From contig CAIJLV010000054.1 of the NCBI GenBank assembly GCA_903821635.1, positions 564 through 64,563 of the forward strand: 64,000 nt of DNA. The letters run 5' to 3'. Source of the DNA: an uncultured Verrucomicrobiota bacterium. Its GTDB lineage: Bacteria; Verrucomicrobiota; Verrucomicrobiia; Limisphaerales; UBA9464. The translations under genes were made by a program, and so were the position numbers. The first letter of the stretch is position 1; every line of letters starts with the position of its first letter. The notes under the pieces are model-generated. The model was not told the DNA's origin. It saw only the letters and a program-made list of their open reading frames with translations, and did not search any database. This document shows positions 1 through 64,000 of this stretch, one piece after another.

Positions 1-198
1 GTGTTAAAGGATCGCGTTCGAAGTGGAGAAGCCTGCCCTCCCGACGCGGTATCGGTTTGAGGGCGGGTAGTCCTAGACTTCGAAAAGCGGCCGCTTTCGG
101 TCGAGTTTGGCGTTTGGATGGCGGTTCGCAGCCCAGAGTAGTCCGGAGAACTCGCCGGTGGGGGCTAGCCTATCCCAGTCCGTTTCAGGGTTGGCAAT

Positions 199-960
199 TC
201 AACTCACTGCCACGACCACTTGGACCTCGACTTTCCGTAGTGCTTGGGCGAGTTCGGCGGGCGGAGATCGGTCTGTGACCACAATGTCGATCGCGTCGAG
301 CTCGCAGAGTTGGCTGATGGATTGGCGGCCAAATTTCGACGAATCGATGCAGAAGATCACGCTTCGGGCCGCATGAATCATTGCTCGTTGCATGTCGATA
401 AGGAGTCCGTGGGAGTTGCTGATGCCGTCGGTCGTGATGCCGCCGCAGCTCATGATCGCCACGTCGGCGCGGATTTTCTGGAAGGCCTCCACCGCCAAGG
501 GGCCGACCAACACGCCAAGCCGCGGATAGATGACGCCGCCGGAGACGACGACTTCCAGTTTGTTGGCGGCGGCAAACAAATTCGCGACCGGTAGGGAGTT
601 GGTGAAAACCTGCGGCGCCTTGGGTTCGAGATATCGGGCGACGTGGTAGCAGGTGGTGCCGGCGTCGATAATGACGGTTTGGTTTGGCTGGATCAGGTCG
701 GCGCAGGCGCGACCAATAAGCTCCTTCTCCGAAAGCTGATGGGTGTCGCGGGTGTTGAAGGTGAATTCGTCCGACTTTGGATTCACCAGCCGGGCGCCGC
801 CGTGCGTGCGGCGGACGACACCCCGAAGTTCCAGCACGATAACGTCGCGGCGAACCGTGGAAACGGACGTGTCTACCAACTCGGAAAGTTCATCCAAGGA
901 CGCGAACTCCACCTTCAGCAGGTGGTCTTCAATGCGTTTCTGGCGTTCTTCACCGGTCAT
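199..960 (-). CDS. DeoR/GlpR-family transcriptional regulator of the BMC locus
   Basis: N-terminal HTH (ERQKRIEDHL...SVSTVRRD...RTHGGA) and DeoR C-terminal motif IIDAGTT. Start trimmed to ATG at 960. Divergent from the BMC operon. Confidence 0.93.
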   Translation of the reverse strand: MTGEERQKRIEDHLLKVEFASLDELSELVDTSVSTVRRDVIVLELRGVVRRTHGGARLVNPKSDEFTFNTRDTHQLSEKELIGRACADLIQPNQTVIIDAGTTCYHVARYLEPKAPQVFTNSLPVANLFAAANKLEVVVSGGVIYPRLGVLVGPLAVEAFQKIRADVAIMSCGGITTDGISNSHGLLIDMQRAMIHAARSVIFCIDSSKFGRQSISQLCELDAIDIVVTDRSPPAELAQALRKVEVQVVVAVS

Positions 961-1007
961 TGCTTGAGTAATAAGTGGTAGCTTTTGGAAGTTATTGCAA
1001 GAAACGC

Positions 1008-1037
1008 TTTGACAATCTTTCAATCCAGCTGTCAAAT
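1008..1037. promoter_or_regulatory. Promoter / candidate DeoR operator between the divergent genes
   Basis: Perfect TTGACA at 1009-1014, TCAAAT 17 nt downstream, and inverted repeat TTTGACA-N15-TGTCAAA just upstream of the pduL ATG at 1048. Confidence 0.55.
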
Positions 1038-1047
1038 CACCTCACTC

Positions 1048-1725
1048 ATGTCGACTTTGGTTTCTACCCCGCACCGTGCGGTCGTCGAGCATTTGGTCCG
1101 TCAGGCGGTTTACGCCCGAATGGGCCGGACTTTACCCCGCAGTGCGGGGGCGCCCAACGCGCTCATTGTCAATGTGAGTGCCCGGCATTGCCACCTGACG
1201 CAGGAGGCGGTCGATGCGTTGTTTGGCAAGGGCCATAAATTGCAGGTCCACAAGTGGCTCTATCAGGACGGGCAATTTGCCGCAAAGGAGACCGTGACGT
1301 TGGTGGGTCCGCGCAGTCGCGTGATTTCCAACCTGCGTATTCTCGGCCCCTGCCGAAGTTTAAACCAAGTCGAATTAGCCTACACTGACGGCATTGCTCT
1401 CGGATTCGACCTGCCGTTGCGCAGTTCCGGCGATATCAAGGGCACGCTCAGTGGGATGTTAATGGGCCCGGCCGGCTTTTTTGAAATGGAGCAGGGGATC
1501 ATCCGTGCGCTGCGCCACGTGCACATGAGTCCGACGGACGCGGACTTTTACGGGGTGAAGGCAGGCGAATGGATGAAGCTCAAAATAGGCGGTCCGTGCG
1601 GCCTGATGCTCGACCGGATGCTAGTCCGGGTGGACCCCAGCTTTAAACTTGAGGTTCACATCGACACCGACGAAGGCAACGCCTGCAACCTCCAGCCCGA
1701 CACTCTGTGCGAGCTGGTTAAATAA
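1048..1725 (+). CDS. pduL: Phosphate propanoyltransferase (PduL-type phosphotransacylase)
   Basis: Motifs VSARHCHL, LYQDGQFAA, RILGPCR, RHVHM, HIDTDEGNA. N-terminal amphipathic helix (RAVVEHLVRQAVYARM) resembles an encapsulation peptide. Confidence 0.95.
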   Translation: MSTLVSTPHRAVVEHLVRQAVYARMGRTLPRSAGAPNALIVNVSARHCHLTQEAVDALFGKGHKLQVHKWLYQDGQFAAKETVTLVGPRSRVISNLRILGPCRSLNQVELAYTDGIALGFDLPLRSSGDIKGTLSGMLMGPAGFFEMEQGIIRALRHVHMSPTDADFYGVKAGEWMKLKIGGPCGLMLDRMLVRVDPSFKLEVHIDTDEGNACNLQPDTLCELVK

Positions 1726-1762
1726 TTTTTCCTGACTCTCAACATTCAAACACCAACGAACA

Positions 1763-2056
1763 ATGAGCGAAGCAATCGGCATGATTGAAACGAAGGGCTT
1801 CACCGGCAGCGTCGAGGCAACCGACGCCATGGCGAAGGCCGCAAACGTCACTATCAGCAAAACCATCGCCATCGGCGGCGGTCTGATCACCGTCATCTGC
1901 CGCGGCGACGTGGCCAGCGTGAAGGCGGCAGTGGACGCCGGCAGCAAGGCCGCGAGCCGGGTCGGCGAACTCGTCGCCAGCCACGTGATCGCCCGGCCGC
2001 ATGATGATCTCGGCAAAGTATTTCTCGGCGAAGTCGCAGCGGCGGCCAAGAAGTAA
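1763..2056 (+). CDS. BMC-H hexameric shell protein
   Basis: AIGMIETKG...[11 protein letters not shown]...[14 protein letters not shown]...HVIARPH (Pfam BMC pattern). Confidence 0.97.
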
Positions 2057-2094
2057 TCCAACTCAACCACTCCGCTTTCAACTCTCTAAAAATT

Positions 2095-2376
2095 ATGGCT
2101 CAACAAGCTATCGGCATGATCGAATGCAAAGGCCTGTGCGCGCTTTTCGAAGCCGCCGACGCCGCCCTTAAGTCCGCCAATGTCACCTTCACCGGGTGGG
2201 AAAAAGTCGGCTCCGGTTATGTAACTGCATTTTTTCGCGGCGACGTCGCCAGCGTGAAAGCCGCCACTGACGCGGGCGCGGCGGCGGCGGCTCAGGTCGG
2301 TTCGGTCGTTGCGGTGCAGGTTATTCCCCGTCCGCATGAAGGTCTGAGCGGGCTCGGCAAGTGGCTCGTGCAGTAA
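2095..2376 (+). CDS. BMC-H hexameric shell protein
   Basis: AIGMIECKG...[11 protein letters not shown]...KVGSG...[10 protein letters not shown]...VIPRPH. Confidence 0.97.
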
Positions 2377-2478
2377 ACGGACTCACCCGTGCCATGGTTG
2401 AATGAGTAAAATTGGAGTTGCCGTCCTCGGGGCTACCTCCCCTTAGAACTCATCTCATTTTGCCGGTTCCTTCACGCT

Positions 2479-3669
2479 GTGAAAATCCTCGTCGCCAACC
2501 TCGGTTCTACGTCGCTTAAGTGGCGGTTGTTCGAATTTTCGGACGCCGCTGTAACGCTGCTGCACAAAGGCGGCTTTGAGCGCGTGACCGACTATTCCAA
2601 GGCCATTGAGGACTGCCTCACGCAGCTCACGGAAGCCGGTGCCATCGCCAACGAAAGCGAATTGGCGGCGGTCGGCTTCAAGACGGTCATCGCTAAAGAT
2701 GTCACTGGCTGTGTCCGGTTGGATGAGCCAGTGCTTCAGGCGATGGCGGATTACAACGGGCTCGCGCCGGCGCACAACCCGCCCTACATCACCGGCATCC
2801 GCCTCTTTGCGCAGCGGATTCCGAAGGTGCCGTTGGTCGGTCTATTTGAGACGGCGTTCTACCAGTTCGCGCCTGAAGCGATGATGCGGTATGCGGTGCC
2901 GGATTCTTGGCACGCCATTGGGGTTCGGCGTTGGGGTTTTCATGGTGCGAGTCACAAGTTCATCGCCGAACGCAGTGCTGAACTCCTCGGACGCCAAGAC
3001 GTGGCCCGCCGGGCGCAGAATCTTTACGTGGACCACGGCCAATCGCCTGTTGAAGGCCCGCCGCTGCGGGTTATCTCGTGTCATCTCGGTGGTAGTTCCA
3101 GCATCACGGGCATTTTGAACGGCGTAGCCATTGGCAACAGCTTGGGCATGAGCCCGCAATCGGGTTTGCCCCACAATAATCGTGTCGGTGACCTCGACGC
3201 GGAGGCGCTGCCTTACGTGGTTAAGACGCTTGGTCTTTCTATCGAGGAAGCCCAGCGGCAGTTCGCGAAGGAGGGCGGCCTGAAAGGTTTATCCGGCGGT
3301 TTTTCCAATGACGTGCGTGACATCCAAGAAGCGGCTGCAAAGGGTAACGCCCAAGCCAAGCTCGCCATTGATGTCTTTGTGAGTGAAGCCCGACGTTGGA
3401 TTGGTGGCTATTTTCTTCAATTGAACGGCGCGGATGCCCTCGTGTTCACCGCCGGTATCGGCGAGAACCGCGCGGAACTACGCGCTGCCATCTGCGCCAA
3501 CCTCGACCAACTTGGCATCGTGCTCGACGCGGAAAAGAACGCCGCCACACGGGCCACCGAAACGGTCATCAGCGCCCCAGAATCGCGGGTGAAGGTTATG
3601 GTCATTCCCACCAACGAGGAGCTCGTCGTGGCTCGCGAAACCCGTCGTTTGCTCGCCTCGTCCCGCTAA
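2479..3669 (+). CDS. ackA: Acetate/propionate kinase family protein (BMC-associated, divergent active site)
   Basis: ILVANLGSTSLK, HNP, GFHGASH, CHLG, FTAGIGEN, IPTNEE motifs. GTG start. Confidence 0.92.
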   Translation: MKILVANLGSTSLKWRLFEFSDAAVTLLHKGGFERVTDYSKAIEDCLTQLTEAGAIANESELAAVGFKTVIAKDVTGCVRLDEPVLQAMADYNGLAPAHNPPYITGIRLFAQRIPKVPLVGLFETAFYQFAPEAMMRYAVPDSWHAIGVRRWGFHGASHKFIAERSAELLGRQDVARRAQNLYVDHGQSPVEGPPLRVISCHLGGSSSITGILNGVAIGNSLGMSPQSGLPHNNRVGDLDAEALPYVVKTLGLSIEEAQRQFAKEGGLKGLSGGFSNDVRDIQEAAAKGNAQAKLAIDVFVSEARRWIGGYFLQLNGADALVFTAGIGENRAELRAAICANLDQLGIVLDAEKNAATRATETVISAPESRVKVMVIPTNEELVVARETRRLLASSR

Positions 3670-3720
3670 CTGCCCAGCCTCCATTCTGCTCAATTTTCAA
3701 ACGTCTCACCTCTCAAAAGT

Positions 3721-4005
3721 ATGGCACAACAAGCAATAGGACTCATTGAAACCCGTGGGCTCGTGGCTCTGGTCGAAGCGACGGACGCGATGCTCAAATC
3801 GGCGAATGTCGAACTCGTCGGCCCGATGGTGCAGGTCGGCAACGCCATGGTGACGGCCACCGTCGTCGGCGATGTCGCCGCCGTAAAAGCGGCCACCGAT
3901 GCCGGTGCCCAAGCCGTCAAGGCGATCAAAGGCGACCTCGTCAGCGTGCATGTCATCGCCCGTCCACATGAGGACGTGGACGCCGTGCTGCCGAAGAAGA
4001 AGTAG
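3721..4005 (+). CDS. BMC-H hexameric shell protein
   Basis: AIGLIETRG...ATDAMLKSANV...GDVAAVKAA...HVIARPH. Confidence 0.97.
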   Translation: MAQQAIGLIETRGLVALVEATDAMLKSANVELVGPMVQVGNAMVTATVVGDVAAVKAATDAGAQAVKAIKGDLVSVHVIARPHEDVDAVLPKKK

Positions 4006-4007
4006 GC

Positions 4008-4094
4008 CAGTAGGTCGGCAATCAGTAAGTCAGTGATTTCAGTTACTGACGAGGTAGTCACACCGAACACTGATTGCTGATCCGCTGAACACTG
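4008..4094. repeat. Intergenic imperfect palindrome built of 7-8 nt TCAGT/ACTGA units
   Basis: Left arm cagtaggtcggcaatcagtaagtcagtgatttcagt, right arm cactgattgctgatccgctgaacactg. tcggcaatcagt (4015-4026) pairs with actgattgctga (4069-4080). Confidence 0.7.
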
Positions 4095-4103
4095 TTCCCC
4101 ACC

Positions 4104-4415
4104 ATGTTCCTCGCCCGCGTAGAAGGATCGGTCGTTTCGACCAAGAAGGAAGCCAGCATGAACGGCCGCAAGCTGCTCCTGCTGCGGCCGCAGTTGGTGG
4201 ACGACAAGGACCCGACCCAGTTCCGGTCCGGTTCGAACACCATCATCGCGGTGGACACCGTGGGCGCGGGCATCGGCGAACTGGTGATGTTCTGCCAAGG
4301 CAGCAGCGCCCGCCTCGCCGGCGGCATGAGAGATGCCCCGGTGGACGCCGTGATCATCGGCATCGTCGATACGGTAGATGTGCTGGGTAAGGAAATTTTC
4401 AACGCCAGACAGTGA
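4104..4415 (+). CDS. BMC-P pentameric vertex protein (EutN/CcmL family)
   Basis: MFLARVEGSVVSTKK...AVDTVGAGIGELV...GSSAR...PVDAVIIGIVD. Confidence 0.96.
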   Translation: MFLARVEGSVVSTKKEASMNGRKLLLLRPQLVDDKDPTQFRSGSNTIIAVDTVGAGIGELVMFCQGSSARLAGGMRDAPVDAVIIGIVDTVDVLGKEIFNARQ

Positions 4416-4507
4416 GCCGGTGTGGACGCCCATGTCCGCAATTCGGCCAACAATATTGATAATCAATTTGAGCTGAGGAGGTGGGCCTCCTAGCCGGAAG
4501 CATTGTA

Positions 4508-6004
4508 ATGAGCGCAGTTAACGAATCCCTGATCCGAGATGTGGTCGCCGAAGTGTTGAGCCGGTTGGGCGGAGCGCCTGCCGCGGCGAAGCCGGCATCC
4601 TCCGAACCCGCCGCTTCTTCATGTGGCTGTGGGGGCAAAGGTGCCGCGACGTCCGCGCCCGGTTTGCGGGGCAAGTTCGGCGTCTTCCAGGATGCGAACG
4701 AGGCGAGCGCCGCCGCCCACGAATCGTTCGTTCAACTACAGAAGGCCGGCGTCGCCGCCCGCGTGAAGATCGTCGAGATCGTCAAGGCGATGGCCGAGGC
4801 GAACGCCGAGGCGTGGGGCAAGATCGAGCTGGAAGAGACGAAGATTGGCCGCCTCGACCACAAGATCGAGAAGCTGAAGATCATCAAGCTCGTCCCTGGC
4901 GTCGAGTGGCTCCGCCCGGACGCCCGCAGCGGCGATCACGGCATCACGCTGGAGGAATATACGCCCTTCGGCGTCGTCGGCGCGGTCACGCCGAGCACGC
5001 ATTCGATTCCGACGTTGAGCGGCAACATCGTGAACATCTGCGCGGCGGGGAATGCGGTGGTGTTTAACCCGCATCCGAGCGCGGCGCGTTGCGCGGCGCT
5101 TGCGGTGCGCGCCTACAACGAAGCCATCTATCGCGAGACCGGTATTGAGAACATCGCGACCATCATCGAGAAGCCCTCGATGGAGAGCTTTGCCGCGATG
5201 TGCAAGCACGAGGCCGTCCGCATCCTGCTCGTCACCGGCGGTCCCGGCGTCGTGAAAGCCGCGATGCAGACTGGCAAGCGCGCCATCTGCGCCGGCCCCG
5301 GCAATCCGCCGGTTTATGTCGATGACACCGCCTGCATGAAGCGTGCGGCGAAGGCGATCATCCAGGGTGCGAGCTACGACAACAACCTGCTCTGCATCGG
5401 CGAGAAGGAAGTCTTCGCGCTGGAAAACATCGCGGACAAATTGATGGCGCAGATGGAGCAGAACGGCGCGGTGAAACTCACGAACGCCCAACTCGACGCG
5501 CTGACCCAGGCGGCGTTCACCATCACGCCCGGTCAGGGTGGCGGTTGTGGCCACGCGCGCGTGAACAAGGATTTCATCGGCAAGGATCCTTCTGTGTTGG
5601 CCAAAGCCGCCGGGCTGAATTTGCCAGCCGGAACGCAGCTATTGTTCGCTGAAACTGATGCGAACCACCCGTTCGTCGTCGAGGAACAGATGATGCCCTT
5701 CCTGCCGATCACGCGCGTGAAGAGTTTGGAAGAAGGCGTTGCCCGCTCGCTCGAAGCCGAACACGGCTACAAGCACACGAGCATCATTCATTCGCACGAC
5801 ATTGAAGCCCTAACCGCAATGGGTCGCACGCTCGATACGACCCTGTTCATTAAGAATGGGCCCAGTATGGCGGGTCTCGGATTGGGAGGCGAAGGCTACC
5901 TCAGTTTCTCTATCGCGACGCCCACCGGTGAAGGGGTCAGCAATCCGCGCACCTTTACCCGCGTTCGACGCTGCGTGATGGTGGACAACCTGAAGATTTA
6001 CTGA
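4508..6004 (+). CDS. CoA-acylating aldehyde dehydrogenase (EutE/PduP-like), BMC core enzyme
   Basis: PFGVVGAVTPSTH, VTGGPGVV, AGPGNPPV, catalytic NLLCIGEKE, EQMMP, IATPTGEG. N-terminal encapsulation-peptide-like NESLIRDVVAEVLSRL. Confidence 0.95.
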   Translation: MSAVNESLIRDVVAEVLSRLGGAPAAAKPASSEPAASSCGCGGKGAATSAPGLRGKFGVFQDANEASAAAHESFVQLQKAGVAARVKIVEIVKAMAEANAEAWGKIELEETKIGRLDHKIEKLKIIKLVPGVEWLRPDARSGDHGITLEEYTPFGVVGAVTPSTHSIPTLSGNIVNICAAGNAVVFNPHPSAARCAALAVRAYNEAIYRETGIENIATIIEKPSMESFAAMCKHEAVRILLVTGGPGVVKAAMQTGKRAICAGPGNPPVYVDDTACMKRAAKAIIQGASYDNNLLCIGEKEVFALENIADKLMAQMEQNGAVKLTNAQLDALTQAAFTITPGQGGGCGHARVNKDFIGKDPSVLAKAAGLNLPAGTQLLFAETDANHPFVVEEQMMPFLPITRVKSLEEGVARSLEAEHGYKHTSIIHSHDIEALTAMGRTLDTTLFIKNGPSMAGLGLGGEGYLSFSIATPTGEGVSNPRTFTRVRRCVMVDNLKIY

Positions 6005-6012
6005 GCCTCCCC

Positions 6013-6291
6013 ATGCTCCTCGCCCGCGTCGAAGGCAATGTGGTCGCCACCCGGAAGCATCCCAGCTTCGAGGGTTGGCGGCTCGTCATCTGCCAGCCGA
6101 TCGGTCAGGACGGCACGCCGGAAGGCTCGCCGCAGATTGCCATCGATTCTCATGGGGCAGGCATGCACCAGCGGGTGGTGATTTCCAGCGACGGCTCGGA
6201 AGCGCGCAAGGCGGTCGGTGACCCGAGAAGCCCGGCTCGGTGGTTGGTGGTCGGGATCGTGGACGAAAAGGAACCGGGAGTGCCGGTATGA
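6013..6291 (+). CDS. BMC-P vertex protein (EutN/CcmL family)
   Basis: MLLARVEGNVVATRKH...AIDSHGAG...SDGSEAR...VVGIVD. Confidence 0.95.
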   Translation: MLLARVEGNVVATRKHPSFEGWRLVICQPIGQDGTPEGSPQIAIDSHGAGMHQRVVISSDGSEARKAVGDPRSPARWLVVGIVDEKEPGVPV

Positions 6292-6593
6292 AACTCGGCG
6301 CCGTCATCGGGCGGGTCACATTGAGCACGGTCGTTCCCGAGTTGCGGGGCGCACGCTGGCTGATCGTTTCGCCGTTTACCCGGGAGCATTACCAGCGCGG
6401 CTGCGACACGCCGCTGGGCCTGAGCAAGGATCCGAGTCTGGTGGTTTACGACGCGCTCGGTGGCGGCGTGGGCCAGACTATCGGTTACGTCGAGGGCCGG
6501 GAAGCGGCCCAGCCTTTTGAAACCCCACCGCCGATTGATGCCTTCAACGCGGCCTTGGTGGACGAAATCTTCTACAACCCGTTTAACAAATGA
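6288..6593 (+). CDS. Divergent BMC-P vertex protein (EutN/CcmL family)
   Basis: MKLGAVIGRVTLS...VVYDALGGGVG...EGREAAQPF...PIDAFNAALVD. ATGA overlap with the upstream gene. Confidence 0.88.
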   Translation: MKLGAVIGRVTLSTVVPELRGARWLIVSPFTREHYQRGCDTPLGLSKDPSLVVYDALGGGVGQTIGYVEGREAAQPFETPPPIDAFNAALVDEIFYNPFNK

Positions 6594-7630
6594 GCACGGT
6601 TTTCACCGCCAAAGATATCGAGGAGATCATCGCCAAGGGTGGCGATCCCGTCGCCGCCTCCAAGGACGCCATCCTCACGCCGTCCGCCAAGGACGTGCTG
6701 CGTGACTTCGCCGCGAAATCGTCGCGTTCGGCGCCAGTGTCTGCGTCGGTGTCTGCCGTGCCGGCGAAGCCGTTGAATTCCAAGAGTCCCAAGGCCGAAC
6801 TAGAGGCCTACTTCAACTCCCCGGCCGCGCACGCGCTTAAGGAACAGATCTGCGCGATGGGGCGCCGGCTGTGGGAACGCGAATATGTGGACGGGAACGG
6901 TGGCAACATGGCCATCCGCGTCGGTGAGGACATCGCCATCTGCACGCCGACGCTGGTCAGCAAAGGTTCGCTCAAGCCGGAAGACATGTGCCTCGTGGAC
7001 TTCGAGGGCAACCAACTGCTCGGCACCAAGCGGCGCACCAGTGAGATCTTGATGCACCTGCAGATGATGAAGCGGCAGCCGAGTGCCGTGGCCACGTGCC
7101 ATTGCCATCCGCCGTATTCGACGGCGTTTGCGGTGGTTGGCGAAGCCCCGCCCACATGCATGCTGCCGGAGTATGAAGTGTTCTGCTCCGTTGGCGTCGC
7201 GCCGTATCGCACGCCCGGTTCGCCGGACATGGGCAAGCTCGTCGCGGAGCTGACCGACCAATACAACACCATCCTGATGGCGAATCACGGCGTGGTGACG
7301 TGGTCGCACAACAACATTGAGGAAGCCTACTGGCGCATGGAGATCATCGAGGCGTATTGCCGCACGATCGTGGTCGCTGGTCAGCTCGGGAAACCGATCC
7401 AGACCTTCACCGGGCCGCAGATGAAGGACATCCTGAACATCAAGAAGTCGCTCGGATTCGTTGACCCGCGTTACGGCATGAAGGAATGCGAACTCTGCGA
7501 CAGCGGCGACTGGCGTCCGGGCGCGACGTGCGCCGTTCCTGAGCGTGCCGAAGCGGCCGTGGGCTACGACGCCGAGGCGGAAGCCGCCGTGCAGGCGATC
7601 ACGGACCAGATTTTGGCGCAGATGAAGTGA
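6590..7630 (+). CDS. Class II aldolase (FucA/RhaD-like) with N- and C-terminal extensions
   Basis: GGNMAIR, TPTLVSKG, TSEILMH, Zn-binding HCHP and NHG. C-terminal helix EAAVQAITDQILAQMK. Confidence 0.92.
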   Translation: MSTVFTAKDIEEIIAKGGDPVAASKDAILTPSAKDVLRDFAAKSSRSAPVSASVSAVPAKPLNSKSPKAELEAYFNSPAAHALKEQICAMGRRLWEREYVDGNGGNMAIRVGEDIAICTPTLVSKGSLKPEDMCLVDFEGNQLLGTKRRTSEILMHLQMMKRQPSAVATCHCHPPYSTAFAVVGEAPPTCMLPEYEVFCSVGVAPYRTPGSPDMGKLVAELTDQYNTILMANHGVVTWSHNNIEEAYWRMEIIEAYCRTIVVAGQLGKPIQTFTGPQMKDILNIKKSLGFVDPRYGMKECELCDSGDWRPGATCAVPERAEAAVGYDAEAEAAVQAITDQILAQMK

Positions 7631-7649
7631 GCTCGAAGGACCTTTTCCA

Positions 7650-8576
7650 ATGAAAGTTGCAATCATCGGTGGTGGCGGTCGTGTGGGTTCATGCGCGGCG
7701 TTCGCCTTACAGTGCGGCGGACTCGTCTCGGCGATCCAAATTCTCGACGCCAACAAGGATCTGGCCGACGGCGAAGCGCTGGATTTGCTGCACGGCAGCG
7801 CGTTCGCGGGCGACCAGAAGATCTACGCCGGCGATTACGCCCGAGCCGCCGACAGCGACATTTTCCTCATCACCGCGGGCCTGCGCCGCAAGCCGGATGA
7901 ATCGCGCCTCGACCTTATCAACCGCAACGTGGCGCTGTTCGTTGGGATTCTCGACAGCATCAAGGCGGCGGGTTTCCGGAAGGACGCCCACATTTTCGTG
8001 GTGTCGAACCCGGTGGACATCCTTACGCAGCTTGCCGGCCAGCGGCTCGGTCTGCCGTGGCAGCAAGTTTACGGGTTGGGCACGATGCTCGACACGTCGC
8101 GCTTCAGTTCGCTCATCGCGGAGGAGCTGAAGCTGGCTCCGACCCAAGTGAAAGCTCTGATCTTAGGTGAACATGGCGACTCCATGTTGCCGGTCTGGTC
8201 GAGCGCGACGGTCAACGGGTTGCCGCTGGCAGGACTGGCCGAATGCAGCCCGTCGTTCCAGAACACCGTTTTCGAACGCACTAAGGGCAGTGGCGCCGAA
8301 GTCATCAAGCGCAAGGGTGGCGCCGGTTGGGCGGTGGGTATTGCCATTCGCGACGTGATTCATGCGGTGCTGCTCAACAAGCAGACGCTGTTGCCGGTTT
8401 CGTCGCTAGTTCAGGGAGCCTACGACATCCGCGATATCTGCCTGAGCGTTCCGAGCGTGGTCAGTCGCAAGGGCGTGGAGAAGCACGTCGAAATCAAGCT
8501 TTGGCCCAAGGAACAGATGGCGTTGCAGGCCTCGGCCCGTGCGCTGAAGGAAACGCTCGCGAAGGTAAAAGCCTGA
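7650..8576 (+). CDS. Lactate/malate dehydrogenase family protein
   Basis: IIGGGGRVG Rossmann motif, ITAGLRRKPDESRLDL, VVSNPVD, LDTSRF, GEHGD. Confidence 0.93.
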   Translation: MKVAIIGGGGRVGSCAAFALQCGGLVSAIQILDANKDLADGEALDLLHGSAFAGDQKIYAGDYARAADSDIFLITAGLRRKPDESRLDLINRNVALFVGILDSIKAAGFRKDAHIFVVSNPVDILTQLAGQRLGLPWQQVYGLGTMLDTSRFSSLIAEELKLAPTQVKALILGEHGDSMLPVWSSATVNGLPLAGLAECSPSFQNTVFERTKGSGAEVIKRKGGAGWAVGIAIRDVIHAVLLNKQTLLPVSSLVQGAYDIRDICLSVPSVVSRKGVEKHVEIKLWPKEQMALQASARALKETLAKVKA

Positions 8577-8678
8577 ACATTGCCCCCAGACTCCATCACT
8601 TGGTGCCTCACCGCAGAATTGCGGCAGCGAGTGTGGGTGCCCAATGCTCATTGAGCCTTGGACCTTGGATATTCCCTC

Positions 8679-9968
8679 ATGAAATCCCTCGACGCCAAAC
8701 TCGCTGAAATCCGGGCCAATCGCTCTTCGCGGGCCTTCATCATTGCCGATGCCAAGGACGCTGACATGGCGTTTGGGGTGCGGGCACCGGGACCGCGTGG
8801 TTTTCTGGCGCGGTCGGGCGCGCGACCGGGACAATTTTCGCCTGAAGTGTGGAGCCGTGACGAATTTGGCTACCGCAACTTGCCCGAATTTCTCGACATC
8901 ATCCGCGAGGTCACGCACCAGGGCCTAGTTGATATCATGCTGATGTCGGCTTACGTGAACGAACAACTCACCATTAAAGAAGGGTTATTCAAGAGCTCAC
9001 ACGTGACGCCGGCGGCGCGGGCGAACGACACCACGGATGTGTGGGCCGTGCGGCACGGTTGCTATACCCGCGAACCCAGCCAGCCGTTTCGGAGCGCGAC
9101 CATCGACCAGATTCAGTGCGGGGAGATTGAGTGCGCGCGTGATGGCAGTGGTGACTTTTTGGGCGCCAATCTGGGGCTCTATTCGGTCACGTTCGTCAAT
9201 GAGTTGGAGCAGGATCGGGAAGCTTTACTGTGGTATAAAGCCTTCCGGGAAGAGGCTGAGCGGAAACAATTCCGACACTTCTTGGAAATCTTCGATCCGA
9301 ACGTGGCCAGCGGCATTGCCCCCGAAAAACTTGGAGAATTCATCAACGACAACATTCTCCGGACGTTAGCCGGTGTGCCTGAGTCGGGCCGCCCAGTGTT
9401 CCTCAAGATCGTCTATCATGGGCCCAAGGCGATGGAGGAGCTGGCTCAATACGACCCGAATCTCGTGGTTGGCATTTTGGGCGGGAGCGCCGGCACGACT
9501 TACGACGCCTTCCGGCTCATTCATGACGCGCAGAAATACGGCGCCCGAGTGGCGTTGTTTGGCCGCAAGATCAACAACGCCGAACACCAGCTAGCCTTCA
9601 TCGAAATGCTGCGGCTCATCACCGACGGCAAGCTCGGTCCCGAAGAAGCGGTTCGGGCCTACCACGGTGTGCTGCAAGGCAAAGGGATCAAGCCTACCCG
9701 CCCGTTGGAATCTGACCTGCAATTGACCGATCAGACCATGAGCTACGACGGCAGTGCGACGAAGCGGGCGACGGTGGCGGTGCAAAATAATCCCTTGGCT
9801 GGCGCCGCCCAACCGGCAGCGCCCGAGGTGGCGCAGTCAGTGCGACCTGCGGGCGGTTCGGTTATCGGCTGGCCCCAACGGCCTGATGGCGGGCCGGATT
9901 TTGAGGCCATGAACAGCGAGCAGCGGACGGCGTATCACGAGGCGCGTTTGAAGCGCGTCTTTGGCTGA
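8679..9968 (+). CDS. Conserved hypothetical protein, class I aldolase-like TIM barrel
   Basis: Long ORF continuing the BMC operon orientation. FLKIVYHG, VGILGG and GARVALFGRKI resemble DhnA/LsrF/LacD-type strands. Function is inferred. Confidence 0.7.
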   Translation: MKSLDAKLAEIRANRSSRAFIIADAKDADMAFGVRAPGPRGFLARSGARPGQFSPEVWSRDEFGYRNLPEFLDIIREVTHQGLVDIMLMSAYVNEQLTIKEGLFKSSHVTPAARANDTTDVWAVRHGCYTREPSQPFRSATIDQIQCGEIECARDGSGDFLGANLGLYSVTFVNELEQDREALLWYKAFREEAERKQFRHFLEIFDPNVASGIAPEKLGEFINDNILRTLAGVPESGRPVFLKIVYHGPKAMEELAQYDPNLVVGILGGSAGTTYDAFRLIHDAQKYGARVALFGRKINNAEHQLAFIEMLRLITDGKLGPEEAVRAYHGVLQGKGIKPTRPLESDLQLTDQTMSYDGSATKRATVAVQNNPLAGAAQPAAPEVAQSVRPAGGSVIGWPQRPDGGPDFEAMNSEQRTAYHEARLKRVFG

Positions 9969-10127
9969 GTCGGCCCCGGTGTTCGTCGGGTTTCAGGGGA
10001 GTCAGATCCGGGTCTTAGTTCGCCAATTTCCAGTGTGCGCCCGCCGGCCTAAACAGTGCTTATTGGCAGGGGTTCGGCGGGCCTGAAATCACTAAACCGC
10101 ACGCTGAAACCGGAAAGGAAACACGCC

Positions 10128-10346
10128 ATGAAACGCCTGTATTACGTCAGTGAAGAAATGTGCGGCGGGGAGGATTTGCCGCCGGAATTTGATTTGGGTG
10201 ACTTTTGCGAAGTGCTGCAAGGCAAGCTCGACGATGTGGAGGTCATCCCGGTCACTGAGCCGGAAAGTGAAGCCGTGAACCGTGACGAGGACCTCGTGCC
10301 GGAAGCGGTCTTCTACGAGGCCCTCGGCGAGTATCTGCAACGCTGA
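10128..10346 (+). CDS. Small acidic hypothetical protein (72 aa)
   Basis: Good RBS GAAAGGA about 9 nt upstream of the ATG; fills the gap before dtd. Confidence 0.7.
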   Translation: MKRLYYVSEEMCGGEDLPPEFDLGDFCEVLQGKLDDVEVIPVTEPESEAVNRDEDLVPEAVFYEALGEYLQR

Positions 10347-10377
10347 CACGCCGGGCTAAAGGCCGCACGCTGGCCGA

Positions 10378-10830
10378 ATGCGGACCGTAGTGCAGCGGGT
10401 AAGCACCGCCAAGGTGCAGGTGGCGGGAGCGGTGGTCGGCGAGATCAAGGCCGGTTTATTGGTGCTGCTGGCGGTGGAGCCTGCGGATACGGCCGAAGAT
10501 ATCGAATGGCTCGCGGCCAAACTCAGGCACCTTCGCCTCTTCGACGACGAGGCCGGCGTGATGAATCGTTCGGTCTTTGAGGTGGGCGGCGACCTGCTCT
10601 TGGTGAGCCAGTTCACCCTGCATGCCAGCACCAAAAAAGGCACCCGCCCCTCGTGGCATCGGGCCGCCAAGCCGGACGTTGCCCGGCCACTTTACGAGGC
10701 GTTTCAGCGGCGGCTCGAAGAGTTACTCGGCCGGCCCGTGCCCACCGGAAGTTTTGGCGCGGACATGCAGGTGAGCTTGGTCAACGATGGCCCGGTTACC
10801 TTGATCCTCGATTCCAAGCTCCGCGAATGA
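10378..10830 (+). CDS. dtd: D-aminoacyl-tRNA deacylase
   Basis: [29 protein letters not shown]. Confidence 0.96.
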
Positions 10831-10870
10831 ACCGTTGGCGACCGGTTGAGTCCAGCCGCAAGCTACGCCC

Positions 10871-11365
10871 GTGAGTGAAGAGATTTTTGATGTCGTCAAC
10901 GAGCGCGACGAAGTCGTGGGGCAACTCGTCCGGCGCGAAGTTCACCGGCAAAACTTGCGGCATCGAGCCGTGCACGTGTTGCTCTTCAACCAGCGTGGGG
11001 AACTGTTTCTCCAGCAGCGTTCGCTGGCCAAGGATAACTTCCCCGGCGTGTGGGATTCGTCGTCGTCCGGGCATCTTGATGCCGGTGAAGAGTATGACGC
11101 CTGCACGCTCCGCGAGGTCCGGGAAGAACTGGGAGTGCAACTCGGCGCCGTGCCGACGCGCCTCTTCAAGCTGGAAGCCTCGGCAGGAACCGGCTGGGAA
11201 TTTTGCTGGGTTTACCGGGCCGAACACGAAGGTCCGTTCGGGCTACAGGAATCCGAGGTTCGGGGCGGCGGCTGGTTCACGCCAGAGGCCATCACCGAAT
11301 GGATTGAGCGGCGGCCGCAAGATTTTGCCCGCGCGTTCGTCCTCGTGTGGCAACGCCTGACTTGA
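10871..11365 (+). CDS. NUDIX hydrolase (IDI-like subfamily)
   Basis: HRAVHV, LQQRS, PGVWD, Nudix box GHLDAGEEYDACTLREVREELG. Confidence 0.9.
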   Translation: MSEEIFDVVNERDEVVGQLVRREVHRQNLRHRAVHVLLFNQRGELFLQQRSLAKDNFPGVWDSSSSGHLDAGEEYDACTLREVREELGVQLGAVPTRLFKLEASAGTGWEFCWVYRAEHEGPFGLQESEVRGGGWFTPEAITEWIERRPQDFARAFVLVWQRLT

Positions 11366-11509
11366 AGCGGGCCGCCTGAAAACGGCGACGGGCAGCTTCG
11401 CGTTTTGGGGTCCCGACTCACGTTCAATCCGACCTAGGCGGCCGTGCGCTCGTTCGAGCCGATCATTTCGCGATTGATTCGAGGGCCGCGTGTGAGTTCA
11501 TCCGCGGCC

Positions 11510-12841
11510 GTGAAGTTGAAGTTCAAAGACGTGGACGGTGCGATCGTGGCGCCGCCGGGATTCCGCACCGCCGGCGTGTTTTGCGACATCAAACGGCTGG
11601 GCACCGGCAAGGGGTCGAACAAGGGGCAGAAGCGTGACCTCACCTTGATCGTTTCGGACGTGCCGTGTGCGGTCGCGGGCATGTTCACCACGAACCAGAT
11701 TTGCGCTGCCCCGGTCAAGGTTTGCGTGCCGCGGGTGGCCAAGGGCATTGCCCAGGCGGTCGTCGTCAATTCCGGCAACGCCAATGCCTGCACCGGCAAG
11801 CAGGGCATGAAGGACGCCCTCGCCATGACGCGTCTCGTTGAGAAGACTCTCGGCATCAAGGACGGTTATGCGCTCGTCGGTTCGACCGGCCGAATCGGCG
11901 TGAACCTGCCGATGGAGCAGGTGAATTCGGGCATTCTGGCCACGGCCCCACTGCTCGGTTCCACGGTAGAACACGCCACGCACTCTGCTGAGGCGATCAT
12001 GACCAGCGACACCAAGCCGAAGCAGGTGGCCATTGAGTTCAAGCTCGGCGGCAAGACGGTGCGGTTGGGCGGTATGTGCAAGGGGGCGGGTATGATTCAG
12101 CCTGGCATGAGCGCCACCGGCGCACGACCAGCGGCGCTGCCCCAAGGGCTTCACGCCACCATGCTGGCTTTTATCACCACCGATGCGGCCGTCGAGGCCA
12201 AGGTGTTGCAGGCGGAGCTACGGGAGGCGGTCGCGCACAGCTTCAATCGGATCACGGTGGACGGCGACATGAGCACCAACGACACGGTCTTGGTGCTCGC
12301 CAATGGGTTGGCCGGGAACCCCAAGTTCAAGGTTGCGGGCAAGGACTTTGAAATCTTTCAAGCGGCGTTGACCCATGTCTGCCTAGAGCTCGCGAAGAAA
12401 ATCGTGCGCGACGGCGAGGGCGTTCATCGCGTGGTGACGGTGCGTGTAACCGGGGGCAAGAGTCTCGCCGAGGCGGATGCGGCGGCCCGAGCGGTGGCCA
12501 ATAGCGCGCTGGTGAAGACGAGTTGGCACGGCGGCGATCCCAATTGGGGGCGGATTATTGACGCGCTCGGCTACAGTTCGGCGACTGTGGTGGAGTCCCA
12601 GGTGGACATCGGTTACAGCGCCCCAGGCAGCCGTAAAATCTTGTGGACTCTCAAGCGTGGGCAGCCGACCAAGGCGACCTACAAAGCCTTGTGCGCCGCG
12701 GCCGCGCCGGAGGAATTCGACCTGCACATTCGGCTGAATTTGGGTGAAGGCGCCGCGCTCATGTATGCCGCGGACCTCACGGAGGAATACGTCGAGTTCA
12801 ACAAGGGTGACGTGACGGATCCGGCCACGCTGGGGGGCTAG
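11510..12841 (+). CDS. argJ: Bifunctional ornithine acetyltransferase / N-acetylglutamate synthase
   Basis: NSGNANACTG, STGRIG, KGAGMI...ATML, DGDMSTND, DPNWGR. Start uncertain (11444 or GTG 11510). Confidence 0.94.
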   Translation: MKLKFKDVDGAIVAPPGFRTAGVFCDIKRLGTGKGSNKGQKRDLTLIVSDVPCAVAGMFTTNQICAAPVKVCVPRVAKGIAQAVVVNSGNANACTGKQGMKDALAMTRLVEKTLGIKDGYALVGSTGRIGVNLPMEQVNSGILATAPLLGSTVEHATHSAEAIMTSDTKPKQVAIEFKLGGKTVRLGGMCKGAGMIQPGMSATGARPAALPQGLHATMLAFITTDAAVEAKVLQAELREAVAHSFNRITVDGDMSTNDTVLVLANGLAGNPKFKVAGKDFEIFQAALTHVCLELAKKIVRDGEGVHRVVTVRVTGGKSLAEADAAARAVANSALVKTSWHGGDPNWGRIIDALGYSSATVVESQVDIGYSAPGSRKILWTLKRGQPTKATYKALCAAAAPEEFDLHIRLNLGEGAALMYAADLTEEYVEFNKGDVTDPATLGG

Positions 12842-12858
12842 AGCGAAGCGCGGGCGGA

Positions 12859-13881
12859 CTAGCTCGGCGAGCTCGGCTTGGGGGCGCCCGTGCTCGCGCG
12901 AATCTCCAACTCGGCTCGTAGGCGGACGCTTTGCACCTCTTCACCGCGGAGCCGGCGTTGCATCAGGTCCATGGCGACGGAGCCCATGCGGAGTTTGGGC
13001 TGGCGGGCAGTCGTGAGCGGCACCCGGAAGTATTCGCTGGTGAGCACGTTGCCGTAGCCGGCGAGGCTCAGATCGTGCGGGATGCGAACGCCTTGGTTCA
13101 ACAACGTGTCCCCGGCCCCGATGGTGACGAGGTCGTTTACGCACTGGATGGCGGTGGCGCCGGGCTGTTCCTGCAAAAATTGGAGCGCAGCGGCGGACCC
13201 TTCTTCGATCGTCGAGCCCGCGTTGAAAATTAGGGTGTCATCCGCGGTGAGTCCGGCGTTGCGATGGGCGCGACGGTAGCCTTCCAACCGCTCTTGTGCC
13301 CACGGCGATATCATCGGGCCGGCGAAAAACGCGATCCGCTTGTGCCCCAATTCCAACAGATGCCGGGTCACGGACTCCGCAGCGTTCACGTCGTCGGTTT
13401 CGACGGCGGGAAACATTTGGCAAAAGGGCGCCCGATGGCCGAGCAGCACGACCGGCACGTCGCGCCGGGCGAGTTCCTCGTAAATCGGCGCGGACGGTTC
13501 GAGCCGGTAAACCGGGGAAATGAAGAGTCCATCCACCCGCCGCGAAAGGAAGCGGCGTAGCACGGTTTCCTCCCGGTCGGTGCGGTTTAGGGTGTGGGCG
13601 AGCAGGACATCGAAGCCGAGCTCGTAGGCTTGTTCCTCAATGGCCATGCAGATCCGGGCGTTGACCGGATTGGTGCTCGTGGACAGCACGAGTCCGAGGA
13701 TGCGCGTGTTGCCGCTGCGGAGGTTTTGGGCCGAGACGTCAGGCACGTAGCCCATCTGTTCGGCGAGTTTGCGGATTCGGTCTTTGGTGGCGGCGGAGAG
13801 ATCGGGTTTGTCCCGCAACGCCTTGCTGACCGTCATGACGGAGACGCCGGCGGCTCGGGCGATGTCTTTAAGTCGGACCAT
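12859..13881 (-). CDS. LacI-family transcriptional regulator
   Basis: VRLKDIARAAGVSVMTVSKAL HTH plus periplasmic-binding-fold C-terminal domain. Confidence 0.95.
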   Translation of the reverse strand: MVRLKDIARAAGVSVMTVSKALRDKPDLSAATKDRIRKLAEQMGYVPDVSAQNLRSGNTRILGLVLSTSTNPVNARICMAIEEQAYELGFDVLLAHTLNRTDREETVLRRFLSRRVDGLFISPVYRLEPSAPIYEELARRDVPVVLLGHRAPFCQMFPAVETDDVNAAESVTRHLLELGHKRIAFFAGPMISPWAQERLEGYRRAHRNAGLTADDTLIFNAGSTIEEGSAAALQFLQEQPGATAIQCVNDLVTIGAGDTLLNQGVRIPHDLSLAGYGNVLTSEYFRVPLTTARQPKLRMGSVAMDLMQRRLRGEEVQSVRLRAELEIRASTGAPKPSSPS

Positions 13882-13914
13882 TGGAATTTAAGGAAGTGGC
13901 CGAGGTGGCCAAAA

Positions 13915-14799
13915 TCAGAGATTTGAACCGGACCAGCCAAGTTTCAGGCGCAAGGTGCTGAAGAAATTAGAGCCTTCCAACTGCAGCATGCGCACTGAAC
14001 GCGCACTGCGACGGATCGTGACCGTGTCGCCCACGGCAAGTTCGACCTGCTGCTGGCCATCGGCGGCGACGGTGGCGAGCAGGCGTGAGCTGACCAGCTT
14101 CACCTCCACGGTCGAAGCAAGGTTCACCACCACTGGCCGAATGCTGAGGGTGTGCGGGCAGATGGGCGTCAGCGTCAGCGCCTCAGTGTCGGGACTCACA
14201 ATCGCGCCGCCCGCCGCCAATGAGTAGGCGGTCGAGCCCGTGGGCGAACTGGCGATGAACCCGTCGCAGCGGTAACGCGTGAGCAAGACGTCGTTCACCC
14301 GCACTTCCAGTTCGATCAGGCGTGAAGTGAGGCCTCGGCTGAGCACGAAATCGTTGAGCGCGAGGAGCGAAGAGTGGTCGCCACCGTGACAGACCACGCC
14401 TTCCAGCAGCGCGCGTTCCTCGACTTGAAAGCGGCCTTCCCAGAGGCGGTGCAAGGCGGCTTGCAGATGATTGGGCGAAACCGCGGTGAGAAACCCGAGG
14501 TGACCGGCATTGATGCCCAGCACTGGCGTCGCCGAACCGGCGATTTCGCGGGCGGCCTTCAGCATCGTGCCGTCGCCACCGAAGACGAGGATCACGTCGG
14601 TGTTGGCCGCCAGTTCTGGCATGGAGCAGGCCTTTTTGACCGGCATGCCCAGCATGGCCGCGGTGTTGGTTTCGAAGACGGCCGTTCGGCGGGCGGCGGC
14701 CACCAACCGTTGGGCGCGGTGCACCAACCGCACGACGTCGGGCTTCTCCGGGTTCGCGATCAGGCCCACGCGACGGATGCTGGTGGCGATTTTCTTCAC
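13915..14799 (-). CDS. nadK: NAD(+) kinase
   Basis: GGDGT, GINAGHLGFL, ALND, DGFIASSPTGSTAYSLAAGG. Confidence 0.95.
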   Translation of the reverse strand: MKKIATSIRRVGLIANPEKPDVVRLVHRAQRLVAAARRTAVFETNTAAMLGMPVKKACSMPELAANTDVILVFGGDGTMLKAAREIAGSATPVLGINAGHLGFLTAVSPNHLQAALHRLWEGRFQVEERALLEGVVCHGGDHSSLLALNDFVLSRGLTSRLIELEVRVNDVLLTRYRCDGFIASSPTGSTAYSLAAGGAIVSPDTEALTLTPICPHTLSIRPVVVNLASTVEVKLVSSRLLATVAADGQQQVELAVGDTVTIRRSARSVRMLQLEGSNFFSTLRLKLGWSGSNL

Positions 14800-15545
14800 G
14801 CAGTCTTTTCGAGCAGCGCCAGAAATTCCTTGTTGCCGGCTGGGCCGAGCAACGGGCTTTCCGTGACGCCGCGCCAGAGTAAGCCCAGCGGTTGCGCGGC
14901 GACAAACTCTTCCAGTTCGGCCAGCACGCGGGCGTGAATTGCCGGATCGGTGATCACCCCGGCGCCGCGGTCGGCTTCTTCCTTGCCCGCCTCAAACTGC
15001 GGCTTCACCAGCGCCACGAACCGGCCGCCGGGGCGGAGCAGGGGCGCGGCGGGTGGCAGAATCTTGCGCAGCGAGATGAACGAGCAGTCGGCGACGATGA
15101 GGTCGCAGGCGGTGAAGCCGGCGCCGAACGACGCCGCGGTGAGATGCCGGGCGTTGGTCTGCTCCATGGCCACGACGCGCGGATCGTTCCGGAGCTTCCA
15201 CACGAGCTGGTTGGTGCCGACATCCACGGCGAAGACCTTGGCGGCACCGCGCTGCAAGAGGCAGTCAGTAAAACCGCCCGTGCTGGAACCGAGGTCCAAG
15301 GCGGTGACGCCTTGGACCTCGACTCCGAAATGGACGAGGGCGTGTTCCAGCTTGTGGCCGCCGCGACTTACGAATTTGTCCCCGGCGAGCAATTCGATCG
15401 GGTCGACGTCGCGCACCGGATCGCTGGCCTTCTTGGCCGGATGGCCGTTCACGCGGACCTGGCCGGCCATGATGGCGCGCTGCGCCTTGGCCCGGCTCTC
15501 GCACAGGCCGCGATCCACCAGCGCTTGGTCGAGGCGGGATTTCAT
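14796..15545 (-). CDS. tlyA: TlyA-family rRNA 2'-O-methyltransferase
   Basis: S4 domain RLDQALV, FVSRGGHKL, DLGSSTGGFTDCLLQRGA, LVKPQFE, GNKEF. Start trimmed to 15545. Confidence 0.95.
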   Translation of the reverse strand: MKSRLDQALVDRGLCESRAKAQRAIMAGQVRVNGHPAKKASDPVRDVDPIELLAGDKFVSRGGHKLEHALVHFGVEVQGVTALDLGSSTGGFTDCLLQRGAAKVFAVDVGTNQLVWKLRNDPRVVAMEQTNARHLTAASFGAGFTACDLIVADCSFISLRKILPPAAPLLRPGGRFVALVKPQFEAGKEEADRGAGVITDPAIHARVLAELEEFVAAQPLGLLWRGVTESPLLGPAGNKEFLALLEKTA

Positions 15546-15615
15546 GAAGTGTGCCGGAGAACGGAAACGCCTTGGCCCACCCGCGTGGCGGACTTGGAGT
15601 GGTGTCGAGCGGCGT

Positions 15616-16395
15616 TCATCGGCGGGTTCCTGACGGCGCCGAAACCTGGTTCCCCAGCGCCTCCCGCAACGGATCATCCGCTGCGCCGCAAAAGCCCAAG
15701 TGCGAATGCCGAGTCCAGCCTTCGGCGTGCGTGAGTTTCTTGCCCAGCCCGGCGACGGTGCGGGATTCCTCGTCCGCGGCGGCCAGGTAGCTGTTCATGC
15801 CTTGGCTGGCGTCGAGCCATTCCTGCTGGCTCTGGTGGCAGGCGAGCGCGGCGAGCTTCTGTTCGTGGACCGAAGCGGTGTTCACGAGCAGTTCGGGCTT
15901 CACGGGCTCCCGGAGCGGGCCGCGCAAGCCGTGCGGGGTCGCGTGATAGATTGTTACCGCGCCGCTCCACGGCGCACAGGCAGGACGGGGGCGGAAGTTC
16001 GGCATGCCGCGGGCAAAGGCACCGGTGACCGCTAGGCGGCACGTCTCGGTGTGGTCCTCCATGTAATCCACCGGCGGATGCGTCAGCAGGATAGTCGGCC
16101 GGACCTTGCGGATCAGCGCGCTGACGCGAGCCAAGTTCGCCGCGGTGTAGGAGATCGCGAGATCGTCGCAGAAGGGTGGGTGCCAAGAGGCGCCGAGCAC
16201 TTGGGCCGCCGCTTGGGCTTCCTTTCGCCGGACGGTGGCCGTGCGGGCCGACGACAGGGTGGAGCTGCCGAGGTTGCCTCGCGAGACGTTGCAGTAATGC
16301 AGTTCCCAGCCGCGCGCACGCAGTTGCAGGAGCGTGCCGGCGGCGCGGAACTCGATGTCATCCGGATGGGCGAACAGGGCAAGGACGGCGGGCAT
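15616..16395 (-). CDS. PIG-L/LmbE-family N-deacetylase
   Basis: AHPDDIE, DYMEDH, KLAALACHQSQ. Confidence 0.9.
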   Translation of the reverse strand: MPAVLALFAHPDDIEFRAAGTLLQLRARGWELHYCNVSRGNLGSSTLSSARTATVRRKEAQAAAQVLGASWHPPFCDDLAISYTAANLARVSALIRKVRPTILLTHPPVDYMEDHTETCRLAVTGAFARGMPNFRPRPACAPWSGAVTIYHATPHGLRGPLREPVKPELLVNTASVHEQKLAALACHQSQQEWLDASQGMNSYLAAADEESRTVAGLGKKLTHAEGWTRHSHLGFCGAADDPLREALGNQVSAPSGTRR

Positions 16396-16411
16396 TTTGC
16401 GAGGGGCGAGG

Positions 16412-17437
16412 TCAGAGCTTCACCGGCTTGCCCGTCTTGGCTGACTTGTCGGCGGCGAAGAGCACTTCGTGGGTCTTCAGCGAATCCCGGAAGCTGGTGA
16501 GTGGCATCTCTTGGCCGGCGGCGAGCGCGGTGAAGAAGGCGTCGAATTGGGTCTGGTAGGGATGGTCGCTCACGTCGCCGGAATCGAGCATCTTCATCGA
16601 TAGTTCACTCCACTTGGCCTTGTTGGTGTGCAGTTTCTGGGAGTGGAATTTGTTGTCGAGCAGGCTGCCTTCGCTGCCGCACAGGTGCGTGTGAAAGTAG
16701 TAGGGCTGGAGGCAGTCCACGACGGCGGCGCATTTGCCGATCTTGCCGCTCTTGAACTTCAGGATCGTGACGCTGCTGGTCGTGTATTCGTAGGGCTCGA
16801 AGAGCTGGCTGGCGGTCTTGGTGTCGTAGCTGGTGACCTCCGCCACGTCGTCGCCTAGGCAAAGCAGCAAGGCATCGAGTGCGTGGCAGCCGGCGGTGAG
16901 CAGGGAGCTGCCGCCGGCATCCTTGCGCGTGTTCCAGCGGAACTGCCCATACCACGGTCCAATGCCATGGTAGTAATCGACTTCGCCATAGTGTAATTCG
17001 CCGAGCAGGCCTTGGTCGATGACGGCCTTGGTGGCGAGGAACTGGCTCGACCAACGGCATTCGAAGCACACGCACGTCTTCACGCCGGCTTCGCGAATCG
17101 CTTTGTCCATCGCGAGGCAGTCCTTCCAGGAGAGCGCGAGTGGCTTCTCGATGATGAGGTGTTTGCCGGCCTTGGCCGCCGCAATGACCTGCTTGGCGTG
17201 GTCAAAGGGGTAGCTGCACACCGTGATCACGTCGAGGGACGGGTCGGCGAGCATGGCGGTGAGGTTGTTGTAACACTTCACCGGGGAACCGTATTTCGCG
17301 CTCAGTTCGGCGGCGTCGAGCGGCCGCGAACTGTAGATGGCGGTCACTTGGGCCTTGCCGGAGGCGTTGATGGCGGGGATGTGGGCGGTGGCGACCCAGC
17401 CGTGGCCGATGACGCCGACGTTGAATTTCTTGCTCAT
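16412..17437 (-). CDS. Gfo/Idh/MocA-family oxidoreductase
   Basis: VGVIGHGWV, HLIIEKPLA, GCHALD. Confidence 0.92.
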   Translation of the reverse strand: MSKKFNVGVIGHGWVATAHIPAINASGKAQVTAIYSSRPLDAAELSAKYGSPVKCYNNLTAMLADPSLDVITVCSYPFDHAKQVIAAAKAGKHLIIEKPLALSWKDCLAMDKAIREAGVKTCVCFECRWSSQFLATKAVIDQGLLGELHYGEVDYYHGIGPWYGQFRWNTRKDAGGSSLLTAGCHALDALLLCLGDDVAEVTSYDTKTASQLFEPYEYTTSSVTILKFKSGKIGKCAAVVDCLQPYYFHTHLCGSEGSLLDNKFHSQKLHTNKAKWSELSMKMLDSGDVSDHPYQTQFDAFFTALAAGQEMPLTSFRDSLKTHEVLFAADKSAKTGKPVKL

Positions 17438-17575
17438 AGAACAACGGGTTTGCTGGGCTCAGCCTGCCTCGAAACCAGGACCAAGTCACGCCCTCGAACA
17501 GGGTCTGTGAAATATCCGTCGCCGCACTTCGCGCTTACCTTGGGGGCTCGAATGGCATATACCCTCGGGCACGCA

Positions 17576-18628
17576 ATGAGCAGCGCCCATACCCCGCGTG
17601 AACTCGGCTACCGCATGCCTGCCGAGTGGGAACCCCATGCCGCCACTTGGCTGACTTGGCCGCGTCCGGAAGGCATCAGCTTTCCGGGGCGCTACGAATT
17701 GGTGCCCGAGGTTTACGCGAAGTTCATTTTCCACCTCGCCCAGCACGAGGCGGTGCACATCAATGTCTGGCACGCCGATCTCACGGCGGGCATTCGCGAG
17801 GTGTTGCGTCGGCATCACGTCCCGCTGGAGCGCGTCTCCTTTCACGAATTCCCCAGCTACGAACCTTGGTGCCGCGACCACGGTCCGATCTTTGTCGTGC
17901 GCGATAGTCCCGCCGGCCGCAGTCGGGCGGTGGTGGACTGGGGCTACAATGCCTGGGGTGGCAAATATCCGCCGTTCGACTTGGATGACGAAATTCCGCA
18001 GCACGTCGCCAAACTGCGCGGCCTGCCGGTGTTCAATCCCGGCATCGTGATGGAGGGTGGTTCCCTCGAACTCAACGGGCGCGGCACGCTCCTGACCACC
18101 GAGGCCTGCTTGCTGAATCCGAACCGCAACCCGCACCTCACCAAGGCCCAGATCGAGCGGTATTTGCGCGATTACCTCGGGGTGAGCCACATTCTCTGGC
18201 TCGGCGACGGCATCGTGGGCGACGACACCGACGGCCACATCGATGACCTGACTCGGTTTGTGAATCCCAACACCGTTGTCACGGTGGTGGAGGAAGATCC
18301 GCAGGATGAAAACCACGGCCTCTTGCAGGAAAATCTCGCCCGACTGCGCACGATGACCGACGAAACTGGCCAACCGCTGCGCGTGGTGGAATTGCCGATG
18401 CCGGGCCGGATCGAATGTGAGGGGCAGCGGCTGCCCGCGAGTTACGCCAACTTCTACATCGCCAACGCGCAAGTGATCGTGCCGACCTACCGCGACCCCC
18501 ACGACGCCCGCGCCTTGGAGATCCTTCAGCGCGAATTCCCTGACCGCAAAGTCGTGGGCATTGATTCCACCGACTTGATCTGGGGGCTCGGCTCCTTCCA
18601 CTGCATCAGCCAGCAGGAACCCGCCTGA
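17576..18628 (+). CDS. aguA: Agmatine deiminase / peptidylarginine deiminase family
   Basis: RMPAEWEPH, WCRDHGP, EGGS, DTDGHID, SYANFY, GSFHCISQQEP. Confidence 0.93.
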   Translation: MSSAHTPRELGYRMPAEWEPHAATWLTWPRPEGISFPGRYELVPEVYAKFIFHLAQHEAVHINVWHADLTAGIREVLRRHHVPLERVSFHEFPSYEPWCRDHGPIFVVRDSPAGRSRAVVDWGYNAWGGKYPPFDLDDEIPQHVAKLRGLPVFNPGIVMEGGSLELNGRGTLLTTEACLLNPNRNPHLTKAQIERYLRDYLGVSHILWLGDGIVGDDTDGHIDDLTRFVNPNTVVTVVEEDPQDENHGLLQENLARLRTMTDETGQPLRVVELPMPGRIECEGQRLPASYANFYIANAQVIVPTYRDPHDARALEILQREFPDRKVVGIDSTDLIWGLGSFHCISQQEPA

Positions 18629-18722
18629 GCCCCGACGATGGCAAATCGGCCCCGACTTTGATCCCGCTCAAGGCGCGTTCATCGACGGGGGCGAGACTCT
18701 CACCGTGTCCAGTTCATCCCCC

Positions 18723-19151
18723 ATGTCTTCGCCCGCCGATTCGGATTTGCCTGCGGAACGGCGGACCACCGTCTTTGAATTCGTGGGTGGCCGCGCCGCC
18801 TTGCTGGATTTCCTCCGGCAATTTTACGCCGACGTGCGGCAGGATTCGCTGATCGGGCCGATCTTTGACGCGCACATTCACGATTGGCCGACTCACCTCG
18901 AAAAAATCACTGACTTCTGGGCGTTGCAGACCGGCGGTCCGTCGAACTACCGCGGCGGCTTCGGCGCGGTGCATTTGCCGCTGGGTTTGGCGGAGCCCCA
19001 CTTCCGCCGGTGGTTGATGTTGTGGGAACTGAACTGCAAGGCGCGCTTGGAACCCGCCGCCGCGGAATACCTCATCGGCCGGGCCCATGAGCTCGCTGGC
19101 AACTTGCGCCGTTTGGTGGGCGGGCGCGGCGGCTTGCAAGTGACTGGCTGA
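18723..19151 (+). CDS. Group III truncated hemoglobin
   Basis: FYADVRQDSLIGPIF...DWPTHLEKITDFW...H...HFRRWLMLW pattern. Start 18705 or 18723. Confidence 0.85.
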   Translation: MSSPADSDLPAERRTTVFEFVGGRAALLDFLRQFYADVRQDSLIGPIFDAHIHDWPTHLEKITDFWALQTGGPSNYRGGFGAVHLPLGLAEPHFRRWLMLWELNCKARLEPAAAEYLIGRAHELAGNLRRLVGGRGGLQVTG

Positions 19152-19161
19152 AGCGGCCCGA

Positions 19162-20925
19162 CTATTTCCTGCCCGGCGCGGGCAGCGTGAGTGATTCCAA
19201 CCGGTGCAACTCGGCCAAGTCGGCCAAGGCTCGGGTGTCCTCAATCGCAGCGAGTGCGAACCAAGCGGCCGAGACTTCCCGGTAAATCACCGCCCGCCGG
19301 AAGTTTGCCCACTCGGTTTCGGCCGTCAGTGCGGCGCCGTCGGCGGCGACGTGCTGTAGTGTTCGCTGCCGCCATTCGGTCAGGGCGGCCACGGTGGGGT
19401 TGGCCGCGGTGAGGTCACCAGCGAGGGTTTGCACGATCCACGTGTCGCGCAGTTCCGCGCGCCGGGCCAGCCACCGTCCCAGCGCGTCAAACCGGGCCGG
19501 GTCAGTGGCGGCCAGATGTGAATGCCGATTAAAGAGTTGATCCGGCCACCGGAGTGGATCGGGGTCGGCGGTTTCCGCGGCGGCGGCCTCCGGCTCCCAA
19601 GCGTGCTCTGCGAGCAGGGCCTTCGGTCGCCCACTCGCCCCGGCCAGTTGTGGAAAATACTGGTGCCACGCCGCCGCCACGGCGGGCCCGGCGGCCGCCG
19701 TCTGGGTCTCCGCTTCCGCCAGCAACTGGGCCGCCACCTGCTTGCGCTGATGCAGCTCGGCCAGCATCTGGCGGGCCGATACCGGGTTGGCCAGCGCGGC
19801 CCGCCGGCGCGGTTGGTCGAGCCCCGGGGTGCGGGCGATGACGTCTTCCACCCAGCGGCGATGGCGGGTCCAAGGCGCCGGCGCGGGGGTGGCCGGCTGC
19901 TTCCAAGCGGCGGTAAAGGCGGTCTGGGCGGCTTGCCGGCGTTCGCCCCAGACGGCTTGGTCTCCGGGGTGCTCGCTCAGGAGCGCTTCTGTCCAGCGTT
20001 CCAAATAGTAGTCCGAAGTCGCGAGCGGGAGCTCGAAGGACCAAGCCGGCAAAGCCAGCACGGCGGCCCGGTGCGCCTCGGTCAGCGTCAGGGCGGGGCG
20101 GCGGACTTTGCCCGGCGGGTTGCCGGCGGCAAATTTTCCAGCAAACAAGCCGACATACGTGTCTTGCCAGAAGTCGGGCGTGGTCGTGCAGCCAGCGGAG
20201 GCGAGGTCTTCGTGGGCCGCCGTAAAGCCCGCGGCGCCGCGTTGGATCACGGGGCGGCGGTCGTCGTCCCCCACGATCGCCTGGTGGAATCCGCCGGAGT
20301 AACAGGACGTGATCAGGAACACGAAATCGGCCTTGCGCCCCGGGGCAGCGAGCCGGTTTCGGAGCTCAGGCACGGTAAACGGGGCGGGTTCGGTGGGCGC
20401 CTGCTGCTGGGTGGGCTCGGCTTGCCAGAGCAGGAGTCGGTTGTGGCGGAAGCGGTCGGGGTGAAATTCAGGCAACGTGGGCTCGGGCGAACCGTGGCCG
20501 TGGGCGAACAGCCAAACTTGGCCGGGGGCGCGCAAATGGCGGGTCAACGCCGAGGCGAGGTTGGCTGGGGTGGCGGGCTGATTCCGGCGCAGGCGGCCGG
20601 GTTCCAGGGTTTCAAACGCGAGCACTTCGCCCGGCTTTGCCTCGGCTTCCCGCTGGATGCGCACATCGGCGTAAAATGGTTTCCGGCCGGGCTGATTGCC
20701 GGCACCGAAAAGCACGGTCGTCTGCGCTGGCCGGTAGCGCCGGCCCAATTCGGTGCGCCAAAAATCCGCCACTTCAAAGATGGAGGCCTCTTGTGCCGCC
20801 GGCACGCCACCCGAACCCAAGACGATGAAATGATCCGCGGCCTGAAGCGGGCATGCCCCGAGCCACAGGGCCGGCAATAACCAACCGGCTGCGACCCGGT
20901 GCCAGGGGAGTGGAGGGCAAAACAT
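19162..20925 (-). CDS. Secreted clan CD (caspase/legumain-fold) cysteine peptidase-like protein
   Basis: Signal-peptide-like N-terminus; WLFAHGHG (His) and FLITSCYSGGF (Cys) dyad motifs; helical C-terminal half. Start estimated. Confidence 0.65.
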   Translation of the reverse strand: MFCPPLPWHRVAAGWLLPALWLGACPLQAADHFIVLGSGGVPAAQEASIFEVADFWRTELGRRYRPAQTTVLFGAGNQPGRKPFYADVRIQREAEAKPGEVLAFETLEPGRLRRNQPATPANLASALTRHLRAPGQVWLFAHGHGSPEPTLPEFHPDRFRHNRLLLWQAEPTQQQAPTEPAPFTVPELRNRLAAPGRKADFVFLITSCYSGGFHQAIVGDDDRRPVIQRGAAGFTAAHEDLASAGCTTTPDFWQDTYVGLFAGKFAAGNPPGKVRRPALTLTEAHRAAVLALPAWSFELPLATSDYYLERWTEALLSEHPGDQAVWGERRQAAQTAFTAAWKQPATPAPAPWTRHRRWVEDVIARTPGLDQPRRRAALANPVSARQMLAELHQRKQVAAQLLAEAETQTAAAGPAVAAAWHQYFPQLAGASGRPKALLAEHAWEPEAAAAETADPDPLRWPDQLFNRHSHLAATDPARFDALGRWLARRAELRDTWIVQTLAGDLTAANPTVAALTEWRQRTLQHVAADGAALTAETEWANFRRAVIYREVSAAWFALAAIEDTRALADLAELHRLESLTLPAPGRK

Positions 20926-21070
20926 CGGGCGACAGGTTCCCGGACGAGTGCGGGCGGGGTCAAGCGGGTGGAATTTTTCCGAATTTGAGGTGCCCCAAGC
21001 CGTCTGCGCCCGGTGAATTTCGTCTCCGGGGCAGTTGAGCCTGCCGCGGTTCTGCTCCATGATTGTTTCC

Positions 21071-24000
21071 ATGATTACCCGTTCGGCAGGCAGGTCAGGC
21101 CCCGTGCGAGCTTTGGTCCTCGGCCTCTGGTGCGCCTTCGTGGCCTCGGCGGCGCCGGTCACCTTCAACCGCGACATCCGGCCGATCTTGTCGGACAACT
21201 GCTTTGCCTGTCACGGCTACGACGCCAAGACGCGCAAAGCCGGGTTGCGACTCGACACGGCGGAAGGTGCGTTGGCCCCGAACAAGCACGGTAAAGTGCC
21301 CATTAAGCCGGGTGAATTGGCGGCCAGCGAACTATGGCTGCGCTTGAACTCGACCGATTCGGAGGACGTGATGCCGCCGCCCGAATCCCACAAGCAACTC
21401 ACGGCCGGGCAAAAGGAGCTGGTTAAGCGCTGGATTGAGCAGGGCGCGCCCTACCAGAAGCACTGGGCGTTTGAGCCGGTGGCGCCGCCGGCGGTGCCCG
21501 CGGTGGCTGCGGTCCGTTCCGGCAATCCCGTGGATCAGTTTGTCCAAGCCCGGTTGCAGGCGGAGAAGCTCGCTCCGGCCCCTGAGGCGGATCGCGAAAC
21601 GCTAATTCGCCGGTTGAGTTTTGATCTGCGCGGGCTGCCGCCGACGCCGGCCGAAGTGGCCCGCTTTGTCGGCGATGTTTGGCCAGGTGCTTACGAACGA
21701 CTGACCGATCGGTTGCTGGATTCGCCGCACTTCGGGGAGCACATGGCCAAACATTGGCTCGATGTCGCGCGCTACGCCGATACGCACGGGATGCACCTCG
21801 ATAACGAGCGCCAGATGTGGGCTTACCGCGACTGGGTGGTGCGGGCATTTAACCGGAATCTGCCGTTTGACCGTTTCACCGTGGAACAATTGGCAGGCGA
21901 CCTCTTGCCGTCGCCGACCACCGAGCAGTTGGTGGCCACTGGGTTTAACCGCTGCAACGTCACCACGGGCGAAGGTGGTTCCATCGATGCCGAATGGATC
22001 TTTCGCTACGCGGTGGATCGGACGGCCACCACCGTGCAGGCGTGGCTTGGTCTGACCGCGGGTTGCGCCGTCTGCCACGACCACAAGTTTGATCCGGTGT
22101 CGCAGAAAGAATTCTATTCGCTCTACGCCTTCTTCCACAGTGCCGCCGACCCCGCCATGGATGGTAATGCCTTGCGCACGGCCCCGTTGGTGCAGCTCAA
22201 GGATGCCGATTCCGAACAACAGTTGGCGGAATACCAAGCCGAGATTCGCCGCGCCGAAGCCAAGGTGAGCGCCGCGCTGAAGTCGGTCAGCTACCTCGAT
22301 CCGGCTACGCTCACGCCGCCACCGGCGCCACGGGAGGAAGAGGTTGTCTGGCTGGATGATGACGTTCCCGCCGGCTTCAAAGCGCAGGGTTCGCCCGCTT
22401 TTGTCGGGGCAGGGAACCCGGTCTTCGCGGGGCAGAAAGCCTTACGCCGACAGGCGGATGAACTGGTGCAGGACGTGTTTGAAAGCAACCCGCCGGCCCT
22501 GACGATTCCGCGGAACGCCAAGCTGTTTGCGTATGTTTACCTCGACCCGGCTAACCCGCCGAAGGAGATCATGCTCCAGTTCAACGTGGGCGACTGGGAA
22601 CACCGCGCCGCGTGGGGCGACGTGGACGCCATCAGTTGGGGCGAAAAGGGCAAACCCAGCCGGGCTCATCTCGGGGCACTGCCGAAGGCGGGCGAATGGG
22701 TGCGGCTGGAATTCGATGCCGAGAAGGTGGGTTTGAAAGCTGGTGACCTGCTTCGCGGACTCGCTTACACGCAGTTTGGCGGGACGGTTTTCTGGGATAA
22801 GGCGGGCGTGGTGGGCCGCTTGGATCCGGCGAATGACGCCACCCAGTCGTTTCTGGCGTGGACCCGGCAATTCGACGGCCAGGAGGCCAACGGGTTGCCC
22901 GACGCGGTGCGCAAACTCTTCAAGGATGTGGCGCCGACCAACCGCACGCCGGAGCAGGTGACGCAGTTGCGCGAGTATTACCTGTCCCGCGCCTGCGCCA
23001 CGACCAAGGCGACGTTTGCGCCCCTCACCGAAGCCATCGCGGCGGCCCAAAAACGTTACAACGAGTTCAACGACGGGATCGTGCAGTCGTTCATCTTCCG
23101 GGATTTGGAAAAGCCGCGCGACAGCTTCGTCATGCAGCGGGGCGCCTACGACAAACCGGGCGAACGAGTTTCCCGCAACGTGCCGGCCGTGTTGCCGCCG
23201 CTCCGCAACACCAACAATCTGACGCGGCTCGACCTTGCGGAATGGCTTGTGAGCCCTGAAAACCCGCTCACTGCCCGCGTGACGGTTAACCGTTTCTGGC
23301 AGCAATTCTTCGGCACTGGACTGGTGAAGACGTCCGATAACTTCGGTTCCCAAGGTGAGCCGCCCAGCCATCCCGAACTGCTCGACTGGTTGGCGACGAA
23401 CTTTCGCGAAACCGGTTGGGACATGAAACGCTTCGTGAAACTGCTCGTCACGTCCGCCACCTACCGGCAGGCCGCCGCCGTGGCGCCGGAGTTGCTGGAG
23501 CGGGATCCGGAAAACCGGCTCTTCGCGCGCGGTCCCCGGTTCCGGTTGGACGCGGAACAATTGCGTGACAACGCGCTGTTCGTCTCTGGCTTGATTGATC
23601 TGACCCTCGGTGGCAAGGGCGTGAAGTCGTATCAGCCGCCCAACATTTGGGAGCCGGTGGCTTACTCGGGTTCGAACACGAAAGATTACAAACAGGACGC
23701 GGGCAGCGCGCTCTACCGGCGCAGCCTCTACGCCTTCGTCAAACGCACCGCACCGCCCCCGTTCATGGGCACGTTTGATGCGCCCAACCGCGAGCAAATG
23801 TGCGCCCGCCGCGAGCGCAGCAATACGCCGCTGCAGGCGTTGCAGCTCATGAACGACGTGCAGCATTTCGAAGCCGCCCGCGGGCTGGCGCAGCGAATGC
23901 TGAAGGAGGGGGGCCGCACCGTGGATGACCGGTTGGTTTTCGGCTATCGCACCGTGCTGGGGCGAGCGCCGTCGGGACCTGAGCTCGCCGTCGTGACCAA

Positions 24001-24172
24001 CGCCTTAAAGCAACACCTGACCCGCTATCAAGCTGACCAGGAAGCCGCGAAGCAGGTCGTTTCCTTCGGTGACTCTCAGCCCGATGGGGCGCTGGCGGTG
24101 CCCGAACTGGCGGCCTACACGCTCGCTGCAAACCTGCTCCTGAATCTCGATGAAACGGTAACCCGGAACTGA
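21071..24172 (+). CDS. Planctomycete-type cytochrome c / DUF1549 / DUF1553 (PSCyt1-PSCyt2-PSD1) protein
   Basis: [60 protein letters not shown]. Start approximate. Confidence 0.93.
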
Positions 24173-24177
24173 ACTCC

Positions 24178-25653
24178 ATGAATCCGCTCCTTGATTTCCA
24201 TCTGCACCAGACCCGCCGCCAGTTCTTCGGGCAGACTGGCCTGCGTCTCGGCGGCATGGCGCTCGCCTTGATGGGTGCCAAGTCCGTCGGCGGCCAATTG
24301 CTGGGGGCGGCTTCGCCCGAGCGGGTGCACCCGCCGTTGCCGGGTTTCCCGCACTTCGCGCCCAAGGCGAAGCACCTCATCTATCTGCACATGAACGGCG
24401 CGCCGTCCCAGCTCGATATGTGGGATTACAAGCCGCGGTTGGGTGAATACTTCGACAAGGATCTGCCGGACTCAGTGCGACAGGGCCAGCGCATCACCAC
24501 CATGACTTCGGGGCAGGCGCGCTTCCCAGTGGCGCCCTCCATGTTCAAGTTCAGCCAAGCGGGCCAGTGCGGTCGCTGGATCAGCGAACTGTTGCCGCAC
24601 ACCGCGGGCATCGTCGATGACCTCGCGCTGATCAAGACGGTCCACACCAACGCCATCAACCACGACCCGGCCTGCACGTTCGTGATGACCGGCAGTGAAG
24701 TCTCCGGCAAAGCCAGCCTCGGTTCCTGGCTCGCCTACGGCTTGGGCAGCGAGAATAACGATCTGCCCGCGTTTGTTGTGCTTACGCCGACTTGGTCTTC
24801 CAAGTCCGCCGCGCAGGCCCTCTTCACCCGCATGTGGAGCAGTGGTTTCCTGCCCGGCCGCTACAATGGCGTCGCTCTGCGCTCCGTCGGTGACCCGGTG
24901 CTTTACATCCAGAATCCGCCCGGCGTCAGCGGTTCCGATCGGCGAACGATGCTGGATGCGTTAAACACGCTGAATCAGCGCAGCCACGAACACTTTGGCG
25001 ATCCCGAGACGCTGACCCGCATCGCTCAATACGAAATGGCGTTCCGCATGCAGAGCAGCGTGCCGGAACTCGTCGATTTTCAGGGCGAATCCAAGGCCAC
25101 GCTCGACTTGTATGGCGACGACGTAAAGAAGCCCGGTTCCTTTGCGGCGAGCGCGTTGTTGGCCCGGCGGTTGGTGGAACGCGGCGTCCGCTGTGTGCAG
25201 GTGCTCCACCGCGGCTGGGATCAGCACGGCAGTTTGCCGACCGAGATCCGCGCCCAATGTCGCGACATCGACCAGGCCACCGCCGCCCTGGTGAAGGACC
25301 TCAAACAACGCGGCCTGCTTCAGGATACGTTGATTGTCTGGGGCGGCGAATTTGGCCGGACGGTCTATTCGCAGGGCAAGCTGACCCGCGACGACTACGG
25401 GCGTGACCATCACCCGCGCAACTTCTGCATGTGGATGGCGGGCGGTGGCGTGAAGCCCGGCGTGTCCTACGGCGAGACCGACGACTTCAGCTACAGCCCG
25501 GTGGAAAATCCGGTTCACTTGAATGACCTGAACGCGACCCTCCTCCACTGCATGGGCATCAATCACGAGCGGTTCACGTTCAAGTCCCAGGGACTCGATC
25601 AGCGCCTGACCGGAGTCGAGCCGGCCGCCCCAGTGAAGGCGCTCTTGGCCTAG
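24178..25653 (+). CDS. DUF1501 domain protein, Tat-exported
   Basis: TRRQFF twin-arginine motif, [29 protein letters not shown]. Typical partner of DUF1553 genes. Confidence 0.93.
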
Positions 25654-25765
25654 CGGTCGGCATTGTTGCGCACCCGCACGCCGTTGAACCGCCGCGGTGT
25701 AAACGGTCACCCCAAGCGCACCGCCTTCGGGTTGCGGTTCGCCGGATTCGCCCCACGCTAGGGGC

Positions 25766-26341
25766 ATGATTCGGCTTCTGGCAGCGGTGGGAATGCTCGG
25801 TTTGTGCCTCGGTTGCTCGGCGGTGCCGCGGCAGGCAGACTCCGCCGCCGGGTTTCGCGCCGCGGTGGCAGAGTTGGCCAGCCAACCGAACGTCGAACCT
25901 GGTTCCGAGATAGAGCAACAGGGTATCAACCGGCTGAAAAGTTTCTTGGGCAACTGGAGTCCGGCCACAATCCGGCTGGAGACCGCCCGAGTGTATGCGC
26001 CGAACGCCTACCTCAACGACACGTTGAAAACACTGCGGGGCGCGGACGCGATTCGGGACTACTTTCTGGAAACCGTGGAAAACGCGGAGAGTCTCACGGT
26101 GCAGTTCGAGGACGTGACGCGAGCGGGCGACGGGTTTTACTACTTCCGCTGGGTCATGGACGTGCGGATGAAGCGGATCGCCAAGGGCGAAATCATTCGC
26201 ACGCCGGGCATCACCTTGGTGCGGTTTGACGCGCAGGGGCGGGTGCTGATCCACCAAGACTACTGGGACAGCGCGGCCGGATTATGGGAACACGTCCCGG
26301 GGCTCGGCCGCGGTATCCGCACGATCAAGGCCCGATTCTAA
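25766..26341 (+). CDS. NTF2/SnoaL-like lipoprotein
   Basis: Lipobox-like CLGC; [10 protein letters not shown]...G.DAIRDYF...HQDYWD. Confidence 0.8.
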
Positions 26342-26424
26342 CTCGGGCCCCGACTCCCGCCGCCCGGCCGGTTTCGTTCGCCCGCCGGGCTTGTGGCCAA
26401 GTAAAGCGGCCCCGTGGTCGAGTC

Positions 26425-29400
26425 TCAGGGCCACATGGGGCTGACGACTTGGAGGTAGCGAGTTTCGCCGGGCCCGGTGAGGGGCACGTCAATGATTCGC
26501 CCCGCGGTTCCGGCTGGCACGTCGAGGACCTTGAGCCAAGCGCCGCTGGTGAGTTGGTCCCGGGCAAGGATCGTGTAGCTGACGCCGGCTTGGGTGGTGA
26601 AGCGCACTTGTGGGGGCGTTCCGGGAAGCACGCTGAGCACCACGGGCTCCGCGGTGGCTTCCGTCACGCTGACCTGCACCTCGTCCTCACCGGCGAGCAA
26701 CGAGTCGTTGACCCCAAACCGCAGGCGGTAAGTGCCGGCGAGGTCGAAGGTGACGATCGTCTGGGGCGAGTTCGGGGCGGTGAAGGTGGTGGTTCCAGGA
26801 CCGGAAACCTGCGTCCAAGTAAACGTGGGCACGCCGGGCGGCGAGGGCAGGCCGTCATCGGTGAAGGTGGCGGTGAGCAAGAGGGGTTCACCCACCGTCG
26901 TGGTGCGGTCGGAGCCGGCACCGGCCGTCGGCCCGGTGTTGCCCGGCAGGCGTTGGCCCGTGAGGGTCAGGTCGAAGCTGAGATCGGACGAACCGCCGCC
27001 ACTTTGGTGCACCTCCACGGCCAACACGTTTTCGCCTTCCAGCAAGGGGCCGAGATCGATCGGGCTTTCGAAGAATGCACTTTCGTCGGCACCCCCCACG
27101 GCGGAGTTGGCCAGCGAATTATAGGTGAGCGTGCCTTCCGGGAGGTTGCTGCGAAAGATTTCCACCCCGTTCAGGTAAACTGCCGCGCCGTCATCGCGGA
27201 GGACTCCGAGTTTTAGCGACTGCATGCTGCTGGCGGAAAGGACGTTGAAGCGGGTGCGGAAATAGGTGGTGGGGTATTTGTTGCCGGCGTCCGGGCCAAA
27301 CCCGATCACGGTCGTTTCATCGGAGTCGCCAAAGCCCAGTTGGGCTCGGCCGGCCGGCCAAGCGCTGTCATTGAACGACGGCGCTCGCCAAGCGGTGCCC
27401 TGATCCACGCCCGTGTCGAGATAGCGCCAGAGGGAGCCGGCCGCCAACAGGGTCACCTCGCCGGCGGAGCGGGTCACGCTCACCAGCAGGTCGTCGCTGC
27501 TGGCCAATTCACCGTCACTGACCGTGACGCGGAGGCCGAACAAGCCAGTGCCCGGGACCGCCACTGTCGTGTTCGCCGCGTTGCGAGCCCCAAAGACCAC
27601 GCCCGCCGGGCCGCTGATCTGGGACCAAGAGTAACTCAGCGGTTCACCGGGTTGGCCGTCGTCTGTGGCGGTGGCGGCAACTGGTAGGGTGACGGGGAAG
27701 GCGGCTTCGACCAAATCACGATCCGGACCGGCGTCAGCAACGGGCGGGCGATTGGCGCGGTTGTCAAAGCCGGGCGAACCGCCCAGCGGACTGGCGCGCC
27801 ACGCGGCGGGATCATCGCCGTAGCGGACCGGAATTCGGCGCTCAAGCGTGGCGCCGAGGCCGGCGGCGGCGGTCGGCCACGGTGCCTGATCGCGGTAGCG
27901 CACGGAATCCACGACGAGATAAGGCACGACGGTGACGGCTTGCCCCGTCGAGTTGGTCGTGAAGTCCGGGCTGTCTGGCCGCTGCAATTCCAAGCGTTCG
28001 CCCCCATCCTGCAAGTTGCCGAGGAACGGGCCAAACACGGGCACCGCCGCGGGGATGCCGTAGCGGGACCGAAACAGCGTTGGATCACCCGCCGTCACGA
28101 CGGCGAAGCCTCGGGCGGGCAGCAGCGCGCCGGCGGGGAATTCGAAGTCGAGGCCGGCCACGCGCCAGCGATGGGTGGGAAAAGCCGGATCAAACAGCGG
28201 CACGGCGGCGTCCGTCAGATTGTGCAGTTCCACAAATTCCACGTCGCCGGCTCGCGGATGGTAATTGAACTCGCTGATGACGACCGGGCTGAGGGCCGGG
28301 CCGGCATTGGCAGCGCCGAAGGTGCGTGCCGCCTGGGTTGGGAACTGGAGTTCGCCCACGCTGTTCGTGTAGCGGCCGAAGGAGTCGCCGTTGGCGGCGG
28401 CCGGAAAGCTGAAGCCATCACTGTAGCCGGTCAGCGTGCCGGCGGCGTTGGCACTGAACAGCCACACCTGTTCACCGTGCGAGCTGAAGTTGAAACGGTT
28501 TGGACTCCCGGCTTGATTGAAGTCCGCTTCGGTCAACACGAGGTAGCCGCCGGCGGGAATGACCGTGTCGTTCGGAAGCCGGAATTGGTTGGGCACCCGG
28601 GCGTCGTCGGTCAGGAACCAGCCCGAGATTTCGGCCACCTCCGCGGTCGGGTTGTGGAGTTCGACGGAATCGAACAGCGGCGGGTCGGTGTGGGTGAGCA
28701 ATTCATTGATGACGACGCGCGGAATAGCACCCACCGGATCATCGCTGCCCGGCGAGCCGCCGGCTTGTGCACTGGCCCGCCAGTGGGTCGCGACGTTGGG
28801 GTCGGGGTTGGCGTTCGGATTCGTCGGCACGAGGGAGAAGCCCCCGCCGTCGGCACTCGCCGGCCACGGCGCGGCATCGCCGTAGGTGACTTCGAAAATC
28901 GTTTCCCCGGTGGCGTGGCTGAGGGTGAGACGTTCGCCGCCGTTGGCGAGTTTACCCGCGTAAACTCCGGCGACGGGCACGGTGGGATGACGGTTGGTGA
29001 AGGCGTCGCGGTCGCTGACCAAGACGGCAAACGCGCCCGGAGCCAGGGCGCTGCCGCGGGGGAAGGTGAAGCTGAGGCCATTCGTGAACCCGACTCCGCT
29101 CAGGTCGAGTTCGGTGGCGCCGGTGTTCTTTAACTCGATGAATTCGAAGCGGTCGCCATCCACGTCGCCGACCGGCGGCGGGTTATACATCAGTTCGGTG
29201 ATGGCGAGCGTCCGCCACGTCTGGGCGAGGATGAAGTCGGCTTCGTTCAGGGCGCTCCAATTGGTGCCGTTCAAGGCGCGGGCTCTGACGAGCACGCTCT
29301 CGGTCAGGGGCAACACTAAGCCGCTGGGCCCGCTGCGGGCGGTCGGAGAGACGGCCCCGCCCAGCAAGCGCGGGTCCGACCCATCGGTCGTGTAATGGAG

Positions 29401-31650
29401 GGTGCCGACGGGGGCGGAGAGCGCGAGTTGGAAACCGTTCGAGAACACGCCGCCGTGACGGCTGAAGCCGGGGGCGGTGGTGGCGGGGTAGAGATTTTTG
29501 CTGCGGAGTTGATTGAGGACGTTGGCGGAGCGCTGGTTGAAATAGTTGCCCATGATCTCGTTTACGGAGCTGAGCCAGTTTTGGCGGGTCAGGGGGGCGG
29601 TGGGCCGCTTGGAGTCGCCCCACCGGGCCGACTCGGCGACGACCGCCGAATAAATCTGGTTGGTGCGGGCACCGAAACGGGCGCGGGCGGCCTCAGGGGT
29701 CAGGGCACCGCCGTTGAAGAAGTGGGCCTGCACGCGATCGGCGACGCGGAGGCGGAATTCGGGGTTGGCGCTGAGCTTCTGCCAGATCCACTGCGGGTTG
29801 CTTTTACTCACGCCGGTGTCGCCCGAAGAGAAGGGGCCAGTGCGGTTTTGGGTGACTTCGAGGAGGGTGTGTTCGGCGTCATGCGAAGTGAAACGGAAGC
29901 CCCCGTAGGCGCCGCTGCGATTGCGCTGGCCATACCAGTTGTTGGGCGAGGAATTACCGAGGAAGTTGGAGATCGGGGCGTCGAGGTTACCGCCGAAGAG
30001 GATGACCAGCATGTAGTCGATGAGGTTGTCCACATCGAGCAGGTTTTCGTAGGCGGGATTGGGCGTGCCGTCGGCGTTGCGGCCCTCGATTTTGAAGTAG
30101 GCGGCGTTGCTGACGAAGCCGGAGCGGCCGGCGTTGTAGAGCCGCGTCCAGGCCTGCATGTCGCCGTCGGTGGCGTTGAGGGTGTAGGGGCCGGCTTCGA
30201 CTTTGATGACGTCCCAGTCCTCCTTGTTGCCGCCGTAATAAGTGCTGGAGTAGGCGGCTTCGGGGCGTTCGCAGGTGTTATAAAGCCCCCAATACTGGCC
30301 GTTAATGTAGAGATGGTAGTAGTTGCCGCGCTCACCCTGCCGGCCCATCGCGAGCTGGGTGTCGCGGCTGAATTGGTCGCGGATGAAGACGCCGGTGCTA
30401 TCGCCTTGGAAGCTCCAAGAATAGTTCTGGAAGGTGCGCAGATCGAGTGCGTCGAACTCGTCGGCGCCTTGGTCGCCAAAGAGCGGATATTTGAGCTTCG
30501 AGTCCCCGTATTCCTCGCGGAAGAAGAAGCGCAGGGCGTGCTTGGGGTTGTCGGTGCTGCGCGAAAAACCGCCGCGGATGCGGATGCCGGCGTTGACCTG
30601 GAAACCGTTTTTGCCATCGGGCTGCATCAATTCCAGTGAAATGGGGCGTTCCCAAGCACGTCCGTCTTGGCCGGGGTTGGCGTAGATGCCGGTCGAGGCG
30701 TTGAAGAGGTGGTTCAAATCCGTCACCACGCTGAAGGAGGGCAGCGACTTTAGGGCGGGGATGATTTCGTCCCGGTAGAGAGCTGAGTTTACGATGTCCG
30801 GATCCATGCCGTAGTCGCGCACGTTGAACCCCCAAGACGCGGGCCAGCCGGGTGGGGCGACGCCATTGGTGGCCTGCCGGATGACGTCCGCCAGAAACAG
30901 ATAGGTGTGCGTGTCTACGCCTGACGGTTGAAGGCCGGCCTTAAAGGCCGCCGCCCGCACGATGGCGGTGCCGCTCAGAGAAATCGGACCGGCGTAGGTG
31001 AAGCCGTTGTTCAAGCTCGGCGGCGTGCCGTTGGTCGTGTAGCGGATCGTCGCGCCTGCGGTGGCGGTGCTGATCACCAAATCGAACGCCTGCTCGTAGA
31101 AGCCGCGGTCGTGGCTGAATTTGGTGTCGGCCACGAAATCCGCAAAGCCGCCGGTATTGGCCAAGCCCGGCGAGGGCGGGGAGAAGAAGTAGCGTTGGCC
31201 GGCTCGGGTGCCGAACGAGATGTCCGTCTTTTGGGCGGGGTATTCCGGGGCAAACTCGGTGGCTGGCACGGATGAATCAGGCGGAAACAGGGCGAGGTAT
31301 TCCCCATTGGCCGCGAGGCTGAAGCTGGTGTGCAACTGGGCGCCCGCTTGGGCCCGGTCCTTGCCGGAGGCGAACACCACCAAAAAGGCACCGGCATTCA
31401 GGTTGGTGGCGGGGAACCGCCATTTGGCCGGCAGCGCGGGGTCGTCGGTAAGCGACCAGTCTTGGAGATTCACCCTGCTGGCTGAGGTGTTTTGCACCTC
31501 GATCCAGTCGGAGAATTCGCCCTCCTCATCCGCCCTTTGGCTGTTGTTACTGGCGAGAAATTCAGTGAGGGCAACCTGCGCCTGCCCGGAAGCCAGCAGG
31601 CTCAGGGCGGCAAAACAGGTCAGCAGGCGGCGAAGAAACAGACGGCTCAT
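26425..31650 (-). CDS. Large secreted CotH-kinase / lamin-tail-domain protein with Ig/PKD-like modules
   Basis: Three or more LTD starts (LTEFLASN, ITELMYNP, INELLTH, ISEFNYHP), YTTNGTPP and YTTDGSDP modules, CotH-like core (IRIRGG, YINGQYWGLY...ER, NNWY, HDAE). Signal peptide from ATG 31650. Confidence 0.88.
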   Translation of the reverse strand: MSRLFLRRLLTCFAALSLLASGQAQVALTEFLASNNSQRADEEGEFSDWIEVQNTSASRVNLQDWSLTDDPALPAKWRFPATNLNAGAFLVVFASGKDRAQAGAQLHTSFSLAANGEYLALFPPDSSVPATEFAPEYPAQKTDISFGTRAGQRYFFSPPSPGLANTGGFADFVADTKFSHDRGFYEQAFDLVISTATAGATIRYTTNGTPPSLNNGFTYAGPISLSGTAIVRAAAFKAGLQPSGVDTHTYLFLADVIRQATNGVAPPGWPASWGFNVRDYGMDPDIVNSALYRDEIIPALKSLPSFSVVTDLNHLFNASTGIYANPGQDGRAWERPISLELMQPDGKNGFQVNAGIRIRGGFSRSTDNPKHALRFFFREEYGDSKLKYPLFGDQGADEFDALDLRTFQNYSWSFQGDSTGVFIRDQFSRDTQLAMGRQGERGNYYHLYINGQYWGLYNTCERPEAAYSSTYYGGNKEDWDVIKVEAGPYTLNATDGDMQAWTRLYNAGRSGFVSNAAYFKIEGRNADGTPNPAYENLLDVDNLIDYMLVILFGGNLDAPISNFLGNSSPNNWYGQRNRSGAYGGFRFTSHDAEHTLLEVTQNRTGPFSSGDTGVSKSNPQWIWQKLSANPEFRLRVADRVQAHFFNGGALTPEAARARFGARTNQIYSAVVAESARWGDSKRPTAPLTRQNWLSSVNEIMGNYFNQRSANVLNQLRSKNLYPATTAPGFSRHGGVFSNGFQLALSAPVGTLHYTTDGSDPRLLGGAVSPTARSGPSGLVLPLTESVLVRARALNGTNWSALNEADFILAQTWRTLAITELMYNPPPVGDVDGDRFEFIELKNTGATELDLSGVGFTNGLSFTFPRGSALAPGAFAVLVSDRDAFTNRHPTVPVAGVYAGKLANGGERLTLSHATGETIFEVTYGDAAPWPASADGGGFSLVPTNPNANPDPNVATHWRASAQAGGSPGSDDPVGAIPRVVINELLTHTDPPLFDSVELHNPTAEVAEISGWFLTDDARVPNQFRLPNDTVIPAGGYLVLTEADFNQAGSPNRFNFSSHGEQVWLFSANAAGTLTGYSDGFSFPAAANGDSFGRYTNSVGELQFPTQAARTFGAANAGPALSPVVISEFNYHPRAGDVEFVELHNLTDAAVPLFDPAFPTHRWRVAGLDFEFPAGALLPARGFAVVTAGDPTLFRSRYGIPAAVPVFGPFLGNLQDGGERLELQRPDSPDFTTNSTGQAVTVVPYLVVDSVRYRDQAPWPTAAAGLGATLERRIPVRYGDDPAAWRASPLGGSPGFDNRANRPPVADAGPDRDLVEAAFPVTLPVAATATDDGQPGEPLSYSWSQISGPAGVVFGARNAANTTVAVPGTGLFGLRVTVSDGELASSDDLLVSVTRSAGEVTLLAAGSLWRYLDTGVDQGTAWRAPSFNDSAWPAGRAQLGFGDSDETTVIGFGPDAGNKYPTTYFRTRFNVLSASSMQSLKLGVLRDDGAAVYLNGVEIFRSNLPEGTLTYNSLANSAVGGADESAFFESPIDLGPLLEGENVLAVEVHQSGGGSSDLSFDLTLTGQRLPGNTGPTAGAGSDRTTTVGEPLLLTATFTDDGLPSPPGVPTFTWTQVSGPGTTTFTAPNSPQTIVTFDLAGTYRLRFGVNDSLLAGEDEVQVSVTEATAEPVVLSVLPGTPPQVRFTTQAGVSYTILARDQLTSGAWLKVLDVPAGTAGRIIDVPLTGPGETRYLQVVSPMWP

Positions 31651-31798
31651 GGCGCAAATCACGTGATGGAGACCTTCTAAATTGAGCAAATTCCGGGCCG
31701 ATTAGCAATTTTGTCGTCGGTTAATCAGGCCGAACCAACCGTCGAAATCAGCTCCGCCGTCGATCGGAGGGGTGAGCGGGAATTGGGGGGGACATAGA

Positions 31799-31814
31799 TA
31801 CGTAAATATACGTA
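31799..31814. promoter_or_regulatory. TACGTA-N4-TACGTA box, copy 1
   Basis: TACGTA aata TACGTA, ending 54 nt before ATG 31868. Confidence 0.7.
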
Positions 31815-31867
31815 GAGGGTTGATTATGAGTCGTCACTGCGGGCTTGCCCCCCAAGGTGTCAGCGAC

Positions 31868-34800
31868 ATGAGGCTCCGCTTGATTCGTCGGTTGTTGGGG
31901 TTTGGTTCGTTGACCGTCGCGGCCTTGGCCCAATCGCCGGGTTCCCTAGACACCAACTACGTGACGCTGCCCGGCACGGATTCCACGCCAAACTTCGTGG
32001 TTCCGCTCGCCGCCGGCAGGGTCATGACCGGCGGCAGCTTCACGAACTACGGCGGCAGCGGCCGGGCGGGATTGGTGCGCCTGAATGCCGACGGAACCGT
32101 GGACACTACCTTCGCGTTGCCGGCGCCGAAGTCCGTTTCGCCGCCCATCGTCTTCAACGGCACGGTGCTCTTTGCCGGCTCGACCAATGCGGGGAACATC
32201 CTCGGTGCGGCGGTCCGGCCGGACGGGCGCACGGTGTTCTACGGGCAATTCACCCGCCTCGGGACGGTGGACAATACGAACAACCTCGCCTTGGCCAACG
32301 CCGACGGTTCGCTGGCGCCGTTCACGCCGAACCTTGCCTTGGTGACGCGGGCCAGCGTGCTGAATGGACCCGGCGACAGTGTCTATGTCGGCGGTGCCTG
32401 GAACGTGGTGGATGCCGCCAAGCCGGTGATCCAGCGCCTGAAGGCCGACGGCTCGAACGATGCGACCTTCGTCGGGCCGACGCCGGCTTCGCTCGGCTAT
32501 GCGGCCGGACAGGTCAGCACCCTGCTCCGTGGTCCCGGAGATACGCTCTACGCTGTCATCATCTCGACCACGCAGGAGGTGATCCGCCTGACGGCCACCG
32601 GTGCGCTCGACGCCACGTTTGCCGACGGGGGCCGGGCCGCCGGCAGCTTTTCCACGACCCGGTTTGCCGGCACCCCCAGCGGCCAGCTGGTGCTTAGCGG
32701 CACCGGCCTCTACCGCGGCACGGCGCGTGTGAGTTCCCTGACCCGGCTGACGCTGGATGGGGCAATTGATGTCACTTTTGTTCCGCCCGCCGGCATCACC
32801 CTGAGCAGCGAAATCGGCGTGCAGGCGGACAACAAGGTGGTGGCGCTGGACGTGCCCGGCACGGTGGCGGCCCGTTTCAATGAGAACGGCTCGCGCGATC
32901 CCGGTTATGTCGATCCGGGTAAGGTGAAGCTGCCGGTGGTCGCTGCCTTCGACATGGCGATCGGCCCGGACGGTTCCGCTTTTGTCGCCGGGTTGTTCTA
33001 CAACGCGCAGTTCCAGCAGTTTAATGGCGTCTTCCACCTCCTAGGTGATCCCAACACCGCCCCGACCATCGCCACCCAACCGCTGGCGCAGACCAACACG
33101 CTGGGCGCACGCACCCGCTTCACTGTCACGGCGCAAGGCGCGGCGCCTTTGAGTTACCAATGGTTTCGCGGAACGACGCTGATTCCCGGGGCGACCGCCG
33201 CCGAATTGATCCTGCCCGTGACGGCGGTGGCGGATGACGCGGACTTTCACTGCGTGGTATCGAACAGCCTTGGCTCCACGCCGAGCGCCGCGGTTCACCT
33301 GACCCTGCTCGATCCGATCCCGGGCACGGTCCATCGCGAGACGGACGTGCCGGTGGGTCCCAACGATGAAGTCCGCGACCTCGCCTTTGATGCGGCCGGT
33401 GGCCTGGTGGCGAGCGGCCGGTTCTTGAAATGGGACAACACGGGCCGCGCCCACCTCGCACGGCTGCTGCCCGGCTCGGAGGACCTTGATCCGGCCTTGA
33501 GCCCCACCCCGCAGTCCACCGCGAACGGAAGCCACGTGCAGGTGTTGCCGCTGGCCGACGGCAAGGTGTTCGTGGCCGGTCTGGCCGGGGTCAGCTACAA
33601 CGGCAAGAACCACGAGGGGATCGTCCGCTTCAACGCCGACGGCTCGGTGGATACCACCTTCAATCCCACCGGCTCGGGCGGCTCCCTGACCATTTCAAGC
33701 GTGAGTGACAATAGCTCGCTCGTGGCGGTGGGAGCGGACGGCAAGGTGGTGCTCGCCGCGCAGACGTGGAACGACGAAAACGTCGTCGTTTCGTTCGTTG
33801 GTTCGTATATCCGCCTGAACGAGAACGGCACCCGGGACACCAGCTTCGCGCTGCGCGGCTCCAGTTACTTCGTGACCACCACGGTCATCACCGCGCTGCC
33901 CGATGGGCGTTATCTCGTGGCGGGAACCACCAACAGTGTGGGCTCCGCCTTCACCGGCGTGCTCCGCCTGAATGCCGACGGCACGGTGGACCGGACCTTC
34001 CAGACCGCCAGTCCCTACACGCTGGGCGCCGGGGTGAATGACCTCCTCGTGCAACCCGACGGACGCATCCTGGTGGCGGGCACCTTCAACGTCCGGAACG
34101 ACCTGACCCTTGGCCTCATCCGCCTGCTGCCGGATGGCCGGCTCGACCCGACCTTCAATGGTGTGCCCCAATTGTCGCAGTCGCCGAACTTCAGCCGCGG
34201 CGACGTGCGCCGCCTCGCGTTGCAGGCCGACGGCCGGATCGTAGCACTGGCTCGTCCGCTGAACGGAACCTTCCCGACGGCCAACGTGGTGCGCTTCTGG
34301 CCCAGCGGCGCGCTCGATCCGGAGTTTCAGGTGGCGACCAATTTGAGCCGCAACGGCAACCCGATCCTGTTCGCCGTTGCGGCGCGCCCGGACAACGCGC
34401 TCTTCGTGGGCGGCAACTTCACCGAGTTCTCCGGGTTTCCGCGCAAGAGTTTCGTCCGCCTCAACGGCGGTCCGCTGCGTCCCACGCCGGCGGCGCCGAC
34501 CATCGCCAGCCAACCCGCCCGCGTCGTGGCCAAGGTCGGAACCAACGTTACCTTCACGATCGTTCCCGGCGGCGCCGGTCCGTTCCAATTCCAGTGGCGG
34601 CGTAATCTCGCGCCCGGCTCCACGAACTTCACCGACATCCTCGGTGCCACCAACGCCAGCCTCACGGTGAACAACCTGCGGCTCACGCCGACGGACGCGG
34701 GCCTGTTCCAGTGTGGCGTCGTGAATCCGGGCGGCTCGGTTTACAGCGCCGTCATCCCGCTGTTGGTTGAGCCGGACCCCGCGTCGCCGGGGCAGGTGGA

Positions 34801-36004
34801 CCCCAGTTTCGTGCCCACGGTGGTGCTCGACCGGAGGGTTCAGCAGATGGCCGTGAATCCGGATGGCTCCGCTTACGCTGTGGCCGGCGGTATCTTGGTG
34901 CGCCTGTTCGAGGATGGCACCCGCGACACGACCTTCACCTCGCCCGCGGACCTGTTTGTGCCGGGTGTGGGCGGCATCTCGGTTGTGCGCCGGCAGCCTG
35001 ACGGCAAAATCTTGGTCGGCGGCGCGTGGAAAGACGGCGCGTTGGCGCGCCTGCTGCCCGACGGCAGTTACGATCCGTCCTTTGTCCGGGGCAATGGCTT
35101 CACCGCCAATTCCCGGATCTCGCTGATCGAACTCCAAAGCGACGGAAAGATCCTGGTCGTGCTGCCGCAGGGCGGTCAGTTCCGGAACGTGGCTGGGAAG
35201 ACCGTGTCGTCCCTCGCACGATTCCTGCCCGACGGAACGCTGGACGACACTTTCCAGTCCCTGGACCTGATCGCAGCGCTCCCCGGCATCGGAACTAACC
35301 CGGGCGCCTTGACCGGGCTGCGGGTGCTCGACGATGACCGGCTTTACCTCGGCGGCATTTTCACCTCGGTGCAGGGCGTGGCGCGCTTCGGCGTGGCGCG
35401 GTTGGACGCCGCCGGTTCGCTCGACACGACCTTCGTGCCGCCGACCAACGGTTTGGTCACCATCGGGTTTGGTTCGATGGGATTCTACGCCCTCGGGCCC
35501 GTTACCCCGGACGGCGGCCTCTACATCTTCGGTCGCTTCACCCAGCCCACGCGAACCGCGCTGCGGCTGCGCCCCGACGGGACGGCTGAAGCCGGTTTCC
35601 TCGTCGCCACCAGTGACGAAATCGAAGCCGGTGTCCTGCAAGCCGACGGCAAGCTGATCTTCAGCCACAGCGGCGTGATTGAACGGGTCAACCCCGACGG
35701 CACGACCGACGCCGCGTGGAATAAGACCGGGGCCTTCAACGTGGAAATGACGATCCTGCCCGACGGCAAACTGCTCGCCGGTGGCAGCCGCTTCTTCACC
35801 GGGATCGGCCCGGCGACGGTTGCTCCGGAAGTGAACTTCACCCTCACGCCGGACGGCCTGACCCTCGCGTGGCCGGCTGGTTACCAACTGCAACGTGCCA
35901 AGACGCTGTCGCCGCCGGACTGGCAGGACCTGGCGAATCCGTCGCCGTTCACCGTGCCGCTGGGCGGGCCGGGCGAATTCTTCCGCGTGGTGCCGGCGCC
36001 GTGA
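31868..36004 (+). CDS. Secreted delta-60 repeat (DUF5122-like) protein with two Ig domains, paralogue 1
   Basis: Repeated RLNADGTVDTTF / QPDGRILVAG units; Ig-like PTIATQP...YQW...C; signal peptide MRLRLIRR. Confidence 0.9.
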   Translation: MRLRLIRRLLGFGSLTVAALAQSPGSLDTNYVTLPGTDSTPNFVVPLAAGRVMTGGSFTNYGGSGRAGLVRLNADGTVDTTFALPAPKSVSPPIVFNGTVLFAGSTNAGNILGAAVRPDGRTVFYGQFTRLGTVDNTNNLALANADGSLAPFTPNLALVTRASVLNGPGDSVYVGGAWNVVDAAKPVIQRLKADGSNDATFVGPTPASLGYAAGQVSTLLRGPGDTLYAVIISTTQEVIRLTATGALDATFADGGRAAGSFSTTRFAGTPSGQLVLSGTGLYRGTARVSSLTRLTLDGAIDVTFVPPAGITLSSEIGVQADNKVVALDVPGTVAARFNENGSRDPGYVDPGKVKLPVVAAFDMAIGPDGSAFVAGLFYNAQFQQFNGVFHLLGDPNTAPTIATQPLAQTNTLGARTRFTVTAQGAAPLSYQWFRGTTLIPGATAAELILPVTAVADDADFHCVVSNSLGSTPSAAVHLTLLDPIPGTVHRETDVPVGPNDEVRDLAFDAAGGLVASGRFLKWDNTGRAHLARLLPGSEDLDPALSPTPQSTANGSHVQVLPLADGKVFVAGLAGVSYNGKNHEGIVRFNADGSVDTTFNPTGSGGSLTISSVSDNSSLVAVGADGKVVLAAQTWNDENVVVSFVGSYIRLNENGTRDTSFALRGSSYFVTTTVITALPDGRYLVAGTTNSVGSAFTGVLRLNADGTVDRTFQTASPYTLGAGVNDLLVQPDGRILVAGTFNVRNDLTLGLIRLLPDGRLDPTFNGVPQLSQSPNFSRGDVRRLALQADGRIVALARPLNGTFPTANVVRFWPSGALDPEFQVATNLSRNGNPILFAVAARPDNALFVGGNFTEFSGFPRKSFVRLNGGPLRPTPAAPTIASQPARVVAKVGTNVTFTIVPGGAGPFQFQWRRNLAPGSTNFTDILGATNASLTVNNLRLTPTDAGLFQCGVVNPGGSVYSAVIPLLVEPDPASPGQVDPSFVPTVVLDRRVQQMAVNPDGSAYAVAGGILVRLFEDGTRDTTFTSPADLFVPGVGGISVVRRQPDGKILVGGAWKDGALARLLPDGSYDPSFVRGNGFTANSRISLIELQSDGKILVVLPQGGQFRNVAGKTVSSLARFLPDGTLDDTFQSLDLIAALPGIGTNPGALTGLRVLDDDRLYLGGIFTSVQGVARFGVARLDAAGSLDTTFVPPTNGLVTIGFGSMGFYALGPVTPDGGLYIFGRFTQPTRTALRLRPDGTAEAGFLVATSDEIEAGVLQADGKLIFSHSGVIERVNPDGTTDAAWNKTGAFNVEMTILPDGKLLAGGSRFFTGIGPATVAPEVNFTLTPDGLTLAWPAGYQLQRAKTLSPPDWQDLANPSPFTVPLGGPGEFFRVVPAP

Positions 36005-36105
36005 GGGTTCGAATCCGAGACCGGTTCGCTACGGGGCTGCGCCAGGCAGGTAGGCTAGTGTGAAAGCGGGGGCAGGTTGGGGGGCACCGAGGACGGGAGC
36101 GGGCA

Positions 36106-36121
36106 TACGTAGTTATACGTA
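36106..36121. promoter_or_regulatory. TACGTA-N4-TACGTA box, copy 2
   Basis: TACGTA gtta TACGTA, ending 56 nt before GTG 36177. Confidence 0.7.
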
Positions 36122-36176
36122 GAAACCTCAAAGAGGCTAGCCCTCGGGAAAGGATTTCGTTTGGGTTTCCCAAGTT

Positions 36177-39100
36177 GTGAGGATTTCAGCCTTGGTTTCA
36201 TTCTTGGTCGGCTTGCAGTTTGCGTTGCCGGTGGTGGCGCAGCAGCCGGGGTCGTTGGACACCAACTATGTGGCGGTGGCCGGCACCGATGTGGCCCCCA
36301 ACATTCTAGCCCCGCTGGCTGACGGTCGGCTTTACGTGGGTGGCTCGTTTACCAATTACGGCGGCGCTGGCCGGGCCCAGATGGCGCGGTTGCTGCCGAC
36401 GGGCCAGGTGGACACCAGTTTCACCCTGCCGCCGCTCCGCGTGATCAACGCGGCTGTGATCTTCAACGGGCAGGTGCTTGTGCCCGCCTCCACCAATGTC
36501 GGCAATGTGGGCGCCATTCTGCCATTGCCGGATGGCCGCGCGGTGATCGCCGGCAAATTCAATCACTTGGGCGCCACGCCGGCCCGGGGCTTGGCCTTGT
36601 TGAACTTGGATGGGTCGCCGGCGGTCACGGCCTTCGACTTCGAAACCATCGAGCCGGAGGCGTTGCTCGCCGGCCCGGGCGGAACCTTCTACGCGGGTGG
36701 GAAAGGGAATCTAGTGTCCCAGCGGCTGCCGTTGCTCCGCTTCCGGCCCGATGGTTCCCGCGATCCCAGCTTCACCCCGCCGCTGCTCACGGAACTCGGC
36801 TATGCCAGTGCCAATCCGTTCATCCTCCGGGCGGGACCTGACGACACGCTTTACTCGATCACGGCCGCTGCGGTGGGCTTTACGCCGACCTCTGACATCG
36901 TGCGCCTGACCAGTTCCGGGGCGTTGGATTCCACCTTTGCCGGCACGGGCAAAGCTGGCATTCCGTTCGCCAATTTTTCCAGTTTTGTCACCGATGCGGC
37001 GGGGCGCATGACTTTCACCGGGGTCACTAGCTACCGCGGCGCCACGCTCACTCGGAAGATCAACCGGCTCACGCGGGATGGCAGTTTGGACGCCACGTAT
37101 CAGGTCGCATTGGATCCTGGATTTGGGGCGCGTGTGGTGGCGGTGCAGGCCGACGGCAAACTGCTCTATACCGGGGGCCAACTCCCCATCAACCGGCTCA
37201 AAGCGGACGGCACGGTGGATACCGCCTACGCCGATCCGGGCAAGGTGCCCGTGCCGCAGAATTTCTTGTCGTTGAGCCAGTTTGCGTTGGCCCAGGACGG
37301 AAGCCTGTTCGCGGGCGGTTTCACCTTTTCGAAGAGCTTTGCGCTGATCAATGGCGTCTATCATATCTTTGGCGATCCCAACTCCGCGCCGGTCCTCGCG
37401 GTCCAACCCGTGGCGCAGACTAATACGCTGGGCGCCCGCACGCGGTTTAGTGTCACGGCTCAGGGGGCGTCGCCGCTGACGTATCAATGGTTTCGAAACG
37501 GGGTGGCCATCGGTGGCGCCACTGAGAGTAACTTGATTCTGGAACCGACCACCGCCGCGGATGCGGCCGCCGACTTCCACTGCGTGGTCGCGAATAGCTT
37601 GGGGGCCGCGCCTTCGGAAACCGCCCGGTTGACGCTGCTGGAACCCGTCGCGGGCAACGTGTATCGCGAGACTGATCCGCCGACCGGGGCGAATTCCCAA
37701 ATCCTCGACCTGCAATTCGACGCCACGGGCGGCCTGATTGCCGCGGGCGGTTTCACCCAGTTCAACGGGACGAACCGCATCCGGATCGCCCGCTTGATCG
37801 ACCACGGTCGGCACGTGGACCCGGCGTATGATACTGCGACCCTGAACGATTTAAGTCTGGTGCAGCACGTGCTGCCGCTCCGCTCGGGCAAGGTGCTGGC
37901 GCTGGGCAATTTCGGCGTCACCTACAACGGCGTGCAGCACAACGATGCGGTGCGGTTGCACCTCAACGGTGCCCTCGATACCACGTTCAACCCCACGGGC
38001 AGGGGCGGTTTGTCGGGCTCCCGCTTTTCCGAGGGCCCGGGTGGGGAACTGCTGGTGGCGACGGGAAGGTGGAACGATGAGTTGCTCCCGTTCGCGTTTG
38101 GCCGCCTCAGCGCCGAGGGGGTGCGCGAAGCTTCCTTCGTGCCTTCGCCCGCGTTCTTCCCGGGCGGACTCGTGCTGGCTTTGCCCGATGGTAAGGTGCT
38201 GGTCGGCGGTCGGACCAACAGTGCCGGTAGTTCCAGCGGCGTGCTGCGGTTAAACGCGGACGGCTCGCAGGATGGGAGCTTTTACCGGGGACTACAGCCG
38301 GATTTCACGGCGCTGACCCCGACGGCCCTGTTGCGGCAGCCGGACGGCAAGATCTTGGTCGCCGGCACTTTCAACCGGCTCGTCGGTTTCCAGAACTATA
38401 CGCTCGGCGTCATCCGTCTGCTGGAGCACGGGCAACTCGACCCGAGCTTCAATCCGGTCCCCGCGTTGTCCTCCCTAGTCGGCTTCCCGGTGCAGCGGAT
38501 CGCGCTACAGGCGGACGGGCGGATCCTGATTCAAGGCGCGTTCACTAGCGTGGGCGGTTTCCCGCGCCCGGGGGTTGCCCGGCTCTGGTCCAACGGCGTG
38601 GTGGACATCGAATTCGCCACCGGTTCGCCGCGGCGCACCTACCTCTCCGGCAATCCCTTGGGCACCGTGTCCGCGCTCGCGGTGTCGCCTACCAACGAGA
38701 TTTTCCTCGGCGGCGACTTCCACCAATTTGACGGATTGCCGCGAACCAATTTCGTGCGGGTCCTTGGCGGACCGCTGCGCGCGCCGCCGGCGCCGCCGAC
38801 CCTCGCCAGCGTGCCGGCGCGCGTGGTGGCGGCCACTGGCACCAACGTGACGCTGACAGTCGTGCCGGCGGGAGAAGGCCCCTTCCAGTATCAATGGCGG
38901 CGCAACTCGCAAACCGGCTCGTCCCTGTTCACTGACATCCTCGGCGCGACCAACGCCAGCCTGTCGTTGGCCAACCTCCGGGTGGAGGATTCCGGTCTGT
39001 TCCAAGTAGCGGTGGTGAATCCAGGCGGAGCGATCTTCAGCGCCTACCTCCCGCTGCTCGTGGAGCCAAGCCCGGTGGTGCCGGGAACGATTGACCGTTC

Positions 39101-40388
39101 CTGGGTGGCCCAAGGTTTTCTGCGGGGCGTTTCGGCCGTGGCTCCGGATGGCTTGGTCTATGGGGCCCGGGCCGAGGGCGTGACGCGCCATTTCGAGGAC
39201 GGCACGCCGGATCTCAGTTTCGTGACACCGGCCGATCTCGTGCGGGCGGACAGCCTCGTGGACAACAGCATCACGGCGCTATTGCGGCAACCCGATGGCC
39301 GGCTGCTGCTCGTCGGTCGACTCTCGACGGACGGCGGTCCGTGCAATGTCATCGGCAACACGTGTTTCGAGCCCAAGCGCGGGCTGGTGCGCCTACTGCC
39401 CGACGGTAGCTACGATCCGGACTTCATTCAGACCAACTCCTTCTCGGGCGACGCGCAACTTAAGCCGGGCGCGCTGCTCTTGCAGACCGATGGAAAGATC
39501 TTGGTCGGCGGCGCGTTCCAAAACTTCTCCGGGCGCACGGTCACCGGGTTGGTGCGTTTTGGCGCGGACGGTGCCTTCGACGACTCCTTCGTGGTGAATC
39601 TGGAGAGCGACTTGACGAATCCCCCGCGGACGCTGCCCGGCACTGCAAGCGTGCTGCTCCCATTGCCCGACGGCCGCTTCTACGTGGGCGGCAGCTTCAC
39701 GAAAGTGCAGGGCGTGGCCTGCAGTGGCATCGCCCGGTTAAACGCGAACGGCTCGCTCGACACCGGCTTCGTTCCGCCCGCGATGGCGAACGTCGGCCTC
39801 GGTCAAAGTGGCAGCCTGACGCTGTATGGCGTCGGCCCGGTCACGCCCGAAGGCGGCCTCTATGTCTTCGGTCGTTTTCAGTGGGTGGCGGGCGGTCCGA
39901 TTTACGCTGCCCTGCGGTTGCGGCCCGACGGTTCGGTGGATGACACCTTCAAGGTCACCAGCGACTTCGCGATCAACACCGGAGCGGTGCAAACCGACGG
40001 CAAGCTCATCATCACCGGCCAGTTCACCCAGTTGAACGGCCAGTCCCGCGGTGGCTACGCCCGGCTGGACCTGGATGGCTCGACGGACGCCAGCTTCACG
40101 TTGGGCACAGCCTTCGGCGTGGGCGTGCCCCTGACGCTCCTGCCCGACGGCAAACTGCTGGCCGGGGGCACGCGCAGCTTCACCGGGGTGGCGGTCGAAG
40201 CGGTAGCCGCGGAAGTCGATTTCACCCTGACGCCTACCGGTCTCGAACTGACTTGGCCGGCGGGCTACCAGTTGCAACGGGCCACGACCCTAGCCCCCGC
40301 GGACTGGCAAAACGTGGCCAATCCTTCGCCGTTCACCGTGCCGCTCAGCGGGGTTGGAGAATTCTTCCGCGTGGTGCCGGCGCCGTGA
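36177..40388 (+). CDS. Secreted delta-60 repeat protein with two Ig domains, paralogue 2
   Basis: Same architecture as 31868-36004; collinear throughout. Confidence 0.9.
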   Translation: MRISALVSFLVGLQFALPVVAQQPGSLDTNYVAVAGTDVAPNILAPLADGRLYVGGSFTNYGGAGRAQMARLLPTGQVDTSFTLPPLRVINAAVIFNGQVLVPASTNVGNVGAILPLPDGRAVIAGKFNHLGATPARGLALLNLDGSPAVTAFDFETIEPEALLAGPGGTFYAGGKGNLVSQRLPLLRFRPDGSRDPSFTPPLLTELGYASANPFILRAGPDDTLYSITAAAVGFTPTSDIVRLTSSGALDSTFAGTGKAGIPFANFSSFVTDAAGRMTFTGVTSYRGATLTRKINRLTRDGSLDATYQVALDPGFGARVVAVQADGKLLYTGGQLPINRLKADGTVDTAYADPGKVPVPQNFLSLSQFALAQDGSLFAGGFTFSKSFALINGVYHIFGDPNSAPVLAVQPVAQTNTLGARTRFSVTAQGASPLTYQWFRNGVAIGGATESNLILEPTTAADAAADFHCVVANSLGAAPSETARLTLLEPVAGNVYRETDPPTGANSQILDLQFDATGGLIAAGGFTQFNGTNRIRIARLIDHGRHVDPAYDTATLNDLSLVQHVLPLRSGKVLALGNFGVTYNGVQHNDAVRLHLNGALDTTFNPTGRGGLSGSRFSEGPGGELLVATGRWNDELLPFAFGRLSAEGVREASFVPSPAFFPGGLVLALPDGKVLVGGRTNSAGSSSGVLRLNADGSQDGSFYRGLQPDFTALTPTALLRQPDGKILVAGTFNRLVGFQNYTLGVIRLLEHGQLDPSFNPVPALSSLVGFPVQRIALQADGRILIQGAFTSVGGFPRPGVARLWSNGVVDIEFATGSPRRTYLSGNPLGTVSALAVSPTNEIFLGGDFHQFDGLPRTNFVRVLGGPLRAPPAPPTLASVPARVVAATGTNVTLTVVPAGEGPFQYQWRRNSQTGSSLFTDILGATNASLSLANLRVEDSGLFQVAVVNPGGAIFSAYLPLLVEPSPVVPGTIDRSWVAQGFLRGVSAVAPDGLVYGARAEGVTRHFEDGTPDLSFVTPADLVRADSLVDNSITALLRQPDGRLLLVGRLSTDGGPCNVIGNTCFEPKRGLVRLLPDGSYDPDFIQTNSFSGDAQLKPGALLLQTDGKILVGGAFQNFSGRTVTGLVRFGADGAFDDSFVVNLESDLTNPPRTLPGTASVLLPLPDGRFYVGGSFTKVQGVACSGIARLNANGSLDTGFVPPAMANVGLGQSGSLTLYGVGPVTPEGGLYVFGRFQWVAGGPIYAALRLRPDGSVDDTFKVTSDFAINTGAVQTDGKLIITGQFTQLNGQSRGGYARLDLDGSTDASFTLGTAFGVGVPLTLLPDGKLLAGGTRSFTGVAVEAVAAEVDFTLTPTGLELTWPAGYQLQRATTLAPADWQNVANPSPFTVPLSGVGEFFRVVPAP

Positions 40389-40409
40389 GGGTCGGGCTCC
40401 ATCCCGATC

Positions 40410-40480
40410 CGGTTTGTTGACAACCGCGCCCGCACGTCGGAGCGCCGAGCGTTGCTCGGCGCGGCTTGGGCAACAAACCG
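40410..40480. repeat. Nested palindrome / REP-like element
   Basis: Outer perfect inverted repeat cggtttgttg...caacaaaccg; inner GGAG + cgccgagc-gtt-gctcggcg hairpin. Confidence 0.6.
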
Positions 40481-40501
40481 AATAAGCCTGCTGCGTGAGG
40501 C

Positions 40502-40517
40502 TACGTATTTCTACGTA
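40502..40517. promoter_or_regulatory. TACGTA-N4-TACGTA box, copy 3
   Basis: TACGTA tttc TACGTA, ending 57 nt before GTG 40574. Confidence 0.7.
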
Positions 40518-40573
40518 GGAACGCCTATGAGGCTCGCCCCCAGAAGCGGAATCCGCTTGGCTCGCAAACTGTT

Positions 40574-43500
40574 GTGAGGATTTCCCCGTTTGTCTCTCGC
40601 CTAGCCGGACTGCTGCTGGCGTTGCGTTTGGTTGCCCAACAACCCGGCACCTTCGATACGAACTACGTGACGGTCCCGGGCACGGATCAGTTACCCGTGA
40701 TGATCACGCCGTATCCCGGCGGGAAGCTGCTCGTGGCGGGTAGCTTCACCAACTACGGCGGCACGGGCCGCGCCGGGGTTGTCCGCCTGAACGCCGGCGG
40801 CACGGTGGACTCCGGCTTCACCCTGCCGACGCCGCTCAAGATTGACCCGCCGATTGTTTTCAACGGGCAGGTCTTCTTCGTGGGGGCGACCAATCCGGGT
40901 AACCTCCAGGCCGTGCTCGCGCTGCCCGACGGGCGGAGCGTGGCGGCTGGAACTTTCACGCATCTCGGCGGGGCCGCGGTGAAACAGCTCGCGGTGCTGG
41001 CGGCCGACGGCACCCCGCAGCCGTTTGCCGCGCCGCCCGACACCTTTGCGCCGGGTTCGTTGCTCAGCGGGCCGGGCGATACGTTTTACGTCGGGGGCGG
41101 AGGCACATTCACCGGTGGGCTGGCTCCGCTGGTGCGGCTGCATCCCGACGGCACGCGGGACGCCGGTTTCACGCCGCCCACGCTCACCAATCTCGGCATT
41201 CTGAGCGCGAACCTCGGCACGCTGATGCCCGGGCCGGGCGACACGGTTTACGCCCTGCTCGCTGGCGCGATCAACTTCTCCACGGCCCGCTACGAATTGG
41301 TCCGGTTCACCGCCAGTGGCGCGTTGGACGTGAGCTTCAACGGCACCGGCCGGGCGCAGTTGAGCTTCCCCACGCTGTTCCAGTTCGCCGCCGCGCCCGG
41401 CGGGCAACTGGTGTTCTACGGCACCGGGCAATATCGCGGCGCGGCGGTGCCGAGGAAGCTGAACCGGCTCACGCTCGCTGGGGATTTCGACCCCACGTTC
41501 GTGCCTGCGAGCGAACCCAGTTTTGGCGGTGGGGCGGTGGCCGTGCAGCCGGACGGCAAAGTGCTCTTCACCGGCGGCAGTGCGGCAATCACGCGACTGA
41601 ACGTCAGCGGCACGGTAGATACCGGCTATGTAGACCCGGCTAAGTTCCCGCCCGGCCGCAGCGCGCCGGGCTTTATCCGCCTGTTGGCGGTGGATGATGG
41701 TTCGCTCTACGCCACCGGCTTCGGCTTCGTCTTCACGCCCGTTTTCCAGCAACTCAACGGCGTCTTTCATGTGCTGGGCGACCCCAACACCGCGCCGGAG
41801 ATCGTGATCCGGCCGCTGGCGCAGACGAACACCTTCGGCGCACGAACGCGCTTCCTGGTCGGCGCGCAGGGCGGCGCGCCGCTGGCCTACCAATGGGCCC
41901 GCAACGGCACGGCCATCCCGGGCGCAACTGCCAGCGAACTCGTGCTTGAGCCGACCACGGCTGCGGACCGCGACGCGGACTTCACCTGCACCGTGTCGAA
42001 CGGTCTGGGCTCCAAGACCACCGACGCCGTGCGGCTCACGTTGCTCGCCGCCACCGCCGGCAGCGTGTATCGCGAGACGGATGTGCCCGTAGCCCCCGAC
42101 GGCGAGGTGCGTGATCTCGCCTTCGACGCGGAAGGCCGGTTGTTGGCGGCAGGCGGTTTTGTGAAATGGAACAGCCTCCAACGCGTGCGGGCGGTTCGGT
42201 TGGATTCCGGTGGCCGGATCGTGGACCCGGCCTTCGACACCGGCACGCAGCTCAACGGCGTGCCCGTGCTGAACACCATCTACCCGCTCAGTTCCGGGAA
42301 GTCGCTCGTGCTGGGAAATCTAGAGGTGAGCTACGGCAGCAAGGTGCATCTCGGTTACCTGCGGCTCAACGCCAATGGTTCGGTGGATACCACCTTCAAT
42401 CCCGATGGCACAGGCTCGCTCTTCAGTTCAGCCTTCGCGACCCGGCCCGCCGAGGATGCCGACGGCAAAGTCCTGATCTACGACCAGGGCTGGAACGGCG
42501 AGTTCGTCAGCCCCGCTTACTTCCGGCTGAATGCGAACGGCACGCGGGACACAAGCTTCGCTCTCGGCGGGACGAGTTACGTCCCGTCCGGCGGCAACGC
42601 GGTGCTCCGGTTGCCCGACGGACGCTTTCTCGTGTCGGCGGAGCTCCTTCCGCCCCCCCCGGTGGGACCGGCCAATCCGGCCAATGTCCTGCGCGTGAAT
42701 CCCGACGGCACCGTGGATCCGACCTTCGTCCACAATGCGTTGGTCCGGTTCGCGGCCGGCGGCATTTCGCAGCTTCTACGGCAGCCGGATGGCCGCATCT
42801 TGGTGGCGGGAGAATTCACCAGCACCCAGTTCAATGGCGTCAACCTGGCGGTGATGCGCCTCGAGGCCGATGGCCGATTGGATCGCACGTTCAATCCCGT
42901 GCCCCGCCTTTCCGCCAGCCCCTCGGGTGGTGCCCGGCGCATCGCTCTCCAAGCCGACGGCCGCATCCTCGTCCAGAGCCGCTTCAATCAGCCGGGGCTG
43001 TTCCGCCTGTGGCCCAACGGGGTGCTGGACCTGGAGTTCGTGCCTGGTATCGCCTCGCGTCGGAGCGGTTCGAGCGAGCTCTCGGCGCTCGTGGTCAACC
43101 CGGCGAACGACGTTTTCCTGGGCGGGTCGTTTGAGATGTTCAACAGTTTCCCCCGGACCAACTTCGTCCGGCTCACTGGCGGTCCGCTGCGTCCGATTCC
43201 GGCTCCGCCCACCATCGTCAGCCAGCCCACGCGGGTCGTGGCCAAGGCGGGCACCGCGGTCACGCTCACGGTCGAACCCGGCGGCGACGGGCCGTTCCAG
43301 TTTCAGTGGCGGCGCAACCAGACCGTCGGCTCGACGAACTTCGTGGACCTTGTCGGCGCGACCAATGCCAGCCTCACGCTCCCGAGCGTGCGCCTGACGC
43401 CGTTCCAACAGGACTCCGGTCTCTACCAGCTCGCGGTGGTGAATCCCGGCGGCGCAGTTTTCACCCGCTACATCACGCTGCTGGTGGAACCCGACCCGGT

Positions 43501-44770
43501 GGTTCCCGGCACGTTGGACACGTCGCTGGCCGCACCGAACTTCCTGGGCATCCTCAGCGGCCAGCCGCAGATCACGGACGTGAACCCGGACGGTTCCATC
43601 TACGGCTCGCTCGGCAAAACCATCGTCCGGCTCTTTGAGGACGGCACGCGCGACCTCACGTTCAACCCGCCGGCCGATCTGGTCGGTGCCAACGATGGTA
43701 TCGCGGTGGTGAAGCGCCAGCCGGATGGCAAGGTGCTGATCGCGGGCCGGATGAAGGACGGCTGCTTGGCGCGGCTCCTGCCGGATGGCAGCTATGATCC
43801 CGATTTTATCCGCACGAACAGCTACGGGGGCTTCTTCCAGAATGTTCCCTGGGCGCTAGGTTTGCAGAGCGACGGGAAAATCCTGCTCGCCGGAAACTTC
43901 GAGAACTTCTCGGGCCGTGCTCAACCCGGCCTAGTGCGCTTCCTGCCTGATGGCCAATTCGACGAGAGCTTCAATGCGAACCTGCTCGCCGACCTGACCA
44001 ACCCGCCGCGCGCCTTGCCCGGCAGCGTCATCGGGCTCCACATCCTGTCGGATGATGGCATGTATATCTCCGGTGGCTTCACCCACGTGCAGGGTGTCCC
44101 GCGCAGCGGCGTGGCCCGACTGAAGGCCGATGGCTCGCTGGACACGGGCTTCGTGCCGCCGGTCATGGCCAACGTCGGTCTCGGTGACGGCGGCAACTTC
44201 ACGCTTTATGTCGGCGGTCCGCTTACTCCAGAGGGTGGCGTCTACGTCTTTGGGCGTTTCCAGTTCGAGTTCAACGGACCGATCTACGCCGCCTTACGCC
44301 TGCACCCGAACGGCACCGAAGACAGCAGTTTCCGCGTGAACACGGATTTTCAGATCAACGCCGCGGTGGTTCAAGGCGACGGCAAACTCATCATCACCGG
44401 CCAGTTTACGCGCTTAAACAATCAGGCCCGCGGCGGCTTTGCGCGGCTGAACCGCGACGGTTCGACCGATCCCACGTTCGCCCCCACGGCGACTTTCGGC
44501 GTCGGCGTCGCGATGACGCTGCTACCCGACGGTAAACTGCTCGCGGCGAGTCAGCGCTACTTCACCGGCGTCGGGCCCGCTCTGCCGGCGCAGGAAATTG
44601 ACTTCGTGCTGAAACTCGACGGTCTCGAACTGACTTGGCCGGCGGGCTACCAGTTGCAACGGGCCACGACCTTGGCCCCCGCGGATTGGCAAAACGTGGC
44701 CAGTCCTTCGCCGTTCACCGTGCCGCTCAGCGGGGCTGGAGAATTCTTCCGCGTGGTGCCGGCGCCGTGA
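40574..44770 (+). CDS. Secreted delta-60 repeat protein with two Ig domains, paralogue 3
   Basis: Same architecture as the two upstream paralogues. Confidence 0.9.
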   Translation: MRISPFVSRLAGLLLALRLVAQQPGTFDTNYVTVPGTDQLPVMITPYPGGKLLVAGSFTNYGGTGRAGVVRLNAGGTVDSGFTLPTPLKIDPPIVFNGQVFFVGATNPGNLQAVLALPDGRSVAAGTFTHLGGAAVKQLAVLAADGTPQPFAAPPDTFAPGSLLSGPGDTFYVGGGGTFTGGLAPLVRLHPDGTRDAGFTPPTLTNLGILSANLGTLMPGPGDTVYALLAGAINFSTARYELVRFTASGALDVSFNGTGRAQLSFPTLFQFAAAPGGQLVFYGTGQYRGAAVPRKLNRLTLAGDFDPTFVPASEPSFGGGAVAVQPDGKVLFTGGSAAITRLNVSGTVDTGYVDPAKFPPGRSAPGFIRLLAVDDGSLYATGFGFVFTPVFQQLNGVFHVLGDPNTAPEIVIRPLAQTNTFGARTRFLVGAQGGAPLAYQWARNGTAIPGATASELVLEPTTAADRDADFTCTVSNGLGSKTTDAVRLTLLAATAGSVYRETDVPVAPDGEVRDLAFDAEGRLLAAGGFVKWNSLQRVRAVRLDSGGRIVDPAFDTGTQLNGVPVLNTIYPLSSGKSLVLGNLEVSYGSKVHLGYLRLNANGSVDTTFNPDGTGSLFSSAFATRPAEDADGKVLIYDQGWNGEFVSPAYFRLNANGTRDTSFALGGTSYVPSGGNAVLRLPDGRFLVSAELLPPPPVGPANPANVLRVNPDGTVDPTFVHNALVRFAAGGISQLLRQPDGRILVAGEFTSTQFNGVNLAVMRLEADGRLDRTFNPVPRLSASPSGGARRIALQADGRILVQSRFNQPGLFRLWPNGVLDLEFVPGIASRRSGSSELSALVVNPANDVFLGGSFEMFNSFPRTNFVRLTGGPLRPIPAPPTIVSQPTRVVAKAGTAVTLTVEPGGDGPFQFQWRRNQTVGSTNFVDLVGATNASLTLPSVRLTPFQQDSGLYQLAVVNPGGAVFTRYITLLVEPDPVVPGTLDTSLAAPNFLGILSGQPQITDVNPDGSIYGSLGKTIVRLFEDGTRDLTFNPPADLVGANDGIAVVKRQPDGKVLIAGRMKDGCLARLLPDGSYDPDFIRTNSYGGFFQNVPWALGLQSDGKILLAGNFENFSGRAQPGLVRFLPDGQFDESFNANLLADLTNPPRALPGSVIGLHILSDDGMYISGGFTHVQGVPRSGVARLKADGSLDTGFVPPVMANVGLGDGGNFTLYVGGPLTPEGGVYVFGRFQFEFNGPIYAALRLHPNGTEDSSFRVNTDFQINAAVVQGDGKLIITGQFTRLNNQARGGFARLNRDGSTDPTFAPTATFGVGVAMTLLPDGKLLAASQRYFTGVGPALPAQEIDFVLKLDGLELTWPAGYQLQRATTLAPADWQNVASPSPFTVPLSGAGEFFRVVPAP

Positions 44771-44790
44771 GGGGCGGGCTGGGGCGCTTT

Positions 44791-44822
44791 GTGCTGCCGG
44801 CGAGGACGCCGGCAGCGCTTTT
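44791..44822 (+). terminator. Strong hairpin plus short T run (intrinsic terminator or REP-like palindrome)
   Basis: gtgctgccggcg-agga-cgccggcagcgc followed by tttt, 20 nt after the stop of paralogue 3. Confidence 0.55.
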
Positions 44823-44923
44823 CCGGGGCCGTTTTTGCGCACGTGGTCTAGGTGCGGCCTCGGGCTCTTGGGGCACAGAATTGTCTTTCTTAACCACTTT
44901 GGAGGTATTTTCCTGCCGACGAA

Positions 44924-47900
44924 ATGCCCCTCCATTCAAGGACTTTCCTGCCGCCTCGGCTGGTTTTTTTGGCGGGCCTTCTGTTGCTCCTGTTTCCCGC
45001 CCAGGCCCAAGTGTTCACCGACCACTTCACGAACGCCCCATTGCAGCTTGGCCTCACGTTCACCGTTAGCACCAACAACCGAGCGGCCTCGGCCGAAGCC
45101 GGTGAACCCGCCCACCTAGGCGGGTCGGCTCGCCGTTCGCTTTGGGCAGCTTGGCGGCCCGCTTTGGGCGGCCATGCGCGGATTTCCGTTGCGGCGAGCT
45201 CACCCGGCCTGCGGGTCGGCGTTTATACCGGCGACGCCCTTACCAACCTAAGTCTGGTTACGGGGCTGAGCCGCGGGACCACGAATGAGCTGTTCTTCGT
45301 CGCACAGCCTGAAACCACCTACCGACTGCTGGTTGATGCCGTGCCCAATACCCCTGGCACCACTTTCACTTTCGCGGCAAGCCTCGCGCGGATCATCTTG
45401 GAGGAACCGGATCCGCAAATCCGCTTGCGGGCGCCAACCAACCTTACCCTTCGGGTCGCCCCGGCCCCGGGCGACTCCCTAGAAAGTGTGGAACTGTTTG
45501 CCCGCGACCAAAGGCTCGCGTTGCTGCTCGCCCCGCCCTTTGCCCAATCCGTCGCCCTAGACCAGCCCGGTCCGGTCCGGATCCGCGCCGTGGCTACCAA
45601 TGCAGCCGGCGTCCGCCTGGAAGCTCACGAGCTTGAAGTCGTTGTCCGGCCTGCCAACGACGACATCGAAGATGCGATCGAGATTCCGTCGAACGTCCTG
45701 CGCGGGAAGCTCCGGGGCGACGCCCTCTGGGCCTCGGCTGGCCTCGGCGATCGGACGGTGATCCCGCCGTTGCAGTCGCTGTGGTGGCGCTGGTCGCCGC
45801 GGTTCGCCGGGTGGGCGGAGCTGTCGCTGCCGGAACCGTCGCCGGCCCAATCCGTCTGGCTCCGCCAAGGGCCCACGGTCACCAATCTGACGCCCGCCAT
45901 TTCGCCTATGGACTCGACGGGATCAAAACAAACCCGGGTGTTCGTCTCCCCCGACCCCGCTCAGACGCTGTGGCTGAACCTAGCCGGGCGCCCTTCCGGT
46001 GGCGCGGCCCCGGTTGAACTACACTTCGAGTTGCTGACCCTAGAGTTTGATCCACCGCCCACCGGAGGTCTGCCCACTGGGCCCATCGCCCTTCGGTGGA
46101 AACTGGCAGATACGAATCTGGTGCTGGAACGGTTGGAGCTACTGGTGGATGGGGTTCCCGCGCTGGCGGCAGATCTGGCTTCCCGCGAGTTTGTCTGGCT
46201 GCCGGACAAGGGAGGAGCGCTGAAGCTTTCCCTCCGTGGCCGCGACGGCGAAGGGAACGAGCACTTCTCGGCCGCAACCCAAATATTCCTGCCGTCACTG
46301 AACGACAACTTCGCGACCCCGGACGTGCTGCCACCGGACCTGACCCGGCACTCGTGGACCAACCGGGATGGCCTGCTGACCCGCGAGGAATTGGAGCCGC
46401 CGCACGGCGAAGGAATTTTCAACCCCATCGCCTCAGCCTGGTGGTCTTGGACTCCGACGCGATCAGGCGTTGCCCAATGGCAGGTTCACGCGCCGGACCT
46501 CCACCTCGCGATCATGGCGGTTTATCTTGGAGATTCTTTCACCAACCTCACGGTCGTCGGGCGAAATTCCGGCCCGCGCCGCTTTGCTGACCGGGTCATT
46601 TTCCCGGTTGAAGCCGGCCGCACCTACCGACTGGTTCTCGACGGAGCCTCTCAGACCGGCCAGCGCGTGGCCGAGGCGACGCTGTCGCATCATCCGGCCG
46701 GACTCGACGGGATGCTCGCGGCCGGGGATCTCGCCCTCGGACTCACCAACCGGCTCCGGGTCGTGACGCGGACGCCCGGCATCACGCCGGCCAGCGCGAA
46801 GTTCTTCCTCGACGACGTGCTGCTCGGTGAGGTTGCTGGCCCGCTGCCCGTGCTCGAATGGTTGGGCACCGGCCGGGGACCGCACTCGCTTTCCGCCTTG
46901 GTCACCACGGACACGGGCGAATCCTTCACCACGCCGAGCTATCCCGTTTACGTGGCGCCGGTGAACGACCTCCGCCGGAACGCGCTGTCGCTGCCGGAAA
47001 CGGTCACGTGGAGCTACGAGGGCGATCACGGCCAGGCCACTTGGGAATTCAACGAAACGGAGGGCTGGGGCGAAGGCGGTTCGGTGTGGTTGCGTTGGCA
47101 GGCGCCCGCGACGCGGGGCTACGCCTTCCGGGTAACCGGTGGCCCGGATACCCGCTTTTACGTCTTCGGCGGCGATGATTTCGGCGCAAGCTGGCTGGTC
47201 AACCGGCTGCCGACTGGCGGCGGAGAAGGCGTGGTCGATCTCCACGGCGAATACGCGACCTATTTCCAGATCGCCGGGCCTTGGACAAACGGCCTCCCGT
47301 CACCATTTCGAATTGAACGCTTGACCACGCCGCCGAACGACGATTTTGCCCAAGCGGTCGTGCTTACGGGACCCACGGTTGAGTTCGCCGCGACGAACCA
47401 GTTCAGCACGACGGAAGACCAAGAGCTTTCGGGCCTGCGGGGATCTTTGTGGTGGCGGTGGACGGCGCCGGCCACCGGAGATGTCACGATTCAGGCGGAC
47501 GACAGCGATTGCTCGGTCGGGGTGGCTATGTTCCGAGGCGAAGAGTGGTCACAGTTGCGGAAACTGGGCGAGACCATGCCCTTGGTGACGTTCCAACCCG
47601 ACGGCACCAAGAATTCGGGACTCAGCACCACGTTCCGGGTGTTTGCCGGCCAGACCTACCATCTGGCGCTCGGCCCCGACTGGCAAGGCGGGCCGCTCAA
47701 TGGCGTGATCCGGGCCCGGTTGGGGTTGCAGCCGCTGCCCGATTTGCCGCCCAACGACGAGCCTGACCAACCGACCGTGCTGACCGGGCCATTGGTCTCG
47801 GTGACCACGCACAATCGCCAGACTTTGGGAGACGAATGGGTCGGGGCCATCCCGTTGCAGCATACCGTCTGGTTTGAGTGGACGGCCCCGAGCACCGGGG

Positions 47901-50896
47901 TTTTGCGCGCCTCGGTGGCCAGCTCTGAATTTCAGCCGATGTTGTTCCTTGGTCGCGGCCGATATCCCAGCTTCCAAAACCTGAATTTCCAAAACACCGG
48001 CTTTTGGGAGCCCATTTTCGCCGAAGTTACCGCCGGTGAAACTTACACCATGGTGATCGGGGCGGGGCGATTTGGCGCCTCCGAGGGAGAGTTTCGGCTG
48101 GAATTGGAAATGATCGATCTGCCACCGCGACCCGCCAATGACCGTTTCGCGGAGCGCCTTCCGGTAGGCACCAATCGAGTGGTTCAGGTGGTTGATCTCG
48201 CGGCCGCGACGCGGGAGTCCGACGACCCAGATTTTGTCACCACCCAGCCCAACGGCAGCCTATGGTGGGAATTGCTCGCGCCGACGGCGGGCCATTTTGT
48301 GGTGAACACGACTCCGTGGGTCGAATTCTTAGCCTACCGTGGCAACGTGCTGGCCCAACTTGTTCCGGTGGAGCCGCAAGTCAGAGAGCATCCGGCCGTC
48401 ATCGAGGTGGTTGCGAACGAACCCGTGCAATTGTTGCTTTATGGTCCGAGGTTTGTGTCCACCACCAACGAGCTGAGGATCTATTTTGTCCCCGCGGGGG
48501 TTCCCAATGACGCCTTCGCCAACAGTCAGCGGTTGGAAGGGACCAACTTGGTGGCGGATGGGTTTCTGCTGGGAGCCACCCGTGAACCGGGCGAACCCAA
48601 TCACGCGTTTCCCGCCAGCTCGGACCCTCTCAGTGGCGAGTCCGCTTGGTGGTCTTGGGCGGCGCCGTTCACCGGCAGGGCGACCTTGCGGTTTGGCTTC
48701 GGCGATTTGCATTGGGTAGGCGTCTATCGGGGGCCCGAGGTTGGTAGACTGACCCGGGTGCCGGGGTATCGCAATTCGGGGAGGCACGTCTTCACCGCAG
48801 AAGCGGGTCAGATTTATCATTTCGGGGTGGAGCGACTTAACGGTGCGTCCGGACTGGTCGACTTGAAGCTCGCCCTAGAGCCATTTACCGAGACCGTAAG
48901 CGACCACTTTGAACAAGCCATCCGGCTCACGCCCGCACAGCCCGAATCCCGGCAGAGTATCACGGATGCCTCCCGGGAGCTTGGCGAACCGGTCCATCAT
49001 CCGGGACTCTGGGGCAAGACCCTGTGGTGGCGGTATGTCATGCCGCAGAATGCCGACATGTCCGTCACCGTCGGGGAGGTCACGCTCAGCGACGTGGCCG
49101 TGGCGGTCTATTCGGGGACATCGGTCAGGTCACTGATTCAGCAAGCGCGCGGCACGGGCTACCTCCGGTTTCCCGCCGTGGGCGGTCGGGAGTATTACAT
49201 CGTGGCGGAAGTGCCCGCGGATGCGGTCGGCGACGTTGAGATCAGGGTCAATGCGCGAGCCAACCCCGGGGGATTGGTTTCGGTGGCCGGCAACTTGGTG
49301 CGTAATCCCAGCTTCGAGGAGTTGGAGGACGCCCTGCCGGGCAAGGACTGGGCCATCGAGCCCGGCTATGGCGGCTACGTCGGGGCTTCGGCACCCGGGG
49401 CGGCCGACGGCGCCAACTTCATCCAAATCGGCGGCGCGGCGACGGTCCGGCAAACCGTGCCCACCGTGGCCCAGCGCGTGTATCGGCTCCGGTTCGCCGT
49501 CCTAGGTGCCAGCGGCACAGGCCTCGCCACCGTGCGGGCCCTGATGGACGGAGTGCTGGTCGGTCAGGCCTCGTTTCCCACGGCGTTCTCTGAAGATTTC
49601 TGGCATTGGCTCGAATTTGTAGTCACCGCCCCGGCCGACCACTGCCTGCTGTCGTTGGAGACCGCCGGTGAAGCGGTCAGTTTGGATGCGATCAGCTTGG
49701 TCTGGCTTAACGAGCCGCCCCGGCTAATCACCGTGCCCCAGGCTGCCTTTGCGTATGTCGGAGGCGCAGCTTCATTTGTGGCCGGAGCGAGCGGATCAGA
49801 GCCGCTGGCTTACCGCTGGTTCCATGACGGACAGCCAATCCCCGACGCGAACCGTCACGTGCTGGTGCTGGATCCAGTGACTGCGGATGCGGCCGGGGAC
49901 TATCATGTGGAGGTTGGGAACGGCTACGGGATGGCGGCGAGTTCCCGGGTCAAGTTGCAGGTCCAGTCCGTGGCCAGTCCCCAGATCGTCCTGCAACCGC
50001 AGGGTGAAGCCGTGGTGTTTGGCCAATTTCTTTCTTTGTCGGTGTCCGCGGTGGGGCCATCGCCGCTGACCTACCGCTGGCTCAAGGATGGCGTGGCGTT
50101 GCCGGGGGCGACCAACCGAAGCCTGACGCTCACCAATGTGAGCCCGACCGACCTCGGGGAGTATCGGGTGATCGTGGGCAGCTATGCCGAAACGACCGAG
50201 AGCCTGCCGGCTCTCGTGACCGCCGCGCCTGAAGCCGCGCCCGAAGCCGAACTGGCGTTCCAGTTTGCCCCGTTCAGTCCGATTCCTGAGGCCCAGCTTG
50301 ATGCGTATGTGTTCGACCTAGATGGGGTGACCCGCCTTCGCGGTAGCCAGTTTGTCGCCCAGCTTTATGTCGGGCCGGATTTGGAATCGCTTCGCCCAGT
50401 CGGGGCTCCGCGCCGTTTCATGGATGGGTTCCAAGAAGGTCGATGGCAGTTCGGTCTGGTGAATCTGCCCAATGTCCAGATGGGTCAGCCATTTGTCGCC
50501 CAAGTGCGCGCTTGGGATTCATCGAAGGCGGCCAGCTACGAGGAAGCCAGGGCTTTGGGGATGCGCTTTGGGCGATCCAAGCCGCTCGCCCTGACCACCA
50601 GCAATCCGCCGTTGCCCAGTGAACTCCTGCTTACGGGACTGGAATCATTCAGCCTGCAGCTCGGCCTGCCCGATTTCACGGTGGGTCGGGTTGAAGCACA
50701 GTTAGAACCGGGAGGCGGCCAATTGAAGTTCCGGCTCACGGGAGCCAAAGGCTTTCGTTACCTGCTCGAACGGCGCTTCGAGGGCGGCAACTGGAGGCCA
50801 GTCAATGTCTTCGAAAACTTCCCGGGTGAACTGAGTTTCACCGTGCCGCTGGCCGAAGGTAGCGCCGCCTTCTTCCGGGCCCGCATCTTGGACTGA
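44924..50896 (+). CDS. Giant secreted protein: about 9 PxND (PPC-like) repeats, Ig-like domains, CBM/DUF642-like module
   Basis: Signal peptide; repeats PxNDxF...GEP.H...SxWWxW...VYxG...YxI; GNLVRNPSFEE module; two I-set-like Ig domains (YRW...GDY/GEY). Confidence 0.85.
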   Translation: MPLHSRTFLPPRLVFLAGLLLLLFPAQAQVFTDHFTNAPLQLGLTFTVSTNNRAASAEAGEPAHLGGSARRSLWAAWRPALGGHARISVAASSPGLRVGVYTGDALTNLSLVTGLSRGTTNELFFVAQPETTYRLLVDAVPNTPGTTFTFAASLARIILEEPDPQIRLRAPTNLTLRVAPAPGDSLESVELFARDQRLALLLAPPFAQSVALDQPGPVRIRAVATNAAGVRLEAHELEVVVRPANDDIEDAIEIPSNVLRGKLRGDALWASAGLGDRTVIPPLQSLWWRWSPRFAGWAELSLPEPSPAQSVWLRQGPTVTNLTPAISPMDSTGSKQTRVFVSPDPAQTLWLNLAGRPSGGAAPVELHFELLTLEFDPPPTGGLPTGPIALRWKLADTNLVLERLELLVDGVPALAADLASREFVWLPDKGGALKLSLRGRDGEGNEHFSAATQIFLPSLNDNFATPDVLPPDLTRHSWTNRDGLLTREELEPPHGEGIFNPIASAWWSWTPTRSGVAQWQVHAPDLHLAIMAVYLGDSFTNLTVVGRNSGPRRFADRVIFPVEAGRTYRLVLDGASQTGQRVAEATLSHHPAGLDGMLAAGDLALGLTNRLRVVTRTPGITPASAKFFLDDVLLGEVAGPLPVLEWLGTGRGPHSLSALVTTDTGESFTTPSYPVYVAPVNDLRRNALSLPETVTWSYEGDHGQATWEFNETEGWGEGGSVWLRWQAPATRGYAFRVTGGPDTRFYVFGGDDFGASWLVNRLPTGGGEGVVDLHGEYATYFQIAGPWTNGLPSPFRIERLTTPPNDDFAQAVVLTGPTVEFAATNQFSTTEDQELSGLRGSLWWRWTAPATGDVTIQADDSDCSVGVAMFRGEEWSQLRKLGETMPLVTFQPDGTKNSGLSTTFRVFAGQTYHLALGPDWQGGPLNGVIRARLGLQPLPDLPPNDEPDQPTVLTGPLVSVTTHNRQTLGDEWVGAIPLQHTVWFEWTAPSTGVLRASVASSEFQPMLFLGRGRYPSFQNLNFQNTGFWEPIFAEVTAGETYTMVIGAGRFGASEGEFRLELEMIDLPPRPANDRFAERLPVGTNRVVQVVDLAAATRESDDPDFVTTQPNGSLWWELLAPTAGHFVVNTTPWVEFLAYRGNVLAQLVPVEPQVREHPAVIEVVANEPVQLLLYGPRFVSTTNELRIYFVPAGVPNDAFANSQRLEGTNLVADGFLLGATREPGEPNHAFPASSDPLSGESAWWSWAAPFTGRATLRFGFGDLHWVGVYRGPEVGRLTRVPGYRNSGRHVFTAEAGQIYHFGVERLNGASGLVDLKLALEPFTETVSDHFEQAIRLTPAQPESRQSITDASRELGEPVHHPGLWGKTLWWRYVMPQNADMSVTVGEVTLSDVAVAVYSGTSVRSLIQQARGTGYLRFPAVGGREYYIVAEVPADAVGDVEIRVNARANPGGLVSVAGNLVRNPSFEELEDALPGKDWAIEPGYGGYVGASAPGAADGANFIQIGGAATVRQTVPTVAQRVYRLRFAVLGASGTGLATVRALMDGVLVGQASFPTAFSEDFWHWLEFVVTAPADHCLLSLETAGEAVSLDAISLVWLNEPPRLITVPQAAFAYVGGAASFVAGASGSEPLAYRWFHDGQPIPDANRHVLVLDPVTADAAGDYHVEVGNGYGMAASSRVKLQVQSVASPQIVLQPQGEAVVFGQFLSLSVSAVGPSPLTYRWLKDGVALPGATNRSLTLTNVSPTDLGEYRVIVGSYAETTESLPALVTAAPEAAPEAELAFQFAPFSPIPEAQLDAYVFDLDGVTRLRGSQFVAQLYVGPDLESLRPVGAPRRFMDGFQEGRWQFGLVNLPNVQMGQPFVAQVRAWDSSKAASYEEARALGMRFGRSKPLALTTSNPPLPSELLLTGLESFSLQLGLPDFTVGRVEAQLEPGGGQLKFRLTGAKGFRYLLERRFEGGNWRPVNVFENFPGELSFTVPLAEGSAAFFRARILD

Positions 50897-50948
50897 ATTC
50901 TGCACAACAACTTTGCGGCGGGCGCATTGGTCCTGTCAGACTCCCGAG

Positions 50949-53399
50949 GTGAACTGTGTTCGGTTCCTTCGTGGCTTGCTGGCGTTGTCCTTCGCCGTGC
51001 CCGTCGCTTGGCGGGCCGACGCCGGAGAGCCTTCCCCAGAGCGTCTCGGTGATGCTTGGTCCGATCCGCGCAATCCCATCGTGCGGATTTTTTCAGGCCG
51101 GCGTCTGGACCTGTGGTCGCTGAAGCCGGGGGCGACCGTTGAACCACCGGCGACGGCGGTTCCGGTTGCCGGCCCGCTCGACCGTTTTGTCGCCGCGAAG
51201 CTGGAGGAACACGGGCTTGCCCTGTCACCGGAAGCGGATTCGCGCACGCTGATCCGCCGGCTGACGTTCGACCTCACCGGCTTGCCGCCCTCGGCCGAGG
51301 AGGTGGGGGCATTTGTGCGGGAATGCGCGCGGGAGAAATCAGAAAGCAGGAAAGCAGGAGAACGAGAAACCGGGTGGTCACGGATCAATCCTGCTTCCGG
51401 GGTCGAGGCCTCGCGCGCTTACGAACGCCTCGTGGACCGCCTGCTCGCCTCGCCGCGTTATGGCGAACACCAGGCCCGGCTCTGGTTGGACGTCATCCGT
51501 TACTCCGACAGCAACGGCTTCGACTGGGACGAGTTTCGTAAGCTCGCCTGGAAGTTCCGCGATTACACGATTCGCTCGTTCAACGCCGACAAACCGTTCG
51601 ACCAGTTCATCCGTGAACAATTGGCGGGCGACGAACTGCTGGCCGGTCCACCGCGCGACGAAGCGGAGCAAGACGCGCTGATCGCCACCGGTTATCTGCG
51701 GCTCGGTCCGCACGACAACGCCGCGCCGCTCTTCAACGAGCAGGACCGCAGCCGGGCCGAGCTGATGGCGGATCTGGTGGAGACCACCGGCAGCGCGTTC
51801 TTGGGGCTGACGCTGTCGTGCTGCCGGTGCCACGACCACAAATACGATCCCCTCTCGCAGGCGGATCATTTCCGGCTGCGGGCGTTCTTCGAGCCGGTGA
51901 AGTTTGCGGACGATCTGCCGCTCGATTTGGCGTCGGAACAGGCCGAAATCCGGCGGCACAACGAAGCGCTCGACGGCCAGGTGGCCGGTATGGAAAAGCC
52001 GCGTGATGAACTTCTCGCGACCGTGAAGGCCCGGCTCCGGGCGGAACGCATGGCCCAGCTCACCGCCGAAGAAAAGGCCCTGCTGGAGCTGCCGAAGGAA
52101 AAGGTCGCCGCCGACCTCAAGGGTAAGGTCGAGGCCGTCCGCAAACAGGCCGAACCCAGCGACGAAGAGGCGAAGGCCGCGCTCACGGGCGACGAGAAGG
52201 AACGTCACACTGGGTTGGAAAAGCGGATTGCCGAGGTGAAACGCCAACGTCGCGAGTTTGCCTTTGGGCTGCTCATGACGGACCGGGAAGGCCCACCGCC
52301 GGTGACGAAGATCCTGTTCCAAGGCAATCATAAGCAGGAACGCGAGCCGGTGGCGCCGGGCTTCCTGTCAGTCCTTGATCCCAATCCCGCGGCCATCCGC
52401 TCGGCCGCCACCACGAATACTTCCGGCCGCCGGACCACGCTCGCGGACTGGATTGTCGCGCCCACGAATCCGCTGACCGCACGCGTGTTTGTGAACCGCG
52501 TGTGGCAACAGCACTTCGGCCAAGGTTTGGTGGAAACAGCCAACGACTTCGGCCTCGCCGGTGCGCCCCCCACGCATCCCGAGCTGCTCGACTGGCTCGC
52601 GAATGAGTTCGTCCGCGGTGGTTGGTCGGTGAAGCGGTTGCACCGGCTCATCGTGTTGAGCGCGACGTATCGGCAGGCTTCCGCGGTTGGCGCGGCACCG
52701 ACGGAGAATCTGGAAAGCAGGAAAGCAAGAAAACCGAATAACGAGACCAGCGGGTCCTCCGCTTCTCGCGTTTTCGCGTCTTCGGATAACGCCGCACGTT
52801 CGGACTACGAACAGGATGCCGGCAACCAGTGGCTCTGGCGGCAGAATCCGCGCCGGCTTTCCGCCGAACAGTTGCGTGACACGCTGCTGGCGACCGCCGG
52901 TTCGCTGCAATTTCGTCCCGGCGGAACGCCCGTTTGGCCCGACCTGCCTCCGGAAGTGCTCCAGGCGAATCCGGCGTTCCTCGACGATAACGAAACCAAG
53001 ACCAAGGGGTGGTATCCGTCACCGAAAGCCGAGCAGAATGTTCGCAGTGTCTTCCTGGTCCAGAAGCGCACCGTGCGCGTGCCGTTCATGGAGACGTTCG
53101 ATCTTCCGGAAAACTCGACGTCCTGCGCCCGCCGCACGGAATCGATCGTCGCCCCGCAGGCGCTCTCGCTGCTGAACTCCCCGCTCGCCGTCGAAGTGGC
53201 CAACGCCTTGGCGGCCCGGGTTCGGCGTGAAGCCGGCGAAGACGCTGCGCAGCAGGTGGCGCGGGCTTTCCAATTGGCGCTGCAACGTTTGCCGGCGGCG
53301 GAGGAGCGGACGGCGTGCCTTCGCCTTCTCGAAAAACGCAGTTTGCCGGAACTTTGCCGGGCGCTGCTCAACCTGAACGAGTTCGCCTACGTGGATTAA
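50949..53399 (+). CDS. DUF1549/DUF1553 protein lacking the N-terminal cytochrome c domain
   Basis: LIRRLTFDLTGLPP, WLDVIRYSDS, CCRCHDHKYDP, NPLTARVFVNRVWQ, PQALSLLN. Start uncertain (50913 or 50949). Confidence 0.9.
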   Translation: MNCVRFLRGLLALSFAVPVAWRADAGEPSPERLGDAWSDPRNPIVRIFSGRRLDLWSLKPGATVEPPATAVPVAGPLDRFVAAKLEEHGLALSPEADSRTLIRRLTFDLTGLPPSAEEVGAFVRECAREKSESRKAGERETGWSRINPASGVEASRAYERLVDRLLASPRYGEHQARLWLDVIRYSDSNGFDWDEFRKLAWKFRDYTIRSFNADKPFDQFIREQLAGDELLAGPPRDEAEQDALIATGYLRLGPHDNAAPLFNEQDRSRAELMADLVETTGSAFLGLTLSCCRCHDHKYDPLSQADHFRLRAFFEPVKFADDLPLDLASEQAEIRRHNEALDGQVAGMEKPRDELLATVKARLRAERMAQLTAEEKALLELPKEKVAADLKGKVEAVRKQAEPSDEEAKAALTGDEKERHTGLEKRIAEVKRQRREFAFGLLMTDREGPPPVTKILFQGNHKQEREPVAPGFLSVLDPNPAAIRSAATTNTSGRRTTLADWIVAPTNPLTARVFVNRVWQQHFGQGLVETANDFGLAGAPPTHPELLDWLANEFVRGGWSVKRLHRLIVLSATYRQASAVGAAPTENLESRKARKPNNETSGSSASRVFASSDNAARSDYEQDAGNQWLWRQNPRRLSAEQLRDTLLATAGSLQFRPGGTPVWPDLPPEVLQANPAFLDDNETKTKGWYPSPKAEQNVRSVFLVQKRTVRVPFMETFDLPENSTSCARRTESIVAPQALSLLNSPLAVEVANALAARVRREAGEDAAQQVARAFQLALQRLPAAEERTACLRLLEKRSLPELCRALLNLNEFAYVD

Positions 53400-53455
53400 G
53401 GCTGGGCGGGGAAAAGTGCTTGTGACGTGGGTGTGGCGTGATGTATGTGTAGCGC

Positions 53456-53848
53456 ATGAAGAAGCCGGTGAAGTATTCGAGCGCACCACCACCGCCGGAT
53501 GTCCTGCGCGATGTTCCCGGGCCGACCCTCGGGGGCGACGAGGCGGCGGGCATGGTCCGCACCCAGATTTACCTTACTCGGGCCGAGCACGGTTTCATTG
53601 CAGCCGAGGCCGCGCGCCGGGGTGAACCAATGGCGGCGGTGATCCGCGGCTACATTGACGACAAGATGCGGCTGCCGGACTCCGCGTGGGCTACCAATCC
53701 CATGCTGGAGCCCACGCCGACGGATGCCGGGCTGGAATTGCCGGAAGATGCGGCCATCAATCACGACCACTACCTCTACGGGGCGCCCAAGAAGTATGTG
53801 AAGAAACGGGGGCAGTGGGTGTTGGCCGAACCGGAGGCGGGGCGCTGA
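53456..53848 (+). CDS. Putative antitoxin with CopG/RHH-like DNA-binding motif
   Basis: MVRTQIYLT...EAARRGEPMAAVIR and NHDHYLYG; stop overlaps the PIN-gene start (TGATG). Confidence 0.75.
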   Translation: MKKPVKYSSAPPPPDVLRDVPGPTLGGDEAAGMVRTQIYLTRAEHGFIAAEAARRGEPMAAVIRGYIDDKMRLPDSAWATNPMLEPTPTDAGLELPEDAAINHDHYLYGAPKKYVKKRGQWVLAEPEAGR

Positions 53849-54258
53849 TGCACAGCCACCGGGTCTTCCTCGATTCGTCGTTCTGGATCGCCTTCCGCGA
53901 TGCGCGCCAGACGCATCACGCCCGGGCGCGCGACTGCATCGCGGCGCTGTTCCGGGAGCGGACGCATTTCGTGAGCACGCCGTTCGTGTTTGCCGAGACC
54001 CATGCGACGTTCGCCCGGTCGCAGGTGGTGCGGGAGAAGATCATCGCCGATTTCTGGGAGAACCCGCTGCTGCATTTCGCGGAGGTGACCGACGCCGACC
54101 ACCGCGCGGCCATCCAATTGCTGCGGCAGCACGCGGACAAGTCGTATCCCTTCTGCGACGCCATTTCGTTTGTCGTGATGCGGCGCCTTGGCGTGAAGCG
54201 GGTCGCCGCCTTTGACGACCACTTCCGGCAGGTCGGCGGGTTCGAGGTCATTGGGTAA
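53848..54258 (+). CDS. vapC: PIN-domain toxin (VapC family)
   Basis: VFLDSS, E, FCDA, AFDDHF acidic tetrad. Confidence 0.88.
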   Translation: MHSHRVFLDSSFWIAFRDARQTHHARARDCIAALFRERTHFVSTPFVFAETHATFARSQVVREKIIADFWENPLLHFAEVTDADHRAAIQLLRQHADKSYPFCDAISFVVMRRLGVKRVAAFDDHFRQVGGFEVIG

Positions 54259-54279
54259 TCAGGGAGTCCCCTGCGCGTT

Positions 54280-55785
54280 TCACGGCGCCTTGGCGTCTGG
54301 TCGCGGCCTAAGCTTGCCCGCGAGCGTCACTTCAATCCGCCCGTCTGGCAAAACCGTCGGAGTCACCTCCACGACCACGACGTCCGGCAGGTCATCGCTG
54401 CTGATTCCCACCGCTGCCTGCTGTCCGTCGCCGGTCGTAATCTGGGCGGATTGTAGGGTTTCGATGTCTTTTCGTTGGAACAACCGGTCGAACATTTCCT
54501 GAACCTGCGCCGTGGCCATCATCTCATGCGCTTCTGGGTCGTCGCTAGTCGCGAAGCGGCCCAACCCGAACTCGGTTAACGTTCCTTCCGGGATCTGCGT
54601 GATCCTGGATTCGACATCCACGACTGATTTCCCGTCGTCCTGACGCGTTACCGGCGTCAGGAACAGCAGAGCGCGCCGTCCCTCGGACCAATTCCATCCG
54701 CCAACGACCATGGTTGCTCCCGGTGGGACTTGTGTTCGGACGTTGGTGATCAATGGCGGGCCCGGCCTGTTATCGGGGTTGGTGTCGGGCTTGGCCTCGG
54801 GCCGTGCCGATGGTTTCGCGGTTTGCCGTCGTAGGCGAGCCACCTCGCCGCGAAGTCGTAGCAGTTCCGCGCGCGAATCCTGCGCGGCCGCGAGTTCGGC
54901 GTCCTTTCGGGCGGCGAGTTGCTGGGCGTCGCGGAGGGCGGTGGATTGTTCCGCCAACTGGGCGGTCAGGGCGGATTGATCGGTCCGCAGCCGTTCCAAG
55001 TGCTGTTGTTGCACGAGCAGGGCCGTGCCCAGCAGGCCGAAGCCAACGACGACTGCACCGATCTTGAGTTTTGTGGAAGCCATGAGGGAAAGGAGTCCGA
55101 AGGTGGAGGCTGTAATGGCGCCGGCAGCCGCCGCGCCGGCCGCGATGTTCGCGGCGAGTCCCGCCGGGGCGGCGACCACGGCGGGTCCGCCCAGTGCGAG
55201 AGCGAGGGCCGAACCGGTCGAGGTAATCCCGCGCTTGGCCAGTCGCCCGCGTAGTCGGTCGAGTGCCCGCTCCACCCGCATGCGGGCGGCGTTTTCGCTT
55301 AGGCCCAACCGGGCGCCCACGTCAGCGAAGGGGCGATGCTCAAAATGGCGGAGCAGCAGGGCGACTCGGTCGGCTTCAACCAGCTCGTGCATGGCCTCGT
55401 CGAGCACCGGGGCGAGGCGGCTCCAATCGGCTTCGGGATCGGTGGAACGATGGGATTCCTGCATGGCGTGGGTCTCCCGTTCGCGGCGTTGACGGCGTGA
55501 TTCGTCGCGGACCTGCCGAACGGCTAGGCGGTGGGTCGTCGTGTAAAGCCAGCCAACCAACGCCGGATGCCGGGTAAGCCGACTCGCTTGGCGGGCAAGT
55601 TCGGTGAAGACCCCCTGCGCGATGTCCGCCGCGGCGGCGGAGTTGCCGCCGACCTGCCGTAGGGCGGCGGAATGGACGACATCCAGGTGGCGGCGCACCA
55701 GTTCCGCAAAGGCCGCCTCCGACCGCTCGTCCGCGTAGCGGCGAAGCAGTTCGGCATCGGTTGGAGTGGCGGCGGCAGGCATCAT
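54280..55785 (-). CDS. ECF sigma factor with transmembrane helix, coiled coil and C-terminal extracytoplasmic domain
   Basis: Sigma region 2 DAELLRRY...AFAELVRRH...GWLY; region 4 LDEAMHEL...SENAARMRVERAL; TM IGAVVVGFGLLGTALLV. Confidence 0.88.
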   Translation of the reverse strand: MMPAAATPTDAELLRRYADERSEAAFAELVRRHLDVVHSAALRQVGGNSAAAADIAQGVFTELARQASRLTRHPALVGWLYTTTHRLAVRQVRDESRRQRRERETHAMQESHRSTDPEADWSRLAPVLDEAMHELVEADRVALLLRHFEHRPFADVGARLGLSENAARMRVERALDRLRGRLAKRGITSTGSALALALGGPAVVAAPAGLAANIAAGAAAAGAITASTFGLLSLMASTKLKIGAVVVGFGLLGTALLVQQQHLERLRTDQSALTAQLAEQSTALRDAQQLAARKDAELAAAQDSRAELLRLRGEVARLRRQTAKPSARPEAKPDTNPDNRPGPPLITNVRTQVPPGATMVVGGWNWSEGRRALLFLTPVTRQDDGKSVVDVESRITQIPEGTLTEFGLGRFATSDDPEAHEMMATAQVQEMFDRLFQRKDIETLQSAQITTGDGQQAAVGISSDDLPDVVVVEVTPTVLPDGRIEVTLAGKLRPRPDAKAP

Positions 55786-55858
55786 CGTCACCAGCAAATG
55801 CCCGATGACGACGAAACCGCACGGGAAAAGTGCGCGGTGCCGGCGCGTGACCGGTGAG

Positions 55859-56848
55859 TCAGGCCGCCGTTGCACCGTCGTCGGCCAACTCGTCGACCAA
55901 CGTGGCCGCGGTGAGGGTTGCGCAGCCTTCGAGCTTATTGCCGAGGTAGGCGAACAGCGGGAGGCCGCGCTGACGTGCTTCACGGATGAGTCGGACCGTG
56001 GCGGCCCGCGCTTCCGGGAATGGCTCGCGCACGCGGTCAAAGGGCTGAAGCTGCTGCTCCCGTTCCTCGTAGTCGGTGCCCGGACGGGTGAGCAACCGAG
56101 CGCCCGCGAAGTGGGCGGTCCAGCAGCCGGGTTGGGTCAACTGCTCGTCGAGCGTCGGGCCGTCGGACCACTGGTTGAACAGGTAGGCCACGCCGTGCGC
56201 GGCCAACAGCGCGAAGAAGTCCGGGTGCAGGAAACTGCGGTTGCGCACCTCGACGCCGTAACGCCAGCCGCCCGGCAGGTCGCCGAGGAAATGGTCGAGC
56301 GCCGTCACGAAGTCGCGTCCGCGGGCGAAGTCTTGCACGTGGAAACGGGAGAACTCGAACATCACCAGCCCGACGGATTCCCGGATGGGCTCCAGCGAGT
56401 CGAGGAACTCCCGGCGGAACAGTTCCGCGTCGAGGAAGCCGGGATTGGGTTGGCCGCCCAGTTCGCTGTGGCGCGGCAACGGCGGGTAGCGCTTCACGGT
56501 GATGTGGTCGGTGACCTTGAGCGAGAAGCGGAAGTGCGCCGGCACCTGCGCGACGAGGCTGCGGGCGAACTTCTCGGTCGGGAACGTGTAGTAGGTCGCG
56601 TCCACGCCCACCGTTGGGAAGACGGTGGCGTATTCCTCCAGACAATGCTGCTGGAACCGGGTGTCCGAGAGTTTGCCGCGGTAGCGGTAGCGGTCCTCGG
56701 TGTAGAGCCCGCCAAGCCAGCCCGGATACTTCCAGGAGGACGTGCCGAGATGGATGCCTTGAGCCGAGAGCGCCGCCAGCTTCCGACCCAGTGAAGTGGG
56801 CCAGTGGTCGTCCGCCGGAGGCAGGAGCTGGGGCAAACCGTCGTGCAT
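55859..56848 (-). CDS. DUF72 family protein
   Basis: GTSSWKYPGW, LEEYA..FPTV, FRFSLKV, YGVEVRN, YLGNK. Confidence 0.88.
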   Translation of the reverse strand: MHDGLPQLLPPADDHWPTSLGRKLAALSAQGIHLGTSSWKYPGWLGGLYTEDRYRYRGKLSDTRFQQHCLEEYATVFPTVGVDATYYTFPTEKFARSLVAQVPAHFRFSLKVTDHITVKRYPPLPRHSELGGQPNPGFLDAELFRREFLDSLEPIRESVGLVMFEFSRFHVQDFARGRDFVTALDHFLGDLPGGWRYGVEVRNRSFLHPDFFALLAAHGVAYLFNQWSDGPTLDEQLTQPGCWTAHFAGARLLTRPGTDYEEREQQLQPFDRVREPFPEARAATVRLIREARQRGLPLFAYLGNKLEGCATLTAATLVDELADDGATAA

Positions 56849-56895
56849 CGTCGCCGTTGAATTTTCGAGAGCCGGGCCGAACTCGCCAGCCGGAA

Positions 56896-57057
56896 TCAAC
56901 TCCCGGTCGTCGCCCGCGGCCCCTTCCCGCACCGGCAGGCGGCGCTGCAGAACTTAACGTTGGCCCAGTCGCGTTCCCATTTCTTCCGCCAAGCAAACGG
57001 CCGGCCACACCCGGCGCAGGTTTTTTCGGGCAGATGCTGTTTCTTTACGCCGCGCAT
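56896..57057 (-). CDS. DUF2256 family small cysteine protein
   Basis: [37 protein letters not shown], the C-terminal 53 aa of the track ORF 56896..57804; overlaps the photolyase stop. Confidence 0.9.
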
Positions 57058-58637
57058 TTTGCCCGCACATCGTCCGCCTGCCGCGCGATGGCGGCGCGTT
57101 GCTCCGTGGGCAGCCGCGCGAGATTGCGCACCTGCATGACCATGCGGGGATTCCGCGCCAGCATCACTTCGTGCCGTGCGAGGAAGTCCCAGTAGAGCGT
57201 TGTAAAAGGACACGCCTTTGGCCCCGTGGCCTGCGCGGGATCGAACCGACAGCCGGCGCAGTAGTTCGACATGCGCTGGATGTATTTGCCGCTCGCCACG
57301 TAGGGCTTCGACGCCATCACGCCGCCATCGGCGAACTGCGACATGCCGAGCGTGTTCGGCAGCTCGACCCATTCCACGGCGTCCACATAGATCGCCAGAT
57401 ACCACTCGTGAACCTCGCGCGGTCGGACGCCGAGCAGCAGCGCGAACAGTCCGGTCACCATCAGGCGCTGGATGTGGTGGGCGTAGCCGTGGTCCAGCGT
57501 TTGCCGGAGCGCGTGCCGCAGGCAGTTCAACTCCGTGTTCGCAGTCCAATAGAACCGCGGCAACGGTTGGACCGCGCCGAGCGTGTTGCGGTCGAGGTAA
57601 CCGGGCATGAACCGCCAGTAAATGCCGCGGACGTATTCGCGCCATCCGAGGATCTGGCGGATGAAGCCTTCGGCCGAAGCCAGCGGAACGGTTCCGGCCC
57701 GCCACGCCCGTTCGGCTGCCGTGATGACCTCGCGGGGCGACAGCAGCTTTAAGTTCAACGCCGCGCTCAGGCGCGAATGGTAAAGCCACGGTTCGCCCGA
57801 CCACATCGCGTCCTGCCAGCGGCCGAAGTCCGCCAACCGGTGCGAGATGAAGTCATCGAGCGCCGCCCGCGCATCGGCCGCGGTCACCGGCCAGTCGAAC
57901 TGCGCCACGGAACCCGGATGCTGCGCAAACCGCGCCCGCACCACGTCGAGAACTTCCTGTGTCACCGCATCCGGCGCGAACCGCCGCGGCGCGGGCAAGA
58001 AGCCGGGACCTTCCTTGCCGAAGCTCTCGCGGTTATCGTGATCGAAGTTCCACTGGCCGCCGGCCGGTTGGTCACCGTCCATCAGCACGCCGTGGCGCTG
58101 GCGCAGTTCACGGTAGAAGAACTCCATCCGGAGTTGTTTCCGTCCGGCGGCATGCCGCGCGAATTCTTCCGGGGAACACAGGAAATGCCGGTCGGCGCGC
58201 TCGTCCAGAGTCACGCCGCCGTCGGCGCAGGTTCGCTTGAGTTCCTCGCGCACGGACCATTCGCCCGGTTCGACCAACACGACGCGTTCCGGCCGAAGGA
58301 GGCGCAGGGTCGCGGCCAATTGGGCGGCGAGGGTTTCGCCGGTTTCTACCCAAGAAATGTGCTCAGGCGTTTCGGAATCCCACGCCGCGCCCTCGGCCTT
58401 CAACACGCGATAGCACACCCGCCAACCCCGAGCGCGCAGTTCGTCGCGGAAGTGCCGCATGGCCGCGAGGAAGACGGCGATGCGCGGCTGGGAACTCCAG
58501 ACCTTCGTGGACTCGCCCGCCACCTCGGCTAGCCAGACGACATCGCGGGCGGAATCAAGCCCGTCGAAGGCGGCCGACGCGGCGTCCAACTGATCGCCCA
58601 ACACGACGACCAGATTCCGGCACGGCAGTCCCTTCAT
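57045..58637 (-). CDS. FeS-type bacterial cryptochrome/(6-4) photolyase (FeS-BCP)
   Basis: [32 protein letters not shown]; four Cys (NCL, NYCAGC, ACPF) fitting a 4Fe-4S cluster. Confidence 0.92.
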
Positions 58638-59494
58638 GTTCCCGCCGGGAAATCAGCCGCGGCGGCGACGGCTTCACCCTCCTCGGCGGCCTTGGCCAGT
58701 TCGGCTGCGCGGTCGCGGAGCTTTTTCACCATGTAGCGGCCGAGCGGAAAGCGAAACGGAGCGCGCCCGGAATGAACCATGGCCACGATGGCGGCGGCCG
58801 CCTGGGCTGGATCGCCGGGTTGCTTGCCGTCGATGGCCTTTAGCACGGCCGCGAATTTCCCCGAGGTGCGGTCGTAGTCGGGAATCCGTTGGCTGGCGCG
58901 TTCGAGCGAACGGTGGATGAACTCGGTGCGGAACGGGCCAGGTTCAACCAGCGTGACTTTGACGCCCAGCAGCGCCATCTCGGCCCGGACGCTTTCGGAC
59001 AGAGCTTCCAGTGCGGCCTTGGCTGCTCCGTAGGCGCCGAATCCGGGGTAATTCGCGATCGCGGCCGCGGCGGTGAGGTTCACCAAGTGGCCGGCCCGCT
59101 GCTCGCGGAAGCGTGGCAGCACCGCTTGGATGACGTTCAAGGCGCCGAAGAAGTTGGTCTCGAAACACCGCCGAATCTGCGCGTCGTCGCATTCTTCCAC
59201 CGCCCCCAGCAGGCCGTAGCCGGCGTTGTTGGCCACCACATCAAGCCGGCCAAAACGGGTAATCGCGGCGGCGACGGCGGCTTGAACCTGCGGCGCGTCG
59301 GTCACGTCCAGCGGCAGGAGGAGGCAGCGTTCCGGCACCGTGGCCGCCCAAGCTGCGAGGGCCATCGGCTGGCGGGCGGTAGCGACGACGCAGTCGCCGG
59401 CGTTCAGGGCGGCTTCGGCGAGCGCCCGGCCCAGTCCGGAAGAGCAGCCAGTGATGAACCAGGTTCGCGGCCGGGCTGAAGTCGGATCACTCAT
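58634..59494 (-). CDS. Short-chain dehydrogenase/reductase
   Basis: WFITGCSSGLG, NNAG, YGAAK, VEPGPFRT. Confidence 0.93.
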   Translation of the reverse strand: MSDPTSARPRTWFITGCSSGLGRALAEAALNAGDCVVATARQPMALAAWAATVPERCLLLPLDVTDAPQVQAAVAAAITRFGRLDVVANNAGYGLLGAVEECDDAQIRRCFETNFFGALNVIQAVLPRFREQRAGHLVNLTAAAAIANYPGFGAYGAAKAALEALSESVRAEMALLGVKVTLVEPGPFRTEFIHRSLERASQRIPDYDRTSGKFAAVLKAIDGKQPGDPAQAAAAIVAMVHSGRAPFRFPLGRYMVKKLRDRAAELAKAAEEGEAVAAAADFPAGT

Positions 59495-59704
59495 TGATAT
59501 TAGCCGACGGTAGAGTGGTTTCTCGATCCGGCAACCGGTCGGCGATTTTCCGGCGCCGGCGGTTGCGGAACGCCAATCAAAGCCAAGTTTCCCGAGGCCT
59601 TGCTCCGGTCCAATTGGGGAGTCGTTCCGCCGCTTGCGCCCCGACGGGCAGATCGCGCTGGTGCGGACTGGCCGCGAAAAGCTCGGCGTAACCAAGCCGC
59701 CCCG

Positions 59705-62700
59705 TCACGGCCGGCGGATCCGGAAGAACCGTGGCCCGGGAGTGTCCGTCGCCTGTTCGGGCAATTCGACTGGGCGACCCTCGAACCAGCCGGAGCTGAC
59801 CGTTCGCCACTCGCCCAGCTGCGCCGAACTTTCCAGCAGGAAAGGGGAGTCGGGTTCGCCCTGAGCCAGCAGGCGGATTCCGTTGATTCCGACCGTGGCC
59901 GTCAGCGCCAGCTCCGTCGCGGGCACCTCAGGTCCAAAGAGGTTGACTGAGATGGCGCCGACGCTGTTGTCGAAGCCGCCGACCGCAATCTCATAGGCAG
60001 TCCCGGCGTTGGCGGTCCAAGTGGCGGTGCTGGGCCCCGCGAATGAGCCGGTGTCATCATTGGCCGCCACGAGCGTGCGTTGGCCGGCGCTGACTGAATA
60101 AACGTGAACGACCGTGTCGAGGATCGAGCCGGAGGTGTTGACGGCAGCGGTCCCGCCGGCAAAAGCGTGCCAGCGCCACCAAAGGGTGCGGGTGCCGTCC
60201 AGGCCGGTGCCCGAGCCGGCGGTGGGCGCCGCCCCGACATTGCTCGCGAGCGTGGATTCCCGGCTCCCCCGCAGTCGGACGGCGAATTCCGGGGTGGAAT
60301 TGGTGGCCGGCAGCAGCGGGAGCAGGCGCAGGTGGGTCGGTCCGACCTCGCCCAAGGCCGTGGCGACCGCGATCAGGTAAGTGGCTCCCGCCGTTGCTGA
60401 AAACGCGCAGACGGAACCCAAACTGTTGCCCTGCCGATTGGCGGCGATGGCCTGGAGCGCATTGCCCTCGGCGGCTTGATAGACTGCAAGGACGGGCTGA
60501 AACCCAATGGCTTCGGTGTGGAGCTGGAACCAGCCGTCCGAAGGGGCCCGCCAACGTCTCCAGACGGAATGGCCGGCCAGCAGGCCGGCGTGCGCCGGTT
60601 CGTCGGGCTCAGTGGTGGCGCCAGCGGTCTGTTCCTCCCAAATAATTGATTCGCCGTGGAGCTCTCCCGCTTGCGCCCGGTCATCGTTCGGCGGTGCCGC
60701 ATTGAAATCGCCGAGCCAACTGACAAGGCCGATCTCCCCGCCGTAGTTTGAATCGACCGCGAGTGAGTAGGTTTCGCCGGCGCGGACCGAAAAACCGACT
60801 TCCCAATCCAGCGTGCTGGTCTTGAGCGGGACGGGTTCGAGGTTGGCGAGGTCGTTCCCGGCGTAAACCGCGAGGCGGTGGACTTGGTTGCCGATCGCCG
60901 GTTGGAGCTGCATCCAGCCGTTGGTTTCGGCGGTCCAAGCCCACCAAAGGGACCGATCCGCCGGCTGGTTTCCAGGGTGGGGTTCGGCCGCTTCCGCGGT
61001 GGCGAGGTGATTGGAGCCGACGAGCCACAGCCGGGGACCGTGCAGGCGGATTCGATCGGCGAACGCATCGTTGAACCGGCCGTCAAGCTGTTGGATGCCC
61101 AGCGAGTATTCACCGACCTGCCAAAGCCCACCTGCCACCCCGATCCAGTAGGTGACTCCGGCCTGGGCCTGAAAAGTCGGATTCCCGAAACCAGCCACGG
61201 AGACCAGCGACTCCGGCGTGGTGCCGGTGAAAACTCCGAAAGCATAGGGTCCGTCGGGGCGCTGCCTGACGGTGACTTGGGTCAGCGCTTCCGCGGGTGC
61301 CGTCCATTTCCACCACCTGGACCCGGCTTCGATGGAGTTGTAAATGCTTGGTTCGCCAGGTTCCACGGTGGCGCCGAACAGCGAGCCGTCGACCAAGACT
61401 GAGGGGCCGAAGAGTTCTGCGGCGGCGGCGAAGGCGTCGTTCTGGGGCAGGGGATACACGTGGAGAGTCAGCCCGCCGCCGGCCTCGACCAGCAGTTGAT
61501 ACTCGACGCCGGCCTCAGCGGTGAACGCGGTCGCGCCATTCCCGGCGGCGACTCGCACCAGTTGGCTCAGGCTGGAGCCCCGATACACGGCGACCAACGG
61601 CTTCTGGTTTTCCGCCAGTCCGCTCCAGACAAAAGTGCCGCTTCGGGGCGCCGTCCAAGTCCACCAGAAGGAGTCGCCAAAAACACGACCCTCATGGTTC
61701 GGTTCGCCGGCCTCGCGGGTTCCCGCCTGAAGTCGCGCGTTGAATCGAAGGTCGTCTCCTTGGAGGCGCGAGCGGCGGGCGAAATCGTCGTTGGGCGAAC
61801 TGGGGGTGAAGCTGAAATCATACCAGACTTCCAGCTTGGGGTTGTTGCCGGGCCCAGTGGCGATGCCCAGCCGATACGTTTCCCCCGCCTTCACTCGGAT
61901 GCGTCCGTCGCCGTCGGCGACTGGCTTTAGTCGGGCGACGCTCGGTCCCTGAAAGACGCCGGCGGCCCCCAAGGAGCCGTGGCCGACCTCCTCGACTGCA
62001 AGGTGGCCCGAAGCGGGAGCGGTCCAAGTCCACCAGCGGGATTGGCGGTAGCCGGTTCCCGGCAGGAACGGTTCCTCGAATTCGAGGGAATCGTCGGCAA
62101 AGCTGCCGCCGAGGCGAAAAGTGGGGCCCCGGACCTCGGTGGCGTTTTCGAAAAAGTCGTTGGCCGTGAGCGCTCCGATGACGTTGAGCTGGCCCGACCG
62201 CGGCCCCTGATTCGGCAACTGCCAGTCGGCTAGGGTGAGCTGGTAGACCCTTCCGGCGAAGGCGGAAAAGACGAAGGAACCTTCGCTGGAACTGCCCACC
62301 GGTTGCAGAGCCTCGATTGTTTCGCCCCGGTAGACGGCGACGAATCCCGGCGGTTCCCGCTGGATTCTCACCCAGCAATTACTCGGCGCCGTCCACGACC
62401 ACCAAATGCTGCTGGCGGTTCCCTCGCCGCCTTCGGGCCCGGCGCCTTCGGTGGTGCCGGAGAATCTGACGCTGCTGCCGGACAACGGGAGGCGGTTGGC
62501 GAAGTTGTCGTTCTCGGGTGGGGCGGGCAGGAACCGGTGGGCGATTTCGTAGTCCGGGAGCCCGCCGGGGGTTCTGATCATCGCGAGGTAGGTCGTCTCA
62601 CCGGCTCCGGTCGCGACGAGGAGTTCGGAACCACTGACGATCAGTGGGACTGGTTTTAAGTTCGCCAGCGAGTCGCCGCGGTAGGCGTTGAGCCGTAGTC

Positions 62701-64000
62701 CGAGGGCAAAGAGATTGAACTGGCAGGTGCCGGCCCGGTCCGCGGTGAAGCGGAACCACACCGACGGATTTAAGGCGCTTTCCTGTGGCTCACGGGTTGC
62801 GCCGGCCAGACTACCCGTCAGCCGTTGGATCGGGCCGAGCGGATAGGCGTTGGCGAAGTGGTCGTGGGGCGGCCGTTGGGAGTGGAGTGAAAAACCGAAC
62901 GGTCCCGAAGCTTGGCTGTGGCTGGTAACGAGAATGCGGTATTGGCCGCCGGCCACGGCGTTGAATACTCCGGAAGTGACCGTGATCTCAGCCGGTGCCG
63001 CGCCATCAATGCGCGTAATCGCCAAGGAAACCGGCGTCTGTGTGCCGTCGATGGCCAAGTGCACGAGGCCGGTCAACGGGGCTGTCCACCGATACCACAA
63101 CTGACGCCAACGGTTGAGCAGGTCGTCGTCTGCGCCGCCGACCGCCGCGTAAGTGTCACCTGCGACGGTCAACCGTTCCGCCGCCAAGGGGATGGCGTTT
63201 TCCGGCGTCGTGTTAAGCGGGCTTTCGGTGAAGACCGGTCGCCACCGGAATGCGCCCGGCACAGACCGGGTCGCAACCCAGATTTTGTAGGAAGATCCCC
63301 GCCGAACAATGAAGTCACGGGTGGTGCTCGTTCCGGCGGCGGGTTGGATCGCCAGGCCCAGCCCGCTGAGGTCGCGAAGTGCAGCTCCGGTGGCCACGCC
63401 GATGATCAGTTCGCCGTCGCTTTCCAGTTCCAGCCGCAGGCGGCCGTCGGCGGGGGCCTGCCATTCCCACCACAATGATCCGCCGAGGGTTGCTTCGGAG
63501 AAGTCCGGTTCGCCAGTTTCCCTCGTGGCGCCGAAGGTGTGTCCGCGAATCTCCCCGCTGGCCTCGGAAAGCAAAATCCGCCGGTCGAACGTGTCGTTTG
63601 GGGCTCGGGGCAACCAGGTCAGCTCCAGCGGTCCGCTGTCCGGGCCGAAGTCAGGATGGGCGACTTGAATCCGATAGGTGACGCCGGCGGCCACTTCGAC
63701 GAATGGGGGGCGGGGGCCGCTGATAGTGGGATCGACGACGGGCCCTCCCCCTTGGGCAACGAGCCCATTCACGCTGGAGCCGGCGAAAACGGCGACGTTC
63801 GGGGACCAATTCTCCCTCGGCGGCCGCGAAAACCGGAGCGTCCCATCGCCTGGGGCCTGCCAGTGATACCAAACGGAGGGCCAGCCGATCGTCGGTTCGC
63901 CGGGTTCAACGGTGGCACCGCGGGTATGCACCGACAGGGACAGCTGGGTCCCGGTCAACTGAAGGCTGCCGGCGAAGGCGTCATTGGGGAGGAAGACAGT
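59705..64000 (-). CDS. Giant PxND (PPC-like) repeat protein, 5' end outside the window
   Basis: Frame stays open to base 64000 (TVFLPNDAFAGSLQL...); at least 11 repeats of about 110-125 aa; ends ...PRFFRIRRP. Confidence 0.87.
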   Translation of the reverse strand, partial: TVFLPNDAFAGSLQLTGTQLSLSVHTRGATVEPGEPTIGWPSVWYHWQAPGDGTLRFSRPPRENWSPNVAVFAGSSVNGLVAQGGGPVVDPTISGPRPPFVEVAAGVTYRIQVAHPDFGPDSGPLELTWLPRAPNDTFDRRILLSEASGEIRGHTFGATRETGEPDFSEATLGGSLWWEWQAPADGRLRLELESDGELIIGVATGAALRDLSGLGLAIQPAAGTSTTRDFIVRRGSSYKIWVATRSVPGAFRWRPVFTESPLNTTPENAIPLAAERLTVAGDTYAAVGGADDDLLNRWRQLWYRWTAPLTGLVHLAIDGTQTPVSLAITRIDGAAPAEITVTSGVFNAVAGGQYRILVTSHSQASGPFGFSLHSQRPPHDHFANAYPLGPIQRLTGSLAGATREPQESALNPSVWFRFTADRAGTCQFNLFALGLRLNAYRGDSLANLKPVPLIVSGSELLVATGAGETTYLAMIRTPGGLPDYEIAHRFLPAPPENDNFANRLPLSGSSVRFSGTTEGAGPEGGEGTASSIWWSWTAPSNCWVRIQREPPGFVAVYRGETIEALQPVGSSSEGSFVFSAFAGRVYQLTLADWQLPNQGPRSGQLNVIGALTANDFFENATEVRGPTFRLGGSFADDSLEFEEPFLPGTGYRQSRWWTWTAPASGHLAVEEVGHGSLGAAGVFQGPSVARLKPVADGDGRIRVKAGETYRLGIATGPGNNPKLEVWYDFSFTPSSPNDDFARRSRLQGDDLRFNARLQAGTREAGEPNHEGRVFGDSFWWTWTAPRSGTFVWSGLAENQKPLVAVYRGSSLSQLVRVAAGNGATAFTAEAGVEYQLLVEAGGGLTLHVYPLPQNDAFAAAAELFGPSVLVDGSLFGATVEPGEPSIYNSIEAGSRWWKWTAPAEALTQVTVRQRPDGPYAFGVFTGTTPESLVSVAGFGNPTFQAQAGVTYWIGVAGGLWQVGEYSLGIQQLDGRFNDAFADRIRLHGPRLWLVGSNHLATAEAAEPHPGNQPADRSLWWAWTAETNGWMQLQPAIGNQVHRLAVYAGNDLANLEPVPLKTSTLDWEVGFSVRAGETYSLAVDSNYGGEIGLVSWLGDFNAAPPNDDRAQAGELHGESIIWEEQTAGATTEPDEPAHAGLLAGHSVWRRWRAPSDGWFQLHTEAIGFQPVLAVYQAAEGNALQAIAANRQGNSLGSVCAFSATAGATYLIAVATALGEVGPTHLRLLPLLPATNSTPEFAVRLRGSRESTLASNVGAAPTAGSGTGLDGTRTLWWRWHAFAGGTAAVNTSGSILDTVVHVYSVSAGQRTLVAANDDTGSFAGPSTATWTANAGTAYEIAVGGFDNSVGAISVNLFGPEVPATELALTATVGINGIRLLAQGEPDSPFLLESSAQLGEWRTVSSGWFEGRPVELPEQATDTPGPRFFRIRRP

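Follow-up and report, generated by a model that had tools for sequence, protein, structure and literature searches.

Verrucomicrobiota, which are abundant in soil and water, encode many giant secreted proteins; to our knowledge, little has been established about how these bacteria bring proteins onto or past the outer membrane. The stretch of 64,000 nucleotides analysed here (the window) encodes six giant proteins of different types whose C-terminal ends look alike, which raises the question of whether these ends are one domain and, if so, what such a domain does for an exported protein. An initial annotation, made from the sequence alone, had proposed that they are one domain and that it may route its cargo to an export or anchoring machine.

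The six window proteins share a C-terminal domain

One CotH/LTD protein, three delta-60 (DUF5122) paralogues and two repeat proteins make up the set (Table 1), and the two repeat proteins have no good Pfam match. All six ORFs and their ends were found at the coordinates given in the initial annotation. Each end combines beta strands with a Trp, and a [FY][FYL][RQ] motif stands 4-7 aa ahead of the stop codon. The Sec-like signal peptides that it had noted on the five N-termini visible in the window were read again, together with a sixth outside the window, where the complete open frame of P0006 is 1967 aa on contig C54. The database copy of P0001 (P0300) has 1741 aa.

An HMM built from the six window tails matched further proteins of the genome, with a best E of 9.8e-9, and nearly all of these matches end 0-6 aa before the stop codon. 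A second HMM was built from 40 tails located elsewhere in the genome, without the window tails (leave-out HMM). It matched five of the six proteins, each at the extreme C-terminus (Table 1), and the reversed ORFs used as control gave 0 matches. The exception was the P0003 tail, which showed no match at E<1 and shares 75-77% identity with those of its two paralogues. Since P0003 falls below detection, the delta-60 tails are the most divergent members; in other genomes, delta-60 homologues have canonical RFYRV tails in this position. We concluded that the six tails are homologous beyond chance, and the claim of a common C-terminal domain is thereby confirmed.

Table 1. The six window ORFs and their C-terminal tail modules, with the leave-out HMM results
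Feature	Position	Strand	Remarks
P0001, CotH kinase-like / lamin-tail-domain / PKD exported protein	26425..31689	-	Probable start MSRLFL, 31650
P0001 C-terminal tail module	26428..26652	-	End ...TRYLQVVSPMWP; stop codon 26425-26427; E 2.4e-6, residues 1685-1751 of 1754
P0002, delta-60 (DUF5122) repeat protein with Ig domains	31772..36004	+	
P0002 tail	35777-36001	+	E 7e-3, residues 1353-1408 of 1410
P0003, delta-60 repeat protein	36177..40388	+	
P0003 tail	40161-40385	+	Modelled, pLDDT 84.7
P0004, delta-60 repeat protein	40574..44770	+	
P0004 tail	44543-44767	+	E 1.7e-3
P0005, repeat protein, 1990 aa	44924..50896	+	PxND...GEP...WW.W.AP modules, two Ig domains
P0005 tail	50669-50893	+	Modelled, pLDDT 85.9, six strands; E 4.4e-9
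P0006, second PxND-repeat protein	59705..64000	-	5' end beyond window
P0006 tail	59708-59932	-	E 3e-5

The tail is an all-beta module of about 60-70 aa with an invariant Trp, a near-invariant Arg and the ending [FY][FY]R-x3-4-Pro. The profile was obtained by fixed-length iteration and a curated alignment (A1) without any conserved stretch of 7-10 columns; free iteration led to a 140-column model that missed most of the window tails. When the six proteins were scanned against Pfam and NCBIfam at E<=0.01, no match fell on the tail, and no family was reported for four tails scanned alone against Pfam at E<=10. The earlier statement that the tail matches neither PEP-CTERM nor T9SS ends thus holds in these scans, which showed no other curated family on it either. 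An ESM Atlas query returned delta-60 clusters only (best score 0.85) and was uninformative. The titles and abstract openings retrieved with the motif words, with Verrucomicrobiota C-terminal sorting and with PEP-CTERM plus P-domain mentioned nothing on the module.

Copies of the tail in the genome

The genome is of soil-type Verrucomicrobia, 4.66 Mb in size and 87% complete. A search with a profile made from 46 tails detected 81 copies in 81 ORFs spread over 52 contigs, of which 71 (88%) end within 12 aa of the stop codon. The tail closes about 80 proteins, or about 2% of the proteome, and offers a practical marker for the exported and surface proteome that Pfam and NCBIfam lack. The end itself varies little: of the 71 terminal carriers, 57 have the FYR-motif Arg 4-5 aa from the protein end. 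Pro is the final residue of 48 of them, compared with 11.6% of 1839 control ORFs; a strand stop or a defence against carboxypeptidases would account for it.

The expectation that copies would be strictly C-terminal held for these 71 only. At least five copies lie at the mature N-terminus, straight after the signal peptide, and two are internal. Since the non-C-terminal copies are mostly directly behind the signal peptide, they too stand at an end of the mature protein. By a crude score, signal peptides were present in 45 of 69 tail carriers against 115 of 400 control ORFs, in agreement with the expected co-occurrence.

Cargo and exchange of end modules

Domain scanning of 60 carriers bore out the view that the tail is independent of its cargo. 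Among the cargo are CotH/LTD, S8, trypsin and M10 peptidases, PAP2, redoxin, LamG, beta-helix, Calx-beta, TIG, PQQ propeller, RCC1, tectonin and cohesin. In 66 scanned carriers the Ig_3, I-set, Big_9, PKD and LTD modules are internal, compared with the tail, which is terminal in 71 of 81.

The terminal tail is kept in 112 of 120 orthologues of the CotH/LTD protein P0001. Among 120 delta-60 homologues, retrieved through the region preceding the tail, 73 end in the tail, four (all from Bacteroidota) in the T9SS type A domain (PF18962) and about nine in an ...ELYELP module. Such swapping of ends, read from the sequences, is a 'choice of anchor' pattern. The tail hence sits where Bacteroidota use a proven sorting domain, which makes it an entry point to a partner in retention or export. 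DUF1501 and PSCyt2/PSD1 pairs were noted near carriers in 5 of about 23 paralogues against a background of 9%, an excess too weak to use.

Predicted fold and relation to fibronectin III

The models of the P0003 and P0005 tails are confident (Table 1), and by DSSP the tail has six strands (A, B, C, C', E and F) and no G strand. The VIA matches are mostly fibronectin III (FnIII) domains at Z 6.4-7.6, where the tool asks for Z 8, with 63-75 residues aligned at an rmsd of 2-3 A, and the alignments stop 15-18 residues short of the ends of single-domain FnIII chains. VIA scored Vpr highest (C-terminal domain, fibril form; Z 7.9), and many FnIII rows lie within 1 of this value. With Foldseek, the best values were E 4e-3, to a de novo Ig protein, and 0.22. 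The tail profile cross-matches annotated FnIII arrays and, at a marginal E of 0.0022, FN3con.

Judging from the models, the tail appears to be a fibronectin-III-like sandwich minus the last strand. It has in common with FnIII (Pfam fn3 clan) the strand order A-B-C-C'-E-F and the pattern L.W ... Y.L ... W ... Y/F-x-R-V. It differs in lacking strand G, with internal copies passing straight into linkers, in having no curated fn3-clan match in the scan of four tails described above, in its strong preference for chain ends, and in its invariant Trp after strand C and conserved terminal Pro. The conserved Trp, Arg and aromatic pair may be purely structural. Mostly internal matches and a collapse onto a characterised domain had been named in the initial annotation as findings that would speak against it. 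Both were seen in part, as the internal and N-terminal copies and as the cross-matches to FnIII arrays.

Distribution in the phylum

The tail is present in 40 of 41 relatives, with 23-141 profile matches per genome; the single relative without tails is G031. In a sample of 301 genomes of the phylum, 142 have it and 159 do not. Among representative proteins, 51,143 carry the module. In other organisms tandem arrays occur, with up to nine true tail copies per protein and proline (PPPP) linkers between them. Such arrays would suit a plain spacer or stalk as well as a handle.

Pairing of Big_9-plus-tail genes with a P-domain gene

What is new here is that one subclass of carriers, ending in Big_9 plus the tail, is paired with a gene for a P-domain protein that has a PEP-CTERM-like end. 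In the relatives, Big_9-plus-tail genes are almost always followed by such a gene (24 of 29 loci), and the same pairing was found for 4 of 4 strong matches of the family in other classes. All six paralogues of the family in this genome lie just downstream of a tail-bearing gene, and 8 of 9 upstream proteins have the Big_9-plus-tail end in common, although their N-terminal parts vary. The six window genes lack a neighbour of this family.

The family was not found in 14 of the 41 relatives, although 13 of these 14 have 23-141 tails each, and among 300 other genomes of the phylum, with eight candidates scored per genome, it was detected in just five. Since it is missing from many tail-bearing genomes, it cannot be a general receptor. 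For the Big_9-plus-tail subclass the gene order makes the downstream P-domain protein a candidate receptor, and the two form a concrete protein pair. This neighbour is the sole partner lead towards the export or anchoring machine of the initial annotation; the machine itself was not identified.

Possible role of the tail

The reading we favour, at a probability slightly below even (about 0.45), is that the tail is a surface-retention or docking handle for exported proteins. The tail would be a small non-catalytic domain that folds on its own and descends from the fibronectin-III fold; a short proline-containing linker would join it to one end of an exported protein, usually the C-terminus. After export by the Sec route it would hold a wide range of enzymes, lectins and adhesin-like proteins, unrelated to one another, at the cell surface by putative binding of a surface component, in the manner of dockerin or SLH modules; it would not serve as a signal that a pore reads for translocation. 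In the Big_9-plus-tail subclass, the component bound may be the PEP-CTERM-like P-domain protein encoded directly downstream. The dockerin-cohesin and SLH systems resemble the tail in that one small non-catalytic module ends many different secreted enzymes, and possibly in a many-to-few pairing, as a candidate anchored partner gene adjoins one subclass. They differ in that their fold and sequence are unrelated to those of the tail, and in that the candidate receptor here is absent from many tail-bearing genomes.

A wider proposal is that Verrucomicrobiota share, across the phylum, an undescribed system for surface display, with the tail as the handle of its cargo. After Sec export the open-edged six-strand domain, alone or as Big_9 plus tail, would dock onto surface-anchored receptors, of which the P-domain protein would be the first to be identified. 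We regard this extension as doubtful.

Alternatively, the tail could be inert, a stable Fn3-like cap or spacer closing many long surface proteins, with no part in sorting or binding. The generic fold and the contact of the profile with ordinary Fn3 arrays and FN3con agree with this, as do the beads-on-a-string arrays with proline linkers; the conserved residues would fit a core Trp-Arg pair, and any last domain is expected to end soon after its last strand. We think it somewhat unlikely, however, because the other Ig-like modules of the carriers are internal, because the tail is kept across the CotH/LTD orthologues and is exchanged for proven sorting domains in the delta-60 homologues, and because the genes of one subclass are coupled to that of a PEP-CTERM-like protein.

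A true secretion or sorting signal is an unlikely role for the tail. In that reading an outer-membrane translocon, either one of the secretins or one not yet described, would recognise the tail in the periplasm, and the tail might afterwards be removed, as happens to the T9SS C-terminal domain in Bacteroidota. The position and tightly set end of most copies, with the fixed Arg spacing and last Pro, and their presence on signal-peptide proteins would suit such a signal. The T9SS type A CTD (Por_Secre_tail, PF18962 / TIGR04183) is likewise a small beta-sandwich, about 70 aa long, that forms the extreme C-terminus of its proteins. A genome has tens to hundreds of such proteins, unrelated to one another and with signal peptides, comparable to the tens to more than 100 tail carriers, and the domain takes the place of the tail on the Bacteroidota delta-60 homologues. 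The tail differs from it in sequence, no match having appeared in either of the scans given above, and in standing also at the mature N-terminus, internally and in tandem arrays, whose up to nine true copies are not explained by a signal read at the C-terminus. Neither PF18962 nor SprA/Sov (TIGR04189, PF14349) was matched in this 87%-complete genome, but the control genomes were equally silent. As for secretins, the genome has seven secretin ORFs, but the tail-less G031 has secretins too; no carrier adjoins any of the seven or of the three exosortase genes, the nearest lying 8 kb away.

The PEP-CTERM/exosortase system is present in the same genome (four PEP-CTERM matches besides the three exosortases) and touches the tail through the neighbour of the Big_9-plus-tail subclass; the tail differs from PEP-CTERM in having no PEP motif, transmembrane helix, basic end or family match. 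The C-terminal signal of type 1 secretion is uncleaved and belongs to RTX-type cargo that has no N-terminal signal peptide, whereas the window tail proteins start with Sec-type ones.

Finally, the tails might join each other, or donor strands of other proteins, through the open edge left where strand G is missing, and assemble into fibres or a layer of mixed proteins. Two-copy complex predictions scored 0.00 and 0.01 against a mark of 0.42, which speaks neither for nor against self-association. With no G strand in the model, strand F would form an exposed edge at the chain end, and the top VIA match is a fibril form, though one within Z 1 of FnIII rows; we nevertheless hold this reading to be very unlikely, because array-internal copies are also without strand G and run on into linkers, so that the six-strand form seems complete in itself.

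The six tails are one domain

The six large open reading frames (ORFs) reported in the initial annotation are all present in the window where it had placed them, and the signal peptides of the window proteins are readable directly from the sequence. Pfam and NCBIfam identified P0002, P0003 and P0004 as delta-60 (DUF5122, TIGR02608) repeat proteins with Ig domains; the other three exported proteins are described in the table below. The last approximately 70 residues of all six proteins gave no Pfam or NCBIfam match, and four tails scanned by themselves matched zero Pfam families at E ≤ 10. When aligned, the final 75 residues of the six tails share one register; a Trp is invariant and the Arg within [FY][FY]R nearly so, and the alignment indicates that the six tails are one domain.

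The approximately 130-aa repeats of P0005 and P0006 follow the pattern PxND.F..A ... GEP ... S.WW.W.AP and match no Pfam family, save a weak PPC match (E 0.0011); they are an unnamed repeat family in their own right. The genes flanking the tail-bearing proteins (carriers) in the window belong to ordinary metabolism or are PSCyt/DUF1549-DUF1553/DUF1501 genes typical of the superphylum. PSCyt1/PSCyt2/PSD1 and DUF1501 gene pairs border the carrier cluster (window 21035-25653 and 50913-53399), and 5 of the ~23 PSCyt/DUF1501 paralogues genome-wide are no more than three genes away from a carrier, compared with a background of 9%.

Window proteins with their domains, and P-domain family members in the genome of the window (G000)
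Protein	Location	Strand	Features
P0001	window 26425-31689	minus	CotH, four lamin-tail domains, Fn3_assoc/CHB_HEX_C, PKD-like domains
P0005	window 44924-50896		~130-aa repeat modules, two Ig domains (Pfam)
P0006	window 59705-64000		~130-aa repeat modules, without solid Pfam match
P-domain family member	C136:2235-3032	-	
P-domain family member	C170:30304-30948	-	
P-domain family member	C163:26570-27172	+	
P-domain family member	C163:69780-70337	+	
P-domain family member	C163:74426-75085	+	
P-domain family member	C51:31430-32041	+	

A hidden Markov model (HMM) of the six tails was run over all stop-to-stop ORFs of 80 aa or more (28,518) in the genome, which comprises 4.66 Mb in 237 contigs and is 87% complete. 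The search recovered further proteins, and in nearly all of them 0-6 residues separate the match from the stop; iterating at fixed length yielded 60 matches, 54 of them ending within 10 residues of it. To avoid circularity, another HMM was built solely from 40 other tails of the genome; this model detected P0005 (E 4e-9), P0001 (2e-6), P0006 (3e-5), P0004 (1.7e-3) and P0002 (7e-3), each time at the very C-terminus, and had 0 matches in the reversed ORFs used as a control. P0003 scored above E 1, which makes the delta-60 tails the most divergent. Among 120 delta-60 homologues, retrieved via the region preceding the tail, 73 carry a clear terminal copy and about a dozen others have FYRV-like ends missed by the model.

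Copy number and position of the tail

The A1 profile, a curated alignment of 46 tails, found 81 copies in 81 ORFs of the genome, or about 2% of the crude gene count (roughly 3,500). The strictly C-terminal placement considered in the initial annotation does not hold there, since copies also occur behind signal peptides and two are truly internal, though in 71 of the 81 at most 12 residues separate the copy from the stop. Another five, aligned only in part, stop 13-38 residues short of the protein end, and three lie directly behind a signal peptide (residues 54-166 of open frames), as do three further copies from another HMM iteration. Almost all copies thus occupy one end of the mature protein, and that end is usually the C-terminus. 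In 57 of 71 carriers the Arg of FYR precedes the last residue by 4 or 5 positions, and the last residue is Pro in 48 of the 71, compared with 11.6% of 1,839 control ORFs; a Pro end was likewise observed in 78 of 120 CotH/LTD orthologues.

Of 41 genomes from the same order, 40 contain the tail, with 23-141 profile matches per genome; the exception is G031 (2.6 Mb, 94% complete), which has 0 tails. With 19 candidates scored per genome, a phylum sample contained it in 142 of 301 genomes; one family had it in 0 of 48, and one genus in 4 of 22, as single weak matches. Among 1.84 billion representative proteins there were 51,143 matches at E ≤ 1e-3. The 150 best representatives are all multi-copy (2-24 copies), an expected outcome given that scores are additive; in 86 of them one copy is terminal, and 51 of these 86 copies have a Pro end. 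Inspection of the best database matches revealed true copies, with the W and FYR, in arrays of 4-9 with a period of 70-90 residues and PPPP linkers. In a less biased set, 22 of 23 matches have a terminal tail. The named carriers are all Verrucomicrobia, and close orthologues come from sources named Pedosphaera, Limisphaerales, Verrucomicrobiales and Verrucomicrobiae.

Predicted fold

Models predicted from alignments reached pLDDT 84.7 for the P0003 tail and 85.9 (pTM 0.71) for the P0005 tail, which has six strands. Foldseek returned nothing below E 1e-3 for either model, the best values being 0.22 (P0003) and 4e-3, a de novo Ig protein (P0005). VIA-align gave Z up to 4.7 for P0003; for P0005 its top match was the C-terminal domain of Vpr in the fibril form (Z 7.9), followed by many FnIII domains (Z 6.4-7.6, rmsd 2-3 Å, 63-75 residues aligned), values in the range that the tool terms a common arrangement. 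The tail alignment stops 15-18 residues short of the ends of single FnIII chains (e.g. 3mpc_B, 7jgu_A, 5n48_B and 4wtx_A); the tail would therefore correspond to strands A to F, differing from FnIII, as modelled, by the missing G strand. The internal array copies likewise lack this strand. Against solved chains, the A1 profile matched FN3con (E 0.0022) and a CBM32 domain (E 0.005), and an annotated Fn3 array from Tepidisphaeraceae was among its best database matches. In our reading, the tail is a branch of the Fn3 fold that has diverged and lacks strand G, and it falls outside the curated libraries tested.

Cargo and possible role of the tail

A Pfam scan of 60 carriers revealed, besides peptidases, CotH/LTD proteins, PAP2/haloperoxidase-like proteins, a redoxin, a lipase and a multihaem cytochrome, together with LamG lectin, beta-helix, Calx-beta, TIG, PQQ propellers, RCC1, tectonin and cohesin; the peptidases were three S8 subtilases, one trypsin-like and one M10. 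Many carriers had no family. The carriers are spread over 52 contigs with 12 adjacent pairs, and 45 of 69 passed a crude heuristic signal-peptide score, compared with 115 of 400 long control ORFs. A literature search, judged from its listings, found no published account of the module.

The copies at the mature N-terminus and the arrays are difficult to reconcile with a strict C-terminal translocation signal. An inert spacer is hard to reconcile with the 88% terminal bias, given that these proteins have their other Ig-like modules in internal positions, with the retention of the tail in 112 of 120 orthologues, and with the other end modules found at the same place on homologues: 4 of 120 delta-60 homologues, all Bacteroidota, end in a T9SS type A sorting domain, and about 9 of 120 in a different module, ...ELYELP. 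Sorting and anchoring domains typically show such exchange on a single kind of cargo. The second recurrent delta-60 end reads ...G(S/T)AL(A/I)E(L/V)YE(L/V)P (database proteins P0262, P0263, P0278, P0281, P0284, P0287, P0297 and others; Opitutaceae in two source records).

A conserved two-gene unit

Analysis of neighbouring genes yielded a family of 240-300 aa proteins with a signal peptide and a conserved domain, whose sole Pfam match was the proprotein-convertase P domain (six of six scanned, E 1.8e-5 to 0.04, two above the cut-off). The C-terminus comprises VPEP, a hydrophobic stretch and RRR, and matched PF07589 (E 0.0025 and 0.011) and, weakly, several NCBIfam PEP-CTERM families. This P-domain/PEP-CTERM-like family is uncatalogued. 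All six paralogues in the genome lie directly downstream of a tail-bearing gene on the same strand, five of the upstream tails being detected by A1 and the sixth by a looser HMM. The family occurs in 27 of the 41 relatives, and in 24 of 29 fetched relative loci (family loci L103-L143), spanning 21 genomes, at least 11 genera and three families, the family gene is closely preceded by a terminal tail; the five misses were weak or domain-only matches, or lacked a detectable tail. In the phylum sample, with 8 candidates scored per genome, the family was found in five other genomes only, all with tails, and the strong matches from other classes have the same arrangement in four of four.

Eight of nine upstream proteins scanned contain a Big_9/cadherin-like domain plus the tail, while their N-terminal parts vary. 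The pair is thus a conserved two-gene unit, in which variable cargo with a constant Big_9 and tail end is followed by an exosortase-anchored-looking protein, and it would fit a model in which the tail cassette docks to a partner anchored at the surface. The Big_9 domain rather than the tail may be involved in the pairing, which cannot be general across carriers, because the family is missing from 13 many-tail relatives and adjoins none of the six window genes.

Three paralogous cassettes were observed on C136 (the whole contig, L101), C170 and C150. They encode a Kelch propeller, a pair of proteins lacking annotation (~600 and ~430 aa), a giant protein, likewise unannotated, of 2,690-3,041 aa, and small carriers of the tail; a P-domain/PEP-CTERM-like protein closes the cassette on C136 and C170.

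Search for an export or anchoring machine

The searches turned up no export or anchoring machine for the tails, and no secretion gene was found within the window. SprA and T9SS tails had no match in the genome, and the control genomes gave no match either. The genome encodes secretins in 7 ORFs and 3 exosortases, none linked to carriers, and secretins also occur in the tail-less G031. One secretin gene (C138:24327-37187, plus strand) has an open frame of 4,287 aa that begins like a secretin N-domain and has its secretin domain at residues 4059-4224, thus carrying ~3,700 extra residues; a 3,956-aa counterpart is present in the relative G016.
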